Positions 1 through 64,000 of a stretch of DNA of 64,000 nucleotides are shown here, piece after piece. Position 1 is the first letter of the stretch; the number at the start of each line of letters is the position of its first letter. Where the stretch lies: the NCBI GenBank assembly GCA_034226945.1, contig CP120458.1, forward strand, positions 620,001-684,000, written 5' to 3'. A model generated the notes under the pieces. That model made no database searches. It saw only the letters and a program-made list of their open reading frames with translations, and was not told the DNA's origin. This DNA comes from Picochlorum sp. SENEW3. Its lineage: Eukaryota. The position numbers and the translations under genes are program-made.

Positions 1-619
1 GTTGGAGCCATGTGATGCATCTTCCATCTTTTGAAGTCATTCTCATGACGAGGTGAACCCACGAGTACGATACTGTCAACAGGATACCTGATTCAGAGGA
101 TCGTTCTGTATAGCGAAGGCCTCTGAGAAGCAGCTGGTAAAATCCATCTCGAGCGATTTTGCCTTCCTTTATCGTACATCTCTGGGGTGCAGAACACGAC
201 GCAAAACAGTTCGAAATGGCATGTACCTGTCAAGGGTGCATGTTACACAATACTGCGCGGGAATAGGAGACGGATTCGACAACTTGGACCACAGCATGGA
301 GAAACAACGCAGCGGCCCTGTACATATGTGGTATGGACAACGAATAAATCCATCGAATTGGTACTATGTCCCCGAGAGAGTGCGCCATCGCTCAAGTGGC
401 GTAATTGGAATGAATCTTTAGGACAGGTTAGGTGTTGCAGCCTGCCTATAAAGTCCTGGATAATGTACAGAGGCTGGGGTCATGTGAGACATATCCCCGG
501 GGTTTTGAAGTCGTGATCATCTTGAAGAATGCGGTAGACTGGGATTTCAAAATTATAGTGACAAAGTGGACGCATTCGATGGCCTGGGTAGGATTGATCA
601 GACATTGGGTGTCTGGGTG

Positions 620-1600
620 CGTCATTCCCGCAGAATGGGATTACACAGTTGAATTTCGAGTGGTCGACTTTCTAAAGTAAACCCCGGGGGCGTTGATGTA
701 ATATCATACATATAAACATCGACAGAATATGAGGCAGTGAGGCTAGCATCCTCCTCCAAAGGTGCAGGGCTGAGGAAGTATTATTATCGTTTTGTGGGCG
801 AGCGCAGCGAGCCTTATTATGCATGTATCGCATATAGATACATTCTGCCAGCAAGCACTAGCATTGGTCTACAACAGATCCGTGCTTTTTTCTTTATGCT
901 GCTCCTGAATTCCATCTTTGCTCCTTCGTTCTACCCATGGGTGAATGCCAGAGGCGATGATGCTTTTGCCCGAGCGCAGCGAGGCCAATAGTTCTCTATC
1001 TATTTGATCGCGATACCTTCAGGTTAGCGATAGTTATGGCGAGCGCAGCGATGCCATTTTAGTTTTTCCATGCATGGGAGCAGGCCATGTTTGTGTTCTT
1101 CCATGGCAGCCGTGTCCATGGCATTGTTGGAGTTTATCAAACAATCTGCGCAAAACCAGTGCTGAGGGTTAGTACCCGATGTGTGCACGGGTCTTTCCAC
1201 CGGAATGCGATGAGACAGTGGAATTTCGAAGGGTCAACTTACTTAATCAAGCATCGATCTCCGACGGGATAGGAGGCAGTGAAGTTGACAGCATCCTCCA
1301 AAGGTGCATGGCTGAGGAAGTATTATTATGGTTTTTGTGGGCGAGCGCAGTGAGCCTTATATATATATTGCATATACACATTCTGCTACCAACCATTAGG
1401 CACTTCCTTACTTCATGCTGCTCCTTCCATTTATCCATGGCTGATGGCAGAAACTACAATTCTTTTGGCCGAGCACAGCGAGCTATATATTCTCCACATA
1501 TTTGATCGCAATGCCTTCAGGCGAGCGATAGTGATGGCGGGCGTAGCGATGCCATTCATTTTTTTTTCACTCATACTGCAGCAATTTTTGTGTCCTTCCA
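620..1600. repeat. Diverged tandem duplication, ~540-570 bp unit (about 620-1080 vs 1190-1600)
   Basis: Collinear shared blocks, e.g. ctccaaaggtgca.ggctgaggaagtattattat at ~754 and ~1297, and gaatttcga at ~651 and ~1221. Confidence 0.85.
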
Positions 1601-2412
1601 TGTCAGTGGTTCGCGAGCAAAGCAATGTCATCTGTTTTCCTCAAAGACACTGTCTGCATGGTCATGCAGTATTACCAAACCCACCTCGGACGCGCTGGGA
1701 GGATGGTGCCCGGTCATGCCAGGCACTTCGAACAAGGATTCCTTACCAGTTTGCAACTGTGTGCTTGCGAAGGCCCTCCACAGGCACTCAACAGCAACAT
1801 CCAGGTGGCCGATGGGTGAGGAAGGATCCCGCCCGTGCCGAACGCAGTGAGGCCCCGGTTTAAGGGATCCTGACGAGGCCGGAGGACACAACTTCCTCCT
1901 TACACTCAGAGGGAAGACATCGTCACCAGCTTTGTCTGCCACACTCTGGAAAACGTCCCTCCTTTATTTGTTTCTCCATTCCATGTACTGCAGTCTTAGT
2001 CCTTTACAGCAAACAGACGGGGTCTTTATCCGGTTTGGCGAGCGACACGAGCCCTGTATCCTGTTTGCTTCATTTTGATATATGTTCGAGAGCGTTAGGC
2101 CTGCGAACTGGCTGGCGAAGAAGGCGATGCCAGGTTTTTCCAGCTGCCCAAATGCCAGGGAGCCTGGCATGTCTCTGGTTATGTGACACTGGTTACATTG
2201 AGTTGGCCGAGCGGAGCGAGGCCTATTTGTTATTGCAAGGCCGCCAGGCCTGCGATTGGGCTGGAGAGCGAAGCGATACCAGCCTTCTTTTATGATCTTC
2301 GGCGGCACACTGTCATCATGTCTATGTAAACGTTCCATCTAACCGACACAGCCGCGCAGCGACAGAGGGAGCCCTTCGGGCGACCGACCTGACAGGCGAG
2401 CGAAGCGATGCC
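797..2412 (+). repeat. Array of ~11 GNA-triloop mini-hairpins (stem-GA-gc-GNA-gc-GA-stem)
   Basis: Copies at 797, 968, 1038, 1340, 1467, 1536, 1837, 2037, 2205, 2263 and 2395, all on the + strand; some are degenerate. Confidence 0.85.
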
Positions 2413-2710
2413 TGCAAAAGACCCATGGCCTTGGGCCATGGAGTTTGGCATTTGCCAAACGGGTCAAACTAGTCCCCTATAAAAAAAAATTAAATAATCC
2501 CCTATCAAAAAAAAAAATCCATACCTCTCTTGCCCATAGGTACAAAACCCTGAAAACTCTTCTCTGTATGGAAACACGAATCCGAAGTGGCACGGCCATA
2601 AAGAAATGGCCCCCCGACCACAAAATCGGAAAGAAAATGAAAAATTAAAACTTTTCGGTAGCGTGGAATATCCCTGAAGTGCTCCGTTTCGCTGCACGAG
2701 GGCGATGATG

Positions 2711-2922
2711 GAGGTATGGAAGAGGTCTTGTTTAAGACCCCGAGCTAAATCCACGGTCGCCTAAAATACCCGACCGGCCAAACAAGGTCCAAAATCTAAA
2801 TGTTTTCTAACCCTAATACCCTAATCCCCCGGCCCCCTACCCAACCCTACCCGGTCCCTGGACCATTTGATGGGAACCCCCTAAATTTCAGGGGGTCTTA
2901 AATAAGGCCTCTTCTCTGTATG
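2711..2922 (-). mobile_element. 212-bp non-autonomous DNA transposon (MITE-like), copy 1
   Basis: Reverse complement of 25888-26099; subterminal IR AAGAGGYCTTRTTTAAGACCCC; flanks cgatgatg/ggatgatg (7/8 TSD). Confidence 0.9.
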
Positions 2923-5669
2923 GGATGATGACAATGGAGGATTAATAACTTTGACGATACGGCCAACAGAGACCCTTAAAAGATTCAATTAATGATATTA
3001 TTCGGAAATCTGGGTCATATAAGTAAGCGAAACTGGCGGAAGGTAAAAATTCGGTGAATCGGACGAATTTCGATGTAAACTTTCTAGAACGATAATGCCC
3101 GGTGACACAACCAACAGAATTCAAAAAATACACCGATTAATTGGGTAGAAAAGACTCATAGAAAGGCTCAAAGATGAGGAAGATATTGCGACTAATGTTC
3201 GCGATAGTCGACCTTGACCTCATGGGTTGACTGGGCACCACCTGGTGACAAGGAGAGTCAACGTGCTACTGTGATGTGGTGAGTTGACCAGGCATTTCAT
3301 CAGACACACCTGCAGAATGGAGACTTGTTGCTCTTTGATGTCAACACTGGTGTGGATGACCCTTTTGACTCGAGCTTTGAAGAGCCAAGGCGATGCAAAT
3401 ATCAGATGACAGTCATGAACACGCCAATACCCATCTTCCTCTTCTCGATCGCAGAGAAGGCTACGCCTACGCCCTAGAAATGCGGAGGATGCAAACTACC
3501 ATCTTGAACACGAGGATCTGGACAATTTGTCAGACGACAAAACTAAAAGTTTGAAGGTCATGTCACACAAGAGAAAGACAATCTCTCAGACCAACCTCAG
3601 GCCTTGGACAAATATTTTCAACGTTTTCGTTCCCTGTCTTGTCGTTGGCATACTTCGCTGAACAGCATCTGATTAATACTGTCTCCACAGGCAATAAAGC
3701 AACAGATCTACGCCCTGCTTGGTCAAAAAGGACTCTCTTGGCTCAGGCCTTCAACAAACTTGCAAGGAAAAGAGCCATGAATAATACTACTGGCGACTTC
3801 TTGCATTGGTTTCTCTCTACACTTGATATCTAGTGTCACATCGGATTACCTAGTAAATATCTGCACTTCATCGCTATGCCCCATGATAAGTATCCACACT
3901 TGCAGATCTCTCACAATCCAAGTAAGCTCTCCCAATCTACAAATCAGTTTACCCAAATGTCTATTTACGATCGCTAATCAACTCACAAATCGCCACTTTC
4001 GGCCCTCCACTACTTGTTTATATTTAAACTCGTGGTACAATTTCTGTAAGGTCTTTTTGGACCTCCGGAGGTCGGAGGGGATCCCCTGTGGCCTCGTGTG
4101 GGTTGAGTATCACTCGAGCGTTAACAACGTGGTTCGCAGAATGACCAACACCATTCTGCGAACACAACTCGCGGGTAAGGGCCAGCTGCAGCAAGTATGC
4201 AACAACGAAGAGGGAAAACGACGCAATTGGGAGTAACTAGTCTGTCCCTGACAAGGGTGTGACTGATGCATTGAAGAGAGACTAAAGTCAGATTTGCCTG
4301 AAGTATGACAGCCCTACTGCTCCTGTACGGTTTAGTGGTACCAAAGGTAAAAATTTCACAACCTGGAGCAGTCGTCATTTGGAAGGTCGAGGAAACCTGT
4401 TTCATTCACTAATGCTACACTGGCTCAAACAAAACACTACAGAGAAGTATGTCCAATGGACAATGTACAGGTCAGGAGGTTTTGTATATACAAAGGGATA
4501 TATCCCTTGATAAATTTCTCAACATTTTATTGAGGGATTTCCTCCTGTGGGGCTTGTATGATTTGGAGGATATTCGTCATATTTTTGGACTGTGTAATAA
4601 TCCCCTATTAAAAAAAAGGATTCTGCTGTCTGACCTTCTTCCATCTCTTCTTACTCACTGGTTTCTTGCTTTTTTCCCCTCCCTGGTCTCGGGGATGAAC
4701 TGAAGACCGAGGTCCGTGTTATATGCCTCCACCCGTATGCTTAGAGAATTTTTTTTGTTGCTTGTTTCTCATGCTATCCTGGGCATTTCTAAAGCACCCT
4801 AACAAGCCTGTAACTGGTGAGTGCCATCAGAGTTGATGCAAGCTGTGGTGCATTTAGGCACCTGGGGAGGACAATACCTCAGCCCTCAAGGACTGTACAA
4901 AACAGCCACGTATCTAAAGAAGAGGAGATTTCAAGGTAAGTTCTGTGAGAATGGCCATTTCATCCTCACGCAAGTTTATCAAATTCAAGTACCAGTATAC
5001 GAGGGATACCAGTGTATGATTAATTGATTGCTGCACAATCCACGCTCTATTCGAACCCAACTGCCAGTGAAAACCGAGCAGTGCTGTTGACAAGGAGATG
5101 TGACGGCAAGTATCAAATAGACTGTACCTTCTCGAAGGTGAGTGAGCATACTTCCCATGTCACTCATAATGTGCTGTCACGAAGTGGGATGGAGCACTTG
5201 GTGTCCCTGGTGGCAAGTTTGGAATAATTCATCAGGCGGTCCAATATACCCTCGAATACATCAACTTTCGACACGTATAGAAACAGTGAATATCGCCATG
5301 GAAACCTCGTGTGTATCTCCAGACTCTTTGCTCGTGTAAGCCCTTTGCTTAAAATTTGGTGATCTTGCATATAACAATAGTACTTCATAGGTACATTGCC
5401 ATTGTTTGTTGAATCTAAAAACGTTTTCAACCATTCGAATGTTAAGCCAATCTCAACCCAAAATCAGAATTCTAAGCCTTCCATCAGACAACCAGAGTGA
5501 CAGAATCGTAGCAAAAAGTTTTTTGACAAGGGCACTTCGGTGGATATCTGACAGGATGCTTCGGTGCCCATTAGATGCACTGCATTACCAGCGAATGCAT
5601 GATGTCCTGGCATTTCGGATTAAGCCTGGAAGCCTTGTCATGTGATCGTGCAGAATATAAAATCCACAA

Positions 5670-6623
5670 CTACAGCCCTTGTGACGAGTACAACTGGTTT
5701 CCAGTTGATTGAGCATTCCCATGAACAAATATTGTTCCTTTCGGATACTCAGATGGGCGCCAATCCGACCCTAAATTGTTGTATATGAATTCATGGTATC
5801 GATACTTGGATGCAAACTTGACCTTCATGTCCCAACTTGCGCTATTACCATGTGCCATCCATTCATGGAAAATGAAGGATATCAGGGCATCCCACGCTAA
5901 ATCTGGATGATTCTTTCCAACTTTTTCCACGTAGTTGAACAACTCGATAGAATCGGGTTGCGTGGAATACAGTGCTGCGCCATTAATGTGATCCATGTAA
6001 AAGTGAGGCGAGGCCAAATTCAGTGAGGCCCACTTCTTGTTTTGTGGTATGGATCCTAACATCACATAGTCGACTTCATGGCGTACCACATCTACATACA
6101 GTCTATCTAACCAATTCTTCACCACTGGCTGGACATCATGTTCCATCCAGAAGAATGCCTCATACCCTCTGTGGCGAGCATCAGAGAAGGCGGAATGGAA
6201 CATTTTGTTTGCAGCTCTGGGATAGACTTCGTCTTGTGCCGGTAGATTCACGTTCCAAAGAGAGATGGTATTGAAGCATTTTCTGTTCGCTGTACCCATT
6301 GCAGCAACGAGTTCTCTAAGGAAGACGTCCTCTGCTATCGTATCGTTCAAAGTGTTGATCTGAAATACAAGGTCCACGCGGTTCTTGACGTAGTATGATC
6401 CATGGCATGCTTTGGGCCACACACGCATAGATTGGATGGTTAAATCATATTTATGATTCACTACGGGAACCAAGATAGCAAATGTGGCTCGAGGAGGAGG
6501 ACCAGCTAGCTTCACGCTCCATAGTACTGCGGCGGTCGAGCACAGCGCCAACAGGTATACCTCAACTTTCCGATATCGTTTGCTGTCCTTTTTGTTGTTG
6601 CTGCTTCTTGTAGTGCGACGCAT
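5670..6623 (-). CDS. Type-II membrane protein, putative GT-A-like glycosyltransferase
   Basis: 317-aa ORF; basic N-tail plus TM helix; FFWMEHD (DxD-like) and HINGAALY motifs. Confidence 0.6.
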   Translation of the reverse strand: MRRTTRSSNNKKDSKRYRKVEVYLLALCSTAAVLWSVKLAGPPPRATFAILVPVVNHKYDLTIQSMRVWPKACHGSYYVKNRVDLVFQINTLNDTIAEDVFLRELVAAMGTANRKCFNTISLWNVNLPAQDEVYPRAANKMFHSAFSDARHRGYEAFFWMEHDVQPVVKNWLDRLYVDVVRHEVDYVMLGSIPQNKKWASLNLASPHFYMDHINGAALYSTQPDSIELFNYVEKVGKNHPDLAWDALISFIFHEWMAHGNSASWDMKVKFASKYRYHEFIYNNLGSDWRPSEYPKGTIFVHGNAQSTGNQLYSSQGL

Positions 6624-7843
6624 TTTGATGATTTGGAAAGTATGCCGATAGCAGCGTCTTGGGGATGAAGCCGAATAATAGCCATTTGGCAGCCAAGGGC
6701 TCCATTAGTTGTATTCATGCAGGCGCGTCATGAAATGCTGATCAACATGAGGCCGCCCTAGGCCTAACAAACCACTCAAGATCGACTCCTATCCCATATT
6801 CACGCCCAAACTCTCACCTTGCCATACCTGTGGCTGGAATGTGCATGGTGAGTCTGGATAGACGTCTTTCCCTGATTTGTGAGAATATCCCATGAAAAAG
6901 TGCTAGTGCAGCATATGAAAAGAATGAAAGAATGGCTGACATGCATCATTAGGAATGCATTACGTCGCTCTAGTATTCCTTATTAGTGGGGAAAGTTCAT
7001 GCATCTATATGAGGTCAAAGTCCATCAGGTAACAACCAGGGAGAAACCAAGCTCAGAGTACGAGGCCAAACTCTGCAGGCAAAAGAGTAATTAAACCATA
7101 AAAGTGAGATGCAGAATAATAGGTAGAGGAGATTCTGTGCACTCAGCGCATAGGGACATGTGCCTCTCAAGGATGCAATGCTGTACTGGTTTTCTCTGGG
7201 AACAATTTTAGACAGCAATCTGATGGTGCCTGCTCAAGACGATTCACAGGGTGTGTAGAGCATTTCTAAGCGATAATTAATCCACAAATCATGCTTTAAA
7301 AGAATGGGCTCCACCATGATTTCTATTCTCTCTCTCAGTCTCTCTCTAGAGAGTCTCTGCATGGTCTGACTTGCTATGGGGCCCTCCTAGGAGGCTTAGG
7401 GGTCTTGATCAAGAATGCCATGTTCTGCCGCATTTCCGCGTATATGGGTGAGCACCGCTCAGCTCTAGAGGTTTTATCATTGCTTGCCACCCTAAAGCAC
7501 CGCGGCGTTTCTTCCTATAAGCAAGAGTGCCGCAGCAATTGCAAGTGCTACTTTGGATGTGAAGAGGTTGTGGTCCAGCAAGGATAGGGGGGAATGGAAT
7601 CGGCAAAGAGAGGATAATGGGCCAAAGGATATTTTCTAGATTACTAGTATTTATATGTATTTGCAAAAGTTTACAAAAGCCAACTTTGGACCCAAACGCG
7701 GGGTATTACATTCACGGGAGTTATGGACCTTTAGAACTGGAAAAGTCGGTTCGACTATACATCAAGATCTTTCGTTACAATACGTATTCTATACACTCAT
7801 ATACTCAATATGAATTTCTGACCCAGCCAAGGCCGATATAGTC

Positions 7844-8932
7844 ATGGACGGCAGCAGGAAAGTCTACGAAGTAACCACAGCTGCAAATATGATGTCGAAC
7901 CAAGTCAGCAAGCAAACCAAATTGAATAGGAGAAGAAAGTATTATTCTCGAAAAAATGTGGGACAAGCGTTGGTGTATATTGACATAGCAAAAGTCCTAC
8001 TTGCTGTTTGTGTCATGTGGTTAACAGCAGCTGGACCACTAGGTAAGGATGCCATGTTGTTGGTGTTATCCTGATTGTCCGACTATATATGACCATATGA
8101 CTCAAGAGTCTACCGGAGTTTAGAGAGAACCAGAGAACTGATTGATTACTCAATAGAGAATACAATTGTCCAAGCCTTAGAATCGTGCAATCATGATAAA
8201 ATACCACTTTAACTATAAATACATTGTGCAGGGACATATATACACCACTGGGTACGAAGGCATGCATTCAATAAATTCCACCTCATCCAGCCAGTATACA
8301 TGCCAACCAATCCAAACAGAAAACACGAAATTGAGTATGTAATGAAAAAGAATGCAGCATTGTTCAAGCATTACAAACGAATAGATTCTCAGCATCTCTC
8401 AGACATATTCAAAGCATTCAAGCCACACAAAATCAACATCATTGCCAATGCTGATATATTCTTTGATGACACCATCAAGATGGCAAAATCTTTGCCGCAA
8501 AAGCATGTGTATGCCTTGAGCAGGCACGATAATAGCAATGGAAAGCTGTTCAAAAGACCAGATAGCCAGGATACATGGATATTTCATGGGCACATACAAA
8601 ACAGCATGCTGTTATCAGCACTCTACAACATCAATCTCACCCTAGGCAAACCAGGCATTGACAACAGACTGGCCTATGAATTGCTCCAAGCAGGATACCA
8701 AGTCAGCAACCCCAGCAAATCCATCACATCATGGCACGTCCACGGCACCAATCTACGAGAATACTCTCATCTAGACGTTGTCCCTCCCCCATATGCTATA
8801 GTGTACCCAATGACTCTGGAAGACGTGCTTGCTGAAGGAGACTTTCATGCCACGAGAATTGAGATTTTCCCTCATGGCTTTTCCCTCGAGCAAGTGAGAA
8901 GGATAATTGCATATCAAGACGATGATGATTAG
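7844..8932 (+). pseudogene. GT-A-like glycosyltransferase, 5' part disrupted (open portion 8300-8932)
   Basis: IIANADIFFD, YALSR, SQDTWIF, GIDNRLAY and HVH motifs; TM-bearing N-terminus (7844-8074) separated by stops/frameshift. Confidence 0.6.
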
Positions 8933-9029
8933 AAGTGGCTGGAAGATCACCAGTTAAAGACATGATATTCTAAGATCACAATCGATCGTAACATATGGTT
9001 GGAAATAAATGCATTTCTAGCAGCCATCA

Positions 9030-10451
9030 TCAGGCAATGGATGCGACAATTTCTCTAAGAAGTCCTGAATTCTCATTTTCGCGCGTTTTGCGTACAAACA
9101 TATACATATCGTCCGTGAGCTCTTCACGCTTCTGGCTCCATTCGTGAGAATCCTGATGAAGGGCAACCATTTTCCGTGCAAATTCTTCCTCGTTATCGGC
9201 AATTGATAGCCCTAAATCAGGCATAGATCTGGATGCTTTCGATGTCGATATACAGGGAATACAATGTTTAGCTGCAAGAAGGGTCTTAGTATTGACCCCA
9301 GTCCCATAACGAATGGGAGCGATCAGCACCTTAGATTGATTAATCTCTACAGCGAGATCTTGTACAAACCCTAGAAACTTCACATTACTTAAATTAGATA
9401 CTATTTGTTTCCATTCCTGCCAGCAATGTGCAATGGGATTTGACCCTTTGCACAAAGGGTTTCCCCATGGTTCATTACCGATTATTTTTAGGGATGCAGA
9501 TGGCAGGCTCTTCTGTACTAGTGGCCATATTCTCAGCAGGAGCCAATCAAGTGAGTAATAGTTTGTACTCACATGACCATTCCCCACAAAAATGAAGCCG
9601 TTTCGCTCGTGAAAACTCATGCTTCTACTCCACGAGCAATTGCGGCTTGGTAACCCTATTGGCATGACCTTTGGGGTTCTTATGGTGAAATGCGCACTCT
9701 CATCTCGCAAATCCTCATCTGTCAAAAATACATTAACAGTAGCATAAGCATACAATACTTTCATCCTTGCCTTTATCAATTTTCCCTCTTCTTGCATCAA
9801 AGATATCTCCCTTTCTGATGCCGTTGGGGATTTCCTTAGATCTAAATTTCTAGCAAAGTGCGCATCGTCATGAAGCAGAATGGTCTTTGGTGTGACCAAC
9901 AATGCCGCATCATAGGGAATGTACTTGCTTATGATTGGCATGAACCCAGCATTCCAAAACCAAGTTTGGCTCAGCACCACATTGTATCCTTCCCTGTTAC
10001 AGAGGGATGTGAAATTGAACCTCTTGACTGTAAAATGCTGTCTAAATTCATGCAAATAGGAATCTTCCGGAATCTTAGTTATCTCATGTAGCAAATCGAC
10101 GCTGCTCCCGAGAGACTGCAGCAGTCTCACTACTTGAATCAGCCTCTGATCACATCCCAGAGAGGGCATGGGGATGTGTTCAGAGAGAACTGCTGCAATT
10201 AATACCCTTCTCGGACGAAAGAAAAAGGTAATTCTATCTTCCCTCATGATCCATACTATCGTAAGAAATAGTAATGGCAATAGGAATACTCTCAGGAACC
10301 ATTGAAAAATTCGCCGCTCGCATTCTTTTTTCCTGTATGTGAAAGTGGTTGCTGCATGTTGCCTTTTAGCTTTTAATTTTTTCACGCTTGCCCTATTTCG
10401 GAAAAGGAATTTAAAGAGAGGTCCAAGAGATTGGATCGTGGCGAAAGCCAT
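9030..10451 (-). CDS. GT4-type (GT-B) glycosyltransferase with type-II membrane anchor
   Basis: 473 aa; FVGNGH..N, FLGFVQDL and IAPIRYGTGVNTK resemble Glyco_trans_1_4; N-terminal TM. Confidence 0.8.
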   Translation of the reverse strand: MAFATIQSLGPLFKFLFRNRASVKKLKAKRQHAATTFTYRKKECERRIFQWFLRVFLLPLLFLTIVWIMREDRITFFFRPRRVLIAAVLSEHIPMPSLGCDQRLIQVVRLLQSLGSSVDLLHEITKIPEDSYLHEFRQHFTVKRFNFTSLCNREGYNVVLSQTWFWNAGFMPIISKYIPYDAALLVTPKTILLHDDAHFARNLDLRKSPTASEREISLMQEEGKLIKARMKVLYAYATVNVFLTDEDLRDESAHFTIRTPKVMPIGLPSRNCSWSRSMSFHERNGFIFVGNGHVSTNYYSLDWLLLRIWPLVQKSLPSASLKIIGNEPWGNPLCKGSNPIAHCWQEWKQIVSNLSNVKFLGFVQDLAVEINQSKVLIAPIRYGTGVNTKTLLAAKHCIPCISTSKASRSMPDLGLSIADNEEEFARKMVALHQDSHEWSQKREELTDDMYMFVRKTRENENSGLLREIVASIA

Positions 10452-11546
10452 TTCATTTCACTTCAATATCTGTTGATTTGCAATATCTTGACAGGCTCAG
10501 ACCGTAGATGACAGACCAGCAAATTTGTTTTTAAAACATAATATGCGCATTTGAATGCGCAAAAGCCCCCGCACTTCGTAGGTGCCATGTGCTGCGGCAT
10601 TCCCGCTTATAAGCGGGATCACCGCCGTATTCACTTACAGAAAATGTGGAAACCCCCTTGATTTTGGGTCGCTGATTTCGTCGCGCACAGGGCGTTATAT
10701 ATTCCCGCTCGTATATATTATTGATCAGTGTTACAAATAGAGTATCTCGTGAGAATTTGAGGCGAAATGGCCCGCGCAATCGGGAGTTCGCCTCTCGGAG
10801 TGCGAGGCAGATGCGCTTGAAAACGGACGTCCAAAAGTTGTGCTATCGGCGAGAATACGGGGTTCCCACGACGAATTGTGAAATAATAATTATATATGCA
10901 ACTTTTTGAACACGCGGGAGCGATTGAAACGGCCCCAGGAGGTAGGAGCGAGTGTGGATCAAAACAACCTTGTAAGAGGCTGGTCGGCAATTTCGGAAAA
11001 TTTTCGCAGCCGGATTGTACTTAATATATCTAATTACAACAGATCGTTGCTCGCCCCCTCCGGGGCTGCTCGATTTTTTTATATTTTTTACACGACACTT
11101 TACAATTCGATTTATTCACTGCTTTTTCCCCAATGATCACCCCTTGTTGTGCCACTGTAGGCACTGGGGCGACCATTGGGGAAAAACCGTTAACCGTCTG
11201 TTGCCAGACGGCGAGTCCTCTCCATTCCACGTCTATTCACACCTGCACCACACATAATTGTCAGTTCTTACCTTTATTAATTGTTTGGCGACGTGATTGG
11301 AGGGACTCTATACCTGCAGGCACATATACAAGGGTGGTCGTTAGTGATGGAATGTCGTTGGTCACGCTGCGAGCGAGTCGCTCTGCTACGAATTTGGAAC
11401 TTACATGAGAGTACATTGTTCATTTATTGATATTGTATCATTCTGAGGCTGTATGGTCAGTGCTAAATATTCACTTGGAAAAAACTATACCCGTCCAACC
11501 CAACCGCCCGGCTCTCTTGTGCATCTCCAGGGTGCTATGATGTGGG

Positions 11547-12896
11547 TCAATTCTCTTTGTCTTGTGCATCCTCGAGAGGCCTCCGTCGCCTGGATGTCCC
11601 TGTGATATATGTTTTAGCGTATTCGTTGCCACAATCCTGCGTTCGTCGCTGCTTCGCACCACGCTTTGCCCCTGGACGTCTGCTCTTCAGTTGCTCCACC
11701 TCCTTCTGGAGTTCGGCCACCTGTTTCTTGAGGATATCCCTCTCTGTCTTCGCCTCCTCGTATAATTTGTCTTTCCTATCCATTGATCGCTTCAGCTCAT
11801 TGTACTTTTCCTGGACATGTTTGACAGTGTCGAGTGCTTGCTTGTGTATTTGTTCAGACATGAGAGCTTTGGCCCTTCCATCAAATTCAGGATGTTCCTC
11901 TTTGACTTTGTGCAGATCGTCGACAATGATCGAATTGATTTCATTTCCTAAATTTTCCCTAGTCTCTGTAAAGAGAAAGGAATACTTGTCCGGGGAATAC
12001 CATCCAGGGAGCTTCTGTGACACCATGGGTCTCAGCTGCTCCAGCATATCTTCCATGGAAAAGAACCTCTTTCTCTCACCTTCTGCTGTCTGTCGGTCCA
12101 ATCTTTCCAAACAGTTGCCAATGCAATTAATCAGATGCCCCCCATAGTTGAGATACCACCTACGATCCGAATCCAGGCAATTTTGAACGTTGTCTTTGAC
12201 ATGTCTATTGTAGTTGTTCCTGTGATTTGAACTCAGGTATGTCATGAGTGTATCTGCTGTGTATGATGCCGAAACCCTGGCTAAATATTTGCATTCCAGC
12301 ATGACTTTTCGTCTGCATACCTCGTAGAGGATTTCATGTGCTTTGGGCATGCCTTTTTTCCGTGACAAGTACGCTCGACATTGCTCAGAGTCATTATCAT
12401 TGACAGGAGCTCTTGCCCAGTACTTGGTGCAGGCCTCGCGGGCGTGTTTTTCTATATGCTTCTTCTCCACAAATAGAGACTGAGAATCGCCGTCGATGGA
12501 AATCTCGCTTCCCTCGTCAATGTCTACGGGAGGAGAGTTGGCAACTTCACTAGGAGGGTCTGCCTCAAACCACCGCAAGATGCCCTCCATGTTTGGGGCC
12601 AAGTAATCCAGATCCACACGTATTCCTGAGCAATCCTCAGTTGCGATAATAATATCATTCTTGATTCCCTCCCTCTCTCGAAATGAAGCGATCTGCTTGC
12701 AGTATTCGTCTCCAGGTGTCGCTGACTCGGAGATTTGAATTTCTAGACAAGGGCCTTGCCCGGTTTTGTGATTGATTCGAATCATTTCGAGTACATTTTG
12801 GATAAAATATGCAGATCCTCCATAGCCAGGGCACGGAATGCACCAAATTACTCTTGGCCCCCAAAATGAAGAATTCAAAATGCCATAACAATGCAC
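11547..12896 (-). CDS. Hypothetical coiled-coil protein, divergent from the CACTA-type transposase (possible accessory TE ORF)
   Basis: 449-aa ORF (true start may be internal); C-terminal coiled coil and basic NLS-like tail; no motif recognised. Confidence 0.6.
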   Translation of the reverse strand: MHCYGILNSSFWGPRVIWCIPCPGYGGSAYFIQNVLEMIRINHKTGQGPCLEIQISESATPGDEYCKQIASFREREGIKNDIIIATEDCSGIRVDLDYLAPNMEGILRWFEADPPSEVANSPPVDIDEGSEISIDGDSQSLFVEKKHIEKHAREACTKYWARAPVNDNDSEQCRAYLSRKKGMPKAHEILYEVCRRKVMLECKYLARVSASYTADTLMTYLSSNHRNNYNRHVKDNVQNCLDSDRRWYLNYGGHLINCIGNCLERLDRQTAEGERKRFFSMEDMLEQLRPMVSQKLPGWYSPDKYSFLFTETRENLGNEINSIIVDDLHKVKEEHPEFDGRAKALMSEQIHKQALDTVKHVQEKYNELKRSMDRKDKLYEEAKTERDILKKQVAELQKEVEQLKSRRPGAKRGAKQRRTQDCGNEYAKTYITGTSRRRRPLEDAQDKEN

Positions 12897-12987
12897 ATCA
12901 TGGTGCGTGCTGCATTCTCATCGATTTGCCGAAGGTCGTCGCGATACTGCTGGACAATCAATTAATGCTTCCCTGATCGAAATTTCA

Positions 12988-15900
12988 ATGAATTGCGATA
13001 CGGAGCGAAGTGTGCCCCAGGGTTGGGAAAGGTCAAAGAGGAGGAGAACTGGAACAAAAGAGGTATCCAAGCTGTGGACCGACTTCTACCAGTCATGCCT
13101 TCGCCTAGACCCTGAATGCCAACCTGCTATGATTGAGTATGATCAGGAATTGCAGCAGTATTGGTGCCGAGTGCAGTGCCCCTACGGGAAGTTTTGTGGG
13201 TATCATGGGGCACCTCACATCTATAAGAGGATGCTACTCGCGAAACCAAGAGAGCAAGATCGAAGGAAGTTGCTGGAGCATGTCAGAAACAAGCATCCAG
13301 AGATTGCCCTGAGGTTTGACGTGGCTGTGATGGAGGAAGAGGATCATACGGGCCACCAAAAGAGTCCAGAAGATGCTCCAAGGATTCAACTAGATGGACA
13401 AGTGTCCACCCCACTGCTTTGTAGTGACGAAGATCCAGCACTAGTGTCTTCTGAAGATGCAGAAAAAGCATTGCAATCATCCGATGAATGCAGTGTGTGC
13501 ACTGAGGTGAGACGACGCATGTCATCCTTCGTGATCCAAGCCTATAACCTTCTCAAGAGTGAGTCTTGTCTTGCAGGATCTTGAGGACAGCGACGCTTCT
13601 GATGATGAGGAGGCCGACCCAGACGACTTTGATACACCTACTAATGAGCGCTTCCGGTGCACCCAGGGTTCGCATTTCAAAAGTTTTCTCATGGCAGTGT
13701 TGGGTGAGGAAGAAGGAAACGATATTGGTCAGGCAGGGGAAGACATGGGTGAGGAAGATGAGGCACCCTGCACTTTGCTTCAGCTAACCTCTGCACTGCT
13801 CGAGCTAGAAATAAAGCACGCTATATCAAAGAAGGCGATGCAGGACATCTTGAGCATAGTGCGAATGGGGAGGAGAAACTATGACAGGATGATCATCCCA
13901 CCATCAATTCATCTTCTGAGGAAGACCATGGGTGTTCCAGACCTCCAAACTGTCGAATACCATAAGTGTCCCTGCGGATACATCTACAAGAATACTGTAT
14001 TACCCAACGAAAGGAATAAGGACGAAGAATGTGGAGCGGGATGTGGTAGGAAGAGGTTCAAGGCAGATAGTTGTGGGAGCCCAAAACCTTGGCAGCATTT
14101 TTACTACTATGGCGTCGAGAATTGCATCAGGAGTCTCTTTTCTTCCCAGAAATTTCGAGATTCGAGGAGCAAGAGCGTCGAGAGTGATCGCGCAGGAAAT
14201 TCAGTATACAAGTCTGCATGGTTCAGATGGCTGACAGAAAAGGAACCCAATGCAGGGGACAAAGTGACCAGTATTTGGTCCATCGGCATTGATGGATCTC
14301 AGCCATTTGGAAGAAGGGCCCATTCTTGCACTTTGATTGTATTGAAGTGTGAAGATATGGACTCGGAAGGCCGTTACCTGAGTTGTAACAGTAGGCTCCT
14401 TGGAATCATTCCTGGTCCAAAGGAGCCCAAAGACCTGAATCCCTTCCTATGCTTTATTGGTGAGGAGTTTGAGCGACTTCGATCATCCACAATGTCATAC
14501 GAGTACCAGGAATGCGATGAATCTGGTGAAGCCATCAAATATTCTGGAACTCATCGGCCTGTACTGGGATTTATTTATGCAGATGCCAAGGCAAGAGAAA
14601 AGGTCCATTTGTGCTTCCCAGGGAATGCTATCAAAGGCTGTTATTTCTGCTGGCAGCATGCCTCACAAGTTCTGGAACAAGAAGAAGGGACGTCTCGCAA
14701 GCGACGATTGTTCACAGGCTATGTGGAGAATGATGCAGCAACGCATGTCAATGGCCTTAATGAACAAGTGTTCAAGGCCTCTAGGGCCTCCGGGGCCTCT
14801 AGTGCCTCCAGAGATGATCGCCCTGCCATCGAAAAATCCGTTATCCGACATGCCGACATGGAGAAAATATTGAATACCATGAAGAATGCTACATTACATG
14901 GTACACATGACGGGACAACCCTGAAGGAATGGCAGAAACGGCTTGGCATTTACGACTATGCAAAAGTGTTTCATGTTGTCCCCACTTTACATGTCAAGCA
15001 TGGCATACCCGCCCCGCTGTACCATTTGGTTCTTTTGGGACTTGCGAAGAATTTCATCAAGTATTTATGGGATGGCCATGGTAATAAGAAGACCAGTGAT
15101 CCCGATAGCAGGAGTATGAGAGTCACCAGCAAGGAGACTATTAAACGATTGGAGAAAGGAATCATTCTGAGCAACTCTTTCAACCGTCCGTACTCGTCGA
15201 TAGAGTACTGCAATGGTTGGATTTGCGAGGAAGTCAAAGTTTTTATAGAAGTGCATTCGTGCGCTCTCTTCAATGAGGAGGTGACGGGCGTTCAAGTGCT
15301 CACACCAAAGGCCATGGAAGCTTGGGGACATTTGAGGAAATTCACCATGCATCATGTGAGCCATGGAGAGGGCTACAAACTCGAGCCATCGACAGCCTTG
15401 GAACATCTCAAAGAATTCTCCAGGATATGCCAGGAAGAGAAGGCATACGAATTGCTGACGCCCAACCTTCACACAGCCAACTGCCTCCTCCACCATCAGG
15501 AGAACTTCCTTGGCCCACTGGACAAGATGTCAGAACTCTGGGTGGAACGGGCCATGCGTCTTGTTTCTTCCACGAGTTGTATAAATGTTCCCGAATCAAC
15601 TTTGGCAAAGCGATATCTCATTAAAGCTGCTTTAGAGAGAGCAAAGCGGGAACTTGGGCCAGCTGACCAGAGTGCCATCCCTACATATGCCCCAAATCGA
15701 CAACGACTTGTCTCAGGGATGATGTACGACCTGCAACCGCATGCAACGTATTATCTTCGTGGGAAAGGGTCGGAGCAAAATGTAACCGGTTGTATCCAGG
15801 CCCGAGATTCTGCCAAGGATAAACTGAAGGCGTCTGTAGAGGGAGAGAAGGTGAATCTCCTCAGGGAATTCCATGCAAAACACAAGAACGAAAGGCCGAG

Positions 15901-16423
15901 AGAGCCGCAAAAAGATATCATATTGTACAACCATGCATCGTGCAGTATTTTGGTGGATGGCAAGGGCTTCAGCATCAAGTCGTTCTATGAGAAACGGGAC
16001 AAAAAGAGGCGGTCACACTTTGTCTTGCTAAGGGACAAGGATTCTGAGGCTCGCCATATTGGCCTAGTGTACGACTTTATCCGCATATTCAGTCCTCGAG
16101 CACCGGATGAAGTGGAAAGACACGCGGTTTGTGGGATATACAAGACTTCGAGGATGAATTACCATGGATCCACGGTCTACACAGTTCAAGAGTTCAAAGG
16201 GGAGAGCCCATGGAAGGATGACAAACATGTGACAACAGTACCAATCACAGATCTCGTGTGTCAGGTTTCTTGTTTCGAAATGATCAAAAATGGTTGGAAG
16301 GGAGAATGGCCCCACCACAAACTTGTAGGAGGCGGCAACAGAAAAGAAATGGACAAAATGCTTGCCTTCTTCCCGACGAAGGGGTCCACCTTCGCAACAG
16401 CGGAAGATACTGCTATCGAATAA
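12988..16423 (+). mobile_element. EnSpm/CACTA (CMC)-type DDE transposase gene, 2 exons (intron 13507-13576)
   Basis: GIDGSQPF, GIIPGPKEPKDLNPFL, ADAKAR..GCYFC, YHLVLLG and TPNLH..GPL..WVER motifs; a GTGAG...TTGCAG 70-nt intron joins ORFs 12907 and 13559 in phase 0. Confidence 0.85.
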
Positions 16424-16648
16424 TGATAAACATATAATGTATTGAAATTCTGCGACAGACAGCGTTGAATCATGGCTATTATGCAAGAATCGGTGCCTTG
16501 TGGTGGCCTCCGGAATTTCCTTAATAAGTACCACAGGTCGACGTCCAGGCTTCTCAAAATTTTCACACAACCCAATTTACTCAGAGGTCCATAACTTTTC
16601 GAATATCGCACCAAATCTCGCCATTTTTGTTTCAATAGACATATTTTC

Positions 16649-19600
16649 TTACCATCTTTCCGGTGAACCGGTCGAAATAATAAAATATTGGCCAGACAGC
16701 TCGGTTTCTGAGGCCTCCTCTGGCCCATCCTCTTGAGCATCCCTGTCAGACTCTCTGGCACTGCTTCTCATGGTTGTGTTTGTAGAGACACTGCTTGATC
16801 CTCTTCTTTTGCTTACTTTTGAGCCGTATAAAGGCTTGGGGCGTTTTCGGCCGTCAGCAATGCTCAAACAAACAGAGCAGGGATGAAAGACCTTTGAATA
16901 CAATTGCAGCTCTTCGCGTGTAGCTTGCTGGATATGATTCTCGTCCAAACCGCAATGTGAGCACACGTTCAAATTCCTCTTTTGATGCAAACGGTTTCCA
17001 AAAAAGTAAGAACTTTCCATGGGAGTGCTGCATGTGAGCCCATCCCTGAGATAAAAGCTGTAGTCTTGCCGCTTCTGTCCTTTGTTGGCTCCTTCAGAGT
17101 CATCCTCGCACGTCATATCCACAATATCATTAGATCCGATATTAGATTCATGTAAATTTGATGCATGAATGACCTCTGAGCCACAGACATACATGTCCAA
17201 ATCGTTCAACTTCTTGATGTATGCCTTCTCATCCTTTGAAAGAGATTGTTTGGCATTCTCCAAATATATAACCCTCTTCTTTGAGCAGTTGCTACAATTC
17301 AAGAACGACCTTGCTCTATTGGCAGTATATATGCTGTGCTTTCCTTTCCGATCAGGTTTCGAATCTCGAAGACTTGGCTGTTCCATGTGGTTGGGGTGTG
17401 TCCCATACAACTCATCAAATGATTTGTAGTGTAGCTCATTTGGCCCTGCTTGTTTCCTCAATGGCAAAGGAACCCAGTTTAAGTCTTCAAATGATTCAAA
17501 ATCCATTCTCGGCGGCTTGATGATGCAACCTGTGCAAAATCTACAATCACAACCTGCCTTTTTCCTGATTTGCAGGACATACGGGGATTGGTGCACATGG
17601 TTTGTGAGGAACTCTTTTAGGGCACTTCCTTTTTTGAGAAACTCTGTAAAGTCTATTGAATTTCCACTGGAGCATTGCTCTTGGAATGCCTGTGGAAATT
17701 CGTCCAACTCCAAGAAGATAGATATGAATTCTGATATATCATTCCAATCTGCAGCTTGGTATAATTCGATGTCCTTCTCTTTCCATTGAAGCCTCTGCAT
17801 TCTTCCACCTATCACATCGATGGTTTTCTTCAAGCTTTTGTGAAGCATCTCTTGAAATGCTTGTGTTCCACCTTGATATTGCTTTGCTTTCTGGCGAACA
17901 GCACCCATTGAGTTGCATCCTTTCAATTCATCTTCCAAATCAGGAAGATGTTGCCTACAAAGGGAAACATTCTGCAATGCCAGATTCAGTACTGACATTA
18001 CTCTTTCTACGGGATTGCGAAAAGATAAATGTGGAACGGTTCGAGCGACAACCAGCATATCGAGGTCATGTTTCAGAAACAATGAAATGTGTGATGCAAT
18101 GACAGTTGCCCTTTTCAGATTCCTATCTGGGCCTCCATCCGTCAAAAGCATTAAAACAGGGGAATGCTTGTCTTTTAGATGCCTTGAAAGTTCTTCAACA
18201 TGTCTCCAGGGGCACGATTTCTGAAAGACTGCATCTTTTAAACCAACTGATACTTGCCCTTTGTACCAATCACCAGTGACTTTCTCAGGTACGTCATGGG
18301 CCAAGTAGACAGATGGAACAATGCAGGTTCCATCGTAATCGTGATCCAACGCAAGCATTTCAACACCAGCAGGTGCTAACTGGGGCTTATTCCTCACTCC
18401 ACTTTGCAGATATACTCCAGGGGGACCAACCATCACTCTGGCTTTATCATCAGCGCAGAAGAAGGAGCAGTGATCTCTGTATCTCACAGCAAATGATCTC
18501 AAATATTTAATGATAGCGTTTCCATAATGTGCATCAATATGGTCTATGTGAAGAATCCTTCGCTGTACTTTCATTTGAACATTGAAACGACTCTTGAAAC
18601 GAAAAGATGTCAGGCGATTACTGGCGCTTGGCATGAACTGCAGATACAGAGTTGAGGTGGATGGGACGAGATCCTCGTCATACCTTTCCTCCAATTCCTT
18701 CTTCATACGATTCTTTACCGTTTCATGCAAGTCTCGAATGGATATAACGCTAGAAAGATATCCCATTTCTGCTTCACCATGCCTTCTTGCATGCGCTGCA
18801 TCTGCAGTCTCGTTCAAGAACTCGCGTGTAATTCTCCAGAACTCGGCGAAAGCAACCTCTTCTCGGCGCCCATTCATTTTCCTTGCATCTTCTAATATTG
18901 ATCGATCTCCAGATAAAATCGCAAGTTCAAGTAAATCCTTCTGCTGCTGAGAAGTTTCATTTTCTGCTGCATATTCATTGCCAAGAAACTCAGAGCAGAA
19001 GGCCCTGAGCAATGGAACATCAGGAAATAAAGTGTTTGCTTGCCTGTCAAACGCCTTTTGAATCCACTTTTGGACGTAACACGAACTTGACCTTCGGCAC
19101 TGCTCGATTGCATCATTTACTTTTTGATCATGGTCCTTGTCTTTACTATCCACCTTGAAGATCCACACTTCGTCACGGAGGCTTCCACCATGCTCCACAT
19201 GCACCATCAAGGAATTGAATTGGATTTTGACATTTCTACGAAATTCCCAGTACGAGAATCTGCTCGTATAATCAGGAGTGAAGTCAATGAGCGGCAGTGG
19301 TTTGTACATCGGTGCTTGACTTAGTGCATGATTCAACTTCTTGTATTTTGGTGGTGGAGGGAGGAAGTGTGAGCGCACAGTGCAGATTTTTATTTTTTGG
19401 TTCCCTAATGAATTGGCGTTCCAATCCTCCCAAGAAGCATTCCACAGCTCTTTCACTCGCTTTGTCGACTTCCTCTGAGCCCTTTCAATGCACTCTTCAG
19501 TCTGGGCCCCAACTGACTCTAGGAGCCCATTCAGGAATTCAAACATCTGACCACTCCCTTTGGTAAAACAGACACTATCAAGTATAGCAGTCAGCTTCAC

Positions 19601-20455
19601 ATGAAGATCATTCAATGTAGACTGATCTAAGGGCGCACGTTTCTTCTTCCCTCTCTCTGCATTGGTATCATGAAACGAAAACCCAAGAAACCTATCCAAG
19701 TCAATTGGAGGCTTTTTCTTCCACCCATTCCTGTTAATTTCCACAACATTGATTTTCCATAGAATTTCTACTATTGAATCGAAAGATTTTTCTCGTTCAT
19801 CGATCCGCAGATGACCCACGTATCTAATATTGTTCTCAATACAATAGTCCAACAAAGCATTCCAAAGCTTGCATTTACCATTGCTTTCCTTTTTGGGCTG
19901 AGGTAGCCTGTTTCGGTCATACTTGTATACCTCATCATGAATTTTCTTTTGATTAGACATCAGCAACTGATTGACATCTACTGGTGTCTTGGATTCCGTG
20001 ACCTGCCTGACCTGTTCCTCTTGTAAAGAAGAAATTGTGAACTTTTCTAACTTGACTAGAACTTCGATCTGGACGGTCGTTTTCATCGCGTAATCGACAA
20101 GGGTTTCCATTTTCACTTCAAGAGACTCTTCAGATCCAAGATGAGCACTTGCTCCTGCGGCACACTTCATTCGAACCTGCAAAATAGACAACTTGAAAGG
20201 TCGCTGGAAAGTTGACCCGACAAAACGTGTACAAATGTGCCCTACCTCGTCGATGACGCATCCTTCTGCCACCAGATAATGCGATATCTTTTTGTTTTTA
20301 TCTTTTACTTTCTCATCCTGCTTGAAGATGACCTGCTGTATGGTCTCATTCTTGGAGACATTGTTGATCAGGGTAGTCCAGGCGAACTTGTCGCCTAAAC
20401 AGTCCTTCAACGTGATTGAAAGCCACACAAATATATTAGTGTCACTCATTATCAA
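16649..20455 (-). mobile_element. Zator-like DDE transposase (1268 aa, intact ORF) with C-terminal Cys clusters
   Basis: DAHY, DDKARVMVG, DHDY, PSV, TDGGPD and S.RNPVERVMS.LN motifs typical of Zator/TP36-related transposases. Confidence 0.75.
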
Positions 20456-21377
20456 TAATATTGAGGACGACGGGACTGATTCTAACCGTTAGAGGAGAAT
20501 CATCAATCACCCAATCAAATTTAATTTTTGCCGACTGGCCCATCGGCCAGAGGCTCACTCTTGGGGCGAGAGTGATGCATCATGTTCACCATTGAGACCG
20601 AAAGTGGTGCCAATCGATTCCTTTTGGAGAGATCTATCTCATAGTTACATCAAAAGTTGTAAATTCTTTGTCATTGGTGACTTACAACCATTTCTATTTT
20701 TTTGGTCCACCTCGTCTGAAGTCCGTTCGGTCACCATACGGGAACCAAGGAATCAAGTAAAAGCGGCCTAATATAGAAAAAATTTATGCACAACGCCGGG
20801 CCCGGGGTGGGCCAACGGCGATGATCCAATTTTGTTACACCCGATGTATGACCCTCTGTATGTGACATTCCAATCCCACAAGCTTGTGAGAAAGAGGCCT
20901 CTCCTATGAGTTAGGGTCACTCAAATATCATGGCAACGTATATATAGACCATTTAGAAGTCTTGCATTGAGTTGAATCACAAAGACATTCATGGAAATGG
21001 CGTATAGGCCAACGATAGGGTGCAGACCCTATCAACTTCGTGGCCTATTTTCCCATCAAAGGGTGCCTCTGATAGGTGATTGTGGTCCGAAACACCCTAT
21101 CGATCGATAGGGTGATTTTTCAGATCGCCCTATGACCCAATTGGCTTGCAAGCCTACTTATAAGACGGATCACCGCCGTGTTTTCAAACCCCATTCTGGA
21201 AATATGGCGGCGTTCCCGCTTAGACTAATTTGAATTTTGGGTGAGCGTCGGAGAGTTTATGCTTTCAAATTCATATGATGGATAGTAAGCAATAGATATT
21301 GTTTAATTGTAAGGGCTATATAAAGGCAATCAATCGCCAGAGTCGCACTGGTACCGTGGCAACGCTTCACGGGACTC

Positions 21378-24300
21378 ATGGGCGACCAGGACTCTCCACC
21401 ACTGTGGACTCAGGAGCAGGGCAGAGTGCTTCAAGGTCTAGATATCATACCCTTTGATCCACAGAAATGTGAAAAGGACTTTTGGGACCTGCGCCGCGGG
21501 ACTGATGCCTTCGATCAGGCTCTCGGAGCACGGGTTGAGGCAGGGAAGCTGTATGAGATATCTGGGGAGCGATATTACACGTCCTTGAGGAGACAGGGAC
21601 GACTGCGTCTTCCAATTCAGACCTTTAACGATGCCAATATCATCTACTTGAAAAGAATATGCTATGCGTTTGGCGGCGAAGACATACCGCGCGACGAAGA
21701 CCTGCGCGAATATCTGGTCTTCAATAACGGGTTCTGGCCGCTGCGTACCAGGCCATATATTGTCGCGTGCCCATCTGCTTTATCGCTGCCTTCCAGTGTG
21801 ATTTCGTTTCCTTGTATATTGAATATATACGAGGTTGATGAGCCCGCAACCATGCCGAAGTCAGTGCCCAAGTATGCCAAGGACTTGATGCAATTCCACC
21901 TGTTAGTGATGAAGCAAGATATGCCGAGCTTGTTGTTTGACGATGACGTTGCAGACCTTGTTGGGATGTGTATTTTCGTCCTCAAAGACCCTGACATGAA
22001 TACACTTGATCGAGGCGTACCTGTCTGTGAGTTCTTCCTTGTTTCTTTGAGCAAAGAAGAAGAGCAGGTTTTGAATCACACTGGCATCCAAGTTCTATCA
22101 GACCATTATATGCAGCATACGATTCCGAGTGATCGATGCAGTATTGAAATAGAATATTTAAATCCTGACAATTTGAACGAGTATCCCTGGCAGAGAAGAC
22201 CTATGCGTGAGGGTCGTCTTTCGTATGAATGTGGGCAAAGTGTCATTAGGAGGAAAGATGGTGTTTGGGGTATGATTCTACAAGAACGGGAACATATCGA
22301 CGCAGAGACGGGAGATCTCCACAGAGAATTCGGGATATCATGCGACAAAGACATTTTGAAAGAAGGAAAGCTGAAGCCTGGGCACAGATTGAAATATTAC
22401 CCCACATCCGAAATAATGGGAGTGTTTGCATGCCCGCCAGTGCGTTTTCCTATTCATCCAACAAAAATGGGGCAGCGAGTGGTGGTGTACGGTGCTGGTA
22501 ATTCCAACAAACTATCCATTCCAGACGGGTCTTGTGGTGTCGTGAATGCTGTCATCGAGGATGGTCCGAGAACCTCCTTGATGTGCACCGTGGCTGTGCA
22601 AGAAGAATATCCCAGCATATAGACAACACAGATTGACGTGAAATTAAAGTATACGAGATTTTTGTTGCTCGACAACGAACAGTATGTATCTCATCAATCT
22701 TCAGATTATGATAATGCGAACATTCCGCGCAGGATCATTTACAAATTCGAAAATCTGACCTTTTGCGAGATCAAAAAGCTGTTTGAGACAGCGCAGAAGA
22801 GCAGACTGGTTCACAAATGTAGCAAAGGTACGATCTCACGAACAACTTCAATTCGATGCCCTTGCTGATCTATCATCACCACTTTCGTCATCCAGGTAAC
22901 GAGAGTTTGGTGCCAGGTGACGATACCCTTGACATCTTGGAGCAGAAGAGGAAGGAAGCGGGGCATCAGGACTATGTGGCATGGTTGGCTTCTTGTGTCC
23001 ATTCCGACCCGTTCTTTGGCAAGACCTGCGAGCGTCGAGCCAATGAACGCTCCGAAACATATGTGGCATTGCAAAAGCCGACGGAGACCATTGCTGTACT
23101 GACTTGCTCAAGGGGACAGCAGAAAGCAGTGCCGGCAACAAGCAAGCAAGGAAAGAAAGTCAACTGTGAATACAGAACCCGCCTCACAAAGTTTCGATAC
23201 GAGGATGCCATCTACGCTGAGGCACTTCAGACCCACACAAATCACGAACCGGGTTCTGGAGATTATCACGAGCCTGAGACACCTCGACTGAAGAGGGCAT
23301 TGGATGACCTGTACGACCTTGGATTCAAACCTGCAAAGGCTGTCAACGTTATCAAGTATCAGACAGGTGCCACTCGGCATGATCTCACGGTTGAGGAACG
23401 ACATCTCTTGAATAAGACGATGGCAATTAGAGTCAAAAAAGCATACAACAAGCGACAGGCCTCCGGGAACGACCTGGATGCTTGCGAGGCTCTGTACAAT
23501 CAACACCGCGAACACTTTCTATACTTTGAGCGAGGCGACGATGTGCAGATCGCCATTTGCAGCCCAGAGCAAAGAAAGGTGATGAAAACCTGCCATACAA
23601 TGGTGTTCGCTGATGCTGTGCATTGCCTGAATCGAAAAGGTGATGTGACATTGGCTCTCCTGCTGCGAGATCCATATGGCATGGGCTTCCCAGTGGCCTA
23701 CTGCATATGCTCGGGGGGCGAGGATTCCACCAAATGGAAAAAATTCATCAGAGCCGTTGTAGATGCATGTGATGTACAGATCGATGACATCACCTTCATG
23801 ATTGACAAATCCACATGCTGCATCTCTGCTTTGGACCAGCTCAACTGCTTCTGGGTCCTGTGTGCTTTCCATTTCATGCAGAGCATCGGGCGCAAAATGA
23901 AAAGCCACGGCAGTGGCGTGTCTGGACGCAGTGATCGCGACAAATCCAACCGAAACACAATCTTCAGATATGTCAACAAGCTCAGGCTCGTCAAGGACGA
24001 GGGTGCCTTTGATTCTGTGGCGTATGAATTCATGACCTTCCTGGAGAATGAAATCTGGCCGAGATGAAGGAATATTTCATCAAAAATTGGATGACAATCA
24101 GCGATCGGTGGTCTCAATATGGAAGGAAACACATTGCCTTCTTGAAATCAAACACCAACAATCTGATTGAGCGGCTCTTCAGGACTGTCCAAGAAGAGTT
24201 CCTTGACAGGGAGAGACTGGGTCGCAGAGACAGCCTCATCCTAAAATTCCTCGACGAAGTAACACCACGATACCTTGATCGACTGCAGAAGCGATTACAA

Positions 24301-25306
24301 GGGGCCGAAAAGGCCAATGCGCGAGTGAACCAACACAAGCATTTGACAGGTGTGGACACGTGTGGCAGAACCATGCAGCCCTATTGTGCCACTGGCCAAG
24401 GGTCCCTCAGCGACTCGTGCCTCATCAAATTCAATGTGGATAATCAGATGTTCTACTGCTGTACCGGAGACCTCAGCTGCACTTGTGATGACAACGACGA
24501 CGACATTTGTATGCATGTCGAAGCTGCCATGAAAAAGTACCCCATCACCTACGAGATGGTGAGAAAGGTGGCGTCTGTCGTGAAAAGCCGCCAACACGAG
24601 TATGTCCAGAAGATGGCGACACCAGCTCCGTTTCATGGTGCAGAAGACCATCATGTGGAATTGTCCGATGTCGACATTGATGAGGACAACACGGTGTATC
24701 AATGCTTGCCGGTGTGCTTTTACCACCTGGGACCAAAACCACGCAGAAAGTACTTTGTCAACATGTACTACAAAACGTGCACGTGTCATTGCTTTTCCTT
24801 CTTCGGCACATGTCCACATGTCATAGCGTTAGGCGCTACGGATGAAGACGATATGGATCCTGCGGAGAAACTCCAGAAATCTGTCCAGATCAGGAACGAC
24901 ACTCATGTCAACGCGGAGTGGGAACGAGCCTTAGTTCAGGCCTTTCCCGCACCAAGCCATGGCTCAAGCCAGCTGCGACATCCTGACGCTTGGAAGACGG
25001 CAAATCACGGACCCTAGGATGCTGACCAAAATACAGTTCAACAACGACCAGAGAGTCGCAACCTCGATCCTCGACGAATTGCCCCGACATCTTGATGGCC
25101 GGTTCATGGAGCTCCATCAGACATTCATGCAGGGTATCCGACAATTGCAGGAGATTGGCATCAACGAGTGTCGGAACCAGAATACCAATTCAGCCCCTGC
25201 ATTCAATGCCAATATGGCCTACATCCCTCCTCAACCAAGCTGGCACAGGAACCCCAACCCCAGCACTTCTGTGGCGCAATACGAGGACATGGTGATTGAA
25301 GAATAA
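21378..25306 (+). pseudogene. Mutator (MULE) transposase with FAR1/WRKY-like Zn finger and two SWIM fingers; one in-frame stop and ~3 frameshifts
   Basis: FADAVH, GMGFPVAY, FMIDK, CAFH, TNNLIER; SWIM CTC..CMH and CTC..CPH. 21378 and 22638 ORFs share a frame across TAG 22620; frameshifts near 22860, 24062 and 24970. Inclusion of the 21378 ORF is inferred. Confidence 0.8.
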
Positions 25307-25545
25307 GAACTCTACAACGAAGAATGTAAAAACGTCTACTGATCCAGATCGCACACAGAACTAACAGCCAACCGACTCACCTGGAAGTGCGACCCTGACA
25401 ACGAGAGCATTGCGCTGCAAATAGCGCAGCAATAGGTTACGTGTTGCACATATATTTATAATATGTCCCTGATATAGTGTTGGAAGGCAAACACGGCATC
25501 TCAGCGCTTCTTCTGACTTTGCACGTCCCACCTCTGGAAGGTGTA

Positions 25546-25575
25546 GGGTCTTAAATAAGGCCTCTTCTCTGTATG
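25546..25575 (-). mobile_element. Solo 'left' end of the 212-bp family, just downstream of the MULE gene
   Basis: gggtcttaaataaggcctcttctctgtatg is the exact reverse complement of the family terminus. Confidence 0.85.
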
Positions 25576-25887
25576 GACGGCTGGCCTCTTTGATGCTGTC
25601 CTGGCATGAATTCTCTCTCAATCGCCACTGATAGATCACTTGCCTGAGGACGGCTGAATTTCCCTTTACTATGATCTACATCGATCAAAACGAAGGATGC
25701 CTCTGACTGCTGAGTGTTCGTTCAACAGATGGTCCTAATCGGGCCCATCCTAACCACCATTCAGGTCTCACCGCTTTGTATGTCTAGAAATCATTCTTTC
25801 AGATATATATACGGCACATTGTCTTCTGAAACAGCGAGACGGCCAAGGTCGTTCGTGTCTCGCATCCATACAGGGGTGGGTTTAAGA

Positions 25888-26099
25888 CATACAGAGAAGA
25901 GGCCTTATTTAAGACCCCCTGAAATTTAGGGGGTTCCCATCAAATGGTCCAGGGACCGGGTAGGGTTGGGTAGGGGGCCGGGGGATTAGGGTATTAGGGT
26001 TAGAAAACATTTAGATTTTGGACCTTGTTTGGCCGGTCGGGTATTTTAGGCGACCGTGGATTTAGCTCGGGGTCTTAAACAAGACCTCTTCCATACCTC
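25888..26099 (+). mobile_element. 212-bp non-autonomous element, copy 2
   Basis: catacagagaagaggcc...gacctcttccatacctc; apparently identical to copy 1. Confidence 0.9.
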
Positions 26100-26915
26100 C
26101 AGCCGTCCTGCAGTACCAGGTAGTGACCCAAAGTTTGGGTCCTAAACCATGGGCTGAGACCAGGGTTGCAGAGTCAGTCAGGTGGCTAAGCAGCCCTGAA
26201 CGTGTCGACCACTAGAATCTGACGTATACAATGTAAATGCGAGCTCGCGAATATGCATCAAACAAAAAAGATGTCGCCACCATCGATCAAAGTACCCAAT
26301 TGGGCCGTTTGCCAAGTGGCACTGCCAATCGACTGGCTGCCACGATGACCATGGACCGCGAAGTCTCTACCCGATATAAGGCCACGTGACGGGCGGCAAT
26401 CCTAGTGTTCACACAGATATAACGCTGGAAAAAACCACTTTGGCGAATCACAAACTAGATAATTTGTACAAACTACCAAGTATGCCCAAACGGGCTAAAG
26501 CTCTCTGCATTCGACAAAACGGGTCCGTGTTGCTCGCGAAATTTGACCGAAATCGACGCCCAGGTCCCAGCCAGAGGGCATCGTGACCGGACACGCACGT
26601 CCTTTTCGACACGCCCCGAAATCGACTCTCGCAGCCCATCTAAGGCGCCTGATGAAGGCAACCTTCGACGAGAGACAACCACGCCCCGAATGGGCCGGGA
26701 AAATCACCTTTGTGAATATGGCGCAAAAGGCTCCGAAACACGCATTTTGTAAAATATTGTCCAGTACTGATGCTATTATCGGCGACTAGATGCTGACCAG
26801 ACAGGCATACACAGAGGTGGGTCTCAACTGCCATTGTCGCATTGCGCAACGAACGACCTTGGCTGTTTCACTGTTTCAGAGGGCGACGTGACATATGTAG
26901 TGTCTCTAATTTACG

Positions 26916-29900
26916 ATGACTCGAGGAAGAAGAGATCGAAAGCCGAACCTGCGGCTCCTTGGTGACGACTGGGACAACGACGAAGAAGGTGAGGAGCACG
27001 TGGCAACAGTCGACAGTGGCGATAAGCGCAAGTGCTCTTCGTTGGGATCGAAGGGGTGCCCAGTAATAAATCGAAGCCAGAGATATCGAAAGAGGAATAC
27101 GCGGATCTTCGGGGACGAGTGGGACAACAGCAACGAAGACGGTGGTGAACATGTGCCACCAGTCGACCTGGATGACAGGGACGTGTGCGCGGCTTGGTGG
27201 CCTGCGAGGCGTTCAGTCCTTCACCAAGTTGGCAGATGTGCATCAACCGGGAGAAAGCAGACAAAAAAGCCACTGACGTGCGTCGGAGAGATCGAGAAGC
27301 ACTTGGACGAGAATGCAGATCCAAACAAGCAAGGTCCCTCGGCCAGGCGAAGGGTCAAACGGAAACAAGTGGTGTTGAGTTCTGAGGACGAATGGTTGCC
27401 ACACGATGAAAGTCAGGAGACAATATTTGATGCAGAGGATGACAACATTCTGTTGCTGCCCGAAGAATGGACGAATGAAAACCACGCTGGGGGGATTGCT
27501 CTGTGTGACGCACTTGAGGGGGAATATCTGGATCACGGCAGGCGGTCACAACGCTGCCAATTGTGCGATGCCCCGCTATTTGAGTGGGAAGTGAAAAAGA
27601 AAAACGGGATGATCACAGGGGGACCCCTGTGCTGCCACGATGGGAAAGCCGCTTTCCTGTCTGATCATTTCGACAGGCCAGCTCCGCAGCCACTGAGGTC
27701 TCTGTGGGACGATCGCACGTCCCAAGAAGGCACGTGCTTCCACAAGAAAATTAGGTACATCAATGCGGCGCTGCAGATGGCATCGAGCACGTCCAACGTG
27801 GTGCACACGCCAGGTGTGAGCATGATGGTGGCGCAAGGCAGCATTTATCACCTCCTCAACCCCATCGAGACCTCCCAGGATCCTCAGTACGTGCAGATAT
27901 ACATGATGGACGACCAGGAGGAGGAACTGGCGTGCAGAATTAAAAAGATGAACGAGAGCAGTGATCCAGAGAGGCAGCACCCCGAAAGGAGGGAGGAGAC
28001 GGAAGCAGTGCGACGAATTGTGGGGGAGCTGCAGAGCATGCTGCACACATGCAATCCGTACGTGGAGCAATTCAAGTTGGTGGAGGAGCAGCTGCAAGAG
28101 CAAACCAAAGACGACGTGATGGAGTTCGAGGTGGACTTCATAGAGGCTGCCTCCAACGACCCTCACGTGTACAACAAGCCCCATGCGTCCGAGGTGATGG
28201 CGGTGGTGGATGACAGGGAGGGCCCCAAGGAGAAGCGCGGGCTGAGGCTGTTGGCGCGCAATCGCGTGGACTGCAAGAAGCCGGTGATCATCTGGGACAA
28301 CAGCCCGATGTACGAGCCCTTGCACTTTGTGCTGCTGTATCCCTGGGGCACGCCAGGGTGGCACACCGGCATGGGGCTGACCCCACTGCAGTACGGGGCC
28401 TACTGGCTCCACGACAGGGCTGGCGCTGCTGCAGACTTCGCCAAAGGCGGTCGACTGTTCCAGGAATGGGTGCTGGACACGTACGTCAAGGTGGAGAGGC
28501 AGAGACTGAACTACCTGAAGACGGACGAGTTTCGCCGAAAGATGCGCAGGAGCGCGCTGGGGCCGCTCCGGCAGGCGGTGGCGCATGGCAGGCGCAAGGG
28601 CTCGGAGGCGGGGATCGAAGCTGCCGAGGTGCCGGCCTCCCACATCGGATCGCGAGCGTACTTTCGAAAGAAGAGGTACGACGCGTACGCGCTGGCCCGC
28701 GCCTTCGGGAACCCGTCGCTGTTCATCACCATGACCTGCAACCCCAACTGGCCAGAGATTCAAAGGGAGATCAGGCGTGGCCAGGCCGCCCAAGACAGGC
28801 CAGACATCGTGTCTCGCGTCTTTCACGCCAAGCTGCGGCAGCTCAAGGATGACCTCATCAAGGGCAAGGTGTTCGGGGAGGCCAAGGCCCTCACATATCG
28901 GGTGGAGTACCAGAAGAGGGGCCTTCCGCACGTCCACATGCTGTTGTGGCTGGAGGACCAGGCCATCACGACCACAGGGGAAGGGATCGAGAAGGTGTCT
29001 CGAGCATGGATCCCAGATGAGAAGGTAGATCCACACGGGTATCATATGGTGGCCAGCCACATGATGCACGGCCCGTGCGACGGCAGGTGCTTGAGGGATG
29101 GCAGGTGTTGCAGAGACTTCCCGATGGAGTTCAGGGACGAGATGACGGTTCCGAACGGCAGCGCCCGTGGGGGGTACCCCATCTACCGCAGGCCAAACAA
29201 TACAAGAGTGGTGGAGAAGAAACTCGAGAAGGGAGCAATCGTGAAGCTCGACAACAGATATGTGGTTCCTTACAACATGTACCTGCTCAAGCGCTACAAC
29301 TGCCACCTGAACGTCATGTGGTGTGCTCTGGCATCGAGGGCATCAAGTACATGTTCAAGTACGTGTACAAGGAGGCATCTCGATCCAATGTGTCTCTTTC
29401 GGAGAGGAGGGAAGCGACGGTGGAGACGGTGGACAATTTCTTTGACGGCCTGTGCATTGGGTCTGCAGAGGCCTGCTGGAGGCTGTTTGGGTTCGAGCTG
29501 GCCGGGAACTACCCCAGCGTGCAGCAGCTCCATCTCCACACCCCGAACGACCAGAGCGTGCTTTTCGAAGAAGAAGGCAACTTGGTGGACGTTGTTCAGG
29601 AGGCGGGCTCGGCTGACACGATGCTGACGGCGTGGTTCAAGTTCAACTTGGAGGAGAAGCACAAGTACCAGGCCAGGCTGGCGGGGGCGGGCGAGGGGGC
29701 CACCGTTCGCAAGCCTGCCGCGTTGTCCACGTGCTATGCCGACATCGGCGCCATCGCTTCGTGGGATAGGAAGCTGAAGCGGTGGACGCGCCGCAAGCGG
29801 AACACTCGATGTGTTGGTCGACTGCCTTTTGTCCACCCGCAGGACAGGGAACGTTGGTGCTTGAAGCAATTGTTGTGTGCCCTGCCGGGGGCCACCTCCT

Positions 29901-31355
29901 GGGACGACCTGAAGACGGTGAGGAATACAGAGGAAGGGGGAAACCCGACCCAGGTTCCTGTACAAGACACTGCTCATGAAATTGAGGAAGCAGAGCCAAG
30001 AGGAGCGCGAGAGAGGCGAGCATCCCATTGCGGTGGCGATGGCCTCCAATGGGCTGCCAGCGCAGCTGCTACCGAACGGAACGACGGTGCACAGACGATT
30101 CAGGCTGCCCGTCAAGGACGACGTCGACGGCGAGCAGCTGATCTGCAACGTTGCCAGGCAGTCGCATGAGGCTGACCTGCTGCGCCGAGCGAGGCTGATT
30201 GTCTGGGACGAGGCCCCGGCGATGAACAAGTGGCAGCTCGATGTCGTGGATCGATGCCTTCGCGATCTCATGGCACGGCCCGACACGGTCATGGGCGGCA
30301 AGGTCGTGGTGCTTGGCGGGGATTTCAGGCAGTGTGGGCCTGTCATGAAGAATGCCAGAGGGCGAGCCAGGAGGGCAGCAGAGGTCAATGCGTCGCTGAC
30401 CCATTGGACCCACTGGCCTGCTGTCAAGGTCCTCAGGCTCCACATCAATATGAGAGTGGAAAACTGCGTGCGTCCTGAGTGCAAGTCGCGGCTGGAGGGG
30501 TGGAGCAGGTGGCTCAAGCGCGTCGGCGATGGCGAAGTGCCGCTGGATGACCACGGGCGCCTGGAAGTGCCCTCCTCCATCGCGTTCACCCCCGAGGAGG
30601 GGGATCCGGAGAGTATGGACAAGACCTTTTTCGAACATGTGTACGCTGGCCTCCAGGCCAAGCGCGGTCAGGACAGGGACGACTTCCTCAAGGGAACAGC
30701 CGTGTTGGTCCCCAAGAATGACACTGCCACCAGGATCAATGACAACCTGCTGGACGCCCTCATCGACGGTGAAGAAGACCGGCTGTTCGTGTCCATCAAT
30801 GGAATTACCGATGGTCGGCACCAGAGGGACGATGCATACCCGGAGGAGTATCTCGCCAGCATCAAGGAGAGTGGCCTGCCGCCACACGTCATCAGGCTCA
30901 AGGTTGGGGCCCCCATCATTGCCCTCCGCAACATCACCAAGGGCGTGTCCAATGGCACGCGAATGGTGGTGACCAAAATCCTCAACCACTCCATCAAAGC
31001 CAGGGTGGTCCACGGTCCCAGCACGGGGCGGGAGGTCCTCATCACCAGGGTGGTGATCACGCAGAGCCTGGGCTCCTTTGTGCTGCAGAGGACACAGCTC
31101 CCCATCCGCGTGGCGTTTGCGATGACCATCAACAAAGCACAGGGGCTCACGCTCCAGAGGGTGGGAGTGTACCTCCAGGACGATGTCTTTTCACACGGAC
31201 AGTTGTACGTGGCGTTGTCTCGGTGTGGAGATGACCAGAACCTGTGGGTGTTTGGGCCACAGCCGGACGACCAAGGAAAGCTGTGGATGAAGAACGTGGT
31301 GTACAAAGAGATTCTGATCGATACGTACCATCACGAGATTGCAGATCCAGTGTAA
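26916..31355 (+). mobile_element. Helitron RepHel gene (HUH Rep plus PIF1 helicase), disrupted
   Basis: FITMTCNPNWPEI, EYQKRGLPHVH (HUH), KYMFKYVYK (Y2), DEAP, GDFRQ, FAMTINKAQG, GQLYVALSR; frameshift ~29328; Walker A absent near 29950. Confidence 0.95.
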
Positions 31356-31479
31356 AATTTGCATTATGTTAGAGTGTAAAATCAGCAGAGATGGAGTTGG
31401 ACCACCTGCTTACCTCCTCCCCATCATCCAATGCTGGATGACCGACGCCCCACGCGAGAGTTCATGTCGCACCTCGCGA

Positions 31480-31519
31480 CTTCCCATGAAACCCCACGAG
31501 CCACGGGCAGACGGCCTAG
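31480..31519 (+). other. Candidate Helitron 3' terminus (...cacgggcagacggcCTAG|t)
   Basis: CTAG followed by T about 160 bp after the helicase stop, with an imperfect upstream hairpin; alternative CTAG at ~31624. Confidence 0.45.
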
Positions 31520-31836
31520 TAAAAACCAAAAAAAAAATAAAAAATTCATTTTCATGCAAGCAATGAAAAATAATAAATTTCGGCACAAAAATTTAGCATA
31601 CGTGCATCAAGCGAGGTATTTTCTAGCGATTTCTGCCCTGTATGTCGCGATATTCCTTTTTGCAGTCCACTGCAACACGACACGTGGACGACCGCGTGTA
31701 CTAACAAAGGTAATGCAGTATAATAATACATGAGACAGGTCGTTGTCAGCAGTGCATATGCGATGGCATGAATCGATGAACCTGAATCGTCCGTGTTTTC
31801 TTACAGGCTGTAAAACAAAATGAACAATGTGAGCGC

Positions 31837-33294
31837 TTGAAGATTCTCTGGGAAAGATTTGATGGGGTTTGTAGAGTCAATAGCCCAATATTTCGCTTTC
31901 TTGGATCCAGAGAAGAATGCCAAATAGCACGAATTCGAGATGAAGGGCATCAGAAGGTTGGAGTCCTGGTGATCAAAGACGTCTCACGCTGGATCCCAGC
32001 CATCATGAAGAATAAACGATACTGTGTTTTTCACTTTTTCGTTGATGACCAGGATATGTTACGATTTGAAAACCTCATGCTATTTCTCGTGGATCTGGAC
32101 TTCTCGCTAGTTGTTACCAGCCCAAACCACTCCGCCATTGATGCGCTGAACAATTTTCCGAATTCGAGATTCATGCTGCTTTCTGATTACCCCAAACAAG
32201 CACATATATTCACAAATGCTTCTCTTCTTCTCGGACATCTCTCCAGGGATCAGATCAGCGTACCACATTTGCTACTTGGACCAACTATTCACAAGGATAC
32301 AAACCCCCGCATGTCAAATGTGATTGTTCACAATCATAATGGTGATTTCTCGAGTTCTGCAATCATTATGGCATCAAAGAAAGACTTAGTCAGAGCGTCT
32401 TATTTGCATACTGTATCTAATCTGGAAAAAGGTATCTGGAACCAACTAAATGGTTCGCCCTCTTGGTTGGTAGGTGATGTACCAACTCGAGTAACCAGTG
32501 AGGAGTTTCATCCCACCATGAGGCCATGTATCCAGAAGAATGTTATTTTTGTTCATGAGAAACTTGATGTGAATTTGTTGGAAGGTGGAGATTTTCGAAT
32601 CATTTCGCTCGCAGTCAGGATAGCAAAACTGACTTGCCGAAAGCCAATATTCTCCCTGCGGGAGCTTCAGTCCTCTCCAAAAGCTGCGGAAGCATTCCTC
32701 CTTGACCATGGACTGAATTTGGACGTAGCAGGCTTGAAACTAGAAAAGATATTTCCAAGACCTTGTCAAAGCCCCAAGTTTGATCTGGCTATTGTGGGAG
32801 TTTGGTTTTGGAGAGAAGATTTGAAATCCAGTGCAGAATTAGCATTTGATTGGCAATCAAAGAATTGCATCGGAAAGTTGATTGGACTGACTGACGATAT
32901 ACATTGGATTCGAATGACTCAAGGTCTTCTAGTAAATGCCTTCTCGAATGTTTCAGTCCCAAGAGTTGCTTTTGAGACCATCTTGGAAACGAAGGAAGTG
33001 GAATTGAATATATACTCGAGATTGGACAGTATCTTGACGGTGAGCAAGGCCGATGCTCATAGTATTGGACATCTTGTCGAAAACGGCTATGAGAAATCTT
33101 GTCATGTCGGCCACGTGGAGGTCAGCCTTGCAAAGAACAAGGCCTTTCCCTCTCGAGATAATAATAGGAATTCGATATGCTTCTCCGGTAACCCTGCGCA
33201 GACAAGTGGAGGTATGGACAAGTGCTATTTTGACCCCGGAGATTCGAACCCTCTGCGGCCGAGCCTCCGCCACAATCTGTCACATAAATCGTGA
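31837..33294 (+). pseudogene. GT4-like glycosyltransferase, likely paralog of 9030-10451, C-terminally disrupted
   Basis: GGDFRI, WFW, TDDIHWIR and FSGN parallel GCDQRL, WFW, HDDAHFAR and FVGN in 9030-10451; similarity ends at the footprint at 33201. Confidence 0.65.
33201..33224 (-). mobile_element. Collapsed footprint of the 212-bp family: TSD-GAGGTATG-TSD
   Basis: gacaagtg GAGGTATG gacaagtg: exact 8-bp duplication around the fused termini. Confidence 0.8.
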
Positions 33295-33347
33295 TGGGAT
33301 CGGGTAGTCGCACTTACATCCACTCAAAATTTTTTCCATATGCAAGG

Positions 33348-35066
33348 ATGAAATTATTGCACAAGGCAGCCCTCACGGCTGTGTTGGTCCTGGCTTTCTT
33401 TACCGGTGCGTTTGGCCCTTCCTCGTGCCACTTTTAAAGGGTTACATCTCGATGCTCTTGTATCTCCGCGTGTTGTTCCTTTTTGTTTGATCCTCATAAT
33501 TTCCGTCATCAATATTTACAAGCCATCGCTTTCTTACACTGCAGGAGGCTCTCACGCACAATCTGCGTTCGACCTGTCGTCCGAGGTGGACTTTGAAGAG
33601 CTGCTAGGTACGTGGAGCTATCATCTCATATTGATTCCAGCAGTGACATGTACAAAAAATTTGTTAATCGACGAGATGCGAAGAATATGCATATCACTCA
33701 TCTCATGAAGAACAAATAAACTACGGTGGCTGTTGTTGTTGATACCGGCTGCCCTCTCTGTTTGTTTTCCACGATCACGTGTCATCGAGACGGAGTGAAT
33801 TTTCAAGCGTTGTGGAGGATGCGAGGTGGACGACTGATTCATGACGTAGGACCAACATGTGGTGGTAATTGTATTTGTGCAGATATCTCGACAACAATGA
33901 TGCAAGCACGGGCGACACGGGGATTGCTCCAAAATTATGGTGCACCACCAGTATCCGAAGAAGTGGAACAAGATGCAGAGCAAGTTGATGAGGCAATAAA
34001 CGACATTATTGGCTCACCTGATCCTGAGGACCCTGATCCTCAGCCAGCAGATGATGATGATGTGGTTGCAGCAGTCGAAGATGTGGTGGAGGCAATCAAC
34101 CAAGGGCTAATCCAGTTTGACGATATTCCAAATGTCGCAGCGACAGCAGTGGACAGTGAGATATCTTTCACTACAAGCGAAGAACTCGATGAAACCCAGG
34201 CAAAACAAGTGACAGCAACGATTGCCACCCAGGTTGCTAATTCTATCAATATTCCAGGAACAAATGTGCAAACAAGAACTACAGTGAACGGTAACGTCAT
34301 TACAGTCCAGGTATTTTTGGGTGAGGCACTACAGCGATTAATGGAATATTATGGAAGAATCTTGGCTGCACGAGCTAATGGCAATAGTACGCCTGCAGCT
34401 GGGCGCAGTCTCTTGCAAACAAGCTCGAGAAGTAGAACAGTATATGTTGTCATCGGAGAGGACAAGGCCCAAGTCGAACGTTACCAAAGGCAATTGGATA
34501 ACACATTGCGAAATCAGACCGCCATGACTGAGATTTCAAACCAAGTTGTGGAGGGGAGCACAGCAGAAGCTGAAATTATCACTCGCCCCCCACCACCTCC
34601 AGCCCCAGCACCACCACTTGTGTGCTCCTACAGTGGACACTTTACCATTTCTCCGCTGTACTCACCATGCAACAGGCATTTCATGGCATATGTGTATCCA
34701 AACTGCGCAAACACCAATGTCTATTTGCGCACCTCTCGCCAGCTGGGCAACAAGCCTCGCCGTGCTGTATGGCGTCTCTTGGGAGGATACTTGAATGGAA
34801 GATCTGTGTCGACGACAATCTCGGCGGTGGAGAGAAGAAGATGTCCAGCTCGCAATCTTCAGGATACGAGTGGACCCTCTATGCTGGTGGCAAATCCAGA
34901 GAAACAATGGACCATCACTCCAGCAGGAAATGGGGAAAATTGCGATCGAGTCAACATCTTTGCCGAGCATAAACAGGCGTACCTTCAGGTTCCTCGTTCA
35001 TGCAACTCATTTTCCTATGCCAGCAGCGACGGAGGGCGCCAGAGATTCCGCTTGAGGCAAGTTTAA
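33348..35066 (+). CDS. Secreted/cell-wall protein, 3 exons (introns 33406-33544 and 33608-33882)
   Basis: Signal peptide MKLLHKAALTAVLVLAFFTG; two phase-1 GT-AG introns restore the frame; RGLLQ/RSLLQ motifs, PPPPPAPAPP linker, Cys-rich C-terminal domain. Confidence 0.8.
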
Positions 35067-35391
35067 TTGATGCATCTTTACAGGGACTTCCTCTGTGACT
35101 CGATGCCTTAGGAAATGTTTGAAAATCTCTGGTTTTTTCCAGTACCTTTCTCAAGAAAAATACTCTTGTTTCAAATTACCGAAACATCTTTTTGAAAGAT
35201 TGACTCCCGTTTGGAGCAGTCTTCTCTCTCTGGGCATTACTATGCGCATTTGCTTTGCTGTCGTCTTCCCCTCTGTATGTAACTGAAAAAGTTGCCAACT
35301 CCTTCTGATTGTTCTAGATGATATGCATGCATGCTGACAATTTGCAAAGAGCAACACGGTGCCCCAATACTGCCATGAGGATGCTACTATC

Positions 35392-36290
35392 AGAGACAAA
35401 ATCAAGCCTCCTTATGACATCCTTCCTCTGATGATGATGACGATGAGCAATGAAGAAGATCCAGTATCATCAAGATCATGCATGACAAGACATATGTTTT
35501 GTTCTAGAATCAGATCTGAGGATGACCAAATGACTCCATACAGAGAAGAGGCCTTATTCAAGACCCCCTGAAATTTAGGGATTTCCCATCAAATGGTCGG
35601 GGGACCGGGTAGGGTAGGGTAGGGGGCAGGGGGGTTAGGGTATTAGGGTTAGAAAATATGTAGATTTTGGACCGTGTTTGGCCGGTCGGGTATTTTAAGC
35701 GACCGGTGATTTAGCTCGGGGTCTTAAATAAGAGCTCTTCCATACCTCCCAAATGATGGACAAACAGCAGCAGCGGCAGCAAAACACTCTTCTTTTTCCT
35801 CTTGCTTCTGGGTCCTGATTCTACATCAATATACTTATAATATATTCGTCGTAGCCAATCCATCAACAATTGGGCATCGAGAGAGAAAAAGAGACATCAA
35901 TCGATGCGCATCGACGATGAATGCGGTTTTGGCGACAGGAGCCATCAAATCGACACTTCGTTGGCGATATTTTCTTATATTGTATCCCATGTATAATGAT
36001 GGATGATCAAAAAGGCCGGAAGAGAAGAGAAGAGAAAAAAAGGCTTGGAATGCATGCGAATCGAAGATGTGCGAGTTTTTCTTGATTTTGGTGGATTTTC
36101 TTTGGCTTTTTGGGTTTTTTAGAGAAATGATTGTTTCCTGTATAATGAGAGTGCTTAGGATGTGGGTTTGGAAGAGAGTTGAGGAATTGAGGATTTTGAT
36201 GGTGTCCTCTGAGGTGATTGCAATTTGCAACTATTGGGCATGACTTCAGAGGTATCCTGAATATATATGCAGTGGAAAGCTCCACTGTGT
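35392..36290. repeat. Dispersed intergenic repeat family, partial copy (interrupted by 212-bp copy 3)
   Basis: Aligns with ~52845-53520 and ~56545-57060; contains tcgatgcgcatcga. Confidence 0.85.
35537..35748 (+). mobile_element. 212-bp non-autonomous element, copy 3 (diverged)
   Basis: Same length and termini; TSD ccaaatga (35526-35533 and 35749-35756) plus extra ctc on the left; paralogous empty site near 52951. Confidence 0.9.
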
Positions 36291-36490
36291 TGTTTAGGCT
36301 GCAAGGTATAGTTTTCTTTGTGTATTTTCACCAACAGCATTCGTGGAGATTTTCTTTGTGATGGTTGGGAAATCTCAAGCCAGCTTGGAGCCATGTTATG
36401 GTCAAATTTTGATAAAATTATGAATGTAAAACTACTGTATAAGTTGATTGAAGCAATCATGAAAGAAACCATAAAGAAGGAGTCAATAAT

Positions 36491-37780
36491 TTATCTCAGA
36501 AAACAAAATTTGGATAGTTTCTGGATAGATTTTGCACATTCTGGGAGCACAAGATTGTAATTTTGAAGATCTTCAAATGGTCTGAAATGTCCCAACCTTG
36601 ACAAGAACGTGTCGAATTCGTCTAAGATATCAGGTAATGCGAGCTTTCGGTCATCAATGACTATACCAGACTTGTTAGAAAAGAGATTGACAGCTTCTGG
36701 GCGAAGAACAAATAATGGCACGTTGTAACTTCTTAATTCAACATGAAACCATCCAAATGTCTCTGAAGGTGAAAAGATAATTGCCCATGGAGATTGACTC
36801 GCTGCTTCGAGAAAATTATTTCTATGATAGCTGCCATAATGAAACACCCGGATGTTCGAATAATTGTGTGTGTTATGAGCTCTCTCCCTGAGAGCATTTA
36901 CCACAGTGTCATTCCAGGATAACCCACTATGAGATTTTAAATATATCAAAGGAGCCTTACGAGCATTTTGAGGCGTCTGATGCACTGGATTTATGCATTG
37001 CCTACTCAAATAACACCTGATCCAGATATTCTTCTCTCTCAACTCTTTCTGGCGCACTTCACAGCTGTCATACTGAGGTTGATTATCCATCAATAGATGA
37101 GTTTGATTCATCTCTTTCGGGTACTTCCATAGCCATTCCAACGCGAAGACAGACATATACAGTTTTGGCGCAATCTCGGATATTTTACCGTCCGTAGATT
37201 GAAAGTCGTCTGTGTAAAATTGCGGCATTTGATATAAAATGCCGCAGATACCACATGTTTTGTAAACTAACAAGTCTTGTTCAGTAATTGCAGAGTCCTT
37301 GTAATGAAATTTTGTCAGGCCAAGGTGCCTGGAGAAGATAGTTGCAGCATTAAATGCCCAAATTCCAGGACCAAACCTCTTGTAGGTACTGTTATATCGG
37401 ATGATCAACACTGGCGAGTGATCAATTCCATTTTCACGGCATACAAATAGATCCTTGACTATTTTATTATTATCCATATGTATACCATTAGCCGGCTCTG
37501 ACGATAAAGTCTGGTTCAATTTGACAGCCTGATCAGACAGATGTGTCATGAGCCCATGCATACGCATATGCGTAGCCTCGCGATCGAGGCTCGAGTCCTG
37601 CTCTGCGTACAGTGAGGTAGGCTGAACGACAATTGTCATTTGTCGCATATATACCAGTGGACCAAGAATTATCAACGTAGATATCACTGACACGCGTAGT
37701 CGTGGAGATAGTGAGAATCTCTGCATGTTCCCGCACCATACAGAGAGTTTCTCTCTTTCTCTTCGATAATTCTCTTTCAC
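36491..37780 (-). CDS. Type-II membrane GT-B-like glycosyltransferase
   Basis: 429 aa; N-terminal TM; SPSETFGWFHVELRSYNVP resembles the GT-B E-x7-E motif. Confidence 0.6.
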   Translation of the reverse strand: MKENYRREREKLSVWCGNMQRFSLSPRLRVSVISTLIILGPLVYMRQMTIVVQPTSLYAEQDSSLDREATHMRMHGLMTHLSDQAVKLNQTLSSEPANGIHMDNNKIVKDLFVCRENGIDHSPVLIIRYNSTYKRFGPGIWAFNAATIFSRHLGLTKFHYKDSAITEQDLLVYKTCGICGILYQMPQFYTDDFQSTDGKISEIAPKLYMSVFALEWLWKYPKEMNQTHLLMDNQPQYDSCEVRQKELREKNIWIRCYLSRQCINPVHQTPQNARKAPLIYLKSHSGLSWNDTVVNALRERAHNTHNYSNIRVFHYGSYHRNNFLEAASQSPWAIIFSPSETFGWFHVELRSYNVPLFVLRPEAVNLFSNKSGIVIDDRKLALPDILDEFDTFLSRLGHFRPFEDLQNYNLVLPECAKSIQKLSKFCFLR

Positions 37781-38195
37781 AACTCCTACAACGATGTCAA
37801 GTGAAAAACGATCATATGGAACCTTACCGTAGTAACGAAAATCTTAAGTCAATATTGAAGTTCTGTGCCGGACAGCCTTGCGACAAAGCCTGCGAAATGC
37901 GGTGTGGAAGAGGCCTTAGCTTGTCTTCAAAGCATAAACGTTTATGCTTTGAGGTAACTCTCCGACGCTGACGTCAGCGGGTCGACCCAAAATTCAAATT
38001 TGTCGAAGCATGATCCCGCTAGCGGGATAATTATATAATTAGCGATATCGCTTATAAGCGCTTATAGAAACGGGAATGCAAGTGGTACTTTGGTTATATA
38101 CCCGGCCACGAGAGGAAACAATGTTGTACTTCGAAAATTGCCTCAAATTCTTTCTCATTAAATTGACTATCCGTACCTTGGCTTTATTTATTTTC

Positions 38196-38495
38196 CAGTC
38201 TTACATGCCCGGTGGTGATGCATAGTGAAAGATGAGCACAATCCTCAAATTCGGATTGAGGGGCTCGATTCTCTTGAAAGAGCCTTTACTCATCCTCACC
38301 ACCATCACCTCGTTTAGGCCAAGGTGTAATATTTGATTGATTGCAAACAATTGATTCAAACCATTCGTTCTCAGTGATGAAAGGGAAGAAGTGGAATCCA
38401 CACACGACGAGGCAAGCCTGGAAGTGTGTTGTGGAGGCACTGGGAAGATTTTGCCCACTGGCAGCCCATGAACCTCTGGGCCATGCTTCTTATTC
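38196..38495. repeat. Dispersed repeat family, left-part copy
   Basis: Starts cagtcttacatgcccggtggtgatg as at 52247; highly similar over ~300 bp. Confidence 0.9.
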
Positions 38496-39702
38496 CTCTG
38501 GCAGGATGGTGGTTGTGTTCTCAGCTTAAAAATGGGTCCCACTGGTAATGTTTATCTCTCATCCAAATCCTCCTCACAGAGTTCTCTCTCCTTATCCATC
38601 ACAAGCAAGGCTCACGCACTGTTGATTCTGATGATTGACTGGTCTCAGTCATACTGAGGGTTTGATTCACCACACCAGGTCACATAGCTCTGTTGCTGAA
38701 CAGGCATGTGACAAGTGAAAATGCATTCAAGGTTGTAATAGGTTATACAACGCTCCGACAGGCTCCTGTGGAAGCGATGTTGTGTTGTTTGGGCTGAATT
38801 GCCTCTGCCGCTGTATGACGGTATTCAGACCAAGGAAATACAGATGGGTAATCGTGCTGTGTGATACCTCAACATAGCACGTCCGCCGCCCGTGAGATCA
38901 GAGGCACCTCACGGGTAGAGGGGGAGGTCCAAAAGACCCTGCAGAAATTGCTTGTGTAATTTAGTGATATCGTTTCGAGGGGGAAGCGCTCCATTGAGCA
39001 CCCTGAGCGTCAATTCTTGTACGCAACACTGTCCCATTCTTTGGTAACAATGGCCAGGCACCCCCTCTTCCTGATAACAGCAGGTTGCTGTACTAATTAC
39101 ACAAGTTGAAAGTTTATATATAGGTTTATATATATTTATATACAGTAAAAATTTTAAATTGTATTTACGGGCCTGTAGGGGGGAAAAACTTTATATAGCT
39201 GTAACCACAAACGCGATTCCCGCTTCCCTGCAACAGGATAAATTACACTGTGCACATAAAACTGACTATTAATACATTATAAGACTGGACCAGAGAATGC
39301 AAGAAGTGACTTGGGACGTGGCGTTCGCGAGTGACGAATTAGTGAAAAAATCGGTACAAAAAGCGTGCGTGCACTTATATGTTGCAAACCGAGTACCATC
39401 GGGACAGTGCATTCAATAAAAATAAGTAAGATACACATTATAGGGGTGAATGGCACGCCCGGGTGGATAGACATAGCCGCAAAGTGACCAAATGTGTCCA
39501 ACCATTAACTGTCGAATGTCCGTGCGCACCTCTGGTTGCTATCTGTGCCAGGGTATTGGCTGTCAATTTACCTATACTGCTTTGATATTCCAGAAGAAAT
39601 GGATTGCTGGATTCTCTGTCGATGCCTGACGCGTATCAGAGGGCAGCTCAGGGAAGCAGATAGTGCTACACGCGAATTGTAATATTCCCGGTCAACATCA
39701 GC

Positions 39703-41450
39703 CTGTGATGGGATGCTGTTATTCATAGATAGAGAGTGTCCAACCGTCCGGTCAAATTGGCATGTTCATAGGCGAAATTCGTCGATTCATGACACCTGAG
39801 TTTGGGCCAAGGCTGTTACTGCTCAAGGCTAACTGCCCCAGGTTCCATCGCCCGAATGGAAGCATAATTTACAGCAATCTGCTATGCTTTGGTGCATATT
39901 TGCTCCTGAATGTCATTTATCTTGACACTTCCATGTGGAAATGTCATGAAGGCCAAATCAGATGCTATCTGCAATGCTCATGCAGCCAAGTCATATGTCA
40001 GATGGAACAGTGACGACTACGCCACAAAACAAGCAGCCAACACTTCAATGCCAAGCATCATGGAAACATATGTACAGTTGTGACAAGTAATGTCCGTGAG
40101 CAGTACGATTTTCTGCGGATTATTTGCAAGTGCTGATGGTCATGAGGCCATCTACGCCAGTCGAATCCCTATGAAAGTCAGGGCGTCAGTATCTCCTCCA
40201 ATTCCTGCGATACGAATGTATCGCAGCCGTATCATGCACTTGTTGATCACCAGAGTATATTCCTTCGGACTTCTGTCTGTCCATAACAAGCTCGTTTTGT
40301 GCTACTGTCCACTAAGATGCTTGCATGTCACCATATTGCTTTCTTATGGCTCTCAGTACGGTGCTGTTGTGGCCATGATGCGCGATGCATTAGCCCAAGG
40401 CTCATATGTACATGCGATTGTGAACGTGAGGATTGATGGCCGATATAGCTGCTCTTTGTTGGCACAGGGGCACCAATACAAACCTCCGCAGGAGAAACAA
40501 TGTGGTTCTCCCGCGCTGTGACATTTGATCATGAAGATCAAGCATGCTATCAGGATAGGCGTGTATTCTGATTCTAGACAAAATCAATGTAAATGCAGCC
40601 CATGAAAGAAAGGATGTCGAATATGAAAGCAGTTACATTGCAAGCCTTTCCCTCCTACTGAAGAGATATATGTACCAATTTGCAGATGGGGGATGTGACA
40701 GCGTACATTTCCAGTCGTGGCCTGGATTTCCTTCGCAAGGTACACAATATACTGTCTTTTCACTCTCTTGTCGTTGCCAACACAGAGCGTTCAACCTTCA
40801 CACGCAGTAAGGTTCAATAGAAGAGGATGGGGTAGAATACCAACCAATGTACAGGGGGTTATCTCTTCTTTCACAGGATAGCTTGAATTGAAAGTTGCCG
40901 CATGAGAATAAATGTTCTCAGGAAATGACCATGATGACTAGATTTCTCCTAGGGATCTCATTTCCCTAGATGTTCACGGGAGATCTCCTCCTACAGGGAC
41001 GTAGCTCTCTGCTTACAGGGGATGTGATTCCAAGAATGGAGACGGAGGTCTGCTCAGCCGAATCACGAATTTGGGAGGTTTGTATCGATATGAGGCAATG
41101 ACAAATATCAAATAAAACTCCGTCGGTCCGTCGGTGTATGGAGAACTGCATTTATGCAATGTCAGTTGATCCAGTGATCAGTCTACACTGCTATAATGCA
41201 AAGGAGTTCCAAGGATCTTGTGAATTACAATGGGTGCCAAAGAAACCAAGAACGCTTGGAAATACATATTAAGGACCATACCAGGTTTCAGTCTCACCAC
41301 AGGATTGTCAGTACATGCATGTTCCCAACCCAGGGCTTGGCCAAACTTGGTCTACTGAAAGGGCGGTCCATCCGCCCTTTCCATCCAAACATCACTATGT
41401 CGATTGAAATTTCATGAGACTCCCGTCAATAAGGGGCCCGCGAGAATGTT
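39703..41450. repeat. Left arm of a long inverted duplication (partner 45795-47140)
   Basis: 39703-39810 matches the reverse complement of ~47040-47140; 41412-41450 matches the reverse complement of ~45797-45838. Confidence 0.9.
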
Positions 41451-42740
41451 TTTTTTAATTTTTTTAAGTGATAATGTTTACGGGCCCTTTACGGGAAACC
41501 CGGCTGCCTGTGCGATTGAGGATTCCTCAATGAGGAAGCTTGGGGTGTCAATGAGAAGCGCCCACGTTGCAAGTGGTTCCTTCCTGGTGGCCCGTGCCTA
41601 TCAGGAGACAGAGCAGTCGCCGCCAGCTGGGTGTTCAGATACCATTCCAGGCATGTGAGGATTGCACTCACTAAAAACTCACTCCCACACCTCGGGATGG
41701 GATCACCCAACCCCTTGGCGTCGACTGGTTGTTCTGGGCCTTCCAGACCAGACCTCGCTGTCTCCGAGCTGTTCTGCCGCCTCGGCGACATAGGAGTGAA
41801 CAGCCCCGAGCCTGGGGGCGGTGGTCCTTTCAGCAAAGAACTGCCTTACACTAAACGGTGCATTGGCTCTGGGACAGACCGGGGGTGTCCCTCTGCGCTG
41901 GGTCACCTTATCGTGAATGTTCTGAAAGTGCTTGCCAAGCACTCGATATAAAAATCTGCCTACACGTACCCACAACGGGATCTGTGGCTGCCGCTGACCT
42001 CCTAGTAGAGGCGGTGTCCTCTATAGAGAGATAGATCTATATATATCCTCATTCTCATCCACCAGCCAAGACATGGCTGAGTCCTCTGGTACCTGCATTG
42101 AGGAACCATCAGGACTCCCTGGCTGGCTGGGAGGGCGTGCCCACCCACATGTGTTGAAATTTCTGAAGAATTTCAGCCTCAGTGGTGGAGAGACCTCCAA
42201 GGCATGCTGTCCACACCGTGTCACTTCGACGTTGCAGCTGGTGGGCGTCGAAGAACTTATGGATGGCATCTATCGCTGGTCTGAGAGTGGCGTCTCGCTG
42301 TTCCTGAAAGGCTGGACACACCATGCCAATGTGGTGGAGGTCATCCCTCGGGGCGCTGTCACACGAGCAGCAAACACATTCAAATCCTGGCAAGAGGCAC
42401 GCTTTGTGCCATTGAAACATTGAATCTATAGAGCAAGCCTGACCACACGTTGAATCCGGTCCTAAGAAGCCGATGCATGTCCACAGGGGTGGCCCGATGC
42501 GTGCTGATCTTCAGGTATGTCTTCGTGTTCAGCATATTGTAGGCAAAGTAGTGTCCCCCAGCCGCTGCCGTACTGGTGGAACGGCATTCTCTGCTCAATG
42601 CCTCTTTCACTTGCTTAGCCACTGTCTTTGCTTGTAGGTCTTCAACATCTGCATGCGAGAGTCCCAAGCGTTCCCTCCGTTTCCTGAAAATCCTGCTGGA
42701 GGGCTGTCTGTATTTGTTCAACAAACTAGTTATATGCAAG
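41449..42740 (-). mobile_element. 5'-truncated non-LTR retrotransposon (LINE) remnant
   Basis: YLK...RLLRTG then CVCCSC..DDLHHIGMVCPAFQEQR (ORF2 C-terminal CCHC knuckle); A-rich tail on the minus strand at 41449-41466. Confidence 0.65.
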
Positions 42741-43060
42741 GGTTCATGTTGCTCTACCTAGTACGATTATAGGAACAACTGAAGCAAGGAGCAAGTACCG
42801 GTCAAGTCATTGACTCACAACCCAATGTGCAAAATGACCGTGCATATAATTTCCAAAATTTTTACCTGTTGCTCCATGTAGAACAACACAACTTTATGTC
42901 GACAATCCGTGGGGTGTGCAGTCGTACAGAACCAAACTGGAAACGCTCTATAGAGTCATGCATGGCCTCAAGAAACGGTCCAAGATTTATGCTGCCGGGG
43001 TCCAAAAGTACTCCTTGTGGCTCGTAGCCGGGGTCCAAGATTGAAGATATATACCGCTAC

Positions 43061-43812
43061 ATGAAGCAAACATATAATAATATATCTGTCTTGTCGTCCA
43101 TGATGCTTCCCGTGGTTTCCGTCCTGAGAAAGGAGATTGGACTGCATCACCCCACCACAGACAAGTGGAGACAGGAAGCCAACGAGTTACGCATCCAAGC
43201 CACCCAGGGAACAGATCACAACGTCCAAGGCAAAGACTTCAAAACGTTCCAAGAGATGAGCTGTCGCAAGGATGCCATCAAACGCAGGATAGATAGCGAC
43301 CCAGCAAACAGTACCGAATGCTGGCAATGGTTTGCCCTGTGCCTGTACACCATGCAGCCACCGCTCTGAGGTGATTGGGCGGCGCTGTCCATCATTGACA
43401 GCGCGGAGAAGACATTTACAGGACAGAACCATCTTGTGCTCACGCCAGACAAGGCTGTCATTCTGATCCAGCACGACAAGGTGTCACACTGATGAGCTCC
43501 ACTCAGTGCTGTTGGACTCCATGCGCCAATGCCCTCGATCCGTGGTCGTTCCATACACCTATAAGTCATCTCAAAATCCACTCCATCGATCATATAGCCC
43601 AGACAAGCACATGTCCAAGGTGAACTTGTCCAAACTGCTGAGTCAAGCCATGGCATCACCACAGGACAACACACCATGGCCACGTCCAATCCACGGTCTC
43701 CGTAAATCGCACTCTACCCTTGTCATGTCATCAAACGCATCCTATCGTACCATGAAGCAAGTAGCAGAAGCCCAACGACATTCAGTGGCGACCATGCTGT
43801 GTCACTACAACG
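43061..43812 (+). pseudogene. Tyrosine recombinase pseudogene
   Basis: LYTMQPPL*GD (TGA at the catalytic Arg position), DKV, HGLRK, RHS and terminal HY give an R-K-HxxR-H-Y set; further stops and a frameshift. Confidence 0.7.
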
Positions 43813-44790
43813 CTGTATCACCTTGTTGTTCTGTTGAGGACAGTACCCAGGCCAGCACTCCTGAGGAGAGAATTGCATCAGCCATTCAGCAAACTGGCCT
43901 CTCTCATTCTAACGTTATTATTATGAAAATTGCGGTGAATCTCATGGGAATGAATCTCCTGCATGGACTCTCTACTGCAGTAATCCAGACCTGCAAGAAC
44001 GTGCAGAACAGGGCCTGGCCGTCATGCAGGACCCATGCTCATCAAGAGGCCAATGAATGTGATGCTCTCCAAGAGGAAAACAGCTCTACTATATATTTGT
44101 TAAACAATGCCATAAAACTGAGAATTCAATGCGGTCAGTCTTGCTCAAAAGTTTCCAAAATTTTCACTCAACTTTGACCACAGTTCCTCAGAACCAACAT
44201 GCCACATTCGTCGTCAAGAGGTTTTTTCTATTGTTTCAGTTTTTCTGAATACAGAAGTTGATCGTTGTTCACAAATATGGCATGAGGGAGGCTAGAAAAA
44301 TCACTGGAAAGGTTGCAGATGCCTTGCTCTGACTGACATTTTTTCTGAGCACAACACAGAAGAGAGGAAACATGGAGTACATGGTCGAACTTTCACGCTA
44401 TTGATATTCATATTCCAGGCATGATCATAGGATAACGTAATGAGAGATTACTCAGAGTTGGCAAACATAACTCAGCAGTCAAACAGGAGACCACTATAGA
44501 TGCACCAAATTGTCTGCCAATGCATGTGCAACGCCATATAACAGTGATTTATGCCACACGAGCCTCTTTTTATTTAGTATTCTTCTTTCTTGCATGCAAC
44601 TCTATGTTTAATAGTAACGAGAGAAATTCATGCTGACATTGCATGCTCAACACCCCATCTGATACATCACCTAGAGCAGAAAAGTCAACCATGCTGGCTC
44701 ACACTCATCTCCACAGACCCGCCCACCAGCCTATGCTCTGATGCCCTCCCTGCCATCTTTTCGATAAAATTTACTCTTCATCCCGCCGGT

Positions 44791-45777
44791 CTATCCAGTC
44801 TCTTTGGCCACACAGACTTTATAACCATTTACTTGGTAACGGGATTCATGCATATTGCTAATACTTGAACACTTGATGGCTCCCATCTTTTGAACACTGT
44901 CGAAGAAAAAATGATGGAGAGATTCATGACTCAAGTAAAGCTTGTTGCAGAGCCACAAGAAAGGCTTGAGGCCTCCATTGCATTTATTGATAAAGGTGAA
45001 GAAACCATCCACCACTCCAAGCCATTCAGAATTTATAAAATCATCCAGAACAACAAATCCTTGCTTATGCAACACTGACTGGGCTAAAAACAGATCATTT
45101 AGTGTTGTTCCTCTTGTATGACCCCCGTCAACTGAAAAAATTCGATAAGATATGTCTGATATTGCTTTCAATCTCTTGGAGGTTATTGAATTGCTGTCTC
45201 CCTTTTCAACTTTGATGGATTCTCTTGGGAATCCAATACTTGATGCATGCTCCAAGAAAATTTGCAAAGATCCCTCACCGGAACCATCAACATTCAGATT
45301 CTGATCCTCGAATATATCAAATGCGACTGCATATTCCGGAGCAACGAGATTTGTTGCGAGCGAGAAGAAATACTTTCCATGATGAACTCCTATCTCCCCA
45401 ATTAAGCCTGACACACCAGCTTCAAGCTGTTGTTTGGAAAGATATTGGACCACTTGATGATGGATTGGGCACATCCATCCATCGACGAATTGTGAATGGT
45501 TCAAATATGATATCTCCAAGTCTGATTTTGGCAGTTTGGAAACAGTTTGTAAGGTAATTTGGTCCTGTAATAAACCATTTTGGAAGCGAGTATTGCACTC
45601 GTCTTCAGAGATGCCTCTCTCTCTATATATATATTTATATACTAATGATGTGCTTAATAGCAGTAGAGCATACAGGAGTCCAGGCAACGTATTATGCTTT
45701 CTGTAAGGTGGAAACAGCTGTTTTACTAGAAGAGTTGGGCCGCTTTGAGGAATATCGAATTTTGCAGCATTTCTCAT
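44791..45777 (-). CDS. Class I SAM-dependent methyltransferase (Methyltransf_24-like) with type-II TM
   Basis: GEIGVHHGK, FDIFE, GDS, SVDGGH and VVLDDF motifs. Confidence 0.85.
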   Translation of the reverse strand: MRNAAKFDIPQSGPTLLVKQLFPPYRKHNTLPGLLYALLLLSTSLVYKYIYRERGISEDECNTRFQNGLLQDQITLQTVSKLPKSDLEISYLNHSQFVDGWMCPIHHQVVQYLSKQQLEAGVSGLIGEIGVHHGKYFFSLATNLVAPEYAVAFDIFEDQNLNVDGSGEGSLQIFLEHASSIGFPRESIKVEKGDSNSITSKRLKAISDISYRIFSVDGGHTRGTTLNDLFLAQSVLHKQGFVVLDDFINSEWLGVVDGFFTFINKCNGGLKPFLWLCNKLYLSHESLHHFFFDSVQKMGAIKCSSISNMHESRYQVNGYKVCVAKETG

Positions 45778-45794
45778 TTTAAAAGTTTTGGAAG

Positions 45795-47140
45795 AATAAA
45801 CATTCTCGCGGGCCCCTTATTGACGCGAGTCTCATGACATTTGAATCGACGCATTGATGTTAACATCCAAACGTTTGGATGGAAATGACGGATGGACCGC
45901 CCTTTCAGTAGAACAGTAGGTTTGGGCAAGCCCTGAGTTGGAAACATGCATGTTTTGAAAATCCTGTGGTGAGACTGAAACCTTGTATGGTCCTTAGTAT
46001 GAATTTGTAAGCGTTCTGGGTTTCTTTGGCACCTGTTCGAAGTCACAGGATTCTTGAAATTCCATTGCACTAAAGCAGTATAGATCACTGGATCGACTGG
46101 CATTGCATAAATGCAGTGTTCGACACGCCCACAAAGCTTCATTTGCGATTTGCCATGGCCTGCTATCGATACGAATCTACCAAACTTGTGAATAGGCTGA
46201 GCAGATCTGCGTTTTCATTCTTGCAACCACATCCCCCTTTTGCAAAATATCTCCTTTAAGGATCTTAATAAGATCTGTAGGAGGGAAAGGCTTGGCTTGT
46301 AACTGCTTTCATGTTCAACATCAAACCTCGCTGCATCTACATTGATTCTGTCTAGAATCAGAATGCACGCCCATCGTAATGGCATGCTTGATCCTCATCA
46401 AGTACTTGACACTAGTGTCACAGCTCGAGAGAACCACATTTATTATACTGCTATGACGTTTGTATTGTTGCCCTTGTGTCAATACTGAGCAGCTATATCG
46501 ACCATCAATCCTCACGTTCACAATTTCATGTACATATGAGTTTTTGGCTAAGGCATCGCGCATCATGGCCACAACAGCACCGCACTGAGAGCCATGAAAA
46601 AGAAATATGGTAGCATGCAAGCATTTTAGCGGGCAGTAGCAGAAACGAGCATGCTATGAACCAACAGAAGTCCGAAGGTATACTCTGGTGATCAACAAGT
46701 GCATGATATGGCTGCGATACATTCGTACCACAGGAATTGAAGGAGATTCTGACGCCTCCACCTTCATAGGGAATTGGCATTCGAGTGTCGGCTGTTTGAT
46801 TTGTAGCGTAGTCGTAACTTTTCCATCTGAGATGTGACTTGGCTGCAGCCATGCAGCTGCATGAGCATTGCAGATAGCATCTGATTTAGTCTTCATGACA
46901 TTTCCGCATGGAAGTGTCACGATAGATGACATTCAGGAGCAAATATGCACCAAAATATGGCAGATTGCTGTAGACTATGCTTCCACCCGGGCGATGGAAC
47001 CTGGGGCAGTTAGCCTTGAGCAATGACAGCCTTGGCCCAAGATCAGGTGTCATGAATAGACGAAAGTCGCCTATAAACATGCCAATTTGACCGGACGGTT
47101 GGACACCCTCTATCTATGAATAACAGCATCCCATCACAGT
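45795..47140. repeat. Right arm of the inverted duplication (with internal indels)
   Basis: Reverse-complement similarity to 39703-41450. Confidence 0.9.
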
Positions 47141-47244
47141 GGATCTTTGACCGCTCCGCAAACATCACCCGAATTGTAATATTCTCGGTCAAAATCAGCC
47201 TGTGATGGGAAACCAAGTGTGGCACGACATGCTACCCTGAGATG

Positions 47245-47729
47245 AATCTCGTGATGGTACGTACGTACGATAGATCTATCGCGATACGTATACGTATCGA
47301 TCAGAATCTCTTTGTACACCATGTTCTTCATCCACAGCTTTCTCTGGTCGTCCGGCTGTGGCCCAAACATCCACAGGTTTTGGTCATCTCCACACCGAGA
47401 CAACACCACGTACAACGTGTGCGAGAAAAGACATCGTCCTGGAGATACACTCCAACCCTCTGGAGTGTGAGTCCCTGTGCTTTGTTGATGGTCATCGCAA
47501 ACGCCACGTGGATGGGCATCTGTGTCATGCTGAGCACAAAGGAGCCCAGGCTCTGTGTCGTCACCACCCTGGTGATGTTGCAGGGGGCAATGGCCTATTT
47601 AAGGCCCCCAACTTGAGCCTGATGACGTGTGGCGGCAGGCCACTTTTCTTGATGCTGGCGAGATACTCCTCCGGGTATTCATCGTCCCTCTGGTGCCGAC
47701 CATCGGTAATCCCATTGATAGACACGAAC
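47245..47729 (-). mobile_element. Decayed copy of the Helitron helicase 3' region (matches ~30785-31338)
   Basis: Encodes FAMTINKAQG and DDQNLW; internal deletion at an atcacca microhomology. Confidence 0.9.
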
Positions 47730-47730
47730 T

Positions 47731-47762
47731 TAGGGCCTTAAATAAGGCCACTTCTCTGTATG
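47731..47762 (-). mobile_element. Solo left end of the 212-bp family abutting the Helitron fragment
   Basis: tagggccttaaataaggccacttctctgtatg (2 substitutions relative to 25544-25575). Confidence 0.8.
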
Positions 47763-47927
47763 GACGACCTCGCGAGGTCTATGTATATATATACGTATAG
47801 GTCTACGTATATACGTAGAGGTATATACCTGAAACACCTTGGTGGTATCCCTTGTGTGGTAAGTTCCATCGCGACCGACAATTGTCGCATGTTGCAACAT
47901 TTGAGGGCATCCGCCCCATAGAAGATT

Positions 47928-49265
47928 ATGAGAGAGAACAAGTATTCCATTTTTGCTGTTGGTCGTGGACCAGCAAGGAGATCAGAACAGGTTTTTCTCA
48001 GCATTGCAGCCATTGTTTTCCTGTTGCACGTAATAAATAGATCCCCAGATGCAACGTCACATTTGACAAAGGCACAGTTCCCGAGGGGTCGAGATGGAAA
48101 TAAAATAGTTGAAAAACTCGACAAGTCGTTTCATTGGGATGACTTGAAATGGAGCCGATTTTTGGATTTTAATTTGACACACTGCCTAAGAATTTTGAAC
48201 CTTCTCTCGACCCATGACAACTGCTATGCTAAAATGATCTGGACCGGCTCCTCTTTTTTCAGGAGTTTCGACGAATTCCAGATCATCTGCAAAAATAACA
48301 AAGCTGCCATGAATGCAAGGTTAGACCTGTACGAATTATTTCTGACACGTGCACTGTCTCGAAGCAAGTTGGGAAGGTTTGCATTTATTATGAACTTCGC
48401 AGATGCGACACGCCATGCTCCCCGCCTATATTCGTTGTTAGATTGGGTGCCCTTTGCTAGTTTTGGGAAAAGTTCAGAGGACAAGGTGTCATTCCTTCTG
48501 CCTGATCCACACATGGTGCTGGGACTTGCATGGTTGGATCAAGTGACTGATGTAATTCCTCCCAGTATGGTTGGCTTTGCGATGCACGTCTCAAAATATT
48601 ACAACGTTTCGTATCAGGATAAGCCACGCAAATGGCAGAGCAGGGTATCAACCTTGAGATATCGAGGAGGATGCCATCCAACCATTGACCCCGAGTCGAT
48701 CAGTGGACACATGTTGACCAGAGGGGAATTTTGCCTCAGCTTGTACACCGAACATCATGTTGATTATCGCTTGGTGTCTTCAGGTACACAGCATTGCAGC
48801 AGCAGTAGCGATAGGATGCAGTACATGGAATCATGTTCACCTTGCTGCTCGAATGCATCCCTGCCATTGTATGAGAATTCAACTGCCTACAAGTATCAAT
48901 TAATTTTGGACGGGTATGGCCCATCGTATGATGGTTCCATTTGGAAATTTCTCTCATGTAGCACAATTCTAAAAGGTGAACATTTTTCTGGAACAAGGTT
49001 GGTACAGTTTTATGAAGACTTTCTCACCAGAGGGGATGATTATCTTGTGGTGAATGCAACCAATGTGACGCAAACAATCAGCATCTGCGAACGGAATGAT
49101 ACATTGGACTGTGCCCGCGTGGCATGGAATGGATGCAGTAAAGTTTCTGAAATGATGTCACTGAACTTTTTATTGAATTACACGAACGGCATTTTTCAAG
49201 AGATTTCTACTGGGAGGCACCCCATTGGCTCGAATTTGTCAAGGCCTCTTCATGTGTATATATGA
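47928..49265 (+). CDS. GT90/CAP10-like glycosyltransferase
   Basis: 445 aa; TM; W..R...LRYRG and YKYQLILDG..S...FLSCSTILK...FY. Confidence 0.8.
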   Translation: MRENKYSIFAVGRGPARRSEQVFLSIAAIVFLLHVINRSPDATSHLTKAQFPRGRDGNKIVEKLDKSFHWDDLKWSRFLDFNLTHCLRILNLLSTHDNCYAKMIWTGSSFFRSFDEFQIICKNNKAAMNARLDLYELFLTRALSRSKLGRFAFIMNFADATRHAPRLYSLLDWVPFASFGKSSEDKVSFLLPDPHMVLGLAWLDQVTDVIPPSMVGFAMHVSKYYNVSYQDKPRKWQSRVSTLRYRGGCHPTIDPESISGHMLTRGEFCLSLYTEHHVDYRLVSSGTQHCSSSSDRMQYMESCSPCCSNASLPLYENSTAYKYQLILDGYGPSYDGSIWKFLSCSTILKGEHFSGTRLVQFYEDFLTRGDDYLVVNATNVTQTISICERNDTLDCARVAWNGCSKVSEMMSLNFLLNYTNGIFQEISTGRHPIGSNLSRPLHVYI

Positions 49266-49549
49266 ATAGGTGCTAATGAGTGTGTGAATGAACTAGGCAA
49301 ATGCAGATTCTGCAGAGGCCTTATTGAAGATCTGTCTGCGGATATCATCCAATCTATAAGTGCGCACCACAACAAGGAGACCTCGAGTTTCCCAGGGGCA
49401 TGCAGGATGCGAAGGAGGCTGATTACCAAACGGAGTGCAACCCCTGGGTGACTGGAATGCCAAAACATATGGCGCGGTGTTGATGTAAGCTAGAAGCAAT
49501 GCTGCAGTATGAAAATGATTTCTACAGCAGAAATCAATTAAGAGCAACC

Positions 49550-52168
49550 TTACACAAATATTAGACGTCTTGCTAGATCATTCAAATTCTGAAAAACTTC
49601 ATCGAGTACTTGTATGGCTCTTGAGAATGAATACCTGCTCGCGATCTTCTCCAATCCATTGGAAGCAAATTGTCTAGCAAGATGGGGGTCTTTCCTCAGT
49701 TCTGAATAGGACCTGACGTATTCCTGAATCTCTTCCGCCAAGAAGTAATCAGTATCTGCACTCAGACCCATTCCTTCGAGTGCTATCCTACTGCCAATCA
49801 CAGGGACGCCGTGAAAGTATGCAGCAGCCACTTTCCCCTTGACTCCTGCTCCGGTTGATAGCGGTACAATGGCACACAGCACCTCTGCATATAATGAGGT
49901 CAGGTCATCATCTGTCATAAATCCATGGAATCGAATCCCCTTATGATGACTCAACTGCTTCAGCAAATCTTCTGGAGGCTGGTGCGATCCTACAATGTGC
50001 ATCACAAAATCTGAATGGTGTTCACGAATAGCATCAGTGACTAGAATTAGGTTTCTTACTGCAACTACATTTGGCACGTGCTGAAAACTTCCAACAAAGA
50101 TTCCTCCATGCCTCCGTTTTAAATATGAACTTTCATCTTGCAGAAGTTTCTGGCCCACAGAAATGGATTCATCAGGATATATGTTTGACACAATCTTCAT
50201 CTTTGATCCTGGCATCCCTTGCAGTTGCAACACGTAATCTTCCACATCACTCATAACAAGTGTCATCACCGACCTGGTAACAATGTCCAACTCACTCTGC
50301 AGTCTTTTATATACTTTAGTTACATTAGCAACCAAATCAGGAGTGACATGAGCCTCCATGTCAAGGTGTGCCATTGTTTTTTCAATGCACTCCTTCTTAC
50401 TGTCAAGATCTTTCCCTTCACCACACAGGGCCAGCCGGATGGCCTCTTCTGGCGATACATATCCTTCTTTGTTCTGCTGCAAAATCTCCCTCGACTCCCG
50501 AAGGAAATGCAAATCCACCGTGTCGTACACGATGGGCACACCTGCACAACACCTACCAATCATCCCAATGACATCCTCTGCCGTGTTTGGTCGGGCAATG
50601 AATATAGCCTTGTAGGGACACTTGGCCCTTCCACACAAAGCCTCTGTCTTATTAGGCTGCAATCGAATCCCGCGAGATCGAATGTATGCCACATCAGCTA
50701 GCCACTGCTGCGGAACGAAATAATGAATGGGAAGAAAGTCAACTTGGATATCAGAGTTTAAGAAGTACCGTAGGATTTCCCACATTCGCTGAGATCCGGA
50801 GTCATATGAGGGTGTAGGTATCACTTGATCTATCCATAAAATCAAATTTTTAATATATCTTTCCCTCGTCGCGAAGAATGGGGTTCCTTCTGGCATATGA
50901 TGCACCAGTGCATCCTTCCATTTCTCTTTAAATATTTGTCTGTTCTTGCTCATCAACAATCGCTTTTCCTTGGAATCTGCCCCAAATGTATTTCCTTCTT
51001 GATGATACACAACAGCAAATGGCTGGAGCACCACCCTCAATCCCACATTCCTCATAGCCATTGCTAAATCAGTATCCTCGTAATACCCACGGCCATAGAC
51101 CCTATCAAAGCCACCCAATTTCACAAAAACCTCCTTCTCCACAGCTATACAAGCAGCAGAAATGTAATCTACCTGATGTGCCATCAATAGCTGCTTTGGT
51201 ACCCGCGTATACCCTCGAAACGCATTCGCAGCCCCTGCCTGGTTGTAGATCACCCCACCAAACTCTTGAATATCCCTTTGCCCCAAAAATAGGGGACCTG
51301 CGATTCCAGCCTTTGGATATGTCACCAACGTATTAATCAGCGCGCCTACAGCACCATTACTGACCATCATATCATTATTCGCAAAAAGTAAAACACTTCC
51401 TCGTGCAATCTCTGCACCCTTGTTGCAGGAAAATGAATACCCTTCTGACACATCATTCCTCAAATATGTGTATCTAAAATCATACCAGGCGCTCATGTCC
51501 TTCAAACACGATTTGACAATAGATACATGCTCTAAGTAACTTTCATCATCCACCACAACGAATTCCATCTTGAACTTGACAGAATCCTGTGCAAGTTCAT
51601 GCACACTCTGGCACGTCATTTGCCCTTGATTATGAAATGGCATCACCACAGATATCAACGGATCGGCAGCTTGGTCATGATGATGATTCTTTTTGTTACG
51701 GTTTCCATCACGAATGACTGAGACATCCTTGCCTAGCTTGAGATTTTCCTTCAGGACAGAAAACTCAGTCTTCCCCAGACGATGATGCCATGGCACCACA
51801 TCAGACTTTCTCAAAGATCCATTGGCACAAACAGGTCCAAGAACCTTCATAATTGCCTGATCTTCGAAGCATCCACCCAGGAATGGCTGCTGTCGAAGCT
51901 TCTCATTCAAGCGGACAATGTCAGGATGACGTGCCCAATGTGGAGCAGGTTGTTTGGACAAATAAAGCAAGCGAATCAGAAAGGCGCTTGATCCTACTGT
52001 ACACAACCAAATCAAGCAAATAACATATTTAAGATGGAAATAATTCCTGAGAATGCATCGTGCATCATAGAGAACTCGAGTGATCTGTTTTCTTCGTTCT
52101 ATCCATCTTCGTCTCGACTGGCCAGTTCCATGGAAGATGGACCGCTTGCGGTTCTCATGATGGTACAT
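49550..52168 (-). CDS. GT2-GT4 fusion glycosyltransferase with type-II anchor
   Basis: ISVVMPFHN, VVDDES, LFANND, GGFD..YYEDTD, P.P..DSGS.R, YDTVDLHFLRE, VGSFQHVPN, GAGVKGK. Confidence 0.9.
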   Translation of the reverse strand: MYHHENRKRSIFHGTGQSRRRWIERRKQITRVLYDARCILRNYFHLKYVICLIWLCTVGSSAFLIRLLYLSKQPAPHWARHPDIVRLNEKLRQQPFLGGCFEDQAIMKVLGPVCANGSLRKSDVVPWHHRLGKTEFSVLKENLKLGKDVSVIRDGNRNKKNHHHDQAADPLISVVMPFHNQGQMTCQSVHELAQDSVKFKMEFVVVDDESYLEHVSIVKSCLKDMSAWYDFRYTYLRNDVSEGYSFSCNKGAEIARGSVLLFANNDMMVSNGAVGALINTLVTYPKAGIAGPLFLGQRDIQEFGGVIYNQAGAANAFRGYTRVPKQLLMAHQVDYISAACIAVEKEVFVKLGGFDRVYGRGYYEDTDLAMAMRNVGLRVVLQPFAVVYHQEGNTFGADSKEKRLLMSKNRQIFKEKWKDALVHHMPEGTPFFATRERYIKNLILWIDQVIPTPSYDSGSQRMWEILRYFLNSDIQVDFLPIHYFVPQQWLADVAYIRSRGIRLQPNKTEALCGRAKCPYKAIFIARPNTAEDVIGMIGRCCAGVPIVYDTVDLHFLRESREILQQNKEGYVSPEEAIRLALCGEGKDLDSKKECIEKTMAHLDMEAHVTPDLVANVTKVYKRLQSELDIVTRSVMTLVMSDVEDYVLQLQGMPGSKMKIVSNIYPDESISVGQKLLQDESSYLKRRHGGIFVGSFQHVPNVVAVRNLILVTDAIREHHSDFVMHIVGSHQPPEDLLKQLSHHKGIRFHGFMTDDDLTSLYAEVLCAIVPLSTGAGVKGKVAAAYFHGVPVIGSRIALEGMGLSADTDYFLAEEIQEYVRSYSELRKDPHLARQFASNGLEKIASRYSFSRAIQVLDEVFQNLNDLARRLIFV

Positions 52169-52246
52169 TCACACAGATTCATTCACGCAGACTTTTTTTA
52201 AATTTTTATAGGGGATCATTACACAGTCGAAAGTGTTTTTTTTTTT

Positions 52247-53590
52247 CAGTCTTACATGCCCGGTGGTGATGGTGATGCATACTGAAAGATGAGCACAATC
52301 CTCAAATTCGGATTGAGGGGCTCGATTCTCTTGAACGAGCCTTTACTCATCCCCACCACCATCACCTCGTTTAGGCCAAGATGTAGTAATTGATTGATTG
52401 CAAACAATTGACTCAAACCATTCTCAGTTCTCAGTGATGGAAGGGAAGAAGTGGAATCCACACGACGAGGCAAGCCTTGCTTTGGAGGCACTGGGAAAAT
52501 GTTGCCCAATGGCAGTGCCCATGAACCTCGATGGGCCATGCTTCTTCTTCGTATTCCAATAATCGCTGGGAGAATGTTGAATAATATTTGGCCGGTATAA
52601 TGGATGCTTCCTACAAGTTTTTCACCCTTGTTAGTGGTTTGAGGAACCAGCTGTTGTTGTTGGTATACTTGAAAGAGTAGTGGTGTCCTCTGGCTTGCCT
52701 TGCGGCATTTTGTATTCGTGTTGATATGGAGGAGGTTCTTGAGGGTTCGGGTATCTACCAGCCTGCCACGGGCATACACAATATTGGTACGCCATGAACT
52801 TTCTCTCTCTCTCAACCTCCAACTCTCTTTTTTTTGAGAAAGAGAGAGTCAAACCTCCTCCTATGTATGACATCCTTCGTATGACGATGATGATGATGAT
52901 GTTGATCATGAGCAATAGAGAAGAAGATCCAGAATCAACATCTTTGCTGTGTTCTGAGGACCAAATCAGCAGGCCAAAACAGCAACAGCAGGAGCAGCAA
53001 AACCAAAACAACAAAAACACTCTCCTTCCTTTCCCTTGTCTTTTCCAGCATCCTGATTCTACATCATGATATAGATAATGCATTGGCAATCGCCAATCCA
53101 TCAAAATTTGAGCATCGAGAGAAAACAAGAGCAATGAATCGATGCGCATCGACGATGAATGCGGTTTTGGCGACAGGAGACGCCGAATTCTCGATTTATT
53201 GGCGCTATTTTGTTATTTTTCATTTCATGTATAATAACGGATCATAAAAAAGGCCAGAAGAGACAAAAAGAGAAAAAAAGGCTTGGAATGCATGCGATTC
53301 GATGATCCGAGATTTTCTTCTTGATTTTGGTGGATTTTCTTTGATTTCTTCTTTTCTATTCAAAAAGAATGGTTCAATGGATACTAAGAATGCTTAGGAT
53401 GCGGGTTTGGAGGAGAGTTGAGGATTTTGATGGTGTCCTCTGAGCCTCAGAGTCTGAGGTGATTGCACTATTGGGTATCCACTGCAATATATCTGCGGTG
53501 GAAGCTCAAATGTCTTCTTTTTAAGATGCATGAACCTTTTGCGAATCAATCTTCAAAAGCGGCCAAGAGACTGATGATGATGTAATAGTA
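52247..53590. repeat. Dispersed repeat family, longest copy (~1.35 kb)
   Basis: Contains both the 38196-type and 35392-type segments; preceded by a T11 tract. Confidence 0.9.
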
Positions 53591-54331
53591 CAGCATATTG
53601 CATACGCAAACGATTGTATCCCTCGCTGCTGCTGCTGCTTCATGTCCGTCAAAAAATGAAAGACTCCTACGCTGACTTCACTGTGGGCAGCTTGTGTGAC
53701 TGCCCAACATATTTCTGTGGAGCATGGATGAAACAAAGATCACTGTTGGTATTCTTCAAGGTGTTGTTAAGCTCCGACCAAGCCCATACTCTTTCATCTA
53801 GGACGATTTGAGATCGTGGAGTATACATATATACATATGTGCCGCACATAGTTGGTTCCTGAGGGGCTCCGATGACAGATGATCGTCGTAGCAGAGGCTA
53901 TGCATCTTTCAAGCACTGCATCGAATTGACGTTTTGGCATTGAAGACCAGGTAGAAGATGTGGCTCTTGCTTGGGAATGGAGTTGCCCTCCAGTGTTGAC
54001 GACTGGTTTGCAATAACAGGTGTCTTTGAAGGTGAATTCATGCGCTAGTAGCACACATTTTGATTGCTGTCATGCAGTGTAATGATTCAGTCGTCAAATG
54101 GCTCAAAAAGTCTACACATATCATCAAAAGGTGTTGCAAATTATGTATGAAGAATGTGTATGACATGTATAATGTATGTACGAGATGATGCAGATAAAAG
54201 ATTATTCATGTAATATCCTGCCCTTGATATTATTATTATTCTGTCTATCTAACATTAGATAACACAGAGAGTCGGTTCGATTGTAACTGCATACCACTTG
54301 TACTATAAAACTACAATCAAAAACTTTGCCA

Positions 54332-55396
54332 TCATCCTGCATGACGGTGATGATGGTTTTGCTGCTTGTGTTTTGAAACATGAAAAAGGAGTGTCCGGGA
54401 TTTGAGAATCATGGCATTCCATAGTCGATTCTTTCTGAACCAGTTGACATGCCTCAAATACGCTACGACAAGCGCGATCAAAAACGCCACCTTGAGCAAG
54501 AATTTCAGCGCACTCGTGGGCCCATGTTGGTGTCCAATGGAATTCAAGGTTGGTTTGACCACCAGTGACGAAAAGTCGTCATCGTCTAAATCAAATATGA
54601 GAGGATCGTACTCGATGCCATCCTCGGCAAAACTCAAGCAGCGTTCCACTTGTGGCGCAGTCCATTTTGGAAAGGTGCTGCACCGCTGCTTGAGCTCTGG
54701 AATAATCTTGGTGTCCAAAATGTGTTGAAAATTCATTTCCTCTTCCTGTTCCTTTTGTTTTCTTTCTTCTTCTTCTTCCCTTTTTCTCCTCTCCTCCTCT
54801 TCTTTCCGTCTCTTTGCTTCTTCCTCCTTTTGCTTTTTTGCTTCCTCTTCTTCTTTCTTCCTCCTCTCCTCTTCCTCCTTTCGTTTCCTCTCTTCCTCTT
54901 CTTTTCTTTTTCGTTCTTCTTCCTCCTTTCGCTTTCTCTCCTCTTCTTCTTTTCGTTTTCGTTCTTCCTCTTCCTTTCGCTTCTTCTCCTCTTCTTCCTT
55001 TCGCTTTCTCTCCGCTTCCTCTTCTATTCGCTTCCTTTGCTCCTCTTCCTCCTTTCGTCTCTTCTCTGCATCCTCCACTACTGCATCTGCCTTTTGCTGC
55101 ACTGCCTGTGTGTCCTTCTCTAGATGCATCGCTTGTTTGAATTTTTCCTCAACCTGAGCCAGGATTTCTTTTTCAATTTCAGACTTGAGTTTGTCTTCCT
55201 CTATCCTCTGTTTTGCTTCAGCATCTGCGGCATTTTGCTGCAGTAGTTTTCTTGATACGCCACGGGCAACGACAATGTCAGTCGCTTTTGCCCGTACATC
55301 ATCATTATCGAGTCCCAATACAGAAAAGAAAGGACCACAACTCCAGAGCAACACAGAACCTAGGAAGATCCATAGCAATCTTGCCATTCCATCCAA
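54332..55396 (-). CDS. Membrane protein with E/K/R-rich single-alpha-helix repeat
   Basis: Signal peptide, RKLLQ, (EEERKRK)n and C-terminal TM. Confidence 0.8.
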   Translation of the reverse strand: MDGMARLLWIFLGSVLLWSCGPFFSVLGLDNDDVRAKATDIVVARGVSRKLLQQNAADAEAKQRIEEDKLKSEIEKEILAQVEEKFKQAMHLEKDTQAVQQKADAVVEDAEKRRKEEEEQRKRIEEEAERKRKEEEEKKRKEEEERKRKEEEERKRKEEEERKRKEEEERKRKEEEERRKKEEEEAKKQKEEEAKRRKEEEERRKREEEEERKQKEQEEEMNFQHILDTKIIPELKQRCSTFPKWTAPQVERCLSFAEDGIEYDPLIFDLDDDDFSSLVVKPTLNSIGHQHGPTSALKFLLKVAFLIALVVAYLRHVNWFRKNRLWNAMILKSRTLLFHVSKHKQQNHHHRHAG

Positions 55397-56070
55397 AAAG
55401 GTAGGCAGTTATTCAGCCAGTGCCAAAAAATGCAGAAAGTGAAAGTTTGTAAGACTTCTGGAAACGTTGGTCGATCAAAGATTGCTCACACAAATGCTTG
55501 ATACAGTCGCATATACAAGCGTAAGATTTCTCTGTTGATGTATATACACCTCGATGCACCCAGTGTGGTCTCAAAACGAAATAGTATTTAGTAGTGGATA
55601 CAGTGCCGATGTATGAAAGACGATTAGATTTTTCTATTGATGGATGGATGTACGCGCGAATTGTAAAACAAATACATAAAATATACGAATAGGCTACAAT
55701 TTGTCGCGGGATACAAAGACCTACTTGTTTTAGGTTTTCGTAGGTCTCAACGCATAAGCCCTCTGACAATCACATTGTCAGATGCAATCGATGGATGTGT
55801 CCGGTCGAGTAGTCACAACGTCCGTGGTGGTCTGCATACGGCCCAGCTGAGCCGTATACGGCGAGGTCATCCATCCAGGCATCCATGGCAACTGGATCAA
55901 GTAATAATAATTCAGTGCCCACTTCATTCATATCATCCACCCCGAATGTGGAAATGTATGTACTCCACTGGGACCCATGACAAGAAAAAAGATCTATTTT
56001 CTTTGGAAGACGTGGTATCATCATCATCATGGCATACGAACACACAAAAAACTCACACAATTTTCCATGA

Positions 56071-57065
56071 AGTCTTACATTCATCAGCCCATGTGTGGGG
56101 GTGATGATGATGCATCGTGAAGAGACATGTGGGCACAATCCTCACATTTGAAGCGAAGAAAAAAGAGCCTTTTTTTCTCATTCTCAACATCATCACCATC
56201 ACCACCTCGAGGCAAGCCTGGACGTGTGCTCATTTTTTCTGTGGAGGCACTGGGAAGAAGTTGTTGCCTACTACTGGCAACATGCCCATGGGCTATGCTT
56301 CTTCGTATTCCAATAATAATCGCTGTGAGAATGTTTGACTAATATTTGGCTGGTATAATGGATGCTTCCTTTCACCCTAGTTGGTGAGGATGGAACCAGA
56401 TTTGTTGTTGTTGGTGGTGGTGGTATATACTTGGGAGAGCGAGTAGTAGTACTCTGGCTTACCTTTTCTGAGGCATTCTTTGTATTGTCGTGGTTCGTAG
56501 TAGAAGAATCTTGTTGAGGTATATTACTACTTGTGCTAGAGAAGAAGAAGAAGATCCAGTAGCATCATCTTTGTTCATTGAGGATGATGGCCAACCATCT
56601 TGGAGCAGCAGCAGGGGCGAAACCAAAAGAAACAAAAACACTCTCCTTCTTTTCCCTTGTCTTTTCCAGCATCCTGATTCTACATCATAATCTTAATATT
56701 GTATTGGCAATCACCAATCCATCAAAATTTGAGCATCGAGAGAAAACAAGAGCAATGAATCGATGCGCATCGACGATGAATGCGGTTTTGGCGACAGGAG
56801 ACGCCGAATCGTTGATTTGCTGGCGTTATTTTGTTATTTTTCATTTCATATATAATAACGGATCATAAAAAAGGCCAGAAGAGACAAAAAGAGAAAAAAA
56901 GGCTTGGAGTGCATGCGATTCGATGATCCGAGATTTTCTTCTTGATTTTGGTGGCTTTTCTTTGGTTTCTTGTTTTCTATGGAGAAAGAATGGTTCAATG
57001 GATAATAAGAATGCTTAGGATGCGGGTTTCGAGGAGAGGAATTGAGGATTTTCAGGATTTTGAGG
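56071..57065. repeat. Dispersed repeat family copy
   Basis: Starts agtcttacat; ~56630-57050 is highly similar to ~53010-53430. Confidence 0.9.
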
Positions 57066-57865
57066 GCATCAGTGCCTAGAGCACTGGGGGGAAGCTCCCA
57101 GATCGATCTGGCAATCTCATGTGGTGCTGTTCTTGGAGTCCAAGACTTGGAGAAGAGGAGGAGACTTGACCTGGGTTCTGCGCCCATGAGCCACATTTGT
57201 GCATCCAGAGGTACATGGGCTGCCTCCAGAGCAATTGTCCTTGTCTCTCTCCCTACCCAGGACATACAACTGGTCCCCAAATGTAGGATCTTTAAAGATC
57301 GGGCTAAGATTCTACCCCATACCTAACCGATTCCCTATCACACTGATACGGATGAAGAACTGGTAGCCCATTTGGAGGGCTAGAATCACTGCTTTTGATA
57401 GTGGCATATTCTTCCCAGGATATTTTGGCCTTTGACCGGGACGTTTCGGGATATTTTTCAACTCGATACAAGAGCCTTTTTGATGGGACGAACGCTGAAG
57501 TTCTTTCAAAAGGTGGTTTCCCTGCCTTGTGAGACAGGACAAGCTTCGAAGGGCCATCTTACAGCAATATCAAATTGATGAACAACCAGTATTGTTGGCC
57601 TGTACAGGTTGTGCACAACAACACACATGTACATGTTGATGATCACTAGGTAGCATCTCATGCATGATATCTCACTCTAGAGTGAGGCCCAGGCAAGCAT
57701 GGAGCACGCCAGCATCATACACTACCATTCTTATCCGCGAAAGACCCATTAGACAAGAGGTAGAGATGCAAACATTCTTCCAGCCATGGAATGAGAATGT
57801 TGGCCCAGTAAGATCGTAGCTGCAGTAAGAAGAACTTCTTCTTCAACAAACTGTATCCTAGTAAC

Positions 57866-59595
57866 CTAGTCACCACGGAAAGAAGAGGAATTAGGGGGGT
57901 TCAAAGCAGTTGACACTTCCAAAGTTGCGACAGAAATGGCCTTCTCGCCGCCAGCAACATAGTAAAGATACAACTTTGAATCATCCACAAACACATACGG
58001 ATCTCTCAGTTGTCGGACTGTACCAGGGGCTGCGCCAAATTTGGAGGGGACCAAAGGCATATTCACTCCCTCAAAAGGGAGCTCGGGCTCAAGAATGGGG
58101 ACACCAATTCCTACCTGCCATGCTCTCCAATCATCCCAGGGATTCATGATTTCAGTATAGTAAATCCTCTCGGGTGCCTCATCTACAACTGTGTAAAAGA
58201 TGTAGACTTTTCCTTCCCTGACTAGGACAGAGGTATGCCGGCTTCTAGGGAGTATGTGTGGACCGGGATCGAATTGTGTCAGTCCATCTCGTGACTGAAG
58301 AATCATGCTCGAACTATTGCCATTTTTTGCCAAACCGTAGAAGTGGCCCCCCATGACAAAAGCCCGCAAGTAAAATGGAGCAATTGCATTCATTGAATGC
58401 ATGAAAAATACTTTGCCATTCGTGCTGGTTGCAACATATGTGTATTGGCCATTGCGCCCAGCGGCATGAAAATACATCCTGATCGTTTCAGAGGCCTTGT
58501 CTACATATATATCCGGACTTGCTATATGGGCATACCACGCATGCTATTCTGATTTCTTTACCCGAATGTCCTGCAAAATACATGATGTAACGAACATTGA
58601 AATCCATCCACATATCAGTCTTGATAACTGTAGGGCCATTGATATTAGCCAAACCTGTACTGGCTTGATCCAGTATGGGAATCTGACGAAATCTCCTAGG
58701 GACAAAAAAACAGAAGAGTAATTGTAGCCTAGATCTCTTCCGGCCTCATACGTATCGATATTGCTGAAATAATTTAGGAAATGAGTCATGTTCTTGTGAT
58801 ACATTGATGTAGTGCGCCATCCTTGGCTGAGTTGATGTTGCCTGAATGCCACGTGATTCAACCTTGATGGAGCAGGCTTTTCCGGATTCTCCTTAGAAAG
58901 CATCTTGAAAAAGCTATTGATGACTTCCTCATCTTTCTGATTACTTGAAGCGTACTCTTTGCAATGAGCTTTAGTTTTTCCTTCTCTCCATTCACTCAAG
59001 TTTGATGGGAGCAAAGACAGCAGCAATCGACTACCATCTCCATGCCTCAAGCCTACATGTCTAACAATAGAGTGTAATGCTGGCAGTACTTCATCTTCAT
59101 TAGATAGCATGGAATATTTGATAGATAAAACTCTAGGGTGCTTCAATAAAGATACCATTGCCCGGTTGTCTGATGTCCATCGATCTAGCCCTGCTCTATA
59201 GGCTTTTTCTGATGCTTCCTCACTTAATCTCATTGATATTGATATCGCCGTATCTAATGGATCTCTGTATATGTAAAGGAGGTACGTACGTTAAAGGACA
59301 AAATGAGACTAGCATTATAGACATGGATGGGTGTTTTCTCAACCCATGCCTTGAATCCACCCTTCAAAGCCTCCTCATCCCAAGCCTGCATGATCTTCTT
59401 TGCTTCATCCACTGTGGAGGGATTCCAATTGGTGACAGAGGCCAAGGTGCTGGGTATCACCGTGCACCATGGGACAGCACCACCGACGGTCGACTGGGAA
59501 AGCAAACTGAACAGCATCCCAACGACAGCCAAGGTCATCAAAGCTAACAGGAGCTCCTGTTTTGGAAAGTTCCGATTGTGGAACACCTTTGTCAT
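57866..59595 (-). pseudogene. Sulfotransferase plus five-bladed beta-propeller (GH43-like) fusion, frameshifted
   Basis: TM; WVEKTPIH and YRDPLDTAIS (sulfotransferase); NINGPTVI, YIMYFAGH, SPDIYVD, RMYFH and QLRDPYVF (propeller) spread over several frames. Confidence 0.65.
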
Positions 59596-59715
59596 TTGGG
59601 GAATCCTGGATGCTGCAAAATTCAACAGAGTGCTACACGAGGTCCTGAGATAGATTATAGGACGATTATGCATGCTCGAAATGTTGCTCTTAGACCCGAA
59701 TCGCCTCGAACCCTC

Positions 59716-59790
59716 CATACAGAGAAGAGGCCTTATTTAAGACCCCCATCAAATTTCGGTGTATCCCATCAAATATCAGGGGGACCGGGA
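59716..59790 (+). mobile_element. Left end of a related subfamily of the 212-bp element
   Basis: Identical first ~32 nt, then similar through cccatcaaat...gggaccggg before diverging. Confidence 0.85.
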
Positions 59791-59944
59791 GAGAATCCGG
59801 TGCCCTCTCATCCGGCCTGTGGGCACCTCCTTATTTGTCCCCAGGCTGTCCGGCACGGAACATCATAAATCGGCTTATAATTCTCGTCACCCAATATAAA
59901 ACTATAAGCACATATTCAGTACACCCAGCACAGGAGAGCTCGCA

Positions 59945-60229
59945 ATGGACACCGGTGTCAACCCTACCCTCGCAGACCTCAGAAGAGATGTCGACGTGAA
60001 CGTCAGAGCGACCGCCGAAGAAGCAATCCGCCTCGTTTACGACCTCAGCCATGAGTATCCGTGCTTCCAGGATGCCGAAAACAAGACACCACAGGAATGC
60101 ATCCGACTTATTGATGAAGTAATGGGACCACAGCAGGAAAGCCCAGATTGGCCTATGGGAACCCCAGCACTGAGGACATTGTACGACGCAAAGGTTGCTT
60201 TGTTGACCCTGCAGCGTGGCATGCCATGA
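59945..60229 (+). CDS. Small hypothetical protein, possibly element-borne
   Basis: 94-aa ATG ORF with helical character, 230 bp inside the element end. Confidence 0.4.
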   Translation: MDTGVNPTLADLRRDVDVNVRATAEEAIRLVYDLSHEYPCFQDAENKTPQECIRLIDEVMGPQQESPDWPMGTPALRTLYDAKVALLTLQRGMP

Positions 60230-60849
60230 TGCTTATTCAATCCCTCGAGAGCGTAGCAGTTGACTGATTCGCACTTTCGAGATGTCAGTGCAAATACAGA
60301 GAATTCTCTCTCTTTGAAGCAATTGAAAATGTCAACTTGACATTGTCTTTGAATACAATGTATATTTTGAATATTGTAACTGCACGCACAAATTAGCTTT
60401 CGATATCACTTTCTTGCATTAAATATTTTCCTGTTTAGGCCGCTTTTAATCGACTAAATCGAAAGTATAGGATGGGAATTCTACCGGCATAACAAAGCAA
60501 GAGTGAAATGCAAATCTGGAGGAGTGGCAATCTGGATCAAATCCCAAGGGCCCAAACGTGGCAGGATCCATATCCAGCAATAAGTCCATAAGACAGCAGA
60601 AGGTCGATTCCTAGGAGTGCATATGAAGTGGGTGGGGCACCACATCCAACTCGGATGTGCATGCATGCCCAACAACCACATGCACACCTACGACCTTATT
60701 GAGCAGCACCTCCACGGTCTGGCAACAACATCTATACTATATACATGTTTGACCCGTTTGGCGAATGTCAAACTACATGGCCTTCGGCCATGGGTCTTTT
60801 GCAGGCATAGCTTCGTATATATATAGGGTACCTTTGCTGCCATTTTCAG

Positions 60850-61305
60850 GAAAAAAAGAGGAATGAATCGAATTCTTGAAGATGGGCGAGTTTTCTTCTC
60901 GATTGGTGGTTTTTCTTTGGTTGCTTCGTTTCTGTTGAGAAAAAATGGTTCAATGTATAATGAGAATGCTTGGGATGTGGGTTTGGAGGAGACTAATTGA
61001 GGATTTTCAGGATTTTGCTCTGTGGCAATTGTCTGCTGCTGCAGTTGACTCTACTCCGAATTCGACTGATTTGTTGTTGCTTGGTCTCTATTTTGTTCAT
61101 GGTTTCTCTACTAGCAGCAGCAGCAGCAGCAGATGGTGTCTTCTGAGGCAGATTGCACTATTATTGGGCATGATTCAGACGTATATCCCATTGACAGTGG
61201 CCATTGGTATCTGCAATGGAAGCTCAGATGTGTTCTTCAGAGTGCGATCTTTTGCGAATCGATCTTCAAAAAGCAACCAGCAGACTGATGATACTATGAT
61301 AGTAT
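60850..61305. repeat. Dispersed repeat family, right-part copy
   Basis: Aligns with ~53270-53590 (gagaatgctt.ggatg.gggtttggaggaga; gaatc.atcttcaaaagc). Confidence 0.8.
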
Positions 61306-62291
61306 ATAGAGCCTTTGAGTGTCTCACAAAAGGAATGCCTCATGAAGTGTCTATCCGAGCACCTGTCTCCTTCGCTTCGAAGCGACTTACAGGCGCTTTG
61401 AGTGCAATTTAAAGGAGGAGATAAACTTGATTGATGAAAGAAAGACGATCTACGACGCCTCACGAGGCAGGAGGCCATCCGTGGTCTGTTGAGAGAATTG
61501 CTACCATGTTCTGCCTGCCACAAGCTACATGGCACCTGAGTCCTGCCAACCGTTTTTCCTCAGATTGCCTCTCCCATTTCAAAGAGATCATGTGATCTCG
61601 TGAATCTCAAATTCGGGCCTGACCTTGTTGACAACAAGATACATTTAATTTCAATTCGACTTGCGATATTAAATACCACCATGGGGAAGGTTCTCAAAGA
61701 AATTGCACTCAAAGCGTCCAGTCCTTTTTGAGCAGGCTCCACTGCGAAAGCCTGGCATGTATTAATTGTGAAGATCTTTCAAGGGTCTGTTCAAAAGATT
61801 GAGATTTGTGCGAGCTCGCAGCACTTGCTGTGAAGTAGATGGGACACAACTGCTGAGAGATACATTGCTGTGACCGTGAAGCATTGACAGAGCATTTTGC
61901 GGTTTCATGGAGTGCAAAAAAGAAGAGAGATCTCTAGATATACTCATATGAGCACAGGCCTGTGTACGTAGGTACACACAGGTGATGACATTTTGATCAA
62001 CATCATTATGATGTGTCTTATTGTGTGTAGACATATTGATGTGTCTACATGAACATCTGGATGTGTATATAGATGGTGGATTGCAATTGCATGCATATCT
62101 CATGTTCTTGGCATTCAGAGACTTGATTGGAGCTCTTTCGTAGGCTGTCTTCCTAGATATTCCCACATAAATATGATGCACAAGAATCCTTTTCAGAGTG
62201 ACCTAGGGAGATGTCCTAAGGGGTGCTCAGGATGCCTGTATTAAAAATGATACAAATGTATGTATGTATGTATTTGACGTGAAAGTATGTT

Positions 62292-63938
62292 CTATTCTCC
62301 GCAGACAGATGTCTCCAACGCTGAGTACAAATCAGATCCTTGCCAGTAGTACCAATAGGCGTGAATCATCATTGGGAGATTGGTCATGTTCAAATCTGAA
62401 CAAGGGACTTCTCTTGCAAAGTCAAACGCAATCTGCCGCTTTGGGAGTGTATACTGACTATCTCCCACCATTTTGATGATGTAAAAAAGATCCTCTTGAC
62501 CTGAAGCTTTGTACTGATCCAAGACTCTCAACATTGCCCTTGGAGATCGCAATGACATTCCTCCATTCCCAACACCTTCAGGAAGCGTCTCTGACAATTT
62601 GCCCCATCGCTCATTCTCTCTGTGCCAAGGTGCTCCGATGAAATCATACTTCAGGAACCTCTTTGCATTGCCGTGCAGGAGTAGTCCATCGGTCTGAATC
62701 ATCAATATGCGGTCAAAATCACGGAAATACTGCCAAAACGAAATTGAAGTTAACAGCTTATTCAAATATGGGATATCCATATACTTGATAGGTAGTTCAA
62801 TCCGCCGCATGCCTCTGATTGATTTCTCAATCGCCAGTACAAAGTCCCTATTCAAAATGCTATGTACAACAGTCACACCCCAGCTAGAATCCAAGTGATA
62901 CAGTGCATTTTTCAGCACGTATTCGAGCGCATAATGGTTTCGTGGCTCAATAAATAAAATTTGGTTGCGCGTCATCTGAGTATTAAGGCTGAAACTTCTC
63001 CCGTGTACCAACCCAGCAGTCTTGTAAACAAGATGCCGAAAGGGTTTTGATATGGTACCCCTGTGGATAAGGGTATCTGCCGTGCTCAGGAAAGCATCTT
63101 CTGTAAATTTTTTTGACTTTTCAAGAGCTAAAGAGCTCATGCTATTCCTGGTTAAATGATTGCGGACAAGTTGTACAGTCTTTTGTATTATACAGGGTTG
63201 AGTCTCGCACACAAAGCCATTGATGCCATGATCGACAATCTCCTCCATGGCTCCTCCATGGAACACGACTGGAATGATGCCATAGCCCATAGCGAGAGCA
63301 ACAGAAATCCCAAAATGCTCTTCTGAGGCAGGATCCTTGTGACCTTTCCCTATACCTGTCAGGTGCCACAATATATCTGCTGTATGCAGAAGGTCTTGCA
63401 ACTCCTGATCGCTGTAATCGATGAGGAACCTCACATTTTCAGAGCCTGCCATGTTCCTTAGTCTTTTGGTGTATTCTAGGTCTTCCTTTCTAGCCTTCAT
63501 TTGTGCACCAGCCAGGGTGAGAATTGCAGATTTTGATTTCAATATACCAATTATTTTTTCAAACATTCGAATTGCCACTTCATGGCCTTTGCTCTGTCTC
63601 CCTTCGAAGAATCTTCCGAGTAAAATGATGTGAACCTTTCTAGGGGCTCGAGTGCCCCTTGGGATGGCTCTTCGCAATGGCACTGGTGGATACAAGACAG
63701 TAATCTCTGGTAATCTACTCGAATAGAGCGAGATATTTAGACCCCTTGCCAGATATTCATTGTACCAACCAAACGTAAATTGACTATTAAGTAACACATA
63801 ATCATACGTGAGCAGGTTTCTAATTTCATACTCCTGGCTCAATTTGTCCAGGTCAAAAGGAAACTGGCACATGTAAAAGTTGACATAACCAATACCTGCA
63901 ACTTGCGGCATCTTTTCATTTCCCATGGACAAAAACAC
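62292..63938 (-). CDS. GT4 glycosyltransferase plus DUF5672-like GT-A domain (5' end probably outside the window)
   Basis: GRFF..RQSKGH, EEHFGISVALAMGYG; IQTDG, YDFIGAPW, VGNGGMSLRS, EDLFY. Confidence 0.85.
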   Translation of the reverse strand: MFLSMGNEKMPQVAGIGYVNFYMCQFPFDLDKLSQEYEIRNLLTYDYVLLNSQFTFGWYNEYLARGLNISLYSSRLPEITVLYPPVPLRRAIPRGTRAPRKVHIILLGRFFEGRQSKGHEVAIRMFEKIIGILKSKSAILTLAGAQMKARKEDLEYTKRLRNMAGSENVRFLIDYSDQELQDLLHTADILWHLTGIGKGHKDPASEEHFGISVALAMGYGIIPVVFHGGAMEEIVDHGINGFVCETQPCIIQKTVQLVRNHLTRNSMSSLALEKSKKFTEDAFLSTADTLIHRGTISKPFRHLVYKTAGLVHGRSFSLNTQMTRNQILFIEPRNHYALEYVLKNALYHLDSSWGVTVVHSILNRDFVLAIEKSIRGMRRIELPIKYMDIPYLNKLLTSISFWQYFRDFDRILMIQTDGLLLHGNAKRFLKYDFIGAPWHRENERWGKLSETLPEGVGNGGMSLRSPRAMLRVLDQYKASGQEDLFYIIKMVGDSQYTLPKRQIAFDFAREVPCSDLNMTNLPMMIHAYWYYWQGSDLYSALETSVCGE

Positions 63939-64000
63939 ATCATATTTGCTCTGGGAGTCCTTGATGAATCCGAAATCTCTATGAACAACGAAAACGCTCA

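Follow-up and report, generated by a model that had tools for sequence, protein, structure and literature searches.

The window analysed here, a 64,000-nucleotide stretch of Picochlorum sp. SENEW3, opens inside a Helitron-type mobile element whose 3′ part occupies positions 1..2472 of the + strand and which extends past the left window edge, its 5′ end lying beyond the window. Within the last 1.7 kb of this element, between 797 and 2414, the + strand carries twelve hairpins of the general form stem-GAGCGNAGCGA-stem. These one-strand hairpins are real, and bear out the first-pass annotation, which had described about 11 such motifs as a one-strand array. Rather than standing alone, the array forms the 3′ portion of a mobile element whose end is at 2472; by its 3′-end anatomy and its insertion before a T this carrier is classed as a Helitron-type rolling-circle transposon.

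Scanning the 64 kb for GAGCGNAGCGA with at most one mismatch gave 12 matches against 2.25 expected (s.d. 1.59), a number reached in 0 of 100 shuffled controls. Nine of these lie at 800-2408 on the + strand; the remaining three, each with one mismatch, are scattered (12505, − strand; 23528 and 29407, + strand). Allowing two mismatches adds 1840 and 2040, and with a degenerate copy at 2117 the array totals 12; we left out 1615, where the stem is missing, and 2352, a bare GCGCAGC mini-hairpin. The strand bias that had been proposed as a check holds within the window: GCGNAGC occurs eight times on the + strand and never on the − strand of 1-2472, seven of the eight lying inside the twelve hairpins and the eighth at 2354, and the other 61.5 kb hold 11 occurrences (four on +, seven on −).

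Each hairpin joins a CGAG block to a GNA triloop, both of them DNA motifs with NMR structures. The array has the GC-GNA-GC arrangement of the d(GCGNAGC) mini-hairpin with its C-G closing pair, and 5′-CGAG-3′ stands antiparallel on both arms, with CGAGCGNAGCGAG exact at 799-811, 971-983 and 2208-2220; hairpins of the C type read CGAT on the 3′ arm and contain a T bulge. The core is also a 5-nt direct repeat, (G/C)AGCG twice. All four GNA loops noticed at first sight are confirmed, as is the AC/GT inner pair at 1840: GCA, GTA (core 1539), GGA (2209) and GAA (2266 and 2398), with the G and A around the free middle base kept in all hairpins except those at 1471, 2040 and 2117 (9/12).

The upstream hairpins fall into two tandem units on the + strand, 620..1190 and 1191..1640, which align with each other. 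Unit 1 holds hairpins A (core 800; 797..813, GGC-GAGCGCAGCGA-GCC), B (core 972; 968..986, GCCC-GAGCGCAGCGA-GGCC, with one stem mismatch) and C (core 1041; 1036..1057, ATGGC-GAGCGCAGCGA-T-GCCAT, with the T bulge). Unit 2 repeats them as A (core 1343; 1340..1356, GGC-GAGCGCAGTGA-GCC, with a G.T wobble as inner pair), B (core 1471; 1467..1484, degenerate in all copies, with an ACA loop and a weakened stem) and C (core 1539; 1534..1555, ATGGC-GGGCGTAGCGA-T-GCCAT), whose GTA loop is private to the window copy, the sister copies L123 and L127 from metagenomes having GCA there. Further along the + strand follow hairpin B′ at 1837..1853 (GCC-GAACGCAGTGA-GGC), in which A-T replaces the inner G-C and which is nested in a longer stem pairing 1823-1830 with 1864-1871; a degenerate A at 2037..2053 with loop GAC instead of GNA; a C at 2112..2133 whose core has decayed (GAAGAAGGCGA) but is intact in another metagenome copy, L125; a B at 2205..2223 (GGCC-GAGCGGAGCGA-GGCC); a C at 2259..2284 with a longer stem (GGCTGG/CCAGCC); and a last C at 2393..2414 (CAGGC-GAGCGAAGCGA-T-GCCTG). 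The recurrence in A-B-C order that had been suggested thus holds only within unit 1 (800/972/1041) and unit 2 (1343/1471/1539) and breaks down downstream, where the order is B-A-C-B-C-C. Most or all copies have degenerate forms of hairpins 1471, 2040 and 2117.

One array hairpin, the last, lies within a conserved right terminal sequence (2338..2472, +) and the rest lie upstream of it. This terminal sequence is common to diverged subfamilies (a second insertion in the window at 60747-60815 on the − strand, L124, L126 and L128) and comprises, all on the + strand, a GCGCAGC mini-hairpin at 2352..2362 that is kept in L124, a GCCC-TTC(G)-GGGC hairpin at 2371..2381, the last C hairpin, an 8-bp hairpin CCATGGCC-TTG-GGCCATGG at 2423..2441, an 18-nt terminal palindrome GTTTGGCATTTGCCAAAC at 2443..2460, 12 nt before the element end, and the CTAG terminus at 2469..2472, directly followed by T at 2473. 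The loop of the 8-bp hairpin is GAA in five other copies (including the 60.7-kb copy in the window, L124, L125 and L126) and AAA in L128. The palindromes first noticed at 2423-2460 are present, and are now identified as terminal hairpins of the array-bearing element. The second insertion (60747..60815, −) consists of the right terminal sequence only and begins within the last GA hairpin.

The same 3′ end was found in seven of the eight sequences compared, the end of L128 not being identifiable. The seven 3′ flanks are mutually unrelated and all begin with T (3′ flanks only), as in at least seven independent insertions just 5′ of a T, with end types CTAG|T in four insertions, CTTG|T in two and CATG|T in one. 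The canonical Helitron 3′ terminus, CTRR, is thus matched by the four CTAG ends, with the CTTG and CATG ends deviating, and the palindrome at 2443-2460 stands at the canonical distance of roughly 10-12 nt before the 3′ end at 2472. L123 and L127 match 145-1110 plus 1286-2473 collinearly with roughly 96% identity, and L125 likewise matches 1905-2489 at 90%; array and terminus are carried together in all three copies (90-96% identity), each with a different 3′ flank. Word depth is high in four of four runs, as in a high-copy family, and falls after about 2505, and contig X12-15 ends at 2473. Subfamily L124 sits at an insertion site of its own although it is without four hairpins (2040-2266), and both L124 and L128 have a damaged hairpin in the right terminal sequence.

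Neither a continuous open reading frame nor a Pfam family match was found in 1-2650. A conserved peptide repeat would have been a simple explanation for the motif, and was rejected: stop-to-stop frames in 1-2600 reach at most 169 amino acids, none of the 11 frames searched matches Pfam at E ≤ 0.1, and the motif falls in several frames, no single one of which explains it. A eukaryotic RepHel gene does lie in the window, at 26916-31355, and belongs to another family; a tie between the array and that element (26.9-31.4 kb) was rejected, as their 3′ ends have only CTAG in common. Helentrons are recognized by subterminal inverted repeats and insertion between T and T. Termini of this kind, or DINE-1-like ones, were not found at the element's 3′ end, which combines CTAG|T and a Helitron palindrome of canonical form.

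Helitron transposition needs one 3′ hairpin as terminator, and a single-stranded DNA (ssDNA) circle is thought to be an intermediate; we know of no cis-acting signals described for later events on the excised strand. In the array, every hairpin lies on the CTAG-bearing strand, so that under the Helitron model the hairpin strand would be the ssDNA strand that leaves the chromosome. The closest parallel is Helraiser, which has 5′-TC and CTAG-3′ ends, a 19-bp palindrome 11 nt before the CTAG end that serves as terminator, and an HUH nuclease that cleaves only ssDNA, and whose proposed model involves helicase pausing and release of the CTAG-bearing strand as an ssDNA circle (PMC4778049). Shared with Helraiser/Helibat are the CTAG end, a palindrome 11-12 nt upstream and insertion before T, and, if our reading of the array is right, a structure read on ssDNA and a hairpin strand that is the excised strand (PMC4778049). 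Whereas one terminal palindrome has been described for known Helitrons, here there are two, together with about twelve mini-hairpins of fixed design over the 1.7 kb upstream. Non-autonomous Helentrons, such as DINE-1 (PMC4067079) and oyster elements (PMC7492417), are likewise rolling-circle elements with no detected coding and with internal tandem repeats, but they have other termini and satellite-like repeats, a conserved hairpin design is not among the features described in the relevant parts of those reports, and the present element has only two clear tandem units.

The hairpin motif itself has precedents of a different kind. GCGNAGC melts at 76.5 °C and survives 7 M urea, and related mini-hairpin sequences bind single-stranded DNA-binding protein (SSB) poorly and occur at the complementary-strand origin of phage G4, at RSF1010 ssiA and at N4 early promoters (PMC13037366). 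Those sites (the phage G4, St-1 and alpha3 origins, RSF1010 ssiA and N4) share with the array the GC-GNA-GC core with its free N, restriction to one strand and a carrier with an ssDNA stage; they are, however, single sites recognized by primase or virion RNA polymerase (PMC13037366), whereas the array belongs to a eukaryotic transposon, and tandem G.A pairs together with a variable stem lengthen each of its hairpins. The CGAG block was solved by NMR in the AUTS2 promoter, where CGAG opposite CGAG forms C:G, sheared G:A, A:G and G:C pairs, an arrangement exact in three hairpins here; AUTS2 has a long CGAG microsatellite with a shifting register (PMC10085684), in contrast to a single block with a triloop cap and covarying Watson-Crick closing pairs. 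None of the papers searched links Helitrons with GNA, triloops or mini-hairpins; 202 papers contain one of six core 11-mers, and the titles among the matches listed point to primers and constructs.

Covariation in the stems is consistent with a conserved structure. In the alignment of C-type hairpins, 89% of cells are paired, a level reached by 0 of 500 shuffles, with pair 4-25 changing between AU (6) and CG (5) and pair 5-24 between UA (10) and AU (2). In the A/B alignment, pair 7-21 is GC in five, CG in four and UG in one, and pair 11-17 is GC in nine, GU in one and AU in one, hairpin 1343 holding the G.T intermediate and hairpin 1840 the completed A-T; sliding the register lowers the paired fraction to 17-57%. 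GCCC...GGCC at 968 is a private mutation of the window copy, the stem being GGCC...GGCC in L123 and L127. Covariation is present, and the case for selection on structure comes from only about five independent compensatory changes that keep stems paired, all among paralogues. Conservation also points to the hairpins: in a global alignment of the two tandem units, 51 of 56 hairpin positions and 299 of 386 spacer positions are identical. Nearest-neighbour DNA folding of 676 nt gave nothing unusual (z-score −0.86 on the + strand and +0.68 on the − strand). Among single hairpins, only the C type does better than its shuffles, of which 6-16 in 200 fold equally well; the A and B hairpins do not. Under the Mathews-2004 DNA model the hairpins reach −0.5 to −4.5 kcal/mol, and since such models leave out the stability that GNA loops and sheared G.A pairs bring, we treat these energies as uninformative; standard models do not account for mini-hairpin stability (PMC13037366).

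We propose, with about an even chance of being right, that a Helitron-type rolling-circle transposon carries the array as its 3′ region and that the hairpins are cis-acting ssDNA signals multiplied by internal duplication. Judged from motif, strand and context, the hairpins are probably signals read on the excised single strand. A RepHel transposase would peel the CTAG-bearing strand in the 5′ to 3′ direction, and each module would snap into a compact hairpin, in which a G-C stem closes the structure, a CGAG block supplies tandem sheared G.A pairs, and a C-G pair is capped by the GNA triloop. Acting in cis, the hairpins may slow or pause the helicase near the terminator; alternatively, they may stay free of SSB and offer landing or priming sites for conversion of the ssDNA circle to duplex, as does a plasmid single-strand origin, the module having been multiplied by internal tandem duplication. 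Single-strand origins (sso) of rolling-circle plasmids and the subterminal hairpins of IS200/IS605 are strongly folded, orientation-dependent signals of HUH-driven elements that work only when on the displaced strand. The array would resemble these prokaryotic systems if its hairpins serve as such strand-specific signals. The first-pass annotation, whose interpretation is partly supported, had suggested an element with a single-stranded intermediate, which the context fits (Helitron-type 3′ end, CTAG strand), and selection on ssDNA structure, which is tempered by the small number of events (about five), the decayed hairpins and the losses in L124; the role as origin or recognition signal that it gave the array is one that we infer. 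A dozen copies of a compact hairpin on the excised strand offer a testable handle on helicase pausing, terminator marking and second-strand priming.

The same array could be a neutral by-product, in which a segment with a terminator-proximal hairpin was duplicated in tandem and the copies are inert, looking alike as they are young, G+C-rich or homogenized by conversion. Plain tandem duplication is present: the two units are 71% identical over 392 nt by BLAST, and between them other inter-hairpin blocks are conserved to the same degree as the hairpins. Tandem Repeats Finder did not pick up the array, whose units have diverged too far. The segment 1111-1285 is absent from L123 and L127, and in run X12 position 1103 is joined to 1286. 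Three hairpins have decayed, L124 transposed without four, and direct duplication alone accounts for the one-strand orientation; since all copies stem from direct duplication within a single element, we give strand-specificity little weight. Against inert copies, downstream of 1800 only the hairpins can be aligned to one another or to the right terminal sequence, paired stem changes preserve complementarity (including the G.T intermediate and the completed A-T), and the core recurs in unrelated viral contigs with other closing stems. We consider this explanation possible, if on the unlikely side; even inert hairpins would still be an example of a terminator-proximal module multiplying inside a Helitron. 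That the internal units are whole degenerate right terminal sequences was rejected, as the likeness of the terminal sequence to upstream DNA is limited to the hairpins.

Viral contigs show enrichment of the core over a reversed control (at least 123 against 56), often as strand-specific clusters, among them clusters in contigs of large phages and giant viruses; such enrichment points to an ssDNA signal that can be reused and is not peculiar to a single transposon; a search for phage relatives of one hairpin-bearing contig, G001, matched only tRNA-Arg. A bolder version of the signal reading, which we hold to be doubtful, would make the closing stem, CGAG block and GNA triloop a general cross-kingdom ssDNA signal, the array a single-strand origin and the viral clusters origins or hairpin promoters. 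The array would then hold stretches of the excised strand clear of ssDNA-binding protein and attract priming for conversion of the circle to duplex. To our knowledge, no sso has been described for Helitrons, and this array, if it is one, would give the second-strand step of Helitron transposition its first assigned cis-element.

Were the array transcribed, the hairpins might instead act in the transcript, for instance by affecting its stability or processing or by yielding small RNA. Contigs from the RNA library X19 do cover 372-2426, at a depth of 3-13 that is low, of unknown strand and open to DNA carry-over; RNA would also tolerate G.U-compatible changes and tandem G.A pairs, and the loop at 2371-2381 is UUCG-like. 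Rfam, however, gave no match at gathering thresholds in the whole window and only chance-level matches in 600-2700 (E > 4), and the invariant C-G closing pair with GNA and a free N follows the rule for DNA mini-hairpins (PMC13037366; PMC3201870), which makes a role in RNA improbable.

Rep proteins of rolling-circle replicons bind short iterons beside their origins, and the direct repeat in the core, AGCG-N-AGCG, could be such an iteron-like site in duplex DNA for a transposase or host factor, with the complementarity of its flanks secondary. Duplex binding would have no need of complementary flanks, yet these covary, and a free middle base between a G and an A kept in nine of twelve hairpins fits a triloop; we rate duplex sites as very improbable.

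Just as improbable is a non-Helitron carrier without inverted repeats, whether an IS200/IS605-like HUH element or a retroposon: the 5′ end and transposase lie beyond the window, three of the seven ends are not CTRR and A-rich runs follow the element end at 2473-2518, but a eukaryotic RepHel occurs in the window, the palindrome 12 nt before CTAG|T matches the Helitron description point for point (PMC4778049), and the A-run, the basis of the rejected retroposon reading, is present in the window and L125 flanks only and absent from the other five. The family-like termini noted beyond this run at 2519-2570 proved to be part of an unrelated MITE family.

The hairpin array belongs to a Helitron-type element, which we traced in public reads and contigs from four runs comprising marine and lake metagenomes, one coded organism and one RNA library. 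Numerous short contigs, 90-99% identical, cover positions 1-4676 in all four runs. Word depth is high and falls after ~2505, and one contig ends at 2473. A metagenome search with a 22-nt word from 2409-2430 returned six contigs (L123-L128): L123 and L127 are ~96% copies of 145-1110 and 1286-2473, L125 matches 1905-2489 at 90%, and L124, L126 and L128 have only the last ~90-150 nt in common with the element. The window itself has another short copy on the - strand, at 60747-60815. Across the window, this copy and the contigs, seven of the eight aligned sequences have a common end point, ...GTTTGGCATTTGCCAAAC GGGTCAAACTAG, with terminal letters CTAG in four, CTTG in two and CATG in one (the L128 end was left out as too diverged for placement), and the flanks beyond it are unrelated to one another and begin with T in 7/7. 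In Helraiser the ends are 5'-TC/CTAG-3', and the transposition terminator is a 19-bp palindrome located 11 nt upstream (PMC4778049); the element in the window likewise ends in CTAG, with its palindrome 12 nt ahead. This palindrome and the insertion immediately before T are a Helitron right end, and the CTAG-bearing strand, which carries all twelve hairpins, is the excised strand. At its other end the element runs past the left edge of the window, and its 5' end lies outside. The Helraiser HUH nuclease is reported to cut ssDNA only, and in the model proposed there the helicase pauses at the hairpin and an ssDNA circle is released (PMC4778049).

Direct reading of 1-3600 bore out the motif of the first-pass annotation, a short G+C stem, GAGCGNAGCGA and a complementary stem. 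Core matches at one mismatch or fewer number 12 in the window compared to 2.25 expected (12 or more in 0/100 shuffles); nine lie on the + strand at 800-2408, and the remaining three are scattered one-mismatch matches. Hairpins 1840 and 2040 (named by core position), gained at two mismatches, and the decayed copy 2117 bring the array to 12, excluding the stemless 1615 and the bare GCGCAGC hairpin 2352. GCGNAGC occurs eight times on the + strand and never on the - strand in 1-2472, and four and seven times, respectively, in the other 61.5 kb. The hairpins are of type A (GGC-core-GCC), B (GGCC-core-GGCC or GCC-core-GGC) or C (NNGGC-core-T-GCCNN, with a bulged T). The first six stem from the tandem duplication of one unit: 620-1190 and 1191-1640 align over 392 nt at 71% identity. 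On the 3' side of 1800 mutual alignability is restricted to the hairpins themselves.

The GC-GNA-GC of the core is a DNA mini-hairpin, reported to have a Tm of 76.5 C and to withstand 7 M urea without denaturing; SSB binds related mini-hairpin sequences poorly, and such sequences are described from the G4, St-1 and alpha3 complementary-strand origins, RSF1010 ssiA and N4 early promoters (PMC13037366). The CGAG block corresponds to tandem sheared G:A pairs flanked by G:C pairs in an NMR-solved structure, with the same C-GA-G opposite C-GA-G arms as in the array hairpins (PMC10085684). As both features give pyrimidine mismatches on the complementary strand, the fold is limited to one strand.

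In an alignment of 12 C-type rows (window, L123, L125, L127 and L128), 89% of cells are paired, a level matched by 0/500 shuffles and compared to 17-57% in slid controls; pair 4-25 is A-T in six rows and C-G in five, and pair 5-24 is T-A in ten and A-T in two. Among 11 A/B rows, pair 7-21 is G-C in five, C-G in four and U-G in one, and at the inner pair 11-17 nine rows have G-C, one G.T (1343) and one A-T (1840), so that both a wobble intermediate and a finished compensatory change are present. Because the rows are paralogues and near-identical copies, we put the independent compensatory events at about five.

These data demonstrate anatomy, strand, mobility and pairing pattern. The array reported by the first-pass annotation is real and sits on a Helitron-type element; its idea that the hairpins are ssDNA signals is plausible but unproven, and we found no published link between Helitrons and this hairpin design in literature judged mostly at title or abstract level. 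We give roughly even chances to an account in which the modules would fold at once on the displaced strand and act in cis, having been multiplied by internal duplication. They may pause the helicase, which moves 5'->3', before it reaches the terminator or, free of ssDNA-binding protein, may be sites where second-strand synthesis enters or is primed. Plasmid single-strand origins are sites of the latter kind.

The main rival reading, that the array consists of inert duplicates of the terminator-proximal module, is possible, if rather unlikely. Most or all copies of hairpins 1471, 2040 and 2117 are degenerate (2117 is intact in L125), the L124 subfamily lacks hairpins 2040-2266 yet has its own insertion, and the right-terminal-sequence hairpin is damaged in L124 and L128. 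Nearest-neighbour DNA folding of 1800-2475 is unremarkable (z-score -0.86 on +, +0.68 on -), and shuffles fold as well as single A and B hairpins, with C hairpins somewhat better than theirs, a result given little weight either way because such models have no term for these motifs. The decayed and damaged hairpins and the L124 losses count against a function of the array. Between the tandem units, hairpins are identical at 51/56 positions and spacers at 299/386, with non-hairpin blocks conserved just as well. We consider it improbable that the array is read as RNA (no Rfam family matched it), is bound as duplex, or rides on a carrier other than a Helitron, given the right end. A conserved peptide repeat does not explain the motif either: ORFs reach at most 169 aa, copies of the motif are spread over several reading frames, and Pfam matched 0/11 array ORFs.

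The same core recurs in IMG/VR viral contigs, with at least 122 stretches of GGC-core-(N)-GCC. Without the gap the pattern has at least 123 stretches compared to 56, from a complete scan, for a reversed-letter control of equal composition and Watson-Crick closing; the GCA loop alone gave 98 (72 distinct contexts) compared to six matches for a control with C at the free position. Further exact cores in the flanks of the GGC-core-(N)-GCC stretches have at least two closing pairs in 35/47 among the matches listed, with stems such as GCCC/GGGC and GGCGCGC/GCGCGCC. Beyond GGC/GCC, at least two extra pairs occur in 45/180 real contexts compared to 9/50 in the control, and at least three in 15/180 compared to 0/50. 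Relative to the control, viral contigs are enriched in the core with its varied closing stems. In three large phage-like genomes, cores form local clusters on one strand: five forward (C1:89955-94982) and none reverse in G001 (146 kb), three (C1:201711-202018) and none in G002 (230 kb, terminal repeats), and none and five (C1:1671-2184) in G003. Three G001 cores lie 50-75 nt upstream of opposite-strand genes, one of the three being ~75 nt from an SSB gene. Elsewhere, cores lie on the coding strand (viral locus L072) or within a 132-bp tandem repeat (L100).

A RepHel gene at 26916-31355 (+), in two ORFs (Helitron_like_N 5.6e-51, PIF1 2.6e-40), stands in an island of 58-62% G+C. Its element belongs to a different family, as the 3' ends have only CTAG in common. 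Downstream, ...GACGGCCTAG followed by T, ending near 31519-31522, is likely, judging by sequence, the 3' end of this different Helitron family.

The 'family-like termini' noted at 2519-2570 are instead a 51-bp relative (2520-2570) of a 214-bp MITE at 2709-2923, whose inverted ends measure 23 nt and whose interior has a TTAGGG-like stretch. Copies lie at 25888-26101 (-, 100% identical) and 35536-35749 (-, 92.5%), with solo ends at 25546-25576, 47733-47763 and 59715-59774; a contig from run X12 joins 2703 to 2924 and is an insertion-free allele. At 2468-2514 and 4596-4617 there are three occurrences in all of the word (A/T)A(G/T)TCCCCTAT, each with 8-11 A behind it; the L125 flank has a similar word. 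A preference for A-rich targets could account for this, or the word could be where a different repeat ends. In RNA library X19 the repeat at 4009-4676 is by far the deepest, reaching 471 compared to 3-13 over the array; cover ends at ~4676 in three of the four runs (X12, X10, X19) and goes on at low depth in X5. Very long ORFs of 954, 1268, 414, 403 and 317 aa at 13559-16423 (+), 16649-20455 (-) and 21378-25017 (+), located between transposon remnants and with no Pfam match, are candidates for transposon proteins from families not yet described. A 354-aa ORF at 54332-55396 (-) has a long Glu/Lys/Arg-rich repeat (EEERKRKEEE...), a signal-like N-terminal segment and a hydrophobic C-terminal segment. 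Glycosyltransferase genes lacking introns (GT1, GT2, DUF5672) cluster with a methyltransferase gene at 5670-10451, 44791-52168 and 62292-63998, their closest look-alikes by features being bacterial.

Follow-up and report, generated by a model that had tools for sequence, protein, structure and literature searches.

Cut-and-paste transposases normally handle ends that are mutually inverted, and families in which the outermost bases of the two ends differ, such as Dada and the non-TIR Mutator-like elements, are rare and informative about how ends are recognized and cut. A short repeat family with ends of this kind is present in the window analyzed here (a 64-kb stretch of DNA, taken as a whole) from a Picochlorum-type green alga, which raises the question of whether it is a genuine mobile family and what kind of enzyme moves it. 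The family was found to be genuinely mobile, and its copies, their exact ends, the target duplications and the empty sites were all observed directly (Table 1).

The three full copies that had been reported in a first-pass annotation of this DNA were recovered, although their length is 213 bp rather than 212 bp since the first base lies one C earlier. Over 214 nt, copy 1 matches copy 2 at every position (100% identity), and copy 3 is approximately 92% identical to copy 2. The left end consists of CCATACAGAG followed by AAGAGGCCTTATTTAAGACCCC, and the right end of GGGGTCTTAAACAAGACCTCTT followed by CCATACCTC. The outermost 9–10 nt of the two ends are not inverted copies of one another, as the annotation had recognized for the outer 9 nt, and the inverted repeat begins only inside them. 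This 22-bp repeat, located just inside each end, was likewise correctly described as palindromic and contains GGYCTT-N4-AAGRCC; however, the hairpins proposed for it fold weakly as single-stranded DNA (−2 to −7 kcal/mol, z −0.8 to −1.6 versus shuffles). The direct repeat read as CATAC is indeed present at both ends, its true form being CCATAC. A 20-nt inverted-repeat pattern, allowing up to three mismatches, gave ten matches in the 64-kb window versus 0.01 expected, one of which (at 49313) is apparently a chance match. Other genomic copies, seen in sequencing runs, cease matching at 25577 and 26101, 1–2 nt from the element termini, and such sharp boundaries, common to identical and diverged copies, argue for a transposon.

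Table 1. Positions of the repeat family and of neighbouring features in the window.
Feature	Position	Strand	Remarks
Full copy 1	2711-2923	−	213 bp; 7-bp duplication GATGATG at 2704-2710 and 2924-2930
Full copy 2	25888-26099	+	Right duplication CAGCCGT at 26100-26106; first C now across the inversion
Full copy 3	35536-35748	+	CCAAATGA on both sides (35526-33 and 35749-56); extra CT at 35534-35
Degenerate left-end remnant	2557-2571	−	
Lone left end	25546-25576	−	30/30 identical to the left end of copies 1 and 2
Degenerate left end, newly found	25865-25887	+	
Lone left end	47731-47763	−	Inner side joined to a helicase gene fragment
Left end	59715-59789	+	About 75 nt in common with the family, then unrelated non-coding sequence
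Inverted segment	25577-25887		Between two 30-bp left ends
Mutator-like (MULE-SWIM) transposase gene	21378-25307	+	Candidate driver; intron 22826-22893
Helitron RepHel gene (Rep + PIF1 helicase)	26917-31355	+	Read in three frames; a neighbour rather than a demonstrated driver
Helitron helicase fragment	47291-47729	−	Copy of 30785-31327; inside the lone left end 47731-47763

The 8-bp target duplication originally proposed was not borne out. Three of the four complete elements carry a 7-bp duplication, namely copy 1 (GATGATG), copy 2 (CAGCCGT, with an inverted twin at 25577-25583) and a mini element of 50 bp in the metagenome contig L062 (AGTATGT). Copy 3 is the sole 8-bp case, with two extra bases at its left junction; it breaks the 7-bp rule and counts against the explanation preferred below. 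Copy 2 and the mini element can be read with 8 bp solely by letting the right end finish at CCATACCT, a placement that does not work for copy 1. A perfect 7-bp direct repeat is expected by chance about once in 16,384 per junction. Furthermore, two of the 7-bp duplications are backed by uninterrupted empty sites. In L062, an uninterrupted paralogue, GGTCCAGTATGTCAAGC, lies next to the filled site. For copy 2, the reverse complement of 25585 onwards is joined via CCAGCCGT to 26107 onwards, the 7-mer occurring once only; this arrangement is supported by contigs from runs X1 (2), X6 (1) and X19 (1) and by loose ends in X5 (3) and X1 (1). The four target sites are unrelated and share no common motif.

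The surroundings of copy 2 are rearranged. Copy 2 is a plain insertion, the left flank of which was afterwards inverted between two 30-bp left ends. The first bases of the inverted segment, ACGGCTG (25577-25583), are the duplication's inverted twin, and its last bases form the newly found degenerate left end; the inversion is evidenced by the joints 25575/26109 and 25582/26102 and by loose ends before 25575. Joints on opposite strands were also considered as a right-end/7-mer/left-end junction arising from transposition of reversed ends, but their coordinates are those of the copy 2 empty site and no such junction was seen. The family thereby also provides a marker for an inversion within a part of the genome that is rich in repeats and varies between strains. 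This rearrangement, and the position of the window in a repeat-dense stretch, might suggest that the copies are not transposons but products of segmental duplication or of assembly. This has virtually no chance of being correct: the three copies lie in unrelated flanks, each bordered by short direct repeats of its own, there are two empty sites and relatives occur in independent metagenome contigs, which together refute it.

These relatives were found by scanning metagenome contigs with a loose end pattern, which matched at least 100 stretches, followed by BLAST; among the matches listed, two contigs, L062 and L058, contain members of the family. A further candidate, L016, was rejected as a chance match in an apparent bacterial gene, and searches of viral contigs and of prokaryote genome contigs returned no match. 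Non-coding members of 213, approximately 124 and 50 bp each retain both outer ends, the pattern expected for deletion derivatives moved in trans. The members thus resemble MITEs in being short, non-coding and present in several copies, and in having target duplications as well as empty sites, but they differ in having no inverted repeats at the very termini (CCATACAGAG on the left versus CCATACCTC on the right). Two identical copies, together with empty sites in other populations, indicate that this small family has been recently active. No description of it was found in the full-text literature searched for Picochlorum, and the suggestion of a possibly undescribed family is supported to that extent.

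The annotation had further assigned to the family a mixture of DDE and HUH features. The target duplications favour a staggered-cut (DDE) transposase and disfavour Helitron or HUH mobilization; the DDE side of that mixture is thus strengthened, while the HUH side is weakened by the duplications and by the weak hairpins. IS200/IS605 elements and Replitrons, which are HUH systems, also have palindromes in sub-terminal positions, and their ends contain or adjoin short direct repeats. However, they are not known to make a target duplication and require stable hairpins on one strand, whereas the present family has target duplications and weak hairpins. The family therefore probably represents short, non-coding, MITE-like cut-and-paste DNA transposons that obtain their enzyme in trans, are recognized through the sub-terminal palindrome and insert with a 7-bp stagger. 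A transposase supplied in trans would bind the 22-bp palindromic repeat, 9–10 bp inside each end; the element would be excised at fixed outer positions despite the differing outermost 9–10 bp; and insertion at a 7-bp staggered cut, presumably by DDE chemistry, followed by fill-in would yield the 7-bp duplication.

The lone left ends bear on this explanation in both directions. Four to five of them are present in the 64-kb window; those first placed at ~2556-2570, 25546-25575, 47731-47762 and 59716 proved to be real, and their coordinates were refined (Table 1). Left ends of 31–33 nt carry five differing interiors: the helicase fragment, a Helitron 3′ tail (in an X1 contig), the Mutator-like gene's 3′ UTR, an ORF family of unknown kind in L058 and the sequence following 59715. 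Sharing just the putative terminal binding site is typical of non-autonomous families moved in trans. The L058 ORF inside the left end was considered as a transposase and rejected, since it belongs to a Picochlorum-specific family of approximately 310–370 aa with no domain and is not recognizable as such an enzyme. Right ends, on the other hand, were found only in short elements (five of five), while left ends also occur alone; this is not predicted by a simple two-ended family and counts against cut-and-paste transposition in trans.

The same left ends recur beside Helitron genes. The RepHel gene of the window (Helitron_like_N, 5.6e-51; PIF1, 5.3e-42) lies 0.8 kb from copy 2, a left end is located just upstream of the RepHel start at three separate loci (the 64-kb window, its X19 paralogue and L058), and in two cases left ends are fused in sense to Helitron 3′ parts. 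Cut-and-paste transposition accounts for the position before RepHel at the three loci only through a preference for the 5′ regions of genes. The family might instead comprise non-autonomous Helitron2-type rolling-circle elements moved by the adjacent RepHel, with the palindromes as terminal hairpins and the inner repeats as asymmetric terminal inverted repeats; Helitron2/Helentron elements (HINE/DINE) likewise have ends that are asymmetric, with inner inverted repeats and a palindrome near each terminus, and have RepHel genes in their vicinity. However, these elements are described, in the portions of the source consulted, as making no target duplication and inserting at T-rich or TT sites (PMC5148889), whereas 7-bp duplications with empty sites are found here at varied sites that are neither TT nor T-rich. 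In addition, RepHel is situated beyond the outer side of the nearby left ends and not between the ends of an element, the RepHel of the window is followed downstream by no right end but by what is plausibly an ordinary CTAG|T 3′ end at 31516-31520, and the hairpins fold weakly. Rolling-circle movement by RepHel is accordingly very improbable.

A more plausible source of the enzyme is the neighbouring MULE-SWIM gene, which the first-pass annotation had named as the simplest driver. The window copy is a pseudogene, interrupted at 22620 by a stop codon, frameshifted by 1 nt near 24051 and carrying an additional 4 nt at 24967; the gene is transcribed, and an intact form (P0006 type) was found elsewhere. 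The Mutator-like protein itself falls below the cut-off (ZSWIM1-3 RNaseH-like, 1.5e-3; SWIM, 0.08). Pfam MULE (PF10551) was matched by 33 of 38 scanned homologues, picked by length among 150 listed of 314 matches, and 29 of these were at or above the curated cut-off. Judged by sequence, the neighbouring transposase belongs to the Mutator superfamily, and no other candidate in the window comes from the superfamily group known for long duplications. Measured from the stop codon in the intact form, the lone left end (25546-25576) is 239 bp further on, with its inner side facing the gene. The gene adjoining a left end is thus a real member of the Mutator superfamily, but it is only weakly linked to the element. 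Transposase copies in X5 and X6, approximately 99% identical, follow the window sequence as far as 25521 and part from it 25 nt short of the lone end. No right end, and no inverted partner of either end, was found upstream of the gene; a right-end-like match at 21275-21306 was rejected as weak, at noise level and resting on flank letters, and for the 3′ region of the gene, candidate inverted partners scored 19–21 versus up to 28 for shuffles, which is also noise. The duplications, 7 bp in three of the four complete elements (8 bp in the fourth), mostly fall short of the 8–11 bp published for Mutator-like elements in the passages available (PMC6446971). In the DNA examined, no element bounded by both ends with a transposase inside was found.

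Non-autonomous MULEs (non-TIR MULEs and Pack-MULEs) are a near counterpart, in that here too a SWIM transposase adjoins one end, the duplication is of the long class, short termini are shared around foreign or captured interiors and some ends lie in the 5′ regions of genes. The family is unlike them, to the extent that the partial source describes them, in its 7-bp rather than 8–11-bp duplication and its lack of long terminal repeats; it also differs in that close copies of the transposase gene elsewhere have no end at that spot and no second end lies upstream. The Mutator-like transposase is thus only a tentative candidate for the enzyme that moves the family, with odds no better than those of some other DDE transposase, Dada-like or not, encoded elsewhere in the genome.

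Other possible drivers were also considered. Zisupton/KDZ elements are similar in having a long target duplication, of 8 bp, and a SWIM finger in the transposase, but the homologues of the neighbouring transposase match Pfam MULE and not KDZ. Neither this transposase nor the intact form P0006 matched KDZ; the single KDZ match, in P0009, falls in the first half of a chimeric gene model, a part that is unrelated and absent from the window, and comparison of P0160 with a KDZ model protein gave no match. Two large ORFs carry motifs discernible by eye, CACTA-like in 13535-16423 and IS630/Tc1-like, with D-104-D-44-E spacing, in 16649-20488. Neither had a Pfam or PDB sequence match, and the atlas gave only unnamed eukaryotic clusters. 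The CACTA and IS630/Tc1 classes make 2–3-bp duplications, and both ORFs were therefore set aside as drivers.

By analogy, the end layout of the family best resembles that of Dada transposons. In the excerpted account of Kojima and Jurka (2013; PMC3706591), Dada elements have 6–7-bp duplications, no terminal inverted repeats and short sub-terminal inverted repeats equidistant from both termini (14 nt), and a member is listed in Chlorella variabilis. The present family shares each of these features of layout as given in that account, with the sub-terminal repeat at an equal distance of 9–10 nt from both ends, and it is similar in comprising internally deleted non-autonomous derivatives and in the report from a trebouxiophyte alga. 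Moreover, the 9-mer CAGAGAAGA, which the same excerpts present both as a piece of U6 and as the sub-terminal repeat of Dada-U6, occurs at left-end positions 6–14. The family might thus belong to the Dada superfamily, or be a close analogue, and owe its movement to a Dada-type DDE transposase whose gene lies elsewhere in the genome, not to the Mutator-like neighbour. However, with respect to the closest terminus the 9-mer is reversed in orientation. As far as these excerpts go (PMC3706591), the described Dada elements whose ends are defined are housed in snRNA or tRNA genes, whereas the four target sites here are unrelated; at the gathering score no Rfam RNA gene was detected in the 64-kb window, and the region around copy 2 (25500-26200) gave no U6 match. 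A U6 origin of the left half of the element was likewise rejected, there being no Rfam match at E values up to 10. The sub-terminal repeat also differs from the Dada repeat so described in being 22 bp long and palindromic. The Dada transposase is reported there with D-68-D-176-E and with CCCC and CCHC fingers (PMC3706591), a spacing unlike that read from motifs in the ORF 16649-20488, and no Dada-type transposase was recognized among the ORFs of the window. Membership of Dada is unlikely.

A further reading, for which the chances are slimmer still, is that the ends define an undescribed DDE lineage, possibly a free-roaming algal branch of Dada, whose transposase would read the sub-terminal palindrome only and cut at a fixed 9–10 bp outside it. 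A functional tie between the family and the Helitron RepHel gene would be a bolder reading and is less likely than such a lineage. If an undescribed lineage is indeed involved, the terminal bases of a cut-and-paste element need not be inverted, and the direct CCATAC repeat would give the element its polarity. Picochlorum is a biotechnology alga with a genome of only 13–15 Mb, so that these rules for the ends would be directly testable there.

The repeat-rich, eukaryotic DNA of the window, in which near-identical proteins bear names indicating the green alga Picochlorum, contains a family of short non-coding elements. They are MITE-like transposons whose tips are genuinely asymmetric and which are assigned to the DDE type, the DDE chemistry being our inference. 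In self-comparison of the window, copies 1 and 2 showed no differences over 214 nt, and copy 3 was ∼92% identical. With all copies turned the same way, the left end consists of CCATACAGAG then AAGAGGCCTTATTTAAGACCCC and the right end of GGGGTCTTAAACAAGACCTCTT then CCATACCTC, so that the ends are as described in the first-pass annotation; the element starts one base earlier than was proposed there, however, at CCATAC, giving a length of 213 bp. Several left ends stand alone, without a right end. The inner-repeat pattern occurs ten times in the window with up to three mismatches, against an expectation of 0.01; one of the ten, at 49313, is chance-like. The interior (25930-26010) carries G-rich telomere-like repeats, GGGTAGGG, with runs of GGGTTAG and ATTAGGG. 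Full-text literature searches, including Picochlorum and with Repbase and Dfam outside their scope, found no published description of the family.

Coordinates of the element, its isolated ends and the nearby transposon genes (window positions unless a contig is named)
Feature	Position	Strand	Remark
Full copy 1	2711-2923	-	Window self-comparison
Full copy 2	25888-26099	+	Window self-comparison
Full copy 3	35536-35748	+	Window self-comparison
Lone left end	25546-25576		
Lone left end	47731-47763		
Lone left end	59715-59789		
Degenerate left end	2557-2571		
Degenerate left end	25865-25887		
CACTA-like ORF	13535-16423	+	CACTA-like DDE motifs by eye
Large unclassified DDE-like ORF	16649-20488	-	IS630/Tc1-like DDE motifs by eye
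SWIM transposase (Mutator-like)	21378-25307		
Helitron RepHel (Rep + helicase)	26917-31355		
Locus with left end near RepHel start, window	25806-25856 and 26849-26899		Degenerate left end adjoining inverted copy of RepHel leader
Locus with left end near RepHel start, X19 paralogue	Joint 25577 -> 26679		
Locus with left end near RepHel start, contig L058	83-430		Left end ∼70 bp from a RepHel N-terminus, which itself matches that of the window at E 3e-12

Copy 1 has GATGATG at either side, and the right-flank CAGCCGT of copy 2 reappears inverted (ACGGCTG) where a solitary left end stops at 25576. Contigs from four public sequencing runs (X1, X5, X6 and X19) were aligned to 16500-35500, which yielded empty-site contigs for copy 2 (two from X1 and one each from X6 and X19) as well as loose ends (three X5 contigs and one X1 contig). 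The empty-site joints proceed as the reverse complement from 25585 on, via CCAGCCGT, to 26107 on. These joints, in which the 7-mer is single, represent the uninterrupted copy 2 target, and their reading as a right-end/left-end junction was dropped. With this target uninterrupted in the runs, the window represents a plain insertion of copy 2, after which the segment 25577-25887 was inverted between two left ends (25546-25576 and 25888-25917) that form a perfect 30-bp inverted pair. The oldest copy, number 3, is flanked by CCAAATGA at both ends, with an added CT at its left junction; CT also precedes the lone end at 59715. A scan of metagenome contigs returned at least 100 stretches, and among those listed two proved to be true relatives by BLAST, L062 and L058. 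L062 carries two versions, one of ∼124 bp and the other a mini element of 50 bp, in which a single palindrome lies between both retained outer ends. The mini element has AGTATGT on either side, and an uninterrupted paralogue of its site, GGTCCAGTATGTCAAGC, is present on L062 as well. A duplication length of 7 bp alone accommodates copies 1 and 2 together with the mini element, and the 8-bp length given previously, in an observation otherwise largely right, is corrected accordingly. On L058, an ORF (513-1231) begins inside the left end and belongs to a Picochlorum-specific multi-copy protein family (∼310-370 aa) with eight matches, three within one genome, and no known domain.

Target duplications accompanied by empty sites are produced by staggered double-strand cuts in the target and are the signature of a DDE transposase. 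Folded as single-stranded DNA, the palindromes reach only -2 to -7 kcal/mol, a stability equalled or exceeded by 15-37 of 200 shuffles. Owing to this weak folding they are read not as functional hairpins but as a putative protein-binding site with two-fold symmetry. Movement by a Helitron through a rolling circle was also considered, since the RepHel of the window is genuine, three loci have a left end immediately 5' of a RepHel start, and in two cases left ends are fused to Helitron 3' parts (47291-47763, and an X1 contig joining 25912 to 31492). However, in every case it is the outer side of the nearby left end that faces RepHel, and rolling-circle insertion is opposed by the target duplications, which neither Helitrons nor other HUH elements create (PMC5148889). 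This explanation is very improbable, and the association with RepHel would be accounted for if the element favoured the 5' regions of genes or captured fragments.

RepHel, the Mutator-like gene and the two large ORFs form an 18-kb transposon cluster. Neither ORF matched anything in Pfam or among PDB sequences; that at 16649-20488 is covered by spliced X19 contigs. The adjoining 31716-35500, with two spliced ORFs, has deep X19 coverage and is nearly missing from the remaining three DNA runs. Those runs do include the neighbouring transposon genes, and the stretch looks strain-specific. Elsewhere, an inverted repeat of ∼1.6 kb (arms 39669-41454 and 45795-47210, 83-93% identical) flanks a methyltransferase-domain ORF (44791-45816). 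Amid the repeats there are several glycosyltransferase ORFs (GT2+GT4 fusion, GT4+DUF5672 and GT4), as well as a weak match to a sulfotransferase (49550-52168, 62292-63998, 9030-10457 and 58544-59290), and a CT-rich tandem array (54742-55062; ten copies, period 21-27 nt) lies within ORF 54332-55408.

The SWIM transposase itself falls under the Pfam cut-offs. An exhaustive search gave 314 homologous matches, and of the 38 longer ones that were scanned 33 hit the Pfam MULE model, 29 of them with scores that reached the cut-off, which identifies the neighbouring gene as of the MULE type. Three lesions interrupt the window copy: an in-frame stop (22620), a frameshift of 1 nt near 24051 and four extra nucleotides (24967); the intact form, P0006, has 797 aa, and X19 contigs with GT..AG splice-like joints cover the gene. 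It had been proposed as the driver of the element, and in favour of this a lone left end (25546-25576) lies 239 bp past the stop of the intact form with its inner side facing the gene. Against it, the X5 and X6 gene copies, ∼99% identical, leave the window sequence at 25521, 25 nt short of the lone end; neither a right nor a left end lies upstream of the gene, nor does any inverted partner of its 3' region; and Mutator-like duplications are reported to be 8-11 bp (PMC6446971). The Mutator-like neighbour is a tentative candidate, less likely than not. At the X5 and X6 loose ends, ACGGTTGG directly follows the Mutator-like 3' region; it is one letter off ACGGCTGG, the 8-mer that comes after the window's lone left end.

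A closer structural match than Mutator-like elements is offered by Dada, a known DNA transposon superfamily. According to its description, Dada makes duplications of 6-7 bp and lacks terminal inverted repeats, but has a short inverted repeat in sub-terminal position, equidistant from both termini. Non-autonomous derivatives with deletions are described too, Chlorella variabilis has a member, and the 9-mer of the sub-terminal repeat, CAGAGAAGA, is also part of U6 (PMC3706591). This 9-mer is found in the left end of the element, but only as a lead, because its orientation relative to the terminus is reversed. Against membership in Dada, the target sites of the element are not RNA genes. Mobilization by a Dada-like element is accordingly rather unlikely, and the remaining probability falls to another DDE transposase, neither the Mutator-like neighbour nor Dada-like, as the driver of this asymmetric-ended family.

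Follow-up and report, generated by a model that had tools for sequence, protein, structure and literature searches.

The question that this locus raises is how 24 bp came to lie just beyond the last recognisable codons of a glycosyltransferase-like gene of Picochlorum sp. SENEW3, when those 24 bp consist of two copies of one octamer enclosing eight bases that are identical to the end of a transposable element found elsewhere in the same region. The analysis concerns a single window, a stretch of 64000 nucleotides (64 kb; contig CP120458.1, positions 620001 to 684000 of the forward strand), and all positions are given within it. At 33201-33224 the window reads GACAAGTG-GAGGTATG-GACAAGTG on the forward strand, exactly as the first-pass annotation had it, with the left copy of a target-site duplication at 33201-33208, a solo core of 8 nt at 33209-33216 and the right copy, identical to the left, at 33217-33224. 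The repeat is exactly 8 bp long, the bases immediately outside it being different on both sides (a vs g on the left, g vs c on the right). The core GAGGTATG coincides with the opening 8 nt of a 212-bp element and equivalently with its first 3 nt joined to its last 5 nt; the annotation had taken it for the residue of that element after a collapse between two copies of GTATG, and the element does indeed begin with GAGGTATG and end with GTATG. As in a transposon footprint or remnant, both copies of the duplication are kept around a few element-derived bases, and the 24 bp are very probably what is left of a small Mutator-type transposon that has collapsed to eight bases.

A chance origin of the 24-bp pattern is very unlikely. 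The annotation had proposed a search for the core between identical octamers, and in the 64-kb window the exact pattern (N8, GAGGTATG, the same N8) was found once and in none of 1000 dinucleotide-preserving shuffles, where 6e-5 to 1.1e-4 occurrences per window are expected analytically; the other outcome that such a search might have had, a second scar, did not appear anywhere in the window in a scan with 126 end-composites, the candidate at 63253 being a GAG-only match that is too short to have meaning. A generous look-elsewhere test, in which any of 115 composites of a left-end prefix and a right-end suffix, each of at least 6 nt, was accepted between perfect 8-bp flanking repeats, gave one or more matches in 3 of 300 shuffles. 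The window has four structures of the form N8-x8-N8 with any middle octamer, and the shuffles have on average 1.33 (sd 1.46, maximum 6); this architecture alone is not rare, and what is improbable is that the middle 8-mer should be identical to the element terminus. The core itself occurs seven times on the two strands where 1.58 occurrences would be expected; full elements account for three of these with their left ends and the scar for one, and the remaining three are isolated 8-mers that have no flanking repeats, so the core is also found outside the context of a scar.

The element was delimited by a BLAST search of the window with the copy at 2711-2923 as query, which returned three full copies and four fragments that comprise the right end only. 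The full copies lie at 2711-2922 on the plus strand and at 25888-26099 and 35537-35748 on the minus strand; the second is 100% identical to the first and the third about 92% (92-92.5%) identical to it, and the similarity among all three begins at GAGGTATG and stops at GTATG. The right-end fragments are at 59774-59715 (60 nt), 25546-25576 (31 nt), 47733-47763 (31 nt) and 2557-2571 (15 nt). The element's 23-bp inverted repeat, GAAGAGGYCTTRTTTAAGACCCC, is subterminal (positions 9-31 and 182-204); outside it the last 8 nt, which read GAGGTATG at the left end and TCTGTATG at the right, are not inverted and have a direct GTATG in common. Since the copies at 2711-2922 and 25888-26099 are identical over their 212 bp within unrelated flanks, the family would appear to have been mobile recently.

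Both the termini and the target-site duplication's 8-bp length, which the annotation had proposed, find support in the flanks of these copies. The copy at 35537-35748 is bounded by a perfect 8-bp duplication, TCATTTGG, at 35526-35533 and 35749-35756, with an extra GAG (35534-35536) between its right end and the duplication, and the copy at 2711-2922 lies between cGATGATG and gGATGATG, which match at 7 of 8 positions. The copy at 25888-26099 has GACGGCTG at its left end (26100-26107, minus strand) and nothing to match it at the right end; this octamer directly follows the 31-bp right-end terminus at about 25546-25576 on the plus strand (25576-25583), so that it abuts the left end of one copy and, inverted, the right-end fragment at 25575, 524 bp away. 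The right-end junction is not perfectly fixed, with a GAG added in one copy and a duplication that matches at 7/8 positions in a second, and the termini of the family are to that extent slightly less sharply defined than the collapse model assumes. Set beside these flanks, the scar gives independent and base-exact support for the ends of the element and for the duplication of 8 bp.

Some further details of these junctions are recorded here. A third copy of GACGGCTG is present at 25649, and a short, degenerate second right-end piece, CATACAGGGGTGGGTTTAAGA, at 25867-25887 abuts the full copy at 25888-26099; the layout of GACGGCTG is consistent with an inversion, about 312 bp long, between two inverted right ends of 31 bp, or with an aberrant transposition in which two ends were used. 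The GTATG of the right end is followed by GA in five of the six unrearranged ends and in the scar, the extra GAG is present where the duplication does not begin with GA (the copy at 35537) and all four duplications end in G, a pattern which, with four cases only, could reflect either a target preference or a ragged right terminus.

The 212-bp element fits a non-autonomous MITE of the Mutator (MULE) type, an assignment drawn from sequence features and from what lies beside one of its fragments. Two ORFs on the plus strand, a MULE transposase core at 22823-24064 (Pfam ZSWIM1-3_RNaseH-like, E=0.0015) and a SWIM zinc finger at 24052-25014 (Pfam SWIM, E=0.082), both scoring below the curated cutoffs, have as their nearest atlas neighbours clusters of MULE transposases (score 0.96, the ten best named matches all being of one family) and SWIM clusters (0.96) respectively. 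They lie 529 bp upstream of the fragment that carries the 31-bp right terminus of the element, a proximity to a shared terminus that would link the 212-bp element to Mutator. The fragment at 25546 is probably the right end of the MULE-like element upstream of it, and the ORFs at 22823-25014 are a candidate for the autonomous partner of the MITE; in this comparison the right 31 bp are shared, the Pfam matches are below cutoff and the MITE has no inversion in its outermost 8 nt. No left end of the larger element is present in the window. The two ORFs occupy two overlapping frames, a split that points to a frameshift or an intron.

The features of the termini can be set against what is described for the superfamily. 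MULEs produce target-site duplications of 8-10 bp (PMC5499845, in the sections cited here) and those of the scar and of the 212-bp copies are 8 bp; the terminal inverted repeats of rice Mutator elements start with GAG (PMC4423477, as given in its Table 1), as does the left end of the 212-bp element. It resembles MULEs and MULE-derived MITEs in its 8-bp duplication, its GAG left terminus, its MITE size and its non-autonomous nature, and it may also do so in that a candidate gene for a MULE and SWIM transposase adjoins the terminus that it shares. It differs in that typical MULEs are described as having long terminal inverted repeats (PMC5499845, same sections), whereas here the inverted repeat is 23 bp and subterminal and the outer 8 nt carry GTATG in direct orientation. 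A hAT MITE was also considered, for which only the 8-bp duplication fits: the consensus of hAT inverted repeats starts with CA in the table already mentioned (PMC4423477, Table 1), the termini here are GAG... and ...GTATG rather than CA/TA, and no hAT domain was detected among the 51 ORF translations scanned.

Other classes of insertion were rejected on the structure of the copies. Site-specific integration of the crypton type at GTATG would call for a GTATG-containing site in a region that is free of the insert, and none is held at the corresponding place by the diverged paralogous region at 52905-53030, which is without the 223-bp insert of the copy at 35537, the alignment containing indels and not being base-exact. 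An introner with a 5' splice site GAG|GTATGG does not agree with the observations that no duplication ends in AG, that splicing from the GT of the element could not restore the pre-insertion sequence and that no copy lies within a demonstrable coding exon.

As for how the scar was formed, we consider it likely that a 212-bp MULE-type element was inserted at this site and then deleted between its terminal GTATG(GA) repeats. Insertion would have duplicated the 8-bp target GACAAGTG, and the filled site, at which a full element would presumably once have been resident, would read GACAAGTG-GAGGTATGGAAG...CTGTATG-GACAAGTG. As the left end is GAG-GTATGGA and the duplication starts with GA, the terminal repeat is at this site effectively GTATGGA (7 nt), and a deletion between these 7-nt direct repeats would leave exactly the 24 bp observed, the net effect being an insertion of 16 bp relative to the pre-insertion sequence. 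The repair route would most likely have been that of a double-strand break at the resident copy: the element may have been excised and gap repair from the sister copy aborted, with annealing at the first available microhomology, or replication may have slipped between the repeats, two routes that would give the same product and are not separable. Internal deletions of DNA transposons at microhomologies of 6-8 bp, through abortive gap repair and microhomology-mediated end joining (MMEJ), are documented, and are cited for Mutator too (PMC3814204, in the sections cited here).

There are observations that count against this reading. In the relevant sections of PMC5499845 more than 90% of MULE excisions in yeast are precise and the transposase is described as cutting cleanly at the ends of the element, leaving hairpins on the flanking DNA, so that excision would not typically produce a scar in which element bases are retained. 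Furthermore there is a single scar in the 64 kb, and the closeness of the scar to the point at which the neighbouring gene is truncated (within 19 nt) is left as a coincidence.

Comparison with known systems places the scar between several of them. The annotation had likened it to a solo LTR, and in structure the analogy is apt, for both derive from the collapse of a terminal direct repeat and both keep one repeat copy within a target duplication. A solo LTR results from homologous recombination between repeats that are hundreds of bp long. The mechanistic side of the analogy does not carry over, however: the repeat at the scar is of 5 nt, or 7 with the GA of the duplication, and offers a substrate for a microhomology-mediated process and not for homologous recombination, so scars of this kind are expected to form far more rarely per copy than solo LTRs do. 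Closer relatives may be the internal-deletion derivatives of DNA transposons, such as Gnome, Elf and Goblin, which derive from Ozma in Aedes by deletion between short direct repeats with the duplications left intact, the microhomologies being 6-8 nt there and 5-7 nt here (PMC3814204, same sections). Those derivatives are smaller mobile elements, whereas the scar is an immobile stub of 8 nt: because its repeats lie at the extreme termini, the deletion removes essentially the whole of the element. Hsia and Schnable are said to have described internal-deletion derivatives of MuDR in 1996. With classical excision footprints the scar shares two copies of the duplication, a few bases between them and a small insertion that can shift the frame, but MULE excisions, as noted, are mostly precise with cleanly cut ends (PMC5499845), and repair guided by the repeats accounts better than the chemistry of cleavage for the retention of a terminal block of 8 nt.

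The gene beside the scar needs to be described before the remaining explanations can be weighed. The ORF at 31837-33294 encodes P0001 (485 aa), whose close relatives are P0002 (620 aa, 76% identity) and P0003 (615 aa, 51%). None of the three gave a glycosyltransferase family match in Pfam at E<=5, the sole row for them being an unrelated PH_SPO71 match to P0001 (E=0.12). The description of the ORF as GT4-like in the first-pass annotation nevertheless holds transitively: a search of the whole library with P0002 gave 14 matches at E<=1e-3, P0003 included, and with P0003 left out 11 of the 13 remote homologues carry Glyco_trans_1_4; moreover P0002 aligns with the GT4 ORF of the window at 9033-10457 (E=7e-5), ICFSGDAHLYNEF being aligned to the start of that domain. 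In the ORF at 31837-33294 the C-terminal GT4 domain itself is not detectable, the copy ending before the region that aligns with it.

This copy is a pseudogene, at 31776-33192 on the plus strand, with a frameshift near its start and without the whole of the C-terminal Glyco_trans_1_4 domain. An ATG-AAC-CTG at 31776 matches the MNL start of the homologue and lies in a different frame from the long ORF, in whose own frame a TGA stands at 31783-31785. By tblastn the similarity to P0002 and P0003 stops at 33192, the last shared residues, ICFSG, ending at 33189, and the two relatives extend about 155 residues past ICFSG, a stretch that contains the glycosyltransferase domain; with both as queries, these C-terminal residues were found nowhere in the 64 kb on either strand. 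The end of similarity is therefore 9-12 bp before the scar, and since only protein comparisons are possible the breakpoint is resolved to 33189-33208. That both copies of the duplication are intact indicates that the target was continuous at the time of insertion, and to judge from these comparisons it appears to have been already non-homologous to P0002 and P0003 when the element inserted.

The annotation had held that the 16 bp shift the frame of this ORF at the place where its similarity ends. The last 25 or so codons are indeed reframed, but the similarity has ended 9-12 bp earlier, and the reading frames past the scar show no resemblance to the homologues whether the 16 bp are kept or removed; the stop codon moves by only 13 bp, from 33292-33294 with the 16 bp to 33305-33307 without them. 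As the gene copy already had no catalytic C-terminal domain and carried a frameshift at its start, the scar is a passenger and not the cause of its death, and its consequence at this locus is nil. Self-BLAST of 33101-35600 revealed no repeats 3' of the break before the MITE at 35537. Capture of the glycosyltransferase fragment by the Helitron upstream was also considered and set aside, as the possible 3' end of that element (CTAG|T, near 31516-31520) would put the fragment outside it.

Three other explanations of the 24 bp have to be weighed against collapse between the terminal repeats. The scar might be a plain end-joining footprint of excision or of an abortive insertion, its 8 nt being simply left-terminal bases, in which case the GTATG of the right end would have had no role and the product would not be predictable. 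Such an account needs no contribution from the right end, as the scar does equal the first 8 nt of the left, and the excision sites that plant DNA transposons leave vary greatly, only 8 of 94 in rice consisting of the two duplication copies alone and the rest having deletions or filler (PMC4423477, in the sections cited here). We regard it as rather unlikely all the same, for the purified MULE transposase cuts at the ends and leaves hairpins on the flanks, so that element bases would not be expected to stay behind (PMC5499845, same sections), the junction falls exactly at a microhomology of 5-7 nt, which an unguided joint could have reached only by luck, and the scar has neither filler nor loss of duplication bases. 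An unrelated local 8-bp repeat, arising for example by slippage or duplication, that happens to enclose a terminus-identical 8-mer would be in keeping with the surplus of N8-x8-N8 structures and with the three cores that lie outside any element or scar; it seems extremely unlikely, given the joint expectation of about 1e-4 per window and the empty shuffles, an arrangement of A-B-A where a simple tandem duplication would give A-B-A-B, and a repeat length that is exactly the duplication length of the family.

The third explanation, put forward in the first-pass annotation, gives the locus a wider role: the terminal repeat would be a recurrent deletion route that seeds frameshift scars in surface-glycan genes, and this scar would have ended the similarity of the GT ORF. 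In its favour, the ORF concerned is a member of a divergent family of GT4-like genes, the 16 bp do alter the reading frame at its end, and the window is rich in glycosyltransferase genes, three of which are recognised by Pfam (a GT4 gene at 9033-10457, a GT2+GT4 fusion at 49553-52168 and a GT4+DUF5672 gene at 62295-63998). We think it highly improbable, as BLAST placed none of the three full copies and four end fragments within any of those three genes and the window holds no scar besides this one. For the locus at 33201-33224 a causal part of the scar in the ended similarity is already contradicted, since similarity stops short of the scar, removal of the 16 bp restores none of it, the C-terminal residues are absent throughout the window and the ORF has a frameshift in its start region as well.

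A more general form of the preferred reading is that GTATG(GA) makes every insertion of the element prone to collapse, so that many scars would exist in which GAGGTATG stands between duplicated octamers, each a fixed lesion of +16 bp. This extension of the collapse between terminal repeats we hold to be unlikely. If it were true, the element would act as a frameshift mutagen of the hit-and-run kind, with scars from which its former activity could be counted, and this in a green-algal lineage that is described as very poor in DNA transposons, which amount to only 0.35% in Picochlorum SENEW3 (PMC11092101); the sections of that description cited here make no mention of MITEs or Helitrons. Should scars prove common genome-wide, they would provide a count of past insertions since lost and would be a source of 16-bp frameshift alleles.

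Whatever the frequency of such scars, a literature search on Picochlorum and transposition brought up no description of the family of 212-bp elements. A scan of bacterial and archaeal genome contigs for its 23-nt inverted-repeat motif gave one exact match, in a Kiritimatiellae MAG contig (L001, 321-343), which was rejected as a copy of the element since its flanks are unrelated and it is a match by chance at the size of the collection.

Other genes and elements lie in the window around the scar. Two RepHel ORFs of a Helitron occupy 26910-31352 (Helitron_like_N 5.6e-51, PIF1 helicase 2.6e-40), a region of 55-60% GC in surroundings of about 45%. The next ORF after the pseudogene, at 33726-35066, encodes a conserved hypothetical protein that is 87% identical to a Picre1-tagged protein and 66% identical to one of Picochlorum sp. 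BPE23. The genomes of this group are compact and contain few transposons. Besides the glycosyltransferases there is a Methyltransf_24 gene at 44794-45816 and a weak match to a sulfotransferase at 58547-59290, and the glycan-related genes of the window are clustered with transposons interspersed among them. No tRNA or Rfam features were found in the window.

Several minor observations concern repeats. A dispersed family with 65-93% identity is represented at 35392-36202, 52845-53441, 56620-57062 and 60903-61017; one of its members hosts the MITE copy at 35537, and ORFs are not conserved between the members. Disruption of a paralogous ORF by that MITE copy was rejected, as BLASTP of the two ORFs gave no alignment. 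At 2520-2570 the reverse complement of the core, CATACCTC, stands 28 nt before the 15-nt right-end match ACTCTTCTCTGTATG and has no flanking repeat, a piece that could be either a decayed relative of the element or a product of chance. A CT-rich array with a period of 21-27 bp and 10 overlapping copies lies at 54742-55062, inside the minus-strand ORF 54335-55408. Finally, telomere-like runs of CCCTAA and CCCTA, in the form ctaaccctaataccctaatcccc...ccctaccc, occur inside the MITE, at 2790-2850 and at the corresponding place in the other copies.
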